In this document: positions 1 to 64,000 of the stretch, one piece after another | Numbering within the stretch: the first letter of the stretch is position 1 | How the letters are laid out: each line of letters starts with the position of its first letter | Assembly: GCF_964355755.1 (NCBI RefSeq) | Contig: NC_092675.1 | Span: 17,394,912 to 17,458,911 of the forward strand | Source of the DNA: Antedon mediterranea | Lineage: Eukaryota; Animalia; Echinodermata | Reading direction: 5' to 3' | DNA length: 64,000 bases | Notes under the pieces: model-generated | What the model was told of the DNA's origin: nothing | What the model saw: only the letters and a program-made list of their open reading frames with translations | Databases searched by the model: none | Position numbers and translations under genes: made by a program

Positions 1-282
1 ACGGTAATTTTATAAGTTCATGCTTTTGTTTGTAATATTTAAATGTCTAGTTTTCCCCCATGTAATCTTATCGCGGTGTGCTGCGTTGGTTGATTTTTAA
101 TGAATTTTTAATTAGATTGTAACTGACAAAATCCAGAAGTAAATACCGTTAGTTTGCTGTTTATATTCATTTATATAATCCTATAGCCTACCACTTACCT
201 ATTGAAGTCTAATTTAACACAGAAAGATTGAGGAATTTGAAGCTGCCAACTCAAGTCTCGACATTAGGGTTGGTGATTACCC

Positions 283-577
283 TGCCAAAATACGCAAGAA
301 TTTTGCAAAAATACGCTAATTGAGGGCGCTATGCTTTGCCAAAATACGCAAATCATGCCAAAATACGCAAATTGAGGGCGCTATGCTTTGCCAAAATACA
401 GAGCCATATTTATATATATGGCTCTGCCAAAATACACAAATCATGCCAAAATACGCAAATCTGCTTTGCCAAAATACACTAATCATGCCAAAATACGCAA
501 ATTGAGGGCGCTATGCTTTGCCAAAATACACAAATCATGCCAAAATACGCAAATCTGCTTTGCCAAAATACACAAAT
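283..577. repeat. Complex tandem repeat built on a GCCAAAATAC(G/A)CAAAT core
   Basis: About a dozen copies of gccaaaatac, interleaved with tgagggcgctatgcttt, catg and ctgcttt spacers. Confidence 0.9.
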
Positions 578-3500
578 ATTCCCAAAGGTTTTCTGAACCA
601 ATTTTTTGTTTGCATTATATATTGTAATTATTTGTACTCATAATATAACACTACTACTACTACAGTACATTCTTAAATTCGATACGCGTTACCTGATATT
701 CTGGCTTCCTGGTCTAAAAGGTACTTTTTACTTGGAGCTCTATTGAAGAACACACATTTCCTTCATTTTCTTATTTAAATGTTATATCTTTCACAAGTTT
801 TCTGCATTGTTTTAAAAATAGTATCGTGCGGTACTTCCGCGCCAAATTCCGCGAGAGCTAACTTAGAAAGTTGGTGGTAAAGTATTATTTTTTTATAGGA
901 AACATTTTACTCAATATAAACTTAAAAATATACATTATACATTATTATAGGATTTATAGATGGTGATAATATAAGTGATTTGATAGAGTACTGTATATAT
1001 TATTATGGTAGCAGCAGACATGTAAACAAAGAGAGGACCATGTACTGTTAGTTTTTTTGTCATTTTCTTTTTTTTGTCTTATGTATAGGATCGACCCACT
1101 TTTATTTCTTCATCAATAAAATGTTCGTTTACAATGCATTGCACATGAGTAATGTAATGATACAATACAATATAATTGACATTAAATAACTTTCAGTACA
1201 TCTGATATCTCACTCCGACCATTGCATTTTATATATAATAGTATAAGGAAAGAAGAAAAAAAATGTCCTCTATGTTATACACTCTTTACACGTTTTTCAA
1301 TCCTTAACAATGTACGTATAATTTACCACAGAATTCTTTATTTTATAACTCTTTTTATCTCTTTCAGGCAATCAAAAAAAAGTTATATTTTACTTTACCT
1401 AAATATCAATTTTATAAACGTTAATTTTATACCTTGCTAAATTGTTACGGTCCATATCTGACCACATTTTTGTTGCCTTTTCTTTATTTATTAAAAACTC
1501 ACAATTGATTATACCTTCTAACTCCGCAGTGAACATTAACCATGGACATTTTTTAACAAGTCCTACTAGTCTGTGTTTGACTTTACTTTTATAAACACAG
1601 AAAGTTAAAATGGAAAATATTTTTGTCATTTTCTTGGTGGTACTGTCGGGAAGATGAACCGCGAGTGTTGGGTAAAGCGGATAGTAGGCCTACCCTAGAC
1701 TTTGAGTTTCGTAGTAAAGTTAATGTAGTATAGATAACATATTTTTAATTGTTATTACCTGAAAACTTAAATAAAGAGTCTTTTTACCAACCATAATGAG
1801 CCATATCTCGCGTCGGTTTTGTTTTTTTTTTCTATTCTCAAAATCTAATTTGTTATATAGTAGATCTAAATTGAGTAAATTGTAAAATATGTAACAGGAA
1901 TGATTATCTTGCAACAACATTGAGAAGGCTCTGTGTATTATATTAGCGTAGGGAGTAGCGCCCCCAAACGGTTTGTTATGATTCCATACCCGACTTACAG
2001 TAGGATAACCTGAGACAACTACTGTATTGTCCCTGGGATAACAGAGAATAAAAATTTCTCCCAGTATTCTATTGCCTAATACGATTCAACCACCTGAGTA
2101 GGCCTACTAGTAATGTTTAAGAATGTATTGTATGAAATCTGGACTTAACAGATATAAAGTATGAGTACTAGTAGGCCTATTGATTGATGGATTTTAAGTT
2201 TTATTCTTATATTGTCATGTTTATGTTGGTATGAAATAATTTCTTCACGCTTAGGAGCCGTTCTCATATTTAGTGTCTGCAAAACATTTATTACAAATGG
2301 TACACGTGAGATACAAGTCGGGAACTCGAACGTCAGTGTGATATAGGGAGTGGGGAGGGGGCACCATATAAGACGTCCTTTCCGATTAGCCACATATATA
2401 TATATTGCACATGCCCTGGCCTCTAATTAGGTTTGTTGTAAACTCATTCTGTCTATCAAAAAAAAAAATCTAAACAAAATCAACAATAATACAAACTGTC
2501 TGATATTCTATATCATTAAGTGTTACCGGTAAATATCAAGGGAAGAACATATGATATTGTTTAGCAACAGACTTAATTTTAACTCAGTGTCTGTGTTATT
2601 ACAAATTGAAGAATGTTGCCTCCAGCAACTGGGTTGAGTTGACTTGATTTGAAATGAAGAAACGTTCAATTCAGATTACAGTTTTAGTTAAGAGAAGCAT
2701 CACATGAATATTTTGATTTAATAGACACACTTTGACCCGGTCGAATATACTGTAAAAATAAGGACACTAAAACATTATTCTTAACTGAATGCTAACATAA
2801 AAAAACCGCATAAAATAATCGAGATAATGCCATTCACTATCAAATCATAGAATAAATTGATGTGACATAGTGTAGGATTTCTGTACCAAACAGTCCCACA
2901 ACTTCGACCCATCAATCGATCTCCAGCGTAAAATGTTGATCGTGCGTCCAGGGATAAGATCACGCCCAACACAGCGGACTCATAGGTGGGTGTGGTGTCA
3001 ACCCGCAAAAGTCTCTTTTGAAAAAAAGAAAAGAAATATTAAATAATGATGCAATTAAGAGAAACACAACAACTTACGCAAAAAACTTATCACCCCCAGG
3101 TGAGGTTTGATGCTTCGAAATAATTGTTGTTTACGTTGAAATATATTAGTAGCGCAGTATGTTATCGGTACTTTATTCCGAAATGGCTGACTCATCTGAA
3201 TTGTGAAAGTTTCAAGATCAATTCTTACAAAAATTAATGGCAGTAGTACGTCATTTTACAGTATTTGTAAAATGGTAGCAAAGTAACTACAGTTTTGCTT
3301 CAAATAAAACCTCTAAATCTTGAAAAAAATGGGTAAACTTTCAACGGCTTTAGATCTGTGCTACTAATAAACTCACTTTATGACATTTCAGATCATTGAA
3401 AAATTGGACTTAATTTTCAAATGAAAACAACACAAACACACACGGTAACATTTTTATTTATGTTTGAAATATAAATTCGTAAGAAAGTTCCAATGGATAT

Positions 3501-3724
3501 TCACTGGACTCGATTCCGCCACAATGACAAATGTTTTTAGTTTAGATGACAGTGAAAGTTATATTTACTTATTCGTATACCAAAGTGTAGTAGTAAAAAT
3601 AATGTTCCCGACTGTGACTTCGGAATGTCAGGAACTCTGAGAAATGACAGACGGGGACGAGTCAACCCTAGGAGAGCTCGGAAAAATAATCTAATCGTCT
3701 CGCATTTCCAACTCTGCGCGGGGC

Positions 3725-3980
3725 AAGTGCCAATAACAACAGCATTCTGCTTATTAATTCAACACTGTAGGGGGCGGGCTCCTCTATCATTTTGTTGATA
3801 TCCACAAGTTTCGCAAGAGTTTGGAACTACAGGTCAATTTAAAATTTCTGAAACCCAAATCCAGTTATCTTCCAACTGCACTCAGCTCAACTGGAAATAA
3901 TGCGGACAGTTTGAACTGATTTATTACGTAATAAGTGATGGACAGATAATTGCTCTATTTTTTACTAGACCCTCAGAGGT
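3725..3980 (+). promoter_or_regulatory. Putative promoter and 5'UTR of the mosaic gene
   Basis: CCAAT (~3730) and GC box GGGGCGGG (~3771) in a locally GC-richer stretch ~330-370 bp upstream of the ATG. A possible 5'UTR donor cagag|gtaatg lies at ~3978. Confidence 0.3.
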
Positions 3981-4098
3981 AATGGTTAACCAGCGATTTG
4001 TTTAGGCCTACATGGTAGATTTTTAAAAGGAAAATTTATCTTTGTCATAATCTTTCAAGATATTTTTTGTTCGTTCTCAATCTTATCTTTCGCTTACA

Positions 4099-7000
4099 AT
4101 GTGGATGTTTGGTGAATTGTTGACATTGATTGTTTTTCTTCAACTGGGCTATGCTCAACTTGAACCATTAACTTTAAATGTACCGAAGAAAACATTCGTA
4201 GTTGAAGCTAATGATGAATCGTACGTAGAATATCTTATCGATGTAATAGATGAACTTTTATTATCAAACCCTAATGACGAGGGGAAGTATGTCTTGCAAT
4301 CGTTTTCAGAGTATGGTATGTACATGTGATAGTTATTTACTTCTGTATGTAATTACTACGGTAGGTTAAATTTTCTAACGTACACTTTTAATTGTTTAAC
4401 CATCAGACAATCCCAACCCACTCACTTCAAATAGTAAAATTGCAAACTATACTGTGGGCTGACATGACAAGTTTATATCCCAATAATTGTAGTTACAAAG
4501 ATAATATTTTTCTGTTTCAAAGGTTTATTTATTGTGTGTAGTTCCCAAATCTTCTTTTTGAAAGTAGGCCTAAATCATAGTGCATTCAGATAAGCAAATA
4601 AAAAAATAATTGCTACTGACTCATAAATATTACATTCACTTGAATAATATTATTTTTCTTTTCTTATTTGGGCAAGAATTGTGCATACAGGTAATATGAA
4701 AATAGTTTTTTTTTTATAGAAATGACTAGGCCTATATGATGTTATCTATGAGTAGAACATAAAATAATCTCGCTGCGATAACTAATTTTTCGGCACAGTT
4801 TGGTGCGTAATCGTGCCGTAAAGGTGAACATGAAATAGGCCTATGGCAAGCTATCAGTAGCAATAGATCATTAATAGTCCTGGGGAGAAGAATCTCACCT
4901 TAGCGGTGTCGTTTGATAAGAAATTTACCTGTAAAAGTTAATTTTACGTCGAAGAACCTTGACCCGATGTTGTCAAATTGATGGAAACTGAAAGGTAGTT
5001 TGGTTGTCACAGGCCTGTGTTCGACACGTGCGTGCTACACGTAGGCTTATGACGCAAGATTCAGAGTTACCGCTCATTTAACGTAGACATACTCGTTAAC
5101 AACCATTGGTATAGGCTTATTCTGCTGAGGAATGACCCATTGTTTATATAATTTAAATGTTTTTGTATTCCATAAATATGACAAAAGCTAATGAAAACAA
5201 TCTGAAATGTTTTGATAGCAAGTAATGAACACGTTGAGATAAAAATTAATCATTTAAATTTTGCGATTTTATGGGTGAGATCTCTGTTGGGGTTTTTCTC
5301 TCTAAAGACCGTAATTGAATTGTTAACAGATATGACCTTTTCCAGCAAACACTAATCCAGGACAGATTTGTCTAATAATGATAATTTTAATATCTATATT
5401 GGGGACGTATTATTGATATGTGTTCAATAAACAAGCTAATTTTACTAAGAATGCATTTATAAGGAAATCACAGGGTAAATTAAACATTTGAAGCTGAATT
5501 GAATTTCTGAAAGAAAAACAATAATAAACTATTTAAATTTTACGTGCTAAAAGTAATTTTTCCAAATTACATTTAATTGAGTAAACGTTATTATATGTTT
5601 GATGGGTGGGATATTTTCAGTTGACTAATCTCGACAAGTGGTATCAAGAGTGTTGTGGTTCGTGCTTTTTGTAATATAATTATATTGACAATTACAATGA
5701 ATGTACACAAATTTAGAAGACCGAATGAAATTGCATAATTATATACCGTTTGGATAGGTTGATTCTTAATATCTACACTTATGCTCAGAACACAAAACCG
5801 AACTGTAATCGAGTCACGATACAGAAGAAAGTGAAGTGAAGAACTTGTGCCAAATGCTGCAGCAGCAAATCGAATTATTGAGTGAATGTAGTATGGTGGT
5901 ACTACTGTATGATGATAACAACTTGGTATGAATGTTGAAAGCCATTTTCCAGCAAAGTTATTTCTACTTTATTACTCAGTTTATTAATTTCCATTTTATT
6001 TCACAAAACATTATTGCAAAGTTATATTTACAAAACACAACTATATTATTCTCTTTAAGTCATTAAATATATTGATTGTGAATCTAACATGAATAACGAT
6101 TAATTGTTAGGCTACTGGGTGGTATGATCTGTCTTGGTCACTACGAACATTAGTACTTCCATCAGGCTTCCCGCTGACGTTGTTGTTATTCTTCATATTC
6201 TTAGTGATCTAGCCTGTGGTAATTATTTTCTTTGAAAATGTTTTTGAGAGATGGTATGGAAGTACCCAGGCCCCCGTTTGTATTATTTAAGTTTATTTCT
6301 TATTTCAACATTGAATTCAGCTTCAATTTGTTCTAAATCGTTTTGTAAGTTCAGGTTACACGTGTTTAAATTTATCTTATATTAATCTAACATTTATTAT
6401 CAACTTAATTAAACTTTAGTTAGTGCTTTTAAAAGGCTGTAACAACGAACACACACGCGTACCTATGGGAATAAAGCATTTGTAACATGGTTTTGTCAAG
6501 ACCAATTAAATTCATTCCCAATTAAGTAAAATTACTTTGTTTGTGGTAATGAAAACCAGAAGGAGATTACAACATCAGCACCTGATAAGTCAGGGTATCG
6601 TTAACCGATAGCTTCCAATTTGAATTGGTGAAATTAACCTAGTAACTTTTGATTTATCCCGTGATTACTAAATTAAAATCTTTAATAATTTCGTCGGGTA
6701 CATGTGTACTTTATTACTTACTGCAGGTGCTCTATTGTTGAGTTTTAATCGTTGATTTTCTAAATCTGTCCATCCGTTTTTGTACAGTTGTGTAATGTTG
6801 TTGAAACTTCTTGTTGGTTTCTCCAATTTTTGTCGTCTATAATACACAATCCATTTTTAATATGTCATGAACTCGTCTTGCTTTTGTACACTGATATATT
6901 ATACTGAAAGTTTACAAGGTATTTTAAAGGTATGTCAACTTTGACCTTTAAATATTATTTCTAACATAGGAGATACCTTAGGGTAAGGAAAAAGGATCAC

Positions 7001-10000
7001 ATTCTTTGAAAATAATCGTGTAACTTAGAAACACAAGATCGAAGGTGAATACAAATAATTAGAACTAATATAGGCATATTCTGAATATTTAGAAATTAAT
7101 TATAAAAGCTAAACTTATGCAAAGAATAAAAATTGTTTTGTTGTTTTAAGAATTAACTTGATTTATAAAGTGCATCAAGTTCAGGTGATCAATTAACTTT
7201 AGGTTCGATTAGGAACGGGGTTCTAAAGGAACATCACGTCTATTGCTCCTAGCATACATTCCAAACCAATCAAATTATGGAAAAATGTATGGCTACAAAA
7301 TATATTTACTGTGTAATTGTTCTAATATCTGTCTAATGTCATGGGATTATGTCAAAAAACATTTAATTTCAACCCACTGAGTTTATTAATGAATTATTCC
7401 AATGATATCATATTTCTTTCAACTATTCTTAGACATGTTTGTTTTCACAACCTTAAGTCCATAAAAAACAATTTGGTATTAAAACAGTAAAATCATATTC
7501 TAAGGATAATATTACTTTAAAACAAGTTGCAATATGCTAATGAATATTCTTATATTTCAAATTAAATTACGGAAATGCTTTTATTCGCTACGATTTTGGT
7601 CAATTTAGCTCTATAGGTGTTATATTACGTTACATTACCATTAGTATGAAACACATTCTTTACATATTATGTACAAGTTAACATGGAAACATTGGATTAT
7701 GTATTGCAGAATAAAATCAAATCAGCAAATTAAATTGCAAACAAATTAACATGAGATAATTGAAGTGACAAATACGGCGTCGCAAACTGTGGAGATATTC
7801 TGCATTTCAGATTGGTTAGCATTTAATTTTGCTTAAACCAAACCAAAAGGTACAGCAAATTATAATAACTAAATAAGAAAATTTAATATAGATATTTAAA
7901 ATGTAAATATTAATTATAATAATTATATCGAATTATTTAATACTTTTTTCTCTTTTACATAAACTTGTAGCAAGCTTTATAGCCCTATATCAATTTAGCT
8001 ATAGGCCTATTTTTAGGCCTAATTATCTGGCCATTTGATACAATTTGATAATAAAACAATCAAGGTTTTAGGGCGTTAATATTACATTCGAAAGAATTGT
8101 TTAAACCCACAGCTGGAAAGATTACACGTGTTTGTAATCGCAATGCAATCCTAGTAAGTATCTTAAATACAGTTGAAATTGTTTAATTTTTAAAACTTTT
8201 TATTCCAAAATGTGTTTTTATACGAATAAGATATTTTTATAGAATGCACGATAATTATTTTAAATTTTGTATATATTGAAAAAGATAAAATACAGATATT
8301 TGCAACTAATAGGTAGGCCTATGTTCAGTCATTGGCATAATCTTTGAATTGGTAACATTCCTGGAATTTTCCTGAGATTTGACGTAATTAATATGCTTAT
8401 GATGTATGTCTTGCGAAGTTGTTGTTTGTTCATGTTAAGAAGAAAAATAACTGCATATTATAACTCCATGGGAACACTTAGGAACTATTTTTACTGTATT
8501 AACATAATTCAAATCTGTAACAGAATCCCATTAATTGTAATTATCTTACAAATGGTATTCGAAATGATAAAGTAATAAAATGGTGTTTTTGTATGTTGAT
8601 TATGTTAATTATGGTGTCATAAAATGTGCGTATAAACGTTTGAATGTAGTTTGAGTGTATCATTTTTTTTGTAGTCAGCATTAACCGGACGTGCTGTGAT
8701 TTTATCGAAATACCCAGTACCCCATTTACCTGGATCATTACCAAGTTGCGTTGGTGAAAACCAACAGCGGTAAAAGATGATTGACACTTTTGCAAAAGTT
8801 TTGCGTACAACTTTATGGCGCCGAAGCGAACTTTACCTTTGGTACCGTAGCTTGAAGGAGGAAGTAGTAGGCATGCGTATAAACTCAATATACAGAGTTT
8901 CGTTTCTGTACTGGTTTTGTCAATTTGATTGTCATCTTTCACCACCCTCCTGACACAAGCTCGCTAATATTTGTAAGGGAATTTGACGTTAGCTAGCATA
9001 TTTTTGCGTCAAATCATTAATAGTTCAGTGACATGATTTAATAAATTACATTTATAATGTTGATAACATCACATTTATTTGTTGTCTTTTACTTCATGTT
9101 TTTATAGGAAATGTGAAATAAATAAACATAATTCTCTAACCAAACTAAATTTCAATAGCATGCCGCAACTTATTAAACGTGAATTTGATTATCGGGAAAT
9201 CATTTTTCTATGTTATATGATTCAAGATAACATATCTTAGATTAGTCGATGCTGTTCTGAACAATGTTTGATACCATTCTGTTGTGATTCCTTGCAACAG
9301 GTTCCACGTGATTAATTAAAAAAACAAGACACAAAGACATGATTTAACATTATTTTAACACCATGACCTACTTCAGATGTATTATAGATAACATTATTGG
9401 ATTGGTGTAGGCCTTCTGGAGAGTAACATCTGAACACTGAGAAAACATAGGCTTGGCATGTGTCTCAAATAAAACATCCAGATCTATTCATAGTGCATAG
9501 CTGGGTTCATTTCCGAATATCGTATTCAACAGTTTTGTAATTTTTTGTAATGGGATTAATATATATAATAAGATATTTCCCCGACGGCAGTTCAGATAAT
9601 CTTTGACAGGGTTAAAATACGCCAACATACCGCTTCATCAAAATTTTATACATAAACAAAACTATAACAATATAGAAAATATCTGTTTAAACAACTGCTC
9701 ATTTTTTTCTATGTTAATTTCTTACTGTAATTACCATAATTTTAATTTTTGTTTACAGCAAACTGTATTAAACCTTTCCCAATAGTTATTTTAATATACG
9801 AAAATCGTGTAAATCACAAATTAACAGCTATTTTGATGAACTTCGAGTTTTACAACAAGCGTTCAAACGCGCCATTGATGGCAGAGAAGGCGGCTCATTC
9901 CAAATCTTTATATTATTAGGTACAAAGCGTATTGTACTTTTAATGACATTATTTCGTTCATATTTCTAGATGTTCCAATCCCGATTGAATCAAACAGCTT

Positions 10001-11425
10001 AATTGAAATTCAAGAATCGGTAAGATCTCTAGATGTTTACGACAATCAGAATTGCTCAACACGTGGCATCAAATCTCTGCCGCTGTACAGTGCCCTCAAC
10101 AGTTCTGCTTCAAATTCACTTGTGGTCGTTGTTACCGGAACAGGTGTTGAATCAGATGGAACTTTTATTCCTGAATTATTTGATATTATTCAGAAGAAAC
10201 AGCTTAGGGTAAGTTTAAAAATCTTAACTAATCAATCAATTGAAAGATAATCATACCCAGTCGGTATAAAGTTAACAAAATCAGTTTGCAAGTTGAACTG
10301 TTTTAATTGATATTCTAAAAAAGTTTTAACATTTTAGTAACTAAGCAAATGTTTCTTTCCTTTTGAACATATCTTACTTAAGTTTTAATTTGTAGGTTAT
10401 CTTTGTTGTATCCGATGAATGTTCTGATGGATACCGCAATGGACGTCAGTTAATAGACGAGGTCAAAGAAGTTAGTTCAGGGGTCATATTTCCATTGGAA
10501 ACTCAAAACATTAGCCAGGTTGGAAGCTTCACTTTGTATTTTGTACAACTATATTTTTTTTTTCTCTTTTGTGGCGTGAAAAACCACCTTTATTCTTTCA
10601 TATCATAATTAAATACATTACAAATAAATCAGTAATATCTGTCTTCATATGTTCTTTCTTTAATTATATTGTTTTCTCCTTTTTTCCCCTTAATTTCTTA
10701 CATTTTTCTTTGTATTATTCTGCTCAAAAACAACTATATTTGTTTTTTCAATAATGTAAAAATAAATATCTAAATACTAAATGCTGTTCAGTAAATTTGA
10801 GAATAGATTATTACGGATTATTCTTAAGAGTAAGTTTTTAACTAATATAGGATGTAAAATATCTGTATTTTTCATGTTAATATCGGAATATTATTTTCAA
10901 TAACAGATTATTCGATTCATTCAAATTTTTGATTACGGGGATGACGTCAGTCTTCTATCTCCTACGCTATCGACACCAGGAGTTAGTGCCTACCAATTAT
11001 ACGTTGATGAATCAATTGAACAACTAATAGTGATTTTATCAGGCCTTGAACCAATCATATCAATCTCAGACGTCGACGGTAAGTTTATAATATACATTAC
11101 AGTATAATTTATATACAAAATCACATTATTTTATTCCATATTATGTTAAGACAGTTTAATGTTTGACGTTGTGATTGAAAATAAAAGAGGAATGACACTT
11201 TATTGAGCAGTTATACAATTGAGTCTGAAGTTGTACGTTTACGTTTTGCTGTTTACTTTTAGGTTGTTTACTTTTTATGTTTTTTACTTTTGATGTTTTT
11301 TACTTTTGATTTTATTCTGCTTGTATTTTATATAATGTATTACCTTCTGTTTTGAAAGAATGTACCAATATTAACTCGTTTAAATTTAATTTTAAAAAAA
11401 ACATTTTATCGTAATTGTTTAATTG

Positions 11426-11458
<33 letters not shown>

Positions 11459-14400
11459 GACAATTATTTTTTTATATAATAGTTTTAAATTTAAATGTAT
11501 ATATTAGATTCGTATTAGTTAAGTATAGTTTTATATATTTTGTCATTTTTAAGAGGGCCCCTGAATATCAGCTGGCCTGCGGGTTCAGCTGGAAGGGTTA
11601 CCCTCTATAAATAAAGTTGAAATAAAAAAATAAAAAAAATTTGACGTTTTTAACTTATTAGCGTTTGCTTATTGCATCTCAATTGAAATCAAACAGCTTT
11701 GGTTTTACCTGTTTTTCGATGCATGTAAATAAATATATGTTTCTATGGGATGTAGCAAATCATTATGTTATTAATATATATTTTTAATACGATTCGTTAT
11801 ATTTTATAATTCAATAGGTAAGAAGCTTGAAGCGGAACAGGACTTTGAGTACATCGTTGCTTCCAACAAACTACAGATCATTGTTCTTGAGAACGTTTTT
11901 CCAACTGAATATACACTCAGTGTATTTAGCTCTACTGATAACTTGGTTCAAGTCATTGGATTTGCACCTAGCCCTATTGATATTAGGTTTATGTTTTACT
12001 ATGAGAAGACCATCAATATGACACAGGCATCGGAAAGGCCGTACACAACAGAAGGTAACTTTCTTGCACCAATTACAGGAAAGAAATACATTCTACAAAC
12101 AATTAATAATTGTAACAGTCAATATTTAGTTTATTGTTATACTAATTTTCCAATTAAAGTGAATTATTACGAAGGCGACTAAAAGTTTTATTCATATTTA
12201 TATTCATTAAATAATTTTAATGATTTTTCAACTGACATATATTACTCTTTATTAATTGTGTTTGAAACTATACATTAAACATGCACGTAGTGGTGCAATA
12301 TTTAGTATATCAACATCTCTCTAATGCTTGCATAATATTAATTTTAAGATGTGTTCATATAAAAAAAGATGAACCAACGTTGTATGTCTAAATTTCTATT
12401 TGTTTAAATAATCTCTCTCTTTATTTGTAGGTTCACAAAATGTCATTCTGATGCAAGTTGAAAACACTGAAACTAATGTATGGCACTCCCATGATATTAT
12501 TCAGAAGGTAGAATTTATTTCTTTGGTTGGTGAAGTTCTGCGAAATATTTACATGGACTCATCAAATTTTGTAAAAGAAGAAAACGCAGACCACGCTCAT
12601 TATGTTATGCAAATACGGCCACCAGATGATCATTTCTACATTACGGTACGAGGAGTTAATAAGAATCAACCGTTTCAGAGGTCATCTAAAGTGGCTTTCT
12701 CTCAATGGAGACCAGGTATGATTACATTTTGTATAATTATATCATCATCACAACAAATACTGGTGTAAAGTTAAAAGCACCAATGGCAGGCACAGGCCTA
12801 CACGGAAGATGGGTCTGATTAAGGGTACAGTCGGGCACCATCCAGGGCTTGACAGGGGCCAAACCTCTTCAAAATTGAGGCATCCTTAAAATAATGTCCT
12901 ATACCATGCGTACAATTATAGTAGCTTAAATAATAAGAGGAACAATCCACTACTAGTACTAGACAACAGTGTATATGAAAACATATTTCTCTTGAGTTGG
13001 TCTATAACATTCACTTTCAATCCTTATATATAGGCCTACTGTATACAGATTATGTTGTATATATAGTTGAATTGTTTTGACATGTTGACCTACGTCGACT
13101 TTTTTTTGTAATTGTTATTTTCTATATCATGTTTTTTTTTGTTTTTTTTTTGTATATTTCTCTTGGATGCACCTTCCATTTGGTCGAGTGCCACTGTTGT
13201 AAAAGTGTAATCTCCAAATAAATAATTATTATTATTACCAACAATTTAGTAACGTGAAATAACTGTCAATTTAATACATTATTGAAATGGTTCGTAAATT
13301 GTAATTTTAATTATATTTATTTGGCTCACAAGTTCCGAGCAGACCATCGAGTTTTATCGTATTTGAAGCTGAGGACTGTGATTACGAGGCAATTTGGTAC
13401 GAACCAGTACACACTTTTACCAAATCTTTGATTGCATATCAGTTTTCGTTTGGATTGGACACAGATACACCTATTGAGTTTCTACTACCATCAAATGTAA
13501 CGTCATATCGAGTTAACGAATTGGGTTGGTATTTTATTTATATCTAAGTAATTTATAAAATGTATTTCATATTAGTGATTTATGTTGAAATTAATATGTT
13601 GAGTTAATGTCAAGGCTGTTTTAATCACGGCGCAATCATTGCAATTATTTTATTTTGGTAAAGTATAAGTTTAATTAATTTTGTGAATAAATATTTAATT
13701 TCCATCAATGCTTCAGCGAAAGGTTTGACATACGTGTTTACCGTCGCCGCTGTCAACGAAGCTGGCGTAGGAGAATCACTTTCTGTCACCGTCATAACGC
13801 CTTCTGACAGTAAGTATATATTAACACGGTGTATTAACACACTATGTAATAATACAATACATAACTAATAAAATAATGTGCCATACAATATCTATTGTTT
13901 AAATGAACTATTTTTTAACGAAATTATGTTACAAACATTTGTTACAACTGTATATTGAAAAGAATAAATGTTGTTGTCATAATCAAAATTGAATATACTA
14001 ATATAATAATAGAGCGATTTCGATTTGCGACGAACGTACCTAGGATCTGCGCATGTTATGTCGTTGGTCGTCCTCAGGACCAACTCCACCGAAACCAATG
14101 TCACCACATTCCCACAGTAAATTAACATCACGTAATTAGTTCCTAAGCCCTAGATCATGGAAAATCCATCTTTATGTGACAAAAAATGTGATGTGCCCAT
14201 ATATGCCATATCTGCATGTATCACTACTACCATATTTGGCCACATCACACTTTTTTTTATCAAACTATTTTGATAGTGTAGACAGAGCTTTACACTTTTT
14301 TAAATATCATAAATTGTTCTTATTTTCAGGACCAATTGCACCACCAACAAACATCCATGCCATTCAGGCCACCGATTCGCTTATAGAGATCTCGTGGCAA

Positions 14401-17400
14401 CCACCCGCTGCAACCATGCGTGGCGGAAAGATTATTCGATATACTACAATACATTTCCTAATGACCGAGCCGTGGATAAGATACAGGTTTAAGTCCCGCA
14501 AAACCAGAGTTGTTTTTAAGAACCTGCTTCCCAATTCAGAATATGGTTTTCAAATATCTGCTCACACAATAATGGGCCAAGGTCCATTCAGTCGCACATC
14601 AGTTTTTAGAACAACGGCGGGTAAGTAGAAAATAAATTTAGTAAATGAACCATAATTTCCACATATGAAGGCATAGTTGTACTACATCGTTAAAAATTTT
14701 ATTTTATTTCATGTAAACAAATAATATTATAGGACGTGCATAGAGAACGGATAAGAGTACACTTGGAAGTTTACGGGTTGCAGGAATACCTTTGGCATGT
14801 ATGAATTGCGCATACTTTTCTCTTTCAATAATTGTTTAGGTCTCTCAAGTGGTCTCAATCCTGTCCAAAACACGACCTATAATCAGACAAACTCGGATAT
14901 AGATTCTGTTTCTCAAGGCTCTACAGAAGTATCAGTAGATTCACAGACACGACTGAATGTTACTAAATGGAATGTAATTACACACACAGAAGCAGCGTCA
15001 ACAGATATTCCGGACGAGATATCTACCACAGACACTATGGTGGAATCAATAACTAGTCAACAGAATATTGTCTCAGACAGCCAATCAGAAAGTAAACTAG
15101 TTTTTGAAGTGGAAGTTTATACTGAAACAAACTCACCAACGCCGTCTGGAGAGATCCTGAATGAACTGGATGAAGATATTACTGATGACGTCACTGAAAA
15201 GCAACAACCAGACGTTGTAGAACAACAAGACTCATTATTCAATAACAGTTTGGCAAGAATTATTGCATATCCAGTAAACGATCAAGCGTAAGTAGAAAAA
15301 TCTTTGTGTAACCATTGTTTAATGATGTAAAGATGTAATATCATATAGATGTTATGACTTTAACATATCTGAAATTATATGGAATAAGGATGTTTTACAA
15401 GTTATGCATCTAATAATTCCAAATTTCAACTTTTTGAATTCTTGTGATCTGTGTCAATGTAATTTTTGTTCTACTTGTTCTGATCATGTTCTTGATTTTG
15501 TTTATCAAACAGTATTTTGTGCAATAATGTTACAATGGGGCTTAATTATTGAATTCTGATCATAGTTCTTTAAGTATCAATTTCCCTATTTTAAATTATA
15601 ATAATTCTTTATCAACATGGGTGAAAACTCAAAGCGCTTTTGGTCTTGGGTGAATACAACAAGGAAATGTTCCAGCACCCCGTCTCTGTAATGCAATGAC
15701 AATGATAGCGCATATACAGCAAGTTCTGAGGCCACTATGTTAACAATTATTTTTATTCTTTATTTAGCCATTTAGCCAAGATGCTGCACTAGACCATCCA
15801 GAGTATACTGCGGATCAATTATCATTTATATCTTTTACTACAACTCTACAATTTGAAGGCAGAGAGTTCTTGTTGGGGGTCAATTGTCAAATTGGTTATT
15901 CTTTCAGGTGTTCCAAAGGGCTCGGTGTTGGGTCCTTTATTATTTAAAACTTTTATCAACGATTTTACCGCAATTTCTAAATTTTCCAAGTTTCTTTTAT
16001 TTGCGGATGATGTTAAACTATATCGTATTATTTCTTCTAACGATAATAAGGAGGATTTGGATGGTCAAGTGCAGTGGTCTAATTCATGGATATGAAACTC
16101 AATGCCTCTAAATATAAGTCAATGACTATTACTCTTAAATCAAATTTCGTTTAATCATCAAATTAATAATCAGAACATTGACAAAGTCCAATACCATAAG
16201 GATCTTGGAATATTCTTCATATTGACCACATTGTTAGTAAGAGTAATAGAATGGTTGGCTTCATTTGGAGGCACTGTAGGGGAATTAGCTACCACAAACC
16301 CCTTGTTTGCTAAAAACTTCTGTTATTTTTAATTTGATTTTTGATATTCATGCCACAAGGCTCCAACGTATTCAAGTTAAGTTTGTTTCTTTGTAAACGT
16401 TTCGATGTTGTTAATTTTCTTGAACCTCTTAAGTTTAGAAGAAGTGTGTCTGATTTAATGTTCCTTTACAAGAGTGTTAATTGTTTGTTTAGTTGTGACT
16501 GCTGTTCTTCTCGTAAAACTAGAGTCCACTTGTTATGTTCCTTTTAATAGAGTATGTATCGAAAAGGCGGTTTCAGACACGCTTGTCTTCTTTGTATAAC
16601 TATTTAAGTGAGTCCAATGTAAATGTTGATATTTTTTCAATTGTAATTCTTCATTCAAGACTCATTGTATTCTTTTTTTAAAAATAATTGTGCTCAATAG
16701 GCTAATTTTTACTACTTAACATCACATTTTGGAAAATTGTCTTCGTTGGAAAGATACCATAACACATTTACTGAGATTTATGTTGTATGTAAATTTAGTT
16801 AATATTACTAATTTAATAATCTAATCTAATACTGTTAAAAAACCACCTAATGCAATACAAACATATCATATCATTCTCTATTGAACGATAATTACTTTCT
16901 TTACCTATAATCTTCTTTTTAGTGAAACTGAGGCTGTTAATGGAAATGGTGGCGAATCATTTATCACTCTGGAGAGGAAGCTTGAAGATGTTACACAACC
17001 AGTTAAAGGTCGTGTAGTTTTTATTTGTCGTATAAAAGGAAGTCCTACGGTTAATTACAGTTGGTATCTCGATGATGAGCTTATCAAAGAAAGATCTGGT
17101 CGTGTCCGAGAGAAGATGATTCCACACCGCGGAATGCGTCTCACAATTCGTGATCTGACGCTGGTTGATCAGGGAAAATACACATGTCGTGGAGAAAACG
17201 GAGCTGGTAAAATAGAAACATCTGCTGTGCTAAACGTCAGGTTTGGTAAGTTATTTATTACGTTGTAATAAAATGCTCTCCCTGTTTTCCATGTATCAAC
17301 AATAAGATCACTTTCAAATGTAAATTAAAGAAACATCTACTTAGTAAACTTGAAGAACAAGATCCTGAGGAACATATATTCAATCACTGTAGTTTGTTTA

Positions 17401-20400
17401 TTTCTTGCATGCTTCTTCAAATTCCATCATAGTTTTTTTCTTTTAATATTTTAATCGGACCCCATGGTAACTAATCTTTTTTTAGGATTAATAAGGTTTG
17501 ATTTGAATCTATTAATCTTCATATGTTTCATGTGTGTGAAGTCGGATACTAATTTAATTATGAACTATGATTAGTTTAATCAATCTCATAAGAACCACTA
17601 TAGTTGTTGACAATATTTAGATTTTTAGACTTCTTGTACGTTACGTCTGTTGCGTTGCTTACTATAGGTCCAACAGGAATCGTGACTGACCTACAAGCAC
17701 TAGATGTTTCCAGTAACGAAGTAACAATCAAGTGGTTTCCTCCATTGCTTGATCTCAGTGATGGACCTCTCTTAAAATACATTGTTTACATACACACATT
17801 AAGTCTGCCGTCAGAAACATACAAGTTTGACACCAACGTTACTGAGCTCGTTTATAAGAACTTAGAGCCAAATACTGAGTATGTAATTAGAGTAAGAGCG
17901 GTAACATCAAAGGGGATTGGGCCGTACAGTTCGGTATCTATCAAGACTATAGAAGGTGGGTATGATTTTAACTCATCACTGAGCTCTTAATTTTTATTTC
18001 CCCCAAATTCTGCCAAAGGACTGGAACAACCCCAACACTACTGTAGAAGAAATAGACCTAAACATGAGGTTGTTAAAATACGAATGGAGCTAAATTACAC
18101 ATTTAGAACAAAAACTGGATAATATTGAGTATATTGCTTTGGTTGAAAATTTATAGTTTTTATTTTCCTGAAACGTCAAATTAAAATGTATTCTATAATT
18201 TATTCCAGAAGATACTCCTGTCGATGATACCACTGATAAAGACGACGATCAAACTACAGGAAAAAACATTCAAAATATTGTTACAAAAACTCCTAAGCAA
18301 CCAGGTATGAATGGAGAGGTAGAAAAAACAACATTGAAGCCGGAGATAACAACCGCAGAATCTAAAGTGCATGGAAGTGATAATGCTGATAAAGTGAGTG
18401 TAACTATTGATGAAACACCTGCTACATACTCTACTGAAAAACACGAAAACAACAACGGTTCAGATACGGAAGAAATGATACCAGAACCCGAGGAACATGC
18501 TAATGATGGGGAAGATCATTATGTTGTACCAACACCAGAAGATTTCCAAGAACCTGAACCAGACCGGACATCTACTTTACCAACAATCACCAAATTAGAA
18601 GATGAGACAAATAAACAAGATAATATTGAAAGTGTCAATTTTAAATCAGACTCAACAGAGATGAACGTCGAAGAAAAATTGAAAGCAAACACAAATACTA
18701 AAGACAGTTCAGAGGCGGTAAGCATTGAAGAAAAAACAGATAAAACAGATGGAATTGATACTTATAATGAAGAAAACCCTGAATTAAAGACTGAGACACC
18801 ATTTGATATTGAGCCAATTGAAGACGTCGGTGAAAATCAAGAAACTGTTAAGAGTACGACTGTTATACCTAATTACGACGGTAACGAAAATGAAGAAAAT
18901 GACGATGGTGCCATTGCCATTGTAACTGAAAGTATTGTTGTTAATGTCGATACCACAATGAAGAACGTTGAATTGGGTGAGGACATTGAAACAGCTACTG
19001 ATATCTCTGTAATGGAAGGTGATTCACAATCTCTCTCCGTTGATACAAACGGCGATAAGTTAACCGTTGATGAAACAGAAAATGTTATTATGATAACAGA
19101 TACATATATAGTAGATGCTGATGACGTCAACAACGAAGACATTGTGAATCCAATGGATGGAGGAGAGTAAGAGGAAATTTATCATTATTTTTAGTGTAAA
19201 CGTTTTTCATAGTCGACATTATATCAATATCATCAATAAATCATTGTCGATATATTTTTTTTACAGAGTTGCAGTTAATGAGGTACCACATTTGACCGTT
19301 GCAGCCCCATTACAACACCGAATAATTGATTATAATGGAAAGGCAACATTGAGATGTTTCGTCATAGGCTTTCCACTTCCTTCGTATGAATGGTACCACG
19401 AAGGGAAGAGGATACCAGTAGTAAGAGGTCGCATTAAGGATAGAACATTTGGATGGGGATCAAGGATTATTATTAAGAATATTACAGAGTCGGATAAAGG
19501 GCGTTATACATGCGTTGCCAAGAATGTAGCTGCAGAGAGAAGTCTAGAGGGCACTGTGTCTGTCAGAGGTGAAACATTTATTTAGAGTATATGAATTATA
19601 GATGAGGGCGTATCAATTTGATCTCTGGTGCGCGTGCGTACAACTGAGGACCAGTTGTGTTCCAACCGTACCACGCCGAGAATGTTAAAGGGTCGTTATC
19701 CGATCGAGTTAAAGAACAATACCATGAAAGCCCAAGTGGTCTAATGGTTAGGGCAACTGCATATCAAGCAGACGGTCCGAGTTCGAGTCTCGGTTGGGGC
19801 GACTTTTTCTCATTCTCCCAGATTTCCTCATCTTTATCGTTTCAAAAATTAATTAAATAATTTTCAGTGTATCACCGGGCGGTTTGGAATTTATTTCTAT
19901 GCCTGTTGTGTTTATATATATATAAAAGTATCTCTCGAGATCCCGCTTAGTGAATAAATATACTGAATTATAGATGAGGGCGTATCAATTTGATCTCTGG
20001 TGCGCGTGCGTACAACAGAGGACTAGTTGTGTTCCAACCGTACCACGCCGAGAATGTTAAAGGGTCGTTATCCGATCGAGTTAAAGAACAATACCATGAA
20101 AGCCCCAGTGGTCTAATGGTTAGGGCAACTGCATATCAAGCAGACGGTCCGAGTTCGAGTCTCGGTTGGGGCGACTTTTTCTCATTCTCACAGATTTCCT
20201 CATCTTTATCGTTTCAAAAATTAATTAAACAATTTTCAGTGTATCACCGGGCGGTTTGGAATTTATTTCTATGCCTGTTGTGTTTATATATATATATATA
20301 TATATATAAATCATACTGTAAATTATAGAAACAGTGCTCATATTCGGAACATGATCTCATAATCGCGTCGAGCATAGCTCATTGGCGAAAGTTCCGTATT

Positions 20401-20901
20401 TTTTAGTTGTATGAAAAAATGTCTCTGGCTGGATTCGAACCTGCAACCTCTCGCTTACAGGGCGAGTATCATACCACTAGACCACAGAGCCATGTATGGT
20501 ATTATCACAGATTTTCACCCACCAGATACATTCTCTCATACAACAAACGCCCTCACAATCAGTGGAGGCTTGACAAGTCAGAATAAATTCCAACTTTAAT
20601 TCGCAACGGTTTTTTAAATAATATTGTGTATATGTAAATCAATGATGTTGCGTAGCACTGTGTAAATTATATATAAATCATACTGTAAATTATAGAAACA
20701 GTGCTCATATTCGGAACATGATCTCATAATCGCGTCGAGCATAGCTCATTGGCGAAAGTTCCGTATTTTTTAGTTGTATGAAAAAATGTCTCTGGCTGGA
20801 TTCGAACCTGCAACCTCTCGCTTACAGGGCGAGTATCATACCACTAGACCACAGAGCCATGTATGGTATTATCACAGATTTTCACCCACAAAATGACAAT
20901 G

Positions 20902-20943
<42 letters not shown>

Positions 20944-23900
20944 CATTGTCATTTTTTTCAGTAATTTGCCTTTGGATTTATATATATATATATAAATTCC
21001 AAACCGCCCGGTGATACACTGAAAATTATTTAATTAATTTTTGAAACGATAAAGATGAGGAAATCTGTGAAAATGAGAAAAAGTCGCCCCAACCGAGACT
21101 GTGTACCTAGTGGAATACTGTTTCACGGCTTAAATACCAAACTTCTACTTAGCTAAATTGACAATTCTTTTATTGTTTTTTTTTTAAAATATATTTTCAG
21201 GAGTTGCAAAAATTGATGATATTCAGGTTATTATTAAGTCATCAACAGAGGCACTTGTAGTTTGGACAAAACCAAATTACATTGCATCTGGCGCAACATA
21301 CGTTGTCCGGTTTTATAATGAAGTTAATCGCGGATTAAAATATCATTTCTCCACAACCAGAACAGAGACTTACTACAGGCAACTATTGCCTAATTCAGCA
21401 TACACGTTCAGAGTGAAGATGCAAAGAGACGATAGATCGAGCGTGTTTAGCAAACCAATCATGGTGAAAACACCGCCGTTGGGTAAGTTTGATACCGTAA
21501 AGTAAATCATGAAATATCGTTTAACAAATGTAAACAATATTGTTTACTATTTATTTACTCTTTGGTGATCTTACAGAACCCACTACAATATCACCTAAGG
21601 ATTCTACGTCCTCGCCCAGTATTGATTCCACAACTTTATTTGTCAATGACAAAATAGTAGTTGGTGTTACCAATGCAGATACCGGAGAGGGGATTCAATT
21701 TACTACTGGAAGTCTGGAAGAATTTCAATTCAGTACGGCCACCAAAGATGAAAAAAGTCAGTCATTGCTAGTAACTACTGCTCCCGAATTCGTTCATGAA
21801 GACCTAGAACCATTGACAACTGCAGTTCCTGAACCAAAGGCAACTGCAGCTCCTGAACCAATGGTAACTGCAGCTCCAGAACCAATGGTAACTGATGATC
21901 CGGAACCAATGACAGCTGTATTTCCTGAACCAATGGCAACTGCAACTCATGGACAAGTGGTAACGGATGACCATGAACCAATGGCAACAGCAGCCCCTGA
22001 ACCAATGGCAACTAAAGTTCCTGACACAGTGGTAACTGATGATAACGAACCAATGGTAACTGCAGCTCGTGAACCAATATCAACTTCAGCTCCTAAACCA
22101 ATATCAACTGCAGTCCCAGAACCAGAAATGGAACTAATGGTAACGGATGAAAAATCCATTGCAAACGCATCTCCAGAACTAGTTATTGACGATACTGATT
22201 ACACTACCACTAATATCCCTAAAGGTACAGAAGAACCAGAAAAGGCAAATGCAATGGAGTCAACAACATCATCAATCATGATAACTGATACGAAAAACAG
22301 TCCACTGAATACTAATCCTCCAGAAGACACAACATCTACGGATCCGGTTGCAAGTCAAGTTGACGAAAATGAGGAATCTCAAACATCTGGGTACTAATTA
22401 TTTTGCTGATTTATTTAAAAGACTTTAATTATAATACCAATGTTTAGGTATAGAAAATATTCTTTATTTTACTATAAAATTATAAGAGTGGTGTTCTAAC
22501 TTGGGCAAAGTTTTTCTGTTAAATTATATAATATATATGTTTTATAATTACTATACATTCCAATCATGCCATCAGTTTCATTTTATCTAAGTATAATCGA
22601 AAACAAAAACATTTCTCATAGAATATTACACTGTACCCATATTACTATCAATATGTATACTATTTATTATAGACCGATCGCTAACGACGGCACGTATCTG
22701 CGGTTAATAAGACCTTTGCCAGACGTCATTGCATTTGTCGATGATCGCTTGAATCTACGATGCACCGTAGATGCTAACCCATCAGCTACATTACTGTGGC
22801 ACAAAGATGGAAATCCGTTGAACATAGGAGGTGACAAGATTAAGGAAAGAAAGTATTTAAAAGGGTCAATACTCACGTTTAAGGAAATTAAAATGTCGGA
22901 TGCAGGCAGATACACTTGCATTGCTCTCAACCATGGCAATGTTGTAGAAACATCTGGAAATATTACTGTTATTCCAAGTAAGTGCATTGTATTATGTAAT
23001 TATAATGTAACCTAACGTCTGGTGTTTTAGATCATTATATTGTGTTAGGAAGTGAGACGACGAGCTTCAAAGTTATTCGCGGAAAGGACAACAATTAGAA
23101 GTACCGTATATTGATAACTTATTATGTGGGTTGTCTGTACATTTTTCTGGTGTAATATATTAGCACATGTAATAATTGCTGCAAAAAAAAGAAAAAAGAA
23201 ATAGTTATCAATTCAAAACATTTCCATATTCTAAAACTTAGACATATTTTTTTGACGTTTTTAGAGGGTAGAATAACACAGAAGCCAGTCGTTGAAAACA
23301 GTCACACAGTAATGAAGCGATCAGTCAGGCCTGGAAGTAATAAGGATGTCGATCCATCATCATCGTACGCATCGTCATACACTACTCATCTGCCGTCATT
23401 AGTGGAGGAAGTGTTCATTACACCTGATGCAGAAACTCCAAAGGTTACAAGAGTATCGCAACATGATCCACAGATGCAGAAGCCTGATGGGAGTGTTGTG
23501 GTACGAGTTACTGGAATTGAACCAGAAGAGGTATTTCAAGACGCGAAAACTGACAGACTTGGGAATCTCAATGCTCGACCATCTCAAACATGGGATTCTA
23601 GTCGTAGGTGAGTCAACTTGCTTTCTTACCTCCGTTATGTAGTCGATTGTGTGTGTTTGTTTCGTTTATATTTGTTAGTTAGCAGAATTACTCAAAAAGG
23701 TATTGCTCGATTTTCATAAGATTTTAAAGGATGGTTTCATAGCTGTATGGGAACACATCATTCATTTTTCACATGCCTATGTGGAGGTTTGCCATTATCT
23801 GTACATTTCGATGGTAGAATAACTATTTTAATTATTATAGAATAGAAATAATAAAGTATACACATTTTTGATGACTTTGTTTTTGTATACAGTGGCGAGC

Positions 23901-26900
23901 CGTATGTAGAAATTAAAAAATACATGGAGGAACAGAGTGTTGAGGTTGGCGACAGGGTAGTGTTCCTTTGCCGAATCATTGGCGAACCTAAACCTAGGTT
24001 TTTGTGGTATAAAGATGGGGCACCATTAGTCTTTGATGATAGTCGAATGAAGGAGAGAGTTTTGGACACCGGGTCACGTTTTACCATCAAACAAGCGCTT
24101 TTGCGTGATGCAGGAATCTACACTTGTTATGGTCTTAACGATTATCAAACGGTGTCCATGCGAGCCACTCTAGAAGTCTTCAATCCATGTGAGTTAATAA
24201 ACTGTTGATAGTTTGTTCTTTTTGTTACTTGTATGTAGTTTATTACTAAATTCCTTGTAGAGGTGTATTATACGTTCTGTATCAAAGATACACTAGCAAG
24301 GGTTGCCCGACGACGATTTATAAGCAATTGATTTTTTTTTCAATTCAATTCAATTTATTTTCCACATACTATACAACTACTACAACCTAGTACATGGAGG
24401 ATGCATATTTTAAGATCTGTGCAGAACACATAGATCTTTAAGCTAATAAGCAACCTTAGACAATAATAATAATTACAATAAAAATAAAAGCATTGAATAA
24501 ATAAGTAAGTAAGTAAATAAATAAATAAATAAATAAGTAAGGCAGTATACAAAAAAAGAAATTATTCCATGTTTCATATAATTATATTGTATGATATATA
24601 ATAAATAATAAATAAGTAGAGTGGTATTTACTCACCATATATTTTCGTTTTTAGACGTAAATCCATACCAGCAGCCATCTACTACACCCACAAGAACAAA
24701 ACCGAATACTAAACCAAGAACAAAGCCACCGGCAAAAACAACACTTCCAATCACCTACAAACCAACCGACCCATTTACAACCCAAGTAACAAACTCGTAA
24801 GTTAATGACGTAATCAATCAAATGATAACATCTGTAATAAAATCAATGGTCATGTATAACAATGGCGATAACATGGACACACATAAAACCATGATTAATG
24901 ATGTTAACAATAATAATCGTCACATTTTTTTTATTAGTGAATAGACACCATCATCTTTGTAGGAAGTAATGATTATATATTAGATATTAGATTATGCTAT
25001 ATTACCTTCAAACGAGTAATTTCTCAATAATATTATATCTAATGTCTAAATTGTTTGTAAAAATTTAAATTACAGTTACACTAAGAAACATGATTGTATT
25101 GGAGAAATCTCAAAACTTTGCATGTCAAACGAGTTAGTTGGAAAGAAGGTTGATATAGATGATCGTATCTCGCTTCGGTGTCAAATATATGGAGATCCTC
25201 AACCTGAATATCGATGGTATAAAAACGGAATAAGAATTTACCCAACAAAACTTGGATTGATAAGAGAAAAGGCATTTCCTTGGGGTTCTCGCTTAGCTTT
25301 TAGAGGCGTGAGAGAGGCTGATACTGGTGAATATCGATGTCAGGCGATCAATGCAGCTGGTATTAAAGAAACAAAGGCTTGGCTGCTTGTCGGACCTTGT
25401 GAGTATTTCTTTTTCTGTTTATGTTTGTTATTAAAAGAGTACAACATTTACAACTTTCTATCCTGTTTGAATCTTTATTGGATCCGGTATAGGCCAACTC
25501 AGACAGCATCGTACGTCGAGGCCCGACCAATCGTTTTGACTCGTCCGCCGGTACTGTCTGAGATGATTCCGACGAGAGTCGAGAGTCGAGTCGTCTTGCG
25601 ATAGCGTCGAGCGTAGTTTTTAGACTCGTCGGGCCTCGTCGTACGACACTGTCTCTGAGTTGGCCTTAAGTTGTTTTGTTATTCAGACCGATTGTAAAGA
25701 CTAAATAATATATTTTTTCTATTTTAGATGCAACAATTCCTCCACAAATAGAAACAGAAGCACCAACCACAACTGTTGAAGCATACAGACCTACGACGAC
25801 CCAAACAAAACCCAAGCCTCCAAAGAAGACACCAAGGCCAACAGCCCCACGGCCACCAAAAAAGACAACACAACGCGTTGATCCTACAGATGTCTTCTTG
25901 CCAACAAGTACATCCAGACCAAGCGTCCAGTAAGCAGAATTGTTTGACGTTTTTTTCACAATATATATATAGCGTCGACGTTTACAAACTATGTCCCTTG
26001 GACTTTCTCTGCTCTTTTCATACATAGTAATTTGTATAGACAATTAGATTAAAATTATAATTTTATAGTACCGTAAAATATATACTGCTTCTGAAGATTT
26101 TGATCAGCTACTTAAGTCATTCTATATTTCCTATTTAGAAAATGCATTTCTGGTGACAACGGTGAATTATGTTATGCTAGCATGCCACATCAAGTCGGAG
26201 TAACTGGTGGATCCGTCGTTTTCCAATGCAGAATGAGCGGTACACCAGAACCTCAGTTTATCTGGTTCAAGAATGGAGTTCTTATTTTCATGGACGAGGA
26301 AGCTGGAGAAGATGATATGCAACGCATTCGTATTAAACAGATGTCGTGGGGGTCTCGTCTTGTTATCAAAGATATTGTACACGAAGATGCCGGTACATAC
26401 CTCTGCGTTGGCGCAGTTGTAGACATATCAGAAATTGTACAAGCTGAATTAAGTGTGGTAGAAGGTTCTCAATCCAGTAAGTCTTCCACATAGCATAGCA
26501 TAGACAACTGATACACTGTAGGCCTACATAATAACCTGTTTTTCTATTCTTAGAACCACCGCCAAAGAAAAAGCCTAACAAGAATAAGCCACCGAAAACT
26601 CCAAATACACCAAAGCCAAAGCCTCAACGGCCTAGAACACCAACAACGGGAGAAGACACTACTCCTCCCGTTTACAGACCTAGACCTGAAACTGGAAACA
26701 ATGGCGGGCAACCGGAAGGAAGGTATATCAATTCATTTCAACGTGCAGTCTCTTTGTCTTTCTCCGTTTACGTTAGTCTAACTATTTACTTCCACCAAAT
26801 AATAGCATCATAACTTGCCTAAAAATTAACGAAACAACTGTTTTCACAGCCCGGATGGTGGAAGATGTGTGGTATACACTGGCTCTGTGTGTCGTCGTTA

Positions 26901-29900
26901 CCTAAAATCTCAGATGGTTTATGTTGACGGCGGTTCAGACCTGTATTCAATTGATTACCAGCTTCAGGCTACTTTACAAACACTTTCAGCAACTGATTTA
27001 CAATGCATGAGCTACCTCGAGCCATTCCTCTGTTTCAAAGCCTTTCCCCTCTGCGACGATAGCGGTAAAAGTAAAAGCATATGTCAGGAGGATTGCTCTG
27101 TACTCACAAGAAGCTATTGTCGTGACCTAACTGATCTGAAAGTCGCATATCCTGGACAATATCTGTGGATGCCTGCATACGATGACTGCAGTACTTTACC
27201 ATCAGTGAACGTAGACAGCCAATGCATAACAGTGGGACTAACGAATTGTACGTATATATAACATAATTGTTCCTTCTATAACTGAAAATTCTCAATGTAT
27301 TAATGTTGTTTAACCTTAGTTTTATTGATGTAATGTTACTGAATTTTAATATTTGTATTGATTGTTTGTGGGGTTTAATTGATATACAATATGTCAATCA
27401 ATTGTTCATTAAATATTTATCTAGCACTATAAATACTCGACAATGCAGTATTAATTCTACATAAGAAAATTCAGTAGTCATTCTGTAGTTCTTATTTTTT
27501 TAAATAAACCAACCCATTACACTAAATATTTTAAGATAAAAAACAAAAACGCTTAACATAATTATTTTTATGTTATATAGTATATCCACATACATTTAGC
27601 CTACTTCTCGTTAATCAGGCATTATTCGGCCTAAACTGTAAACGAATAATGACAGCTTAATGGAGTAATTAATATGTTCAACATCCACATAAATAAATCA
27701 ACTTATAATCAATAACAATGTTCATTTCTTTTAGCCAACACCAATCGGTCTCCAACTGCGGGGTAAGCTTTCCATTTATTCTAATTTTGATTGAATAATC
27801 AGTTTTTATACACCTAAACTAAACTACTCTAAATTCCTGTTTATTTCATCGAACGATTTTGGGTCACATGGCGTGCCATAGTACGCACTATTTAATGGTC
27901 GTTAAATAGTAGTTTCTGAATACTTACTGAATATGAATATAGGAAATTGAATATTATTTGTTCATTTTATCAACATTCTTTGCAGTGCTTTTGTCATTAA
28001 TCTGACATAAAGAGCTATTTAACTGGAACTTGATTAAATAATAGAACTCTTTACTAATATTAATAGGAAATGGCTTATATAACAAAGAACCAACATAGTA
28101 TTTTATTTCAATGAATAAATGATTGCCTGTACTAGGCCTATAGTTCGGCAGATGAAACTGTATATGTGTTCATTTTATATTTAGGTCTAAACCTGCCGGC
28201 AAATGCAGACCTTATAATTCTGACGGGATTTGCAGCGAATATGTTGGAAACAGGAACACGTTCATCAAATCCGGATTAACGTTAGCTAAAATCGAAACTA
28301 ATGTTATGTCTATATTCACGGCAGTCCTTACCCTAGGCTCAGTGAGCAGACAGTGTTCCAACTACCTCCTTCCATATATCTGTCTGAGGGCTCTTCCACC
28401 CTGCAACCGCAACGACAGGCCATTGGAGGTATGCCGCGAGGATTGTGAGGTCCTCTCGAATAATATTTGCTACGAAGAATTCAGAGCTACCCTGGCTACG
28501 GATGAACTAGATAATAGTGTATTCAAGCTAAATGACTGTCTGTCTCTGCCGTCTCAATCTGGCAAATACAGCTGCACCACTCTTAGTATATCAAGCGAAT
28601 TTAGAGGTAAGCGTCATCACTTCCTAATACTGTGAAACTTATGTACAATAGATTATATTTAACTTAAGCAGGTGAAAACCAATGTTGTATATCGTCATCA
28701 TCGTCTAATAGGTATTTACAACAAAAGTATGTTCTATTTTTGTAGCAACCGAAACTGATGTTGTTTTTCCTACAAGGTAATGCACACTTTATTATTTTCG
28801 TACCCATAATAATGCAATATAAATTTATTTGTGTATTTCTTTTTTAAAAAAACACCCAACACTGCATGAATTTAGTCGCACATTTTCGTTAAAAGTGTAA
28901 ATTTTATCAATGTTATTTTGTTATTATGTTTTTTTACCATGTATATTGTATCAGTATGTCCCTTTGGCCAAATTATATGCATAATAATCAAATATCACTT
29001 TATTTATAATTAAAGGCCTGCCTCCAATGATAAGAAAAGTATTCCTACAGGTTTCATTATGTTTATTTTGGTTTATAATGTCAATAATTAGTTGAAACGT
29101 ACAAAACATAGACAACGTGTCAATGATAATGCTCACTTATAAATTTGGACAATTTTGGATAGTCCACAGCCTACAAGAAATTGTGAGGCCTACAAAGGAA
29201 CAGTGTGTTCTAAGTACCTGTCTGGACGCAAAATCTACCTTAACAGCGGACAAAAACAGTCGGAAATTGAAAATGAGATTATTAAAATCAAGGAATTGCT
29301 AGACACTGAAATGGACTCGAATTGTGGTGGTTACCTCTTCAAGGAGATATGCCTTACAATGTTGCCAGTTTGCAATAGCCGGGCAAAGAAACGCGAGATT
29401 TGCCGAGAGGAATGCTCACAACTCCATAACGAATATTGTTATAATGATTATCAAACATTACAAGTATTGTTACGTGGCCGTGACGATGTCTTGACTGACT
29501 GTTCAACTTTGCCCTGGACTTCAGATATACGGGGCCCGACCTGTATTGAGCTCGGTGTTTCGTCATTACCCGAGGGTGAGTCTTCACCCCAGAAAAACAT
29601 GTACTATATATTATTATATATATTAAATACAAAGGCTGTTTGTTAATTATTTTACATATCTGTACTACTTACTTTTAATGTTACTTACTTTAATACTTTT
29701 ATTTTGTATGTTGACTGCATGTTCACTAATTTAGTAGAATGAAAAAGGCTACGTATAGTGCGCTTAACATTGGTAGATGAAATGCATGTAATAGTATATA
29801 TCCTTTAATATTTTTCCCTTTTAATTACGGTTTTTGAATTTAATTAGCTTATTATCATAATGTATCAGTTTTAATCTGTTTTATATTATGGTAATATTAG

Positions 29901-30518
29901 TTTTTATGTAGGCATGTATGTAAACGCTAACCAATTTTAAAGATTTTATTATATTTTTATATATAGGATTACATTTGATATAGGCCTAGAAGATTATCCT
30001 ACTATTATTTCCATATACCCTATCTTATTACCGTGCCGTTTTCATGCTAAAGTTAGTGCATATAAGTATTCATAATTATACTGCTATAAAGCGAAGATAT
30101 ACTACAGATTAGCACCTGCATCATCATTGTTTAATCCATTTTATCAGGGAAGAGTGAATTTACAATTGTAATTTCACTCTTCCCTGATGGCACTACCGAT
30201 ACGAAAGAAAATCAACAATAACGATGTATTGGTTTAACATTTTCAGTGGCTCCGCAAGTAGAAGTAGAGCTTGAAATGGATTCAAGTGCAAGACAAACGT
30301 CAACAGTTACTCTAAGATGTCGTGTGACTGGATCCCCACCTCCGACAATCGAATGGTCAAAAGACGGCGAGATACTACAGAGTACTAATAATATTTCATT
30401 AGATAGGAATAAAGTTCGCATTCAAGTTACGAGTGAACGAGAAGAAGGGACCTACACATGTACAGCGAAAAATTCAGCCGGAATAGACAAACAGAATATG
30501 CTCATTAATTTAGTATAG
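4099..30518 (+). CDS. Large secreted mosaic protein (~2,981 aa, 30 exons): signal peptide - hemicentin-type VWA module - FN3x2 - [spacer-Ig-FN3]x2 - mucin-Ig - [linker-Ig]x3 - Ror-type Frizzled CRD x3 - Ig; no TM or kinase
   Basis: GT-AG exons read manually, all phase-compatible: 4099-4315, 9970-10208, 10396-10518, 10907-11078, 11818-12054, 12431-12715, 13333-13524, 13717-13809, 14330-14620, 14840-15287, 16923-17245, 17668-17955, 18209-19166, 19267-19568, 21201-21482, 21577-22390, 22673-22977, 23265-23607, 23893-24188, 24655-24796, 25076-25398, 25728-25929, 26139-26476, 26554-26722, 26850-27247, 27735-27762, 28185-28606, 28746-28776, 29163-29575, 30247-30518. Summed length is 8946 nt (divisible by 3) and ends at TAG. 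N-terminus MWMFGELLTLIVFLQLGYA|Q looks like a signal peptide. Further micro-exons (e.g. ~14078-14117) cannot be excluded. Confidence 0.85.
6107..8874 (-). CDS. Candidate small antisense gene nested in intron 1 of the mosaic gene (3 exons, ~84 aa; no recognisable domain; could be non-coding)
   Basis: Exon-like blocks 8874-8837 (ATG...AG|gtaaag), 6836-6722 (ttatag|...|gtaagt) and 6208-6107 (ctag|...TAA) join in frame. AATAAA on the - strand at ~6000-5995. Confidence 0.3.
11500..11640 (+). mobile_element. 3' tail of a 5'-truncated non-LTR retrotransposon (stem-loop + AATAAA + A-rich tail)
   Basis: gaggg...cagctg...cagctg...ccctc hairpin followed by aataaagttgaaataaaaaaataaaaaaaa. Confidence 0.5.
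15853..16680 (+). mobile_element. Decayed LINE (CR1/L2/Jockey-group) reverse transcriptase fragment in an intron
   Basis: SGVPKGSVLGPLLF..FIND and LLFADDVKLY RT motifs, followed by frameshifted C-terminal remnants (KDLGI, RMVGFIWR). Confidence 0.85.
19730..19801 (+). pseudogene. tRNA-like element (Asp-like, ATC anticodon, non-canonical A32), family A copy 1
   Basis: A box TGGTCTAATGG, T arm CCGAG-TTCGAGT-CTCGG, acceptor stem with one mismatch, TTTTT just downstream. Confidence 0.6.
20102..20173 (+). pseudogene. tRNA-like element (Asp-like, ATC anticodon), family A copy 2
   Basis: Acceptor GCCCCAG/TTGGGGC+G, anticodon arm CTGC-ATATCAA-GCAG, perfect T stem, oligo-T terminator. Confidence 0.65.
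20420..20491 (-). pseudogene. tRNA-like element (tRNA-Pro-like body, loop CCTGTAA = TGT anticodon), family B copy 1
   Basis: Reverse complement GGCTCTGTGGTCTAGTGGTATGATACTCGCCCTGTAAGCGAGAGGTTGCAGGTTCGAATCCAGCCAGAGACA followed by TTTTTT. Mismatches in acceptor and T stems; C33. Confidence 0.6.
20787..20858 (-). pseudogene. tRNA-like element, family B copy 2
   Basis: Identical to 20420-20491. Confidence 0.6.
21820..22140 (+). repeat. Coding 24-bp minisatellite (EPMVTAAP-like octapeptide, ~13 degenerate copies) forming a mucin-like stalk
   Basis: Repeated gaaccaatggtaactgcagctcct within exon 21577-22390. Confidence 0.85.
25491..25666. mobile_element. MITE with ~38-bp terminal inverted repeats (PIF/Harbinger-like)
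   Basis: Left aggccaactcagacagcatcgtacgtcgaggcccgac; right gtcgggcctcgtcgtacgacactgtctctgagttggcct. Flanked by ata/tta-like triplets; CpG-rich island within an AT-rich intron. Confidence 0.8.
26850..29575 (+). other. Three tandem Frizzled-like cysteine-rich domains of the Ror/MuSK subtype (exons 26850-27247, 28185-28606, 29163-29575)
   Basis: Each exon has 10 Cys with the pattern CxxYxGxxC...CxxY(L)xxxxCxxxxPxC...(I/V)C(R/Q)E(D/E)CxxLxxxxC...DCxxLP...C. CRD3 QSEIENEI resembles ROR1 QGEIENQI as I recall it. Confidence 0.9.
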
Positions 30519-31600
30519 GATTAACAAATAATATTCAAAGGTTCTGTAAAAATAAGTAATGGATTTCTAACAAACTGTAAATTAATGTTTATCATGTATT
30601 ATAATTATTAGGCTAATGTTGATAGATTAAACATAGCGAAATATCATAAACGCATAATATAAGCGATATTAGAACTAAGATCTACTACAGAGAGGATGGT
30701 ACAGAGGGATATTCTTCCGATGTGCTACAGGACTTTTTCATATGTTATGAATTTTTCTGATTGTCAATGACTTGCAATAGTTAACCGGGTAGCTACTAGT
30801 AATACAGGTAGTATATACCTTTATCTTAAGATGCCTGTTGAGTCAATGTTGGTGACTTTTCCTACGAACAAATGCCCTGTCAGCCTAGCCTATACTATGT
30901 CCTGCTAATATTTAATTTGTAAGTGTTGCATTCGCATTTGGTACTCCTTTATCTTATTTTGTTCATCATTTATTTAATATTTCTCCCATACCGTTTCCTA
31001 AAGTAAAACTCATAGATAGGATCAATTTATAGGCTTCCAGTATCAAAACGTAGTAAATAAATAGAAACAACTGATGTATGTGTATGCTTAGTGGTTTAAC
31101 TGAGAACATCGTCTTTGACACAGTCATTACATCACAGAAGAAAATTATAACATTTGATATTAAATTATAACATAATAATGTTAGCTGCAATAAGATTATT
31201 AAACGAAGTTGAGCTGATTGGTGATAGTCATACCCACTTAATACGTGGAGTAGAACGTTTGAATATAACAATACCCTACTACACCAGATGCTAAAATATG
31301 GAATTAAATATAAAAGTAAATATTCTCCAACAAATCTTCATTTAAAGCTATATATTGATCTCATTTCTTTTCACAAAACTAAACTTTTTTTAAGTAAGAA
31401 AGGGCCACAATGTAAAACAGAGTTTCCTTTTCTGCTTGTGAAATCCTGTATAAATATGTTGTTATTTTTATAATAGTTAACTGAATCAGTGTAAACTAGT
31501 AAACAAAAAACGCTTTTCGGTCGTATACGCGAATTATCGCATTAGCAATAAAACTAACTGGGCATATTAGGCCTAATTAAGACGGTTGTAAAGATGAGTA

Positions 31601-34093
31601 CTATGGGTGTTGCTGGAATCGTTTGACGTAGCGTTTTTGATACAAATGAACATTTTCTGGCTTTGTATTATTTTTAATTTCAAACACTTTGGTTTCAGTC
31701 AATACTGGTGGTCGAAATCGCTCGGAACCAGAGTAGATGTGTTGTTTTTCAGATATCTGGCTCTTCGGCGCTAGCGCAGGTCGGCGTATTGAAGATATTT
31801 GTCGAAGCCTTTGTTTTCTGTTTTGTTTTTCTAGCTCTGAAATATCTTTTAAACATAATGTTTTATCCTTTTTGCATTCTTCGGAGCGTAACAAATCTTC
31901 TGAACTTGAAGACCAACCTAAACTTGGTAGTGACATACTTGATGTCAACGAAGAGGTCGAGTCTGTAGGATACTTTAAATGTGAATCAAAAGCAACACGT
32001 ACTTCTATGTTAGAACTTGTCAATGGAACTTTGTTTGAGACTGTAGCTAATGTTTCTATTTCGTCCTCTGAATGCCCAGCAGATCTTTGAATGGTGTTTT
32101 CGATACTGTTAATGTTATTACTTGAAAACATATTTTGGGGTAACCGTGGGTGGTAATTTCTAGAACGTCTTCTGGCGTCCATTTTCTCCAAATCTGAACG
32201 AAGAGAATCAATTTTTCGATTTAACTCATTTCGTCGATTTTCAGATTCTATTTCCTTTTGACGTTTGCATTCTTTTCGAGTTTCTCTTTTCGCTTTTTGT
32301 CCCGAATTGGTCGATGAACTGGGAGAATCCAACGTAATCTTTTTATTTCTTGAGCGAGTCTTAAGTCCGGGAGTCACAGGAGTCGATTGTGAATTTCTGA
32401 GCGTAAATTCCTGATCTTTGTGGTGTGGCGGATTAAAGTATTTACTACTTTCTGAATTTCGTCGATATACCGATTCCTTTCGTGGTGGTGCACTACTTGT
32501 CCTGATGTTCGAGCCAGTTCGCGGTCTAACGGAGTGAGTGAAACTTCTCGATTCTAAATTAAAACGTACGTTATTCTGAAATTTGTTTCTTATTTTACAG
32601 ACAGCATTTTGCCATCTCGCAATGCTAGGAGATGATACAGCCTTTGTATGAAGTACAGATGCACTATGAGGTTTCAAGATTGTATCATCCAGTACAGGGT
32701 CACTGTGCGGTCTGTATTTTCGGTTAGGTGTACTCTCAGGTCGCAAACTTTTTGATTGTGAAATTCGCGATTTGTTAGTTGTTTCTGGTGATTTTATAAC
32801 TTTTAAAATACTTATATCTGTAAATGAACATAATCGTTTCTTTGTAACAGGTGTTGTTAGATTATTCGGTAGTTGTTGTTGGCTTGGTTCATCTGAACTC
32901 TCCGTTTCATGAATACCCGAATCAGACCGTTCAATATTGGTGGAAGCTTTTCGCCGATGTTTTATTCTTGACATTTTCTTACTTCTAGCATGAAAATCTA
33001 CACTGTGGAAAACATCATCTGTTTGATCTAAATCACTATCAGATGTCTCGTAGTCTGGCGAGATTTCACGTATACGCGAATTGACGTCAAGTGACAAACT
33101 TTCTAAAACTGAGGCGCTATCCACTTGAGAACAATTGGATACATTGTGGGAAGAAAGACGTGAATCTGTATGCCTTCTTAGAAGATGTTTTGGAATTTGA
33201 TTTCCAGGATGCATTTTACTTTTATTTACTAACCACATGACGTCTTCAATAGAGTATGTGCCATCTTTATGGAAGTCAAAGAAACTTTTTAATATTGCTG
33301 GTGTAGACTTTTTTCGTGGATTAGTTGCGCTCATTCTATAAGAAGCAGAGTTCTGAATTTCGTAAATACGGTATGCCGTCGCCAAACACGTTGACATTGA
33401 TTTTTTAGTTTCCTCTTCATTTTCCGACACAACTTGTTTATTTGATGCTGAATTAGACCGTGGAAATTGCTGAGTTGGACTACAATAAATTCTGTCTAAG
33501 TTAACGTTAACATTTATTGGATTCGTTTGAGCCCATTCCAAAGCGTTCTTAAAATTGATATTATCACGTTTTGAAAGTGACGCTAGGCCGATAGTTATCA
33601 GAACTTCTGCACATGAAAGAAACCCTAGTCTTGATGCTATCATTAGAGGTGTCTCACCTAAGTTATTTGGAAGATCTACTGAAGAGTGGTTCCTTTTCAA
33701 CACTTTTACCATTTCTGTGACAATATCTACTTCGCCAGAGATTGCAGCGTGATGCAGAGGTGAATTTCCATCATAATCCAACATATTAAAATCATAATCA
33801 ACTTGAGACAAGAACATTTTTACAAGTTCGTAACGCCTTCTTATACAAGCATGGGTTAAAGCATTTTTACCATCTCCATCGGCTATACCAACTTGAGCAC
33901 CGCATTTTAGTAGCATGCGAGCTATACAAGCGGCAGTGTTTGTATTTTCAATCTCACAAGTAAGTATTAGCGGCGTTTTTGTTTCATCATCTTTAGCATT
34001 GATGATTTCATTATTCGTCGTCCTGTTGCGTGTTGCCAATATATACATAACTTGTTGTGTTCTTTCTTGTCGAATTGCCCTGTGTAAAGCCAT
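31601..34093 (-). CDS. Ankyrin repeat protein, ANKRD63/ANKRD34-like: N-terminal ankyrin repeats plus a long Ser/Arg/Lys-rich disordered tail; intronless CDS, 830 aa from the first ATG
   Basis: Uninterrupted 2.5-kb ORF. Ankyrin motifs KTPLILTC, GKNALTHAC, GNSPLHHAA, GETPLMIAS. The ORF-track start at 34102 is TTG; the first ATG (aagATGG) is at 34093. Confidence 0.88.
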   Translation of the reverse strand: MALHRAIRQERTQQVMYILATRNRTTNNEIINAKDDETKTPLILTCEIENTNTAACIARMLLKCGAQVGIADGDGKNALTHACIRRRYELVKMFLSQVDYDFNMLDYDGNSPLHHAAISGEVDIVTEMVKVLKRNHSSVDLPNNLGETPLMIASRLGFLSCAEVLITIGLASLSKRDNINFKNALEWAQTNPINVNVNLDRIYCSPTQQFPRSNSASNKQVVSENEEETKKSMSTCLATAYRIYEIQNSASYRMSATNPRKKSTPAILKSFFDFHKDGTYSIEDVMWLVNKSKMHPGNQIPKHLLRRHTDSRLSSHNVSNCSQVDSASVLESLSLDVNSRIREISPDYETSDSDLDQTDDVFHSVDFHARSKKMSRIKHRRKASTNIERSDSGIHETESSDEPSQQQLPNNLTTPVTKKRLCSFTDISILKVIKSPETTNKSRISQSKSLRPESTPNRKYRPHSDPVLDDTILKPHSASVLHTKAVSSPSIARWQNAVCKIRNKFQNNVRFNLESRSFTHSVRPRTGSNIRTSSAPPRKESVYRRNSESSKYFNPPHHKDQEFTLRNSQSTPVTPGLKTRSRNKKITLDSPSSSTNSGQKAKRETRKECKRQKEIESENRRNELNRKIDSLRSDLEKMDARRRSRNYHPRLPQNMFSSNNINSIENTIQRSAGHSEDEIETLATVSNKVPLTSSNIEVRVAFDSHLKYPTDSTSSLTSSMSLPSLGWSSSSEDLLRSEECKKDKTLCLKDISELEKQNRKQRLRQISSIRRPALAPKSQISEKQHIYSGSERFRPPVLTETKVFEIKNNTKPENVHLYQKRYVKRFQQHP

Positions 34094-35689
34094 CTTAAGC
34101 AATCGTTCTGATAAAACAAAACTATAACATTCAATAGGCCGTCAATATCAAATTTGTAGTTAAACACAACCAAGGAGCGTCTGTGATGTTCGTTTCTATT
34201 TTGTGTAAACAACTCCGCCTGATTTATGCGCTAAAATAACTCGTATATGCGCATGACCGCCCTCTCAACGAGATTGATAATCGTTTAATTGATAACACTT
34301 CCTCGACGCAATGCGAGGCAGGTGTTTCTCGTTTCTCTTCATTCTAATTTCATATCCAAAAGCGTTTTTCTGCCGTTCTAAAAAAGGAAAATAGTTCACG
34401 GGAAATTAACTTATCGACTTATGTTCTGCAATAACGCGCCTAATCGACTTCAATATTTTTAAATATCTGTACGGCGAGTAATAATAATCCTCTCTTTAAT
34501 GTTCAGCTAAATCTACGAAGTATTGTCGGTGGAATATTTTGTATACTAGGCCTATATTGCTGCGCAGTTATGTGATCACTTATAGACATTAGATCCACAT
34601 TACATTTATGTTGGTCGGATGCTCACCAGATGCATCATAATACCGATCCATGGTGCAGATTATTATGGTATGATACCAAACGGATAATTGTGGTGTGGCC
34701 CTAGTTTTAGTGTTAAGCCCATCCGCAAAAGCTACAATGTCACCAATGCACGGCCGTCTATGTTCGTAGCATTCTTATATATCCATTAATGCAATGTAGC
34801 ATAAACAGTGGTGTGCGAACCTATAATAGAGTAAAATATTAATCGATGAAAACGAAAGGTGTTAATTACGTCAATTTATCAAATCACCGCCGACAAACGC
34901 ATTGTTTTATTAACCGTTTTCTACTCCATTTAAGCCAAGTACCTTCTGACAATTTTGATTGATTCAGCAATGCATTTAGTGTTTTTCGTTTTGTCTGTAT
35001 TATAATTATGAATACATAAAATAAGTATGCCATACTGTAATGTGAAAATGGCCGCGGGTGGTTGGGTAAAGTGAAAATGGCCGCGGGCGGTTGGAGTGGA
35101 TTCATCTTTGCAGTCCTCAATTTTGATAAAATGTAAATGATGAATGTTAAATCAGTGTTAAATGTTGTCTATATTCGGATATTGGATCCGCCTACTGTAA
35201 TTAATTAGTTGGCGGATAACCCATTGTCATTGTCAGGATCATACGCGCGATTTTATGAAATGTTAAGGTTGATCATAAATTCTGGACAAAAATTCATTTT
35301 TCAATTAAACTTTACGTGTACTTTATGTGTTTATAATAAGTAGCAATGCCAAAATAATAAAAATAGCGTGCTACGCAAAAACATTACGCGATGACCTGTA
35401 TTTAAAATTTCAAAATGCGCACAATTACTTTCTAATCAATTTCGCGTACATTTCAGGTCATTTTGAGCATTTCAAAATTTTCAAATGTGTTGGCGTTTTG
35501 TGCACGCACTTCTCGTACAAAGCGTAGAAAAGTTATTTTTGCAATCATACCTTCTGTAGTAGATTTCATTTTTTTAAGAACTTTAATTGTAAAATAACGA
35601 AAAAAATCGTGTGCTAAAAAAATAAGATGGCTGGTGATACTATACAGGTATGGATGGCCACACGAATTTAAAAAAAAAAGTATTTTTTC

Positions 35690-36270
35690 TCTTTTGTACT
35701 AGTTAATCCCATTTAACATCACGCTAATGCGTACTGCATTTTCTGACTTTAATATTATGTTCTTACTCAATCAATTCTCGTTCAAATAAGCTACAAAAAT
35801 GAAATTTTTATTACGTCATCATATCCAAAAATGAGAATAGAGAATACTGTATAATTTCATCTATACACTATATTTTAATCATCGGAAAGAAAAGTGACCC
35901 ACGTGATTAAAACTTATTATGGAAGCTGTTGAATATGAATTCATATAAAAAGTGTGTCTATCTGATGGCATGCCGTCATCATATGGTCAGTTGAATTAAA
36001 AAAGCCAGATTTTCATCTCTTTCGTAAAAGTTCATTGCGTTTAAAAGAGAACGCATCTCACTTTTACGTGCCCAAAATTCTTAACATTTTTATTGATGTA
36101 ATTATTTATTATACAATTGTTATCTTCATTTGATGACGTCATCATGTTAAAAATTGGACTAAAAGATGGGTCTCGTAATTTCTTCTATGCTACACTGAAT
36201 ATAATGTATACAGTTTATTCCGTAAATACTGATGTGCTTTATGACACAAAATAGGTAAAATTCAGGACTG
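35690..36270. repeat. Dispersed repeat; diverged inverted partner at ~42900-43600
   Basis: tgatgacgtcatcatgttaaaaattgg (~36132) is the reverse complement of ccaattttgaacatgatgacatcatca (~43003) apart from 2 mismatches; ggaagctgttgaat (~35921) pairs with attcaacagcttcc (~43244). Confidence 0.65.
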
Positions 36271-36339
36271 TAAACATATTTAATTATAGGATGGCATAAT
36301 AATTGTCGGCATTCATATTTTAATAGTTACAATCCTAAT

Positions 36340-37900
36340 CAACTACAACTCCACCTGGCCCTATCACCTCACCATCTTCGTCATACAACAATAATTATTT
36401 TTAGACAATGTTTCATGTGAGGAAGTTTTAAGGAAAGTTCTAAACTTTAAAAGTAAATATTTATATGGACTTGATAATATCGATATGCATATGGTAAAAA
36501 GATTAATATATGAAATTGTTCAATCTGTAACGCGTATATGTAACCTGTCATTAGAAGTGCAAAGGTAATACTGGTGATAAACAAGATTTTTAACAACTAT
36601 AGGCCAATCTCTTTACTTCCGCAATTTTCAAAAATATTAGAAAAGATGTTTAACTAATTTAATTAATTACATTTATAAACAAAAATAATTTGGTTTTCGC
36701 CCAAATTATTATACAACCCATGCCTTATTTAAACTTAATGAAGACATTACATCCGCAGTACTGGATTGGCGTCTTTATAGATCTAAAGAAAGCTTTTGAC
36801 ACCATTTACGGAATTCGAGGTGTGGCTTCAAGGTGATTAAAAAGTTATTTATCAAATCGGGTCCAAATAGTATCAGTTCATAATGAAATGTCTGATCCTA
36901 TAGAAATGACATGCGGTGTGCCGCAACCGCATGTTGGTGCCTTCCTTATTCTTGCTGTACATAAATGATATTTATCGTGTGTCGTCATTCCTTAATTTTA
37001 TCTTATTTGCTGATGATACAAATCTTATTTGCTCAGGCAAAAATTCGAAACAAGTTTGCAGTATTGTCAGAAATGAGTTAAATAAACTTCATATATTGTT
37101 TGCAGTGAATAAACTTTCGTAAACGTAAAAAAAAATACAAATTATATAATCTTCCATTCCAAAAACGTTACATGAGAAACCAAAGTAACCATAGACGATG
37201 TTGAAATTGACCGGGTTTATAGCACTACATTTCTTGGAATAGAAATTGATTGTAAGCTTAATTGGAAAAAAACATGTTAAACACATACAAACAAAAATTG
37301 CTAAAAACATCAGTATAATTTATAGATTAAGAAAACTACTTGAAAGTAGTGTATTATTTATTCTGTATAATTCATTACCATGCATTAATTATTGTTGTGA
37401 AATATGGGGTAACACTTATAAAATTACATTACAGCATTTGTTTTTGTTACAAAAAAGGGTAATTAGAATTGTCTATAAAGCTGGCTATTTTGCTCACACT
37501 AAACCAATTTTCTATACATTTTAAAACATTATAATGTACAAAGCCCATAGACAACAACTTCCTCTTATAATCCAACGGTATTTTAAACAAAATAAAGATA
37601 TTCATAACTATAATACCAGACAGCATGAACATTTTAATACCAAAACTACGTTAAAACCAATGTGTTTATCAAATAAAGGAATTTTAATATGGAATAAACT
37701 CTCCGTTGAACTTAAATACTCCCCAAATGTTCATGTATTTAGAAAACTGTACAAAAAACGTCTATTAGAAAATTATATAATATGATAAAGTACGGTGATT
37801 ATAAATCCATTCCTATTTATTAATGAATTTGATATTGAAATGTTTTTTTTTCTTTTATAAGCATCTGCTTCATGTATAAGCACATAAGCTTCTTCGTGAT
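36340..37900 (+). mobile_element. Decayed LINE (L2/Crack/Daphne-like) ORF2, RT through C-terminus
   Basis: Frameshifted NYRPISLLPQFSKILEK, FIDLKKAFDT, LFLLYINDI, ILFADDTNL, YCCEIWGNT and LQKRVIRI motifs. Confidence 0.9.
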
Positions 37901-38679
37901 TGCTATAGCGGATCATTTCCCTGGTTTATCTTGCATCTTGAAAATATTCTCACTGTTACTAACTCGTATCATTCTTGTACTGTTCTCTCTGTATATCAGA
38001 TAACTAAAATGCCTGACATCCATGTTTACTGAATCCTTAAACTGGTAGTGAATGACTATCTTTTTTTTAAAGTTTCAGCTTCTGGAACATCCCTGAGTAT
38101 GTCACATATGTATGATGTCAGATTTGGCTGAAGAAATTTAAATTGGTCTATGATCATGCTCTACTTTATGATATTCACCAACTCCAGTGGTTGGTCAGCA
38201 GATTTTCTGTCAGCTTTTGTTCGTAAATTTTGTTTTAATATGCTCTATTAGAAATGGTTGCCTTATAGAAATCAGCAACGGTTTAGAGCGATGCTTTTAT
38301 CAGTGGCTTATAAAATTCTATTTGTTTTCTCTTTCAATAAGTTGTTATTTTAAATGTGAGCTCTTCCTCATCATCCGTCAGGTTGAAAAGATATTGTGTA
38401 TTATGTTTCTGTACCATATAATTCTATTTTGAATCATTCATGATCAGTTCATCCACTCAGTTTTTAAAATATTTGGTGCTGATTGCTCATGGAGTTTGAT
38501 CTTTTATCACCGACGAGTATAAATAGTATATCCATAAAAGCAAAAGCCAAGATAGCATAGATGCAAGTATTAAGATGGCGAACCCTTCTAACGTTAATAG
38601 AGTTCAATTGATTAGGGTGTTCAAAAACAGAGACTCAATTGACCCAGGTTTCTCTTTCAAGATTTTTCGAAACAGAAAC

Positions 38680-40850
38680 CTCAAAAAAAACTTTTGTTAT
38701 TGTACAACAACAACTTCTCAATAATTATGTTATAGGGGCCCGGGTCTTTTGACATTTCTAAAAAACAGAGACCCCAACAAATATTTCTCAACTTTAGGTC
38801 GTATAGGGAGTCTCTGTTTTTTTTAGATTTCTCGAAAACATAAATCCCCCAAAACAAGGCCATATACATGGCTGCAGTCGCGTGCTCAAGTTAGTGTTTA
38901 CCGACCAACCAACCGACCGACATAGTGAGCTGTAGAGTCACCTTGCACGCGACTAAAAAACTTCTCAATATTACGTTATATATAGGTAGTAATAATATTG
39001 TAGTAAAATATATGGCCTTTCATACCTATAATACTTTACCTATTTTCCCGATAAAAATCGAAACGCTGACTGGTGGACAACATAAACAAAGAAAATTAAC
39101 AATAGACTGGGGAAAAGTCTATAAAACTTTGTGTAATTAACAGATGTTCTATCTAAATTATGTTAAAACCACATTTTGAGAAAATGACACTTGTATTTAA
39201 TTTCCTATGCTTTTATGTGTAAAATAAAATGTTTATTTTATAATTACTATAATATGAAACATTAGTTGATCTTCAAAAATAGTTTTTGTGGATAGATCTG
39301 TTGATGTAGACATTTTCCATGAAAAAAAGTAAAAATTCTATATTTTGAACTTGTTTGACCTTTTGACGCTATAAACTGACCATAACACCCAAAACTGAGG
39401 ATGGCATCCACCCTATCATTTTTGTCAACCCACAAAGGATATATTCAACATGGTTGCCTGCTATTAAGAAAATCATGGGGGCATCTGATAATAGCAGGCA
39501 ACCACATGGAATATATCCCTTATGGGATGACAACAAAGATATGGGTGGATGCCACTTTCAAATTTCAGGTCAAATGTCATTTTCAAACGGTTATAAGGTC
39601 AAATATGATCAACTAGGGGTTTAAACTGTTTTCAACAACTAATAAACTAATAATTAAAACAAAGGTAATCATTATTGATGATCAAGTTAATCAATTTTTT
39701 AACTTAAAAGTTTAAAGGTCATTGTCAAGGTCAAATAGAGCACAAACCTGTTAATTATCGGTATTAGTAATTGAAATTAATATAATTTTCATGAGGTTAG
39801 CCTGGGGTTGATGGTTATAGTGTGGTGTCAAAAAGACTAGAATTGTACTGAGAAGAGTTTGAATCACTCTTGGAAGGTGTTCAGGGGTGGGGAGTACGAG
39901 TCCTAGAGTATTAAAATAACCGGCACTACTAGAGTGTCTTAAATTACATTTAAAAACCGTCACAGAGGTAGGTTGGGTGTAATGGGCCAATTTTAAGTGT
40001 TTCCCTTTAACCGAAGTGAATACAATTTAAGGGAAATACAGTACTTAAATATTTATTGAGTAAAGTAAGTCTAGTTGGAGGTAGCATTTCAAGACCTTCC
40101 AAAGACTATGTCTGTTATTATACAGGATTGGATGCGTTAGGAACGTTTTCCATTTTATTTATTTGTTTAAACCATATTTATAAAGGGGAATTCTAAACAG
40201 CGTATATTGACAATCAAGGGGCTCTCTTGATGAGTGACAATGGCTGTGTGTATACAAGTACACCGGGGTAACCCCTAGTCGTCTCGAAAGATGTACTATG
40301 TTCTTTAAATATTTTTAAAGATAGCATATAGATGTGAAGGCCTCGAGAAGGAGAACCCATAGGCCTACTACTCTTTCCAACCTTGATAAAGTCCAATATT
40401 TAGAGTTTTTGAAAACAAAGACCGATACCCAGGTTTCTTATTTGAGATTTTTTGAAACACAAACCTCAACAAAAACTTGTATCATTGAAAGATTGAACAA
40501 CAAAACTGTTTCAATATTTACATAGACCCAACAAAAACTTCTCAACATTAGGTCATATGTTTTTCGTGATTTTTCTAAAACAGAGACACCAAAACAAAAT
40601 CTCAATATTACATTACATATACTACTTTACCTATTTTTCTGATAAAAATCAAAACGCTAACTGGTGGACAACATAAGAAAGACAAATTAACAACAGACTG
40701 GGGGAAAGTCTAATATAAAACTGTGTAAAAGTCAAATATAAAACTGTGTGAAAGTAGTCTAATATAAAACTGTGTGAAAATATGTAAAAACCAAATTTGA
40801 AGAAAATGACACTTTTGTATTTCATTTCATATGTTTTTATGTGTACAATA
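38680..40850 (+). repeat. Diverged direct repeat pair (~38680-39230 and ~40460-40850) with internal aacagagac motifs; probably non-autonomous DNA-element remnants
   Basis: Shared block tactttacctatttt...gataaaaatc.aaacgct.actggtggaca...aaattaacaa.agactgggg...aagtct...gaaaatgacactt. Confidence 0.65.
38873..38960 (+). mobile_element. Short Helentron/DINE-1-like element end
   Basis: Inverted pair agtcgcgtgc ... gcacgcgact enclosing a (ccaa/ccga)n microsatellite and followed by an A-run, the typical layout of Helentron-associated elements. Confidence 0.5.
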
Positions 40851-40875
40851 TACTGTTTATCTCATAATTACTATG

Positions 40876-41850
40876 TGCACGAGGGACTATCATGGAGTGC
40901 ACGAAAGACAATCATGGAGTGCACGAAAGACTATCATGGAGTGCACCAGAGACTATCATAAGTGCACTAGAGACTATAATGAGTGCACAAGAGAATATTA
41001 TGGAGTGCACAAGAGACTATCATGGAGTGCATGAGAGACTTTCATAGAGTGCACGAGAGACTACCATGGAATGCACGAGAGACTATCATGGAGTGCACGG
41101 GAGACTATCATGAAGTGCACGAGAGACTATAATGGAGTGCACGAGAGAATATCATGGAGTCCACAGAGACTATAATGGAGTGCATGCGAGACTATCATTG
41201 AGTCCACAGAAACTATCATGGAGTGCATGAGAGACTATCATGAAGTGCATGAGAGACTATCATAGAGTGCACAAAAGACTATCATGGAGTGCATGAGAGA
41301 CTATCATAGAGTGCACAAGAGACTATCATGGAGTGCATGAAAGACTATCATAGAGTCCAGACTATCATGGAGTGCACAAGAGACTATCATGGAGTGCATG
41401 AAAGACTATCATGGAGTGCACAAGGGACTATAATGGAGTGCACAAGAGACTATCATGGAGTGCACAAGAGACTATCATGGAGTGCATGAAAGACAATCAT
41501 AGAGTCCAGACTATCATGGAGTGCACAAGAGACTATCATGGAGTGCATGAGAGACTATCATGAAGTGCACGAGGGACTACAATGGAGTGCACAAGAGACT
41601 ATCATGGAGTGCATGAGAGACTATCATAGAGTCCAGACTATCATGGAGTGCACAAGAGACTATCATGGAGTGCACAAGAGACTATCATGGAGTGCATGAG
41701 AGACTATCATGAAGTGCACGAGGGACTACAATGGAGTGCACAAGAGACTATCATGGAGTGCATGAGAGACTATCATAGAGTCCAGACTATCATGGAGTGC
41801 ACAAGAGACTATCATGGAGTGCACAAGAGACTATCATGGAGTGCATGAGA
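40876..41850. repeat. 22-bp minisatellite GAGACTATCATGGAGTGCACAA (~45 copies) with higher-order structure
   Basis: Direct reading; period 22 (cacaag at 41651 and 41673). Confidence 0.95.
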
Positions 41851-41973
41851 GTCTTTAGTCAGTCATGAAACAGTACTACGTATCGTAGGCAAATATTTGC
41901 TTGTGGACTGAAACGCAATCCGTTTAAACTTGCAAACCATTTGCACTATCAAGTGTCTGTGAAAGAGCCAGCA

Positions 41974-42085
41974 GAGACTACCATGGAGTCCATAAGACTA
42001 CAATGCAGTCCATGAGGGACTGTCATAGAGTCCATGAGAGAGAGAGTCATGAAGTCCATGAGACTGTCATAGAGTCCATGAGATA
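41974..42085. repeat. Short array related to the 22-bp minisatellite (gagactgtcatagagtccatga)
   Basis: Direct reading. Confidence 0.75.
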
Positions 42086-42279
42086 GTGGTCTCCACCAGC
42101 AGCAGAAAAATAGAATGAAAAAAGTTATAAACTATAAAACAGAAGTCTTCTATTCATACTGAAAGTAATTTTTTATTTTGTATTGTATATACATATACAT
42201 TTACAGTATATTATTTCAATGTTTATACTGTTTAAGTACATTTAAACTTTTTATTAAATTTTTTTAATCTTTTTAATAT

Positions 42280-42510
42280 ACGATATGATACGATACGATA
42301 AAACTTTATTGTCACAACGGCAAAAATATACAGTTATGAGATATGGTTCCTTACAGTAGGTACACCCGAGTAGTTAGTATGAATATAACATAAATTACAA
42401 GACTAAAATAAATAATAAACAGAGAAATGTAACAAAAACATGAGTAAAAGCGAACTAGCGTTTAAAATCTCTATTAAACAGCCTGACAGCTGATGGAATA
42501 TGTGTTTCTA
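42280..42510 (-). mobile_element. 3' end of a Rex1/Babar-like LINE
   Basis: On the - strand: IPSAVRL-like C-terminal codons, then aataaag and a (tatcg)n tail. Confidence 0.55.
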
Positions 42511-42589
42511 AATCTAGGCCTATTAACTCAAACATTTTATATTTCTTAAGAGTTTTATATTTGATTTGACTTTTTATTTTAAGATGATG

Positions 42590-42895
42590 TAATCATCGTA
42601 ATAGAGCTACTAAATCTCCTAAAGACCATCAGTCACTTCAGAATGATTTAACCTGTATACTTCAATGGAGCATAACTAATAATATGCTTCTGAATTCAAC
42701 AAAATGTAAATGTATGCGCGTAACAAGGTCATTTAGGTTAAGTAAACTTGGTAATAATTATAAAATTGAACCAGGTTACCTCATACAAGTACATTGGGAT
42801 AACTTTTACCTCAAAATTAGATTGGGAATTACATGTGTCTCAGACAAAAGCTTCGAAATTAATGGGTTTTTTAAGAGCATTGAGAAAGAAAAATA
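42590..42895 (+). mobile_element. Short CR1-group RT fragment
   Basis: SPKDHQSLQNDLTCILQWSITNNMLLNSTKCKCMRV, typical of the segment after the RT catalytic motif. Confidence 0.65.
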
Positions 42896-43627
42896 AAATG
42901 TAATTGTGCTCTCTATTTTGTGTCAAAACAGTATACAATATATACTGTATACATACTACATACAGTTTAGCATAGTTAGATTTACGGGAGCTGTCTTTTA
43001 TACCAATTTTGAACATGATGACATCATCAAAATGAAACACGAAGATAGCAATATTGGAAGGAAATTATCCGAGCAACAACATATTAACGTGTTGAAGAAA
43101 TTTGGACATGTAGAATATAGATGCGCACTCTTATGTGATGATGCAAAAGATGAAAATACAACTTTTAAAATTCAACTGTCCATATGACGTCACAACGTCA
43201 CAACATCCGATACACAAAATGTTTACATGAATTCGTATCTACAATTCAACAGCTTCCAGAAAACGTTTTATATAATGAGTATCACTTTTTATTCTGAGGA
43301 GCTATAACATATTGAAATTTACTGTAAAGATTAAAATAAGTGACCCACGTTATTCACACTTTTGAACACGATAACGTCATCAAAATTAAATTGTAACTCT
43401 TACAAGAGATAATTGATTGAGCAAACAAATATTAATATCTGGGAAAAAATGAGTTACGAGATGCGCTCTACTAAATGTGATGTGAGCTATGACGAAATAG
43501 GCAAAAATCCTATATTTTATATTCCAGTGGCCATACGATGACATCATAACATCCAAGAGCTAACAATTTTTCACGAATTCATATCTACAACTTTATCGAC
43601 ATTGCATTATGAGTTTAACAAATTTGA

Positions 43628-43950
43628 GGCCATGGAGTCCATGAGAGACTACCATGGAGTCCATGAGAGACTGCCATGGAGTCCACGACAGACTGCCATG
43701 GAGTCCATGAGATGGCCATGGAGTCCATGAAAGACTATCATGGAGTCCATGACAGACTGCCACGGAGTCCATTAAAGACTACCATGGACTGCCATGCAGT
43801 CCATGAGAGACTGCCATGCAGTCCATAAAAGACTGCCATAGACTGCCATGCAGTCCATCAGAGACTGCCATGGAGTCCATGAGAGACTGCCATAGACTGC
43901 CATGGAGTCCATGAGAGACTGCCATAGAGTCCATGAGACTGCCATGCAAT
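43628..43950. repeat. ~21-bp minisatellite GAGACTGCCATGGAGTCCATG, just downstream of the PIK3C3 stop
   Basis: Direct reading; related to the array at 40876-41850. Confidence 0.9.
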
Positions 43951-44058
43951 CATCATGAGGATTATGTAGTGGTGATGCTTTGAATAAGGCAGCTGTTACT
44001 GCTACTGATTGCAAATTTAGCTATTCAAAAAGCTCATTATATCAAGTACTATTTATCA

Positions 44059-47000
44059 TCATCTTCTCCAATACTGAAAAAAAAAAATGAATAAATAATT
44101 TCAATAAATAACCACAAAAAAATATTTTATGAATTTAAAATTATCGAGAATTTAACTACAGTACTTAATTTAATAAAAAGCACAGAAAAATAGGAATAAT
44201 GACATAAAAAACATATTTCTTCCCAGTAATTATCACTTAATAAGGGGGAGGGGAAAATATTACTCTTGCATGTAAAATTCATGATGAATAACTATGTAAT
44301 TTAGACTACTTATTATCATTACCTGTGCAAATTTATGTATCTGCTCAACCACAGCAGCAAACACTGCCCCCACACTGACATCAATTAAGTTCTGCATGTA
44401 ATGTACGGCTTCTTCCTCAGTTAGATCTAAACGGAATTTATCCTGTACCTAAAAACAAAGGTTGAAGAAATCAGAGAATTGTGGAGATTACAGTGAAAGT
44501 TGCATCAGCACCGGTTTTAAGAGAGTTTTCAGTTACAATTGAATATTCACATATATTTCTGAATACAGTAATAAGTTTTTCTATGATAATAATTGTCTTT
44601 CTTTCAACAGACTGACTACCTTTTTGACTGTTTTGTCTGGTTCCAATGCTATGTCTGGTACACTTGCATCCACCATCAACGAAAATAAATTCAGGATCAA
44701 ATTGGCATGCCTAAAATTACACAAAAAAAAAAAGAATCATAAAAAAAAACCATATTTTCAAGCCTGTTACAGTAATTGATCTGTATTAAACAAAATAATC
44801 AGCTAATTTCTTAACCAATAAAGTGCAAATGATTAGTCATTACAAAACAACCAGATGCCTAATCACATTGCAACAATTTGTCTTTCAGGTCAAAGGTTAA
44901 AAATTATAGCATTTATCCTACAATTATCTGATTTGAATGATACAATATATATATATATATTTATCGGATAATAAATCGGTTAAACCCCGTTTCCACAGGC
45001 AGTTTATAGGTTAATTATCGATTAATTATCAGCTAATTATCAAATGGCGACCTAAAATGGTTAATACGTATTTACAATATTGTCAAAGTATTGCAATACT
45101 ATATCTCAGTTGTAAGTTTATTCTTCAAGAGCCCATAAATTTACCTACTTGTGTTAAACCCAGGGCTCATAAATTTACCTACAAACCGGGAGTCTGAGAG
45201 ATTGAAATATTTCATTCATCGCAAATCAATACATTTGTATAACGTATATTAAATCTATCAAAATAGTATTTAAAAAACAAAAATCGGCCTGTCTTCAACA
45301 TTATGATACTGTACTCGAGCTGTTCAACCGGTTTTCAGCTATTAAAAACAATTATCGTAGGAGGAGATAGGAAAATGAGAAGCATCCTTGTATTATTGTG
45401 TGCAGGTATTTTTCAAGATGGACATCCATTAGACAGTGTATACCCCGATCGGAAAATACCCCTATTTGGGGCAAATCATTGAACCTAAATTCGTTTTAAT
45501 TGTCAATAACTAATTATCTAACTCAATTTAATTAGTAAACAGGGTTACATCAGGTGGTTAAAATTGGTAGGGCCCTTATAGGGCGGAGGTGGGAAGGCAG
45601 AGTTCATTTAAGGTGCTTATTCAAGGATATATTTAATTTTTTAGTTTTAATAATATGGTAACATTTATAATCAAATAAAATCCTCTAATAGATATGAAAA
45701 GTGGTAAAAAAGAATAAAATATGCTTGGTAAATTGTAGATAACAGTGCGATGAATTCTACTACAAATAATAAATTGTGTTATTATAAATATAATACAATA
45801 TTGTGTGTATAAATGTGGATGGCCGTTTATTAGATAGTTCAGTTGGGAGCGATTATTATTTAAAGTGATGTTTTATTGGGGAGGCGTTTATTCAAATAAA
45901 TACCATCCTAATAATTAATACATTATTTAATCTTTTGAAAGTAACTTCCGCGACAGAGAGGGCCGTTTCACTCGATTTTAAACAAAATGTCTTATCATCA
46001 GATCTTCCTATGTAATTTCATAATACTATTCCCCACAATATATTCCGATGCCTTAATTATGGCGTGTCAGAATTAACCATAATTTATATATAGATGTATT
46101 GGGTATTCTACTTTCAGCGAGAAAATTATTACACACACACACAAAAATTGAAGTTTTTGCTTTTTAGTGTAAATTTTAAAACATAAAAAATGAATCCCTT
46201 TAGTAGAAAAAAATCATTAAAAACATTGGCCAAAATGTATTTAAATCATAATAAATCATTTAAGACGATTGATGAACTTAAGTGCTGTAATGAGTTTACA
46301 AATAGAGACAGTTTTGTAAATCCACATTTGATTGATGAGACAACCGATGCTATAAGTAGCTTTCAAGCTTTGGATTAAGATTACTTAGATCAAAACAAAC
46401 TGCTGTAAATAATAATGATAACGATCAAAAGAAAATAGTTAAATTGCGCTTAGATAAGTTGATTAAAGATGGCAAACAAAAGTTTGGTGAGAAGATTAGG
46501 GATAGTTTTAAAAATGGTAATCCCAAGAGTGCATGGAATGATTTAAAAACTATTATTTGTAATGAAAAGAGAAAGGAAATGGTTATTCAGTCAGATGTTG
46601 AACATTGTGATTTTGCAAATAAGCTTAATGAATTTTTGTAACAGGTTTGGTTACTAACGAATTGGACGATGAACTCATAACAAACATTGAAAGAATCATT
46701 GATAACATGTATAAATGATAATGACAATGCTTTTGATGATTTAAGAGTAAATGTATTAGATGTTGAAAATCTATATATAAATTTACGTAAGGGCAAAATT
46801 CGGTAAATCTCGGTTTATTTCTAGAATTTCTACTCGATGGTATATAAAGTTGGTTCATACTTTCGGTACTGATTTTAACCATCTGATGTAACCCTGTTTA
46901 CTAATTAAATTGAGTTAGGTAATTAGTTATTGACGATTAAAACGAATTTAGGTTCAACGATTTGCCCCAAATAGGGGTGTTTTCCGATCGTGGTATACAC

Positions 47001-50000
47001 TGTCTAATGAATGTCCATCTTGAAAAATACCCGCCACAAAAATACGAGGAGGCTTCGCATTTTCCTATCTCCTCCTACGATAATTGTTTTTAATAGCTGA
47101 AAACTGGTTGAACAGCTAGAGTACAGCATCATAATGTTGAAGACAGGCCGATTTTCTTTAAAAAATACTATTTTGATAGATTTAATATACGATTATACAA
47201 ATGTATTGATTTGCGATGAATGGAACATTCCAATCTCTGTTTCACAAGTGTCTATTTCCTCAGGCGTCGTAAAGGCAAGTACAGTACTGTATACTCGAAA
47301 TTCGATCCATTTTTGTTTTCAATCTGTGCTGCAGAGGTTGGATATAATTTTTTTTTAAACGGATAATGAGCTAGCGTTTTCACTCGCCGTATATTATGTA
47401 CAAATCTTTATTATTGCAGTTAAACCACCCACATCATCACCTTTCCCTCACTGGCATGAGTAGCGTTGTAAAACCAGTAGAGAATAGGCCTACGGTACAT
47501 CACATGCCCTAAACGCAGAACAACTTTGGTGGGTAGGAACCAACTTAAGTATGAATTGGCTCTAAGAAACAATTGAAAACCATTAGGCCTACTAATTAAG
47601 TTGAGTTAGATAATTTAATATTTATTGACGATTAAATCGAATTTATGATTTTCCCCGAATAGAGGTGGTTTTCACAAATTGTTTTACATTATATTATAAA
47701 CATATACACGTCGTAGTGATGTATCGTTACATGTGCTGTACTATTTCAATCGACTAGGACGGTGATAGTTTCAACAAAGTATTACATCCCAATGTTTTAC
47801 TGTGTTTAGTGGTATATTATTTGTAAAACATGAAAGCAATTAATATTTCGTTACTAAATGGATAAAAAATATATTTTAACATTGTTCCTCTTTGCACCCA
47901 TCCTCTTCCCCATCCCTCAACCCTAATGTTACATACAAAACACAAATTAAGTTTGTTTAAATTTGACTTAAACAATTGGTCTTATTTTGTGACAAGTTTC
48001 TCTTTTGGAAGTTAGAGGGTGCTAATTTTAGTTGAGTACATAAATCACAGTGTCTATTTATTCGTTCCTGTACACGACATGTCCTGCGGTACGTACATTT
48101 GAAATCGCCAGTTTTTTAACGCTGAAATTATTATGTATTCGAGAACCATCTGTGGGCACGACCTAGACCATCTAGTATATTTAAATGTACAAAGGCAACA
48201 AAAATCTGTTGGGCCAGATCAAATTGTTGGCAAGGTATCTTGCGCCGATTTTCACGGACATCTTTAATTGGTCACTAGAGAGTGGTAAGGTTCCCAAGTT
48301 ATGGAAATCTGCAAATATTACTCCGCTAAATAAGGTTATTCAACCTAAAGGTATGAATGACTATAGGCCCATTGCATTAACATCGCTTGCTATGAAGGGT
48401 TTCGAATAATTTTTTAAACATATGTTAAAAGAAACACAGTATCAAGCAAACCCATCCCAATTTGGATTGTTCAAATAGAAGCGTAGAGGATGCTACTTTG
48501 TGTCTCTTACAACCAATCTATGAGCACTTAGATAAGGCAAAGTGTTATGTAAGATCATTGTTTATTGACTACAGTTCCGCATTCAATATACGGGAACACC
48601 GCAAGGATGTTTGTCATCCCCACTTTTATTTTCAATATATGTTGGTGATTTATGATGTAATGTTAATTCATGTAACCTTATCAAGTTTGCAGATGATATG
48701 ATGTGTTTGACTGGTCTTATTACAGGAGGAGATGAATTTGTACTGTATATAGAGAAAAAGTATGAAGGGTTTTAGATGGGTGTAATACTAACTATTTGTG
48801 TATTAATTCTAAAAAAAACAAAGAGCTTATATTTGACTTCAGAAAAAATGTTAATCACATTCCACTTGTTATTGACAGAAATTATGTTGAAAATCCAGAG
48901 TCTCCTAAATATGCTACCCCTCTCAGTCCTAACCTAGCTACATGTATTGCGACTACTACACTATCTAGCTAGGCTAGGACAATGGATAGGCTAGGTTACC
49001 TATCTTTTATCTCTTATTTTCTCTAAACTGTGTTTCTAACAAATCAATACACCATGTAGCAGGAAACAATTTTCATACAAGCATATCATTTTTTTTCGCC
49101 AGGAATGTCCGTTTACAACGTCTGTTTAAGTAAAAAAATAAATCAAATTTCCTCGACTCGAGAATGATGCATGTTTTGATTTGGTACACAATGCTGCACT
49201 CCGTGTGTTTTGGGAGATCCCCCAATCTGCAATCATAATACCACGTGGTACAATTTTGAACAAGTTTCCTTCGCGGGACCAAATCACTCACGCCGATACA
49301 TGTATATATCAAAATAGAGTCCCAAAATCAATCGATGATTTCTCAAAATTGACACGCACAATTGTGGAGAACTTTTGATATGTTGTTAACTATGAAATTA
49401 ATATTGTACATTTGTTACCTAACTAGCCTAACACTGGAACGAGATGAAACGATATGGCTTATGGCCTATGTTGGATTTCCCGAAAAAAAAGAAAGAATTG
49501 TTTCGTACATTAAAAAAAGCACTAGTAAAGATCATTATATAATGCATTGCACGCATTGTGACCCACAATCTTCCAATCAATGAAAATTCATGAAAAATAC
49601 CATACGTCTGTGAATTTTGCCATTTTTAGGAAATTGTATTTTTGTTCAATCAAAAATTGACATTCTTTAAGGAGCTTTTGTAAACTAGTCTGAATCATGT
49701 TATGTTTGGTACCTATCTTTTCATAATAATATCAGCTACCATAATTTTTTTTAATCTGGCCAATGGAAAATGGTTTTTATTGGTGTTAGGCTCATAAAAT
49801 ATCTATCATTGACTGTTATTGGCTATAAAGATTAAATACGCTCTCTGATAGTTTATGATGAACCAGCATGGCTGTTATCGTAGTTTGTCGAATGAACCTT
49901 TCAACATTTTGTGAATATTTGGGAATTAAATAGTTATTTTTTTCAATATATTTTTTTTAAATAAAAAAAAATAAAAATTGTGTACCACTACATAATGATA

Positions 50001-53000
50001 TATCTTTGTACCAAGAGTTTGTGAATCCTTCAACGTGATTGGCGGGCTACTCTGGGCAAAGTTAATCAATAATAACTCTTCATATAGTAAACCTATTTTC
50101 ATAAACAACCCCTCATTTTAAAGCTTAATAAATATAGATTACGAAAAAAATTATTATTTTCAACACTATGCCGATTTTGTGATGCCAATCGTGTGTTTGA
50201 CATACCTTCTAAGATGTAGAAATGACGTATAACAGAGTCTTTTAAAATCCTGGTAGTGTTCACTTGAGGTTCCACCCATGCCTTCCACCATTTCTTTACT
50301 CAACTTCATCGGGGGTGGTAGTGGTTTTGGGTCACGTCCTAGAATGTAGCCAAAATCAATATGGAACAATTTACCATCTTCAGTCAGCAAAAGATTGTCT
50401 AAGTGACGGTCACCAACTCCAAGTAGATAAGTTATTACACAATAACCAGCACAGCTTTTCACATAGGTATCCATCACGTCTGGGTGTATGCCATAAGGTC
50501 CCATTTCATTTGGGGCACATTTGCGGAAGAAGTTTTGTATGTTTCCATCATATTTTGCCAGTACTTCAGCAACTGCTGTAGAATTAGGCACAAACTGAAC
50601 CAATCCATGTTTACTGCTTGTTGCTAGCACTCGGTATGGGGTCAATTTGAGGTCAAGATTTTCTTGTCTTAAAAGCTGTAATAACAATGATAAACTAGAA
50701 TTTAATTATAGGTGATCTCTATGATTGAAGATAATTTTATCAGCATTTAATACAAAATTAAAAAATGTATGTGAGCAGAAATCTCGAAATTCCAGATGAT
50801 GTTGTTGTTGTTGAGTATAACATAGTTACGATAAACTTTTAATTGCGTATTCTTTGAAACATTTACGATCCTTGATTATTTAAATTTGTAATTAAAACAT
50901 TAAAATAAATTACAACCGACGGAAAATGCTAGACCCACTCAGCCTGCGCCTTGCTCGAAATTATGAAATTCCTCAGTGATCAAGAAGCACGGTGCCGTGA
51001 AGGATTGATTTCTAAAATAATGTTCGAATTGAAATAAAAAAGCTTGACATTTCTTAGGTAATTTTTATTAAATGTATACTCTACTTGCTTGACAAATACT
51101 TTGTCCATTAAATCATTTAATATGCTGTAATGTGACCGTAGTAAATGGCAAAAATACCATCGCCTCGCACCGCGTGTGTGTAGAGATTCCTCACTGCATG
51201 ATCTGGCCGGTGTCGTTTATTGTTGTAGTACAAGCAAAAACAATAATTTGGTAGAGTCCATTAATTATAGGTTTTTCACTATCTAAGAGCCTTTTGATGT
51301 GCCTCGTCCATGGTGTAGCCAAAACGTTTATTTACATCCCTAAATTTACAATCACGTATTCATTTTGCTGACGCTATTCAATTTGATGTTTATCGCAGAT
51401 ACAAAATACATTCGCCAATTTGGTTCGCCAAATTGGCGAAAACAAGAAACTCAAATCGCAAAAATAAAAGGTCACGAAATAGTTGGAAATGTAAAATCGC
51501 CAAAATTTAGGGCCGCAAAAATGTCAGTACACAAAATTCTGTACAAAAAGAAATAAAAAGGACAAGAAATATTTCTTACAAAAAACGTCGCTTGCTTGGG
51601 TGACGTAACAGTTTTAAAGATATATTGTATCCCTAATCAATTTTTTTTTTCCAAATTTGCTTTTGAATGTGTCATTTTAATGTCACATAATAGTTATTCA
51701 CTTTAATTAACCAAAAGATGGATCGACAAAAAAAATTATTTAACTGAAACAAATGAAATTCAAAGCAAAAATACTTCAATTTTCTGTCAGACAATGTTTT
51801 TTTTGTTAAAATTAAACATTTCTTTCTATTTTTATAAATGAAATTATTTTTATGACTTTGTTTTTTTTACAGAAGTGAAAAACTTTATTAAAACTGCAAA
51901 ATTACCTACTTAAAGTCTGATTTTATTAATCTTCATTTTTCATATTTTGGGAGGACAATATACACTTTAAATTATTGATCTTTCTTCAGAAATAATGATT
52001 TATCAATTAGTTTTGTTTAACAATCAGTAGTAAACATTTTGTGTAACATAAATATATATGTCCACTGTACAGAACAAAAATATAACCACAATCTAAACTA
52101 TGAGTTGTATCATTTGTAATATCAATTGATTCTGTCTCAAATCATCACCATTCTTACACTACTTACCTTATCCATGAGTTGTATCATTTGTAATATCAAT
52201 TGATCCTGTCTCAAATCATCACCATTCTTACAAATCACCACATACTCATCATCCTCTGTTGTCATGAATGTCAACCTGCATGGCATGAGGGCGCTCTTGA
52301 ATATGGTGGCCGTTTCTGGTTTGATTGCCTTGATGATGTGCTCTGGATGAAGGGGTAGAGGGATGGGCTCAAACTCCTTATAATTGTATGATAATATGTC
52401 TGGATTTGAGAGTACCGATTGTAATCTGTCAATCTGTCAAAAAAGATTTAAATTTAATTCTTCACATTTATAATTCAATCGAGGATGAGGAGTCTAATGT
52501 TGAGTGTATTATGCCGAAAGATATGATAGATACTAACACATACAAACTAATTTGCGTTATTGAAAAACCAGATTATGAATGAAACCGCACCGCATGAAAC
52601 ATTTTCAATGCACTTAGCAAATGCAGACAAAACAATATACTAATGTATTTTAAACAAGAATTTAGAGTCAAAGTTCTAACAGATATTTTTGTACCTGCTG
52701 AGTTGGAAGTCCTTTGGCTTCTAATTAAACAACCAAGACTAAAGCTCTATCCCTATTCTTCCAAGGTAAAGTTTAACAGGCTAACTCTCTTGTGACTCCA
52801 GAGAGCCTGCTACCACAAGATTGGGCCCAACACAAACAGCTCTAGTTTTTAGGGCTTTGATTAGATTACGTACAATTTTACTGATTTGGAAGAGATTATT
52901 TAAATTCAGTTCATTTAGGGCTAGGTTTATTTTTTAAGAGTTTAATTCATGTTATTTATGGGCCTTTTTGTCTAAAAAAAACATGGTAACAGACCTACCA

Positions 53001-56000
53001 AATGGGCCTAGAATTGTTGCCTAGATTGGTATCTGAGCAATTTGCTGACTCCCGATTTGCCGACTGGCTATATAAATTGTGTATCAAATAGCCAGTCGGC
53101 ACACGAAACACACATTGCTGACAATAATAAAACTTTATCATACTTTAATCAATGGTTTTTTTTTAGGCCTCTTTCTTAGGCAGCGAGTTTATACTACAGG
53201 TAGCAGTATTTCTGCGTTTGTATGTGGAAATGTGCGAATCAATATACATTTCTAACTTTCAGTTTACTAGTTATTTATAATGTATTGTTTAGTAAAGTTA
53301 GAGTTTTTAATATGGCAGTAAAATGTTGGATTTTACTAATTTTGATGCATAAGCTAGGCCAGATATGGGTCATATTGATCGGCAAAATGTCGACGCATAG
53401 GCGGCTGAAACGACCGCACATGGCTACCTCTGATGTTCTAACACGAAATTTAAAATGCTATTTTTCGAACATTGCGATTATAAAACTGAAAGTGAACATA
53501 CGATATATTATCAGCAAAATATTCAACAGTAGTACGTAGTAAAATAAAGCAAGATGAATAACTCTAAATTATGTAAAAATGTATCGGGATGTACGAAAAA
53601 GCGGTGTTAAAATCAATGCGAAATATATATATATATATATATATCTTTATCGTTTCAAAAATTAATTAAATAATTTTCAGTGTATCACCGGGCGGTTTGG
53701 AATTTATTTCTATGCCTGTTGTGTTTATATATATATAAAAGTATCTCGAGATCCCGCTTAGTGAATAAATATACTGAATTATAGATGAGGGCGTATCAAT
53801 TTGATCTCTGGTGCGCGTGCGTACAACTGAGGGCTAGTTGTGTTCCAACCGTACCACGCCGAGAATGTTAAAGGGTTGTTATCCGATTGAGTTAAAGAAC
53901 AATACCATGAAAGCCCCAGTGGTCTAATGGTTAGGGCAACTGCATATCAAGCAGACGGTCCGAGTTCGAGTCTCGGTTGGGGCGACTTTTTTTCATTCTC
54001 CCAGATTTCCTCATCTTTATTGTTTCAAAAATGTATTAAATAATTTTCAGTGTATAACCGGGTGGTTTGGAATTTATTTCTATGCCTGTTGTGTTTATAT
54101 ATATATATTGTATATGAAAAAAACTAAATGAGAGAATTTGAAGAAAAAAATCTGGCTGTAATTGGCTGTGACCATGATGTAAATTCATTCATTTTGTGTA
54201 AACCTCTTACCTTCTTCTTTCTATTGCCACTTTCTCTTGATATACTGACCATAAGCATCACAATTTTCTCAACAAAGCTCTGTTGCTTAGCCAACTTACT
54301 TCTAAACTGATGTCCCTTTTTACCATTCTAAAAACATGCATTATTCAATTGTATTGGTTAAATGTATATAAACATTAAATAGATAGATAGATATTAAAAT
54401 GTGGTTGGTTACATCAAGTTACATCAAATGATGAACCCCATCAGTTATATTGACAGTAGAGAGTAATTAACTGATAACACAAGCTTGGATCGGCTCAACT
54501 CTGTTCTTTGCACACTTAACTCTAGTGTGGATGAACACAGCTTTGGTTTCATCCATGTTTAATACATATAAAAATATCTTTCTTATTTTATATAGCTAAA
54601 TATATACAGTATCACAAAGATCAATACATGAACATGCATTAATATCATTACATTAAGTATCACAGTAATGTACTTTTGTTAATGAGAATTCGTTTTAATT
54701 TTTGATTATTTATTCAATCTTTTAAAATTTGTCCTATTGTTTTTATTTTTTTATTTTACTTGCTTATCTTTTATTTTACTTGCTTATCTTTTATTTTACT
54801 TGCTTATCTTTTATCCTACTTGCTTATCTTTTATTTTACTTGCTTATCTTTTATTTTACTTGCTTATCTTTTATTTTACTTGCTTATCTTTTATTTTACT
54901 TGCTTATCTTTTATCCTACTTGCTTATCTTTTATTTTACTTGCTTATCTTTTATTTTACTTGCTTATCTTTTATCCTACTTGCTTATCTTTTATCCTACT
55001 TGCTTATCTTTTATCCTACTTGCTTATCTTTTATTTTACTTGCTTATCTTTTATTTTACTTGCTTATCTTTTATTTTACTTGCTTATCTTTTATCCTACT
55101 TGCTTATCTTTTATTTTACATGCTTATCTTTTAGTTTACTTGCTTATCTTTTAGTTTACTTGCTAATCTTTTATTTTACTTGCTTATCTTGTATTTTACT
55201 TGCTTATCTTTTATTTTACTTGCTTATCTTTTATTTTACTTGCTTATCTTTTATTTTACTTGCTTATCTTTTAGTTTACTTGCTTATCTTTTAGTTTACT
55301 TGCTAATCTTTTATTTTACTTGCTTATCTTTTAGTTTACTTGCTTATCTTTTAGTTTACTTGCTTATCTTTTATTCTACTTGCTTATCTTGTATTTTACT
55401 TGCTTATCTTTTATTCTACTTTCTTATCTTTTATCCTACTTGCTTATCTTTTATTTTACTTGCTTATCTTTTATCCTACTTGCTTATCTTTTATCCTACT
55501 TGCTTATCTTTTATTTTACTTGCTTATCTTTTATTTTATATAATTAAGTTAAGTATTTATTATGATCTTATGAGTTTTATATTTGATCTGATTTGAAGTA
55601 ACCAATCTGTTTTATTTATTTTAAATTTAAAAAGTTGTAAAATCCGGAATAAATTGAATTGAAACGTGCATCATCACATCATGGATATTTCTCCTCTATG
55701 AGCACACACGTTTTTCGCAGTTTCAGTTTCAATTTATGTAATAGGGAGTCACATGTATTCTTAATTTTTATTAAATAATAATTTATAGGTTATACTTATT
55801 CTTTTGTTTTAAATGTAATATACAGCAAACACTTTGGTACTTTATTTCCAAGTACATTAATATTATTTCACGATTTATTCACTAATGGAACATAACAAAA
55901 GTAAACAAATAGCAAAAGGATAGACAACTAAGGCAGAACAGCCTGTGTTTTTAAAACTTAGTTGCATATAGATGCATGTTAATGGAATCCTGCTGTGTGT

Positions 56001-59000
56001 GTAAACACATTATACCACAGGGTGCACTCAATTTTAGGGTTAGACTTCCACAACAAGAGAGTGATGGTGTAATGGTAATATCGGACTAGCATGTGATAGG
56101 CATGGGTTCGAGGTTATCTGTACCATACTAATTGCATCCTTAGGCAAGATGCTTTACTCTCATTGCCTAATCTGGTAGGCGCTGCACTGCTGGCTGCCGT
56201 GGGTCCGTGGAGGGCCTAATCCGAATTTCCTCACTGAGGACAAAATATTAATATACAAAAACAAACTGTTTCTCATGTTGATATCTGTAATAATAATATG
56301 AGGTACAGCTTTACCTTAAGTAATGCTTGACTGAACCGCTTCATCACATTTACATACATCTCAGTGACCTTTGGGTCCTTGGAAATCAAGGAATCTTGTC
56401 TGTCACATTCAACGACCAAGTACCAGTAAAAATAGTTTGCTATTGTGAAGTTACAAGTGGCTTGATTTATTAAAAATGTTGCAAGGTCACACTGAAAAAA
56501 ATATTTAAAAACAATCTATATTGCAATTCAAATTTATACATTTGTAATAGTGTTTTGCATAGTTAAAACTAAAGTGTATCAATCCTAATGGTGAAAGAAA
56601 TAAAGCAAAAGCTGACCTCTTCATCCCTATCATCAGTACCATCTATATTTTGAGATTGATTGTTTTCTGAATGGTCTTCTACTGAACTCATAGATGATGC
56701 TCTTAATCTATCAACATAATAGCAGAATATAAAATGGTAAAAACAAAACTAATTTGATTAATAAATTATTATGAATACAGTAATATAATAATAATAACCT
56801 TTATTTATTCATGTACACTAAACTACAAGTTCTTTTGCAGTAAGACTACAGTATGTTCAAATGAAAACAAATACAAACAAAATGAGTATGTTATTGTTAC
56901 AGAAAAGAAACTAGAGCAAATTAACTACTGTAAAAATAATCAGAAAGTGAGCCAATATTAGAAAGTGAGTCAATAGTTATGATGTACTATTTTAATCATT
57001 GTGTATTTTTATATTGTTATTCTACATTTTATACTTTATTTTTATACGATATTTTTATACGATATTTTTATGTGATAAGTGAGCAAATGCAATTTCCAGT
57101 TTAAGTTGGACAATAAAAGTTATCTGTATCTGTATCTGTATCTATAGCCGAATTGTTTTGACAATTGATTTGTTGACCAATGTCGTCTTTTTAATTGTTG
57201 TTGTTTAATGCAATTGAGATTTTTGGGGTTGAGTGTCAATACAATATTATTATTATAAAGCTTTAATGCTTATAATAATATAGAATTTCATGGACATGTT
57301 AATACTATACTACATGGCTGATACTACACTAGGGCATCAAATTTATTGTACCAACACAAACACTATGTAAAAATTATCTCTACTCTAAATATGACTACAG
57401 TATAAACTGACTTATTATTAGTACAGTATTTATTTACAACTCAAGACAATTGTTATGATGATTAATTTAGTAATAATTAAATGTATGTATTGCTGTGTGG
57501 GAACAGGTCTCTTAAATTGACCATACAATGTTTGAGCGTATGAATGCATTCATGAAGTATTATACAGAGCATGAACCAGACTAATGCTTGGCTAGGCTAC
57601 CTTTCACGTTCAGCCTCAGCTTCCCTCCTAATCATCGCTGCATCTTCAACTCCTGCCTTGATTGCTTCAAAATCCTCATATTTCAAAGCCTGAACAAGTT
57701 GCAGTAAATACAATAATAATTCCTTTAAAAAATCAAATACAAAATGTATTAATTAACTATTGACTATAAAAATGGGTGCAATAGGAATCCTTCCAATCTT
57801 AGGTGAGAATTTTATTTCGTAATATTTCGTCTACAAACAAGGGCTATTCTATCGCAGTTGGGTGCATGTTTCTTCTAATAAGTTCTATTTATATTAGGGA
57901 AGGCTTAGCGATGTATATTCAAAAATTAATATCACGGTTTTTAGTATATTAAATATTACAATTAAAGAAATTATGAAAATCTGAATTGTAGTTTCCAAAA
58001 TATATGGTCGAAAATGATCATTTTTAGCCATGAACGATGTAAACAAGTTGCCCCTCAGTCTGCAATTATATGAACTAGGCCCTAGGCCATTTTTCGATAA
58101 AATAATTACATAAAATCATGTTTTTTACTAAAAAAAATTTGTATATTAACATTGTAAAATTCTATAAAATATGATATTAAATGATTAGTCAATAAAACAT
58201 AATGTTTATTTAAGCTCATATACTTTATTAGTCTTGAGAGAGATGTGGCTTTATGTGGTACACGCAAGAAAAATCTTATGGAATCCACTGAACTTTAACT
58301 CGAAAGATTTAAAAAAAATGTAATTCCTTTCCTTTGTTGTTATGGTGGTTAAAACCAACAAAATTGTAGTAAGTAATTACACTATATATTTATTTTTATA
58401 ACACAATAAACTAAAGACCATGAGCGCTTAATTTCCTACTATTTATGTACTACGCACTGGCCGTTTCATAGAAATAACCGGCGGATCAGTTTGTCGGCGG
58501 TCCAACCGGTGATATGCTTTTAATTCTGCCTGCTTTTGCTTTATATATATTTAAATCAAACCCATCATGTATTTTATGCTTCAATTAAATGTGGTGTATT
58601 AGGTTGTTTTTAATATAATTTTGTATATTAAAAGAACAATAGTTAGTGAACAGTTTGATTGAAACAATACAAACAATAATAAAACCTTGTTGCTGTTTAA
58701 TTTTTTTTACTTCTTGTCATTTTCTTTTTCATTTTTTTAAAATCTTGCATTACTTGGTTTCAGTATTTGTGAAAATCTAAATTTGTTAAATTACTACTTT
58801 TATGACTGATTCCGCTTGAAGATGCCATATATACAGAAAAGTATAATAGAAATTGTGTCACTGTCTGAGGTAGCTATGTAATGACATACCTCATGTGTTG
58901 CTGTTTTAAGCCGTGAGACAGCATACCTTCTAACCGTAGGGTTTTTAAACTGTGGAGACAACAGTTCCAACGCATCAGCCACATCTATGGGGCTCCATTT

Positions 59001-62000
59001 GTGTAAAAACTCAATTGCCTGCTTCTCTTCATGCGCTTGATTCCACTTGACCGATTTCAAAAACTTTGTAAGTGCTTGCTTCTGATTAGACAATGAGAAT
59101 CTAAACTTCCATAGTAGATCCTTTTCCTCTGATGTAATTTGTTGGTTTGGGGGATAGTTTACAATAGTCTGAACATAAAAAATAACTTCATTAAACACAT
59201 TAAAATGTGAATAAAACTAGAGAACTCAGATCTCAGTTTTCAAGAGATAGAAAATTAAGACCTGAGTTTTCTAGATCACCGATGCTTCTTTCATCATTTC
59301 AAAATCGCTGATAATCGTGGTAAATCGAGGCCTGACTAGGCCTAGGTGAGATTGCAAGGTTATTATCTCAGCTTGTTATTTGGAGGATCCTTGCCAAATA
59401 GGCCTTTAGCCTGGCTTTGATATCCTAGCTTGTTGGCCTAGAAATCGTACCCCTACAGAAAACTTGAAATTATTTACCTGAATTTCATAAACTAAACATT
59501 TCTAATTTCTAACATACAAATTGTCAATAAAATATTAATATCAAGCCTTTGAAATAATTAAGAAACAGTTATTCAATCATGTGTTATGTTAAGTAGGCTG
59601 TGTAGGCTGCATGATGATGTGGGAGAAAGCTTCTAGAAGGATGCTAATGACAGAATTAAAGCAACTGAGCTCTATAAACATAATATTTAGGCCTCCTTGA
59701 AGGTTGTTAAAGAGTGCAATCACGATCGTTTTCCTTAAAAATGAAGGACTGAATAAATATGTTTAAATTAGATATTTGTCCTTCAGGGAGAGTTTTAAAT
59801 CTGCTAAAAACACTCAGTGGATCACATTAAAAAACATCTGATACTCAGCTTTACGTAGCATGATTTTTAATGAAAATTTATAATTGGATAGATGGAACTG
59901 CATTGTGGAGACAAGAATCTGGCATAAGTTTGTTGTTTTTTATCCATTACTGAGCAATACTAGTTTACTCACATTAAGTTGATCTCTAGTTGCGGCATTT
60001 GGTTTCAAGTCCTTGTCTGTTAGTCCACTACGTTCACTTCTAACCAGTATATGATGCTTATCTTCTACCAAATTCTCCTAAAATATAATATTTGTGTCAT
60101 AAATACTGAAGTTATGTTTGTAGGTTACAGTACTAAAATGAAACAACCATAACAATTATTATGTCATGTCAAGAATGCATTTTACATAGAAACTGAATAC
60201 TCTGAATGATAATAATAATAAAATATTTTATTTTCACACAGAAACACTTAAATCACCCTAAGGTCAGTCAGTTGTTATGAACTGTTAGTACTCACCATCA
60301 GCATTTCAGGGTCTGGTACCTTAACAATTTCAGCATAATTGCGCATTTGGACAGATTCTTGGGCATCCTATGAAAAGATATGAATCAAAGATGGGTTCAT
60401 TTATTCAATTTAGTGCTGTTTTTATTAAAGTGGTTTCTTTAAAAATAATTAAATGAATAATAATATAATGTACAAATAATATTGCCTGCTTAGAGGTGTA
60501 ATATAAAACATTTAAGAATTGTAGTTTTCTTGAGATATTATATTTTCTCGAAGGGGTTAGCATTGCAAGAAAATATAATGCAAATAGTTACTAAATACTT
60601 ATGTTTTGAACAATGAACACTAAAATCTTGTTTGCTTATACTGGTGTTTCAATACTGCAACAAGCTAAGAAACTAAGATAAGACTAAGATACTCATGAAT
60701 GTTGTAGAATTGACTCTCCCAATACTAAAAAACTACAAGCCAAAAACTCTCCCAAGACCAGACTTGTTAATTGTTGCCATTAAAAACACAGCATTTATAA
60801 AAAAACATACAGTATAGTAGACTAGCCCAAGGGTGCCTGGTACTGAGAAAGTTGACTGCGTTTGATAATTAGTATCCATTTTCTATAAGGTATCGAACAT
60901 AAAAACATACAAAATAAATTTAACATGGTCTTAAAAATGTGTACTGTTGTATGATGGTTCTACCTGTATATTAACATTTCTTATTTGAATATAATCATGT
61001 CTATCCTGTTCACGTCTCCAAACATTGTTCAGTGAATTCAATCCAAGTAGTTGTGATGCCAAATTAAAATACATTATGGTCTTCCAGAAACATTGACAAG
61101 TTGTAATTTTAACTTATACTCGGGCAAAACATATTGCAACTGATTAGTTGAACTAGGCAATCTTGTGAGCTTGTAAACCTTGTAAAATGCCTGTGTACAT
61201 ATTCTTTCTTTGTAAAAAATTCAGATCAAACTAGAGTTTTAGGAAATTCTGTACTGTAATTAAATTTAATATCTCATGTTCCATAAATATTAATAGAAAA
61301 ATTCCAATCTAGGCACATTGTATTAGGATTCATAACAAATTGTACCATGAATTCAGTACAATAGAGTTAATTAAAAATCTATTACTACTGTTCTTTCATC
61401 TCTGCAGCAGAAATATCAATCCAGTTTATTGTGTTATCAATCCAGTTATATTATGTCAGTATTGTTGCTGATGAAAATCCCTGTTGGAGAACGTCTACAT
61501 TACTAATACTTCTAAGATACTATCAAATGACTTGCCTTCATCCTCAATACTCGGATAATAAAATCTAACGACAAAATAGCAGGTTTACAAAACAAAAATG
61601 TTTCTTCAAAAACGTATTTAGATCTTGCCCAAAATTGTATAAAACCAAAAAACAAACTCTGTTCTAAAAATGTGCCATTCAACAGTAATGACTAAATACC
61701 GTAGAAACTCATTATACACAATCCTAAACACGGACATATTCATGTTTTTGAATCAATTCCATACAATAAATAATAATAATACCAGTAACTATACTCCATG
61801 TTCATTCAAAATTGTGCAAATTAGCAAACAGCCGACACAATTGATATTCCTCATAAACCACTGACTGCAACTGGAATTGAAAGGACTTTATTATTACTGG
61901 TAGGCATACACAACTTTCACTATAATGTATTTCATTAACATAAAAATTAATTATTCCTAAATAAATTGATAATAAATCACTGTCATCTCTGATTTAATTT

Positions 62001-64000
62001 AAAATTTGTATCAAAGTGTATATGAGGCATATGGCATCACAAAATCGGCGTAGTGTTGGTTGATGTTAAAGAACCCAGGCTGGGTTCTTTAAAGTGAACA
62101 TGAGCCAGATGTGTACACTAGACCTTTAAGTCCTTATCTTATGGTTTGCGACGCCCTGCCTTAACAACTCGACTTTATGGGCCCAATCGTATTAATCATT
62201 GATCGTACATGGGACGCACGTGACTGACTGTGCATCCTGTGTAGCATGCCGTGGTTGATGTGCTTTTATTTTATTCTTATGTTACCAACATCAAACTCCG
62301 GAGTTGAGTTTTTAGGTCAAACGGTCATCCTCACACGATCACTCATTGCTTTAGTTTTATTTCAAAATACTTTAAATATTTGTAAAAAATATATAGCGGG
62401 TCTAAAAAATAATAAGTAGTATCAATAAAACATTATAATATATACAGTAATACTTATTAAATTAAAAATATTATCAATTAAAATTATTCTAATGATCGTC
62501 GCTATGTAAACAAACAAAATAGAGGGCGATATTTACAATTTTATTTTATAAACCCCAGTGTTGCTAGGTTGGTGTGAAAGGGGTATCTCCGGAGTTTCTA
62601 GATGTTTTGAATGGTCATAAACCATGTGGTGTCTCCGGAGATCACTCTGGAGTTTTGATGTGAAAGGGGTATAATTGTTGTATAAACTTTAAATGTGAAA
62701 GTACGCCTGTACATTATGCACTCAAAACGCTTCTATAACATGGGTTCATATTCTATTGGATATAGATCTCTAGTTGTATATTATTATTATAACTAACAAA
62801 AATGAATAACTCACCTTATCATAGTAGACAATGGAAAATTCTTTGTTATTGTAGTGCACTTTTGAAAATTCAATCATTAAATACATGAAATTTGAATTTC
62901 TTTTTTCTCTCTGTTGTTCAAATAAAAAAAATACATCAAATATTAAAACAAATGGGTAATGTAGGTACAATTCAGAGGTTCCAAGTTGAAAAAACAAAAT
63001 TCCGGGTAAACAATAGATAAGAGGGTAAGCTAATATTAAGCTATACAAAACATTTCAGGCATAAATCATCTGGGATATGCAATACCAAATTGACTAGGCC
63101 TACCTACCTGCCTATGTTCAGTAATAAACAATGGGTAATGCCTGACATCTATTTCAAGCTTGGTACTGGTATAGCCTAGGCACCTAGGCCTACGATAATT
63201 TTGTTAATAAAGTAGATAAAGAGACCTATTGGTAATCTTAGGGGGTCTTAGCTTTCGTGACACCCGAGTGCTTGGCTTGGCAGTTGATAGATGGCTGTTA
63301 ATTCGTGAAATAAAGGCATAAGAAATGCTTTTGTTTAAATACTGGGAATCATTATAAACAGTGTGTTAATTGTGAAATAAAAATGCTTAATTTCAGTTAT
63401 CTTAGATTACAAATCTCTAGGCTAGGCTAAGCTAGTCTTGTGGCTTTCTTCTCCGCTCCACACCTCTCGCAAGTCACTCCCTCGATCCTCACGATATATA
63501 TAATTGTAATATGAATTAAGAAGATTGTTTTGCATGGTTATTGAAAAAGATACATGGATCAAAACAGGAATGTTTAACTGTAGGCCTAGACCAGAAAGAC
63601 ATGGTTATGCGTTTGAACCAGCTACAGTAGGTCGACAATGGAGATTGGCCTCACTTGATTGGTGTCATGCTGTTTAATGGGCTTCATTCCATCGGTATTA
63701 TGAGACGAGAATGGTATACGTGTCTCGCCAGTTCATTATGAGAGCATGCAGCAAGAAGAGACGCGACGTAACATGATCTTAATAAATAAGGTCCTCAGAC
63801 TGAGGAGAAACCACCTAACTGCTAATAAAAGGGTTTAATCTGTTGTGCATTTTTCAATTAGAGGACAGAAATAAATAAACAAATTGAATAAACTTACCTC
63901 ATTGATCATTTCAATTTCTCTAAATGTCAGACGATCAAGCCAGTCAACTTTGACCATATGACCTTTATGGTGTTTCTTCACAAGCTTTGCTAGACGAGCC
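44059..64000 (-). CDS. PIK3C3: Phosphatidylinositol 3-kinase catalytic subunit type 3 (Vps34); 5' part lies beyond the window
   Basis: Exons on the - strand: >64000-63898 ([21 protein letters not shown]), 62910-62815, 60367-60296, 60077-59973, 59168-58890, 57722-57601 ([16 protein letters not shown]), 56707-56617, 56491-56315, 54327-54211, 52433-52167 ([10 protein letters not shown]), 50675-50206 ([21 protein letters not shown]), 44710-44620, 44448-44323, 44073-44059 (YWRR*). All GT-AG and phase-compatible. Confidence 0.97.
45197..47238. repeat. Long inverted repeat (~370-bp arms 45197-45565 and 46873-47238) in a PIK3C3 intron
   Basis: Arm 2 is the reverse complement of arm 1 with scattered mismatches, e.g. 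ctattaaaaacaattatcgtaggaggagataggaaaatg vs cattttcctatctcctcctacgataattgtttttaatag. A third partial copy lies at ~47590-47670. Confidence 0.9.
46250..48890 (+). mobile_element. Decayed Rex1/Babar-like LINE, split by a ~1.4-kb insertion (~46800-48220)
   Basis: Upstream part [27 protein letters not shown]...FANKLNEF; downstream part [58 protein letters not shown]. Confidence 0.85.
52100..52232 (-). repeat. 59-bp duplication of the 3' part of a PIK3C3 kinase-domain exon into the adjacent intron
   Basis: 52100-52158 matches 52174-52232 with one mismatch. Confidence 0.9.
53640..54108 (+). repeat. Family A tRNA-carrying repeat (~1.25 units) between (TA)n tracts in a PIK3C3 intron; tRNA-like gene at 53913-53984
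   Basis: Near-identical to 19830-20300. Confidence 0.92.
54751..55538. repeat. 20-bp minisatellite TGCTTATCTTTTATTTTACT (~39 copies)
   Basis: Direct reading; variants ttatcctact and ttagtttact. Confidence 0.97.
56058..56250 (+). mobile_element. tRNA-derived SINE (V-SINE-like central domain, LINE-like 3' hairpin tail)
   Basis: A box tggtgtaatgg, B box ggttcgagg, central ccttaggcaagatgctttactctcattgcct, 3' aatttcctcactgaggacaaaata. Confidence 0.7.
57000..57145 (+). mobile_element. 3' tail of a Rex1-like LINE with (tatctg)n
   Basis: aatttccagtttaagttggacaataaaag followed by ttatctgtatctgtatctgtatcta. Confidence 0.5.

Follow-up and report, generated by a model that had tools for sequence, protein, structure and literature searches.

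The window analysed here, a stretch of 64,000 nucleotides from the feather star Antedon mediterranea, contains a gene for a protein of 2,981 aa that combines a predicted signal peptide, a hemicentin-type VWA head, 4 FN3 domains, 7 Ig domains and 3 cysteine-rich domains (CRDs) of the Ror/MuSK type, with ~34% of the chain in low-complexity linker. The initial annotation had proposed such a chimera, and Pfam matches, cysteine spacing and fold comparison bear this out; as it had also proposed, the joined architecture is not described in the literature searched, and the domain combination was seen solely in two feather stars. We tentatively interpret the protein as a Ror decoy with three sites, which would have arisen by exon shuffling, be retained in the matrix and act independently of lipid, with Wnt binding, secretion and localisation as predictions only.

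Gene model and transcript

The gene spans positions 4099-30518 of the plus strand in 30 exons, with GT-AG introns in 29 of 29 cases (Table 1). The coding sequence of 8,946 nt runs in a single frame from the first ATG 3' of an in-frame stop to one stop at 30516-30518, and the exon model is letter-for-letter identical to RefSeq XP_071952164.1, an uncharacterized A. mediterranea protein, in agreement with the single phase-consistent reading frame claimed initially. All 9 exons encoding Ig1-6 and the CRDs are phase 2-to-1, and each follows a linker exon of phase 1-to-2. Some 0.7 kb past the end of the RNA lies the end of a convergent ankyrin gene.

Table 1 Features of the gene, in window coordinates.
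Feature	Position	Strand	Evidence
Exon 1: ATG, predicted signal peptide (residues 1-19), beginning of VWA	4099-4315	+	N-terminus same in RefSeq model and Anneissia orthologue
Exons 2-3: remainder of hemicentin-type VWA, metal motif degenerate	9970-10208, 10396-10518	+	Pfam VWA_4; 63% identity with Anneissia
Exons 4-6: hemicentin galactose-binding-like domain, third conserved head domain	10907-11078, 11818-12054, 12431-12715	+	GBD_Hemicentin; Anneissia identity 74%, 69%
Exons 7-9: FN3 a (over two exons), FN3 b	13333-13524, 13717-13809, 14330-14620	+	Pfam; Anneissia identity 78%, 66%
Exon 10: acidic Ser/Thr linker	14840-15287	+	RNA contig spacing
Exon 11: Ig1	16923-17245	+	Pfam; RNA contig spacing
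Exon 12: FN3 c	17668-17955	+	Pfam fn3; RNA contig spacing
Exon 13: acidic linker, net charge -63	18209-19166	+	RNA contig record 1; charge calculation
Exon 14: Ig2	19267-19568	+	Pfam; RNA contig record 1
Exon 15: FN3 d	21201-21482	+	Pfam fn3; RNA contig record 1
Exon 16: mucin-like Thr/Pro/Glu linker, 24-nt tandem repeat	21577-22390	+	Sequence composition; RNA contigs meet here
Exons 17-24: Ig3 (22673-22977), Ig4 (23893-24188), Ig5 (25076-25398), Ig6 (26139-26476), linker after each	22673-26722	+	Pfam; six RNA joints
Exon 25: CRD1, Ror/MuSK type	26850-27247	+	Pfam Fz E = 1.5e-11; PDB matches; model fold
Exon 26: 28-nt linker	27735-27762	+	
Exon 27: CRD2, Ror/MuSK type	28185-28606	+	Pfam Fz; ROR2 E = 5.2e-17; C7-x7-C8
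Exon 28: 31-nt linker	28746-28776	+	
Exon 29: CRD3, Ror/MuSK type	29163-29575	+	Pfam Fz; ROR2 E = 2.2e-16, Nrk E = 1.6e-10
Coding portion of exon 30: Ig7 (generic I-set), stop	30247-30518	+	Pfam I-set; C-terminus same in Anneissia
3' untranslated region (≥387 nt), no splice between it and the last coding exon	30519-30905	+	RNA contig piece 30246-30905

Run X1 was treated as RNA, since the contigs of X1 lack GT-AG introns that the DNA run X2 retains. Among the 15 joints listed, six are GT-AG exon joints, all of which agree with the model; the other nine fall in repeats, and a further 225 lie outside the list. The RNA contig at 21647-30905 comprises 4,819 nt, i.e. 4,813 nt of the model plus a 6-nt allelic insertion, the spacing of the RNA contig from exon 10 to exon 13 (611 nt) equals the sum of exons 11 and 12, and the RNA depth in the exon 6 bin was 12.3, as expected (12.3). 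RNA was aligned to 11700-31600 only and, therefore, exons 1-5 rest on arithmetic, the RefSeq model and the orthologue in Anneissia japonica, which shows 58-86% identity per folded domain.

These data bear on the possibility that the locus makes two products. One would be a head protein (signal peptide-VWA-FN3-FN3-Ig-FN3) and the other an Ig/CRD protein, encoded either by two genes or by short isoforms that predominate. None of the RNA contigs covers the entire gene: there are two, with depths of 28.6 and 103 (a measure unfit for ranking parts of one gene), which by arithmetic meet in exon 16, where record 2 starts at 21647 and record 1 has its computed end at 21648, an overlap of 2 nt as opposed to 30 nt for directly adjacent contigs. 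The Anneissia orthologue, too, is annotated as two adjacent models (XP_033111179.1 and XP_033111178.1), and exons 1-5 lie outside the direct RNA view. However, the breaks differ between the species: that of Anneissia, after exon 12, is spanned by Antedon record 1, whereas that between the Antedon contigs falls within exon 16, whose 814 nt are open throughout and are covered by the Anneissia tail model. Moreover, this tail model starts within a linker, without a signal peptide, at a 26-residue stretch that occurs twice. We consider two products improbable; as for the single transcript proposed initially, the matching joints and the bridged Anneissia break lend support to it.

Absence of a membrane anchor

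The protein is predicted to be secreted. Its signal peptide, called by eye and hydropathy only, is moderately hydrophobic (1.48), and the top 19-residue hydropathy of the chain is likewise 1.48; by comparison, the TM helices in two Ror proteins reach 3.01 and 2.82. The full protein matched 18 Pfam families, with no netrin (NTR) domain in the scan. As stated in the initial annotation, no kringle, TM segment or tyrosine kinase was found by the Pfam scan, hydropathy, tblastn of the window or RNA past the stop; a Ror kringle-TM-kinase query had no tblastn match in the window at E ≤ 1. The stop right behind the last Ig was likewise upheld, the spliced RNA contig continuing through the last exon and beyond the stop to 30905 with no onward splicing to TM or kinase exons seen.

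Ror-type Ig and CRD modules elsewhere belong to receptor kinases, and the RefSeq name given to the head model of Anneissia is that of a receptor phosphatase, which would fit the ectodomain of a membrane receptor with TM/kinase exons located farther downstream or alternatively spliced. This reading is largely refuted, and we regard it as highly improbable, given the RNA that is unspliced through the stop, the end of the proteins of both species at the same residue, the lack of a kringle-TM-kinase region in the window and the position of the convergent ankyrin gene.

Cysteine-rich domains of the Ror/MuSK type

All three CRDs are of the Ror/MuSK type and not of the Frizzled type, as indicated by cysteine spacing, PDB matches, the fold of the CRD1 model and the tree. 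The type is recognized by a residue inserted before Cys8 and by a long helix 5 and loop; C7-x7-C8 spacing with a long C8-C9 segment (20-22 residues) is found in all three CRDs, each of which keeps 10 of 10 cysteines. The significant PDB matches of the CRDs, those of CRD1 included, are ROR2 and Nrk only. In the predicted structure of CRD1 (pLDDT 88; helices 79-89 and 91-99), the best fold match is ROR2 (Z 17.7, rmsd 2.0, 129 aligned), followed by MuSK (Z 16.1) and Nrk (15.6), with the best Frizzled at 11.2 and sFRP3 at 9.9.

In the careful 29-row tree, the crinoid CRDs, which sit on long branches, fall on the Ror/MuSK side, split from two Fz-type outgroup rows at 99/97; the Ror side lacks resolution, such that a single clade of crinoid CRDs is neither rejected nor supported (p-AU 0.50). 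A 66-row CRD tree, computed in quick mode only, included 66 of 132 stretches, with duplicate, incomplete and short unlabelled rows left out. The CRDs are 71-81% identical between the two species but only 26-32% identical to each other and, therefore, appear to be old copies under constraint. Identity to ROR2 is 27-29%, and the basic clamp residues have no clear alignment in the crinoid CRDs; Nrk, for comparison, has a buried fatty acid. With the tail, the first Atlas match was a ROR2 fragment cluster (0.90); a word-based CRD2 search among longer proteins gave 0 of 329 candidates, which is weak evidence.

Head, FN3 domains, Ig domains and linkers

In the isolated Antedon head, GBD_Hemicentin scores 28.4 bits, over the cut-off of 27, and VWA_4 scores 25.6 bits (E = 1e-5), just under its cut-off of 27; in the Anneissia head, VWA_4 is over the cut-off at 37.5 bits. 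The third head domain is conserved and has no Pfam name. The metal motif of VWA domains is DxSxS; at the expected position, the protein reads E-A-N-D-E, i.e. the metal site is degenerate. The head had no match among PDB sequences, and head searches, with hemicentin outside the lengths searched, each picked out a single protein among 7,996 candidates, that of Anneissia. An AlphaFold model of the head built from 2 sequences (pLDDT 31) was not used, and the Atlas matches of the head, to bacterial VWA clusters (0.90) and hemicentin-like VWA clusters (0.85), are leads only.

Pfam detects fn3 in exons 9, 12 and 15, the FN3-type match over exons 7-8 being weak, along with 7 I-set Ig and 3 Fz domains. 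The initial annotation had assigned Ror-like Ig domains, and for Ig1-6 this may hold: in a Ror-rich local set, the best single-domain Ror Ig scores were 52-59 bits for Ig1, 2, 4 and 5, 44 for Ig3 and 38 for Ig6, and the GSR[LIF] motif is present in four of these six domains. Ig7, with a best score of 25.7 bits in the same set, seems to be a generic I-set domain that is not Ror-like. Ig searches against PDB gave lists dominated by multi-Ig proteins and were not decisive. Linker makes up 1,023 of the 2,981 residues, so that the protein, suggested initially to be an extended rod, is not a rigid one; the last three linkers of exons 17-24 are Pro/Lys/Thr-rich and basic, with net charges of +6, +6 and +9. 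A Cornifin match on exon 16 was dismissed as low-complexity.

Comparison with known proteins

With the Ror/MuSK kinases (ROR2, Nrk, MuSK), the crinoid protein has in common the CRD subtype (spacing, helix break and fold), and its Ig1-6 resemble those of Ror in the Ror-rich local set, but it lacks the kringle, TM and kinase and adds the VWA head, FN3, long linkers and three tandem CRDs. The initial assumption that Ror always carries a single CRD fails, with two in sea-cucumber and cnidarian Ror-like kinases (the sea-cucumber XP_071851449.1 is an Ig-CRD-Ig-CRD receptor); for sea urchin, too, an RTK with two CRDs has been listed (PMC5778778 supplement 1).

Hemicentin (HMCN/fibulin-6) likewise has VWA_4 and GBD_Hemicentin right behind the signal peptide and is giant, Ig-containing and without TM. 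In contrast to its >40 tandem Ig domains, the crinoid protein has 7 Ig spaced by linkers, lacks the TSP1, G2F, EGF and fibulin C modules (Pfam), ends at Ig7 and has a degenerate metal motif.

The general kind of protein is already known in echinoderms: sea-urchin sFRP-1, with 4 CRDs and Ig, is echinoderm-specific, secreted and a product of domain fusion, and antagonises Wnt signalling (PMC5778778). The crinoid protein shows the same set of traits, namely a signal peptide (by inspection only) and several CRDs and Ig without TM, but the CRDs of sFRP-1 are Frizzled-type, clustering with Frizzled/sFRP, next to one Ig, and no VWA or FN3 is described there, whereas the crinoid CRDs are Ror-type. The sFRP family as such combines a Frizzled-type CRD with NTR, neither of which the crinoid protein has. 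The closest functional precedent is collagen XVIII variant 3, a matrix protein with an embedded Wnt-binding CRD, although this CRD is single, cryptic and Frizzled-type and only the released fragment inhibits (PMC2270346). Two uncharacterised proteins, sea-star XP_033633819.1 and shrimp XP_047484369.1, are also large and kinase-less with many CRDs, the sea-star one with Ig as well; in those of their domains that were measured, the C7-x6-C8 spacing is of the Frizzled type, and neither VWA nor FN3 is present.

Possible function

In the Ror-type CRD, an extra helix blocks the groove for the Wnt lipid, so that ROR2 and MuSK are without a groove; ROR2 is a weaker WNT5A binder than the Frizzled CRDs, and its CRD is packed against the kringle (PMC11219042). 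Wnt pull-down was not significant for isolated Nrk and ROR1 ectodomains and positive for ROR2 and dRor, and the ROR2 ectodomain pulls down WNT5A irrespective of acylation (bioRxiv 2021.04.29.442059). The ectodomain of C. elegans CAM-1/Ror inhibits and localises Wnt (PMC3539944). The evidence on unaided Wnt binding by Ror-type CRDs is mixed, the structures lacking a lipid groove, yet Ror ectodomains acting on Wnt in vivo. With three CRDs of this type, no kinase and conservation between species, the crinoid protein offers a natural test of the question and a ready three-site reagent. Given that Ror-type CRDs lack the groove and that Wnt binding is weak or none in the solved cases, the Wnt trap of the initial annotation is weakened: the chimeric architecture stands, and, considering also the mixed ectodomain pull-downs, a trap, if there is one, would work through avidity, at low affinity and without the lipid.

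Under the decoy interpretation, the ectodomain of a Ror-like receptor would have entered the crinoid gene by exon shuffling, and the hemicentin-type head and the basic linkers beside the CRDs would retain the protein in the matrix, with the long acidic, mucin-like linkers giving it the character of a flexible tether and not of a rod. The putative ligand is a Wnt (probably Wnt5-class) or a Wnt-Frizzled complex, for which the avidity of three CRDs could offset weak single-site affinity; the CRD tip may require cleavage to act, as in collagen XVIII. The low identity of the CRDs to ROR2 (27-29%), their long branches, the missing kringle and the only moderate hydrophobicity of the signal peptide count against a decoy. 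Matrix anchoring by the head has against it the degenerate VWA metal motif and a hemicentin binding screen in which only G2F-containing fragments bound the tested matrix proteins and the isolated mouse VWA fragment bound none. A more specific scenario, in which Ig/CRD exons of a Ror-like receptor were copied, the CRD triplicated, the kringle, anchor and kinase lost and a hemicentin head joined, yielding a natural secreted sink for Wnt5-class ligands that is tethered to the matrix, needs no lipid and shapes gradients in feather-star arms and in tissue under regeneration, seems rather unlikely in its entirety; if true, it would represent a class of Wnt modulators selective for the Ror branch and not for Frizzled ligands.

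A close rival, to which we assign a somewhat lower probability than to the decoy, is a structural matrix/adhesion linker whose modules bind matrix proteins, glycans or cell-surface proteins, whose acidic mucin-like linkers are hydrated spacers and whose CRDs have lost Wnt binding. The 34% of low-complexity linker, the 11 FN3/Ig modules and the hemicentin-type head are all compatible with such a role, as are the strong divergence of the CRDs from Ror, their groove-less type and the many CRD proteins without a proven Wnt role (PMC6747125). However, all three CRDs retain 10 of 10 cysteines and 71-81% interspecies identity, and the hemicentin modules for track assembly (EGF-fibulin C) and nidogen binding (G2F) are missing. 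Should Wnt binding by the CRDs prove absent, the protein would simply add to the lineage-specific mosaic proteins of the matrix and be of limited interest.

The protein could also be a positive co-factor, serving as a store of Wnt or handing it over to Frizzled, much as the CRD of ROR2 enhances WNT5A signalling that depends on Frizzled. This is quite unlikely: CRD action without membrane attachment does not appear in the portions of the literature consulted, and the secreted multi-CRD precedents are antagonists (PMC5778778, PMC2270346). The protein would also represent a receptor ectodomain reused in a matrix protein within one echinoderm class.

The analysis also corrects two RefSeq names. 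The Anneissia halves are named after a LAR-type receptor phosphatase (head model) and UNC-89, identities that we reject; in these models, Pfam gives extracellular modules only, with neither a TM plus phosphatase nor kinase domains of the intracellular kind, and, judging from their domain content, both names are misleading.

Gene structure and RNA evidence

The initial annotation had the coordinates and exon count right: 30 exons (+ strand) in a single frame with one, terminal stop. All 29 introns are GT-AG, the spliced coding sequence of 8,946 nt encodes 2,981 residues, and the first ATG is preceded by an upstream in-frame stop. The predicted protein matches RefSeq entry XP_071952164.1 at every residue; this entry, from the feather star Antedon mediterranea, is titled 'uncharacterized protein'. 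Isoform X2 is one residue shorter than isoform X1, a difference of one glutamate due to the tandem acceptor 18209/18212 at exon 13.

Five runs cover the stretch, none labelled as RNA. Among contigs examined over 11700-31600, those of run X1 are spliced and those of run X2 unspliced; run X1, which includes the two contigs called records 1 and 2, was treated as RNA since its contigs skip GT-AG introns kept in DNA run X2. Six of the 15 displayed joints are GT-AG exon joints, all in agreement with the model, and nine fall within repeats (225 further joints were not displayed). Record 2 (4,819 nt), spanning 21647-30905, differs from the model by a 6-nt insertion only and continues unspliced beyond the stop codon, which speaks against onward splicing to transmembrane (TM) or kinase exons. 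Record 1 (4,738 nt) is placed on exons 10 and 13, at a spacing (611 nt) that equals exons 11 and 12, and leaves 2,065 nt upstream, compared with 1,849 coding nt in exons 1-9; its computed downstream end is 21648, so that, by calculation, the two records overlap by 2 nt within exon 16, a value that an allelic indel could explain. The depth of the exon 6 bin is as expected (12.3 for both). Exons 1-5 were not directly seen in the contigs examined, and no single contig covers the gene.

The lack of a spanning contig and the differing record depths (28.6 and 103, which cannot rank gene parts) would be compatible with two products, an unlikely reading given the orthologue in Anneissia japonica. The head search, over lengths that excluded hemicentin itself, recovered only the Anneissia head model XP_033111179.1 (68% identical), which has an accession number consecutive with that of the tail model XP_033111178.1 and a scaffold of equal length; across folded domains the two species share 58-86% identity. 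The Anneissia models split after exon 12, a point that Antedon RNA crosses, whereas the Antedon contigs break in exon 16, across which the Anneissia tail model runs. Because each break is bridged in the other species, one gene, rather than the two envisaged as an alternative in the initial annotation, is very probably the correct reading, possibly with short isoforms.

Domain architecture

Positions of features in the protein (residues) and in the window (nt)
Feature	Position	Strand	Content
Signal peptide (predicted)	residues 1-19
Head	up to about residue 425		VWA_4-like, GBD_Hemicentin, third unnamed domain
Middle			FN3 a, FN3 b, linker, Ig1, FN3 c, linker, Ig2, FN3 d, linker
C-terminal part			Ig3-Ig6, linker after each; CRD1-3, Ig7, stop
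Gene	4099-30518	+	30 exons
Exon 13 tandem acceptor	18207-18212	+
MITE-like element	about 14170-14292		intron 8
LINE-like fragment	about 15790-16550		intron 10
High-copy repeat, four copies	19588-20996		intron 14
High-copy repeat, fifth copy	53913-53984
Ankyrin-repeat ORF	31601-34141	-	846 codons
Exons of another gene	about 50100-63100	-

Linkers total 1,023 residues (34% of the chain); the first three are acidic (net charge -22, -63 and -39), and the last three, rich in proline, are basic (+6, +6 and +9). The claimed absence of TM segment, kringle and kinase holds: peak window hydropathy is 1.48, compared with 3.01 and 2.82 in true Ror TM helices, the protein tail is non-hydrophobic, and a Ror kringle-TM-kinase query had no match in the whole 64-kb window. 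Together with RNA unspliced past the stop, this makes a receptor highly improbable. In the VWA domain, E-A-N-D-E occupies the site where a DxSxS motif is expected. By the definition in PMC10381214, the protein is not a hemicentin; likewise, it is neither a Ror/MuSK kinase nor an sFRP.

Ror-type CRDs and their distribution

Shi et al. (bioRxiv 2021.04.29.442059) define Ror/MuSK CRDs by one additional residue that precedes cysteine 8, together with an extended helix 5 and loop. The Ror-type identity assigned to all three crinoid CRDs is upheld by cysteine spacing (C7-x7-C8, then 20-22 residues to C9, vs. x6 between C7 and C8 in the Frizzled-type rows compared), by a PDB sequence search with significant matches to ROR2 and Nrk only, by the predicted fold of CRD1 and by phylogeny. 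The CRD1 model (57 sequences, pLDDT 88) has the helix break and, among 159 chains, is closest to ROR2 (Z 17.7, rmsd 2.0, 129 aligned); MuSK (Z 16.1) and Nrk (15.6) come next, and Frizzled chains score at most 11.2. A 29-row tree places the crinoid CRDs on the Ror side (support 99/97), at the level of type and not of a particular donor. Identity is 26-32% among these CRDs, 27-29% to ROR2, and 71-81% between Antedon and Anneissia.

A three-CRD profile compared with 1.84 billion representatives gave 649 matches at E<=0.001. Among the best 150, six have at least three matched stretches and only two, XP_071952164.1 and XP_033111178.1, contain three full Ror-type CRDs; of the other multi-stretch matches, three are arrays of Frizzled-type CRDs, from one sea star and two shrimps (two of these arrays were measured for spacing), and one is a short protein with a kringle. 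A Pfam scan of 53 of the 150 found mostly Ror/MuSK-like kinases or fragments. Since the lowest of these 150 scores 61 bits and kinases with two CRDs reach 126-135 bits, a three-CRD orthologue from another echinoderm would be expected among the 150 unless very diverged; the architecture is conserved and apparently crinoid-restricted. The earlier statement that Ror carries a single CRD is not general: Ror-like kinases have two in a sea cucumber (P0003/P0155, Ig-CRD-Ig-CRD-kringle) and in cnidarian-type sequences (P0004 and P0005, a sea anemone among them; CRD-Ig-CRD without kringle).

A 513-aa skate model (Rhinoraja longicauda, P0079, XP_078252911.1) combines one CRD resembling that of ROR2 with acidic repeats and a pair of Ror-like Ig domains. 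It lacks TM segment, kringle and kinase, shows no clear signal peptide, and either arose independently as a kinase-less offshoot of Ror or is a mispredicted model.

Origin

The description of the Ig domains as Ror-like may apply to Ig1-6 (38-59 bits against Ror Ig domains in a Ror-rich set of 197 proteins; PDB searches were not decisive), four of which carry a GSR[LIF] motif, and not to Ig7 (26 bits in the same set). Each of the nine exons coding for Ig1-6 and the CRDs has a phase 2 start and a phase 1 end and follows a phase 1-to-2 linker exon; FN3 exons are 1-to-1. These phases fit repeated copying of a linker-plus-domain cassette out of a Ror-like ectodomain.

Possible function

We tentatively read the protein as a matrix-held, three-site, lipid-independent secreted Ror decoy, a putative Wnt sink; a structural linker is only somewhat less likely, and a positive co-factor very unlikely. 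The VWA domain of worm hemicentin has a targeting role. Matrix anchoring by the head is less sure, because of the E-A-N-D-E substitution and because only G2F-containing fragments bound in a hemicentin screen (bioRxiv 2021.11.24.469833).

Griffiths et al. (PMC11219042) show that in the ROR2 CRD the palmitoleate groove is closed off by helix 5, and that WNT5A binds this CRD more weakly than Frizzled CRDs. Wnt pull-down was positive for ROR2, independently of acylation, and for dRor, with no significant pull-down for Nrk and ROR1 (Shi et al., bioRxiv 2021.04.29.442059), and the C. elegans CAM-1/Ror ectodomain is sufficient to inhibit EGL-20/Wnt and aids its localisation (PMC3539944). Given these observations, a sink built from Ror-type CRDs would be possible but of low affinity; three CRDs and the adjoining basic linkers could supply avidity.

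Sea-urchin sFRP-1, a secreted Wnt antagonist with four CRDs and an Ig domain, may work alike; PMC5778778 also counts 15 novel CRD proteins in the sea urchin and notes CRDs as mobile units, and the text of its supplement 1 labels no listed CRD protein VWA/FN3 or kinase-less Ror-type. Collagen XVIII, active only once cleaved, is a matrix precedent (PMC2270346), and CRD proteins with an unproven Wnt role are listed in PMC6747125. In agreement with the initial annotation, no description of the protein or of such an architecture was found in the literature covered, including by four accession numbers (subscription journals and supplements lay outside the scope); mention in genome or proteome tables is possible. 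The architecture is real and conserved and belongs with the secreted multi-CRD proteins, among which its Ror-type CRDs and hemicentin-type head are unusual; its function is putative.

Neighbouring genes and repeats

The next gene, convergent, is a single long ORF that encodes ankyrin repeats and an extended tail of low complexity. Further downstream, exons recognised from translation belong to what we take to be a class III PI3-kinase (Vps34-like). The very high-copy repeat of intron 14 (372-nt tandem; contig depths there add up to as much as 46,000) bears tRNA-Asp(ATC)-like and tRNA-Thr(TGT)-like sequences and, with its copy at 53.9 kb, is likely a tRNA-derived mobile element. The short MITE-like element shows inverted joints and a bin contig depth of 60,000-90,000, and the LINE-like fragment, judged by translation, resembles a broken reverse transcriptase.
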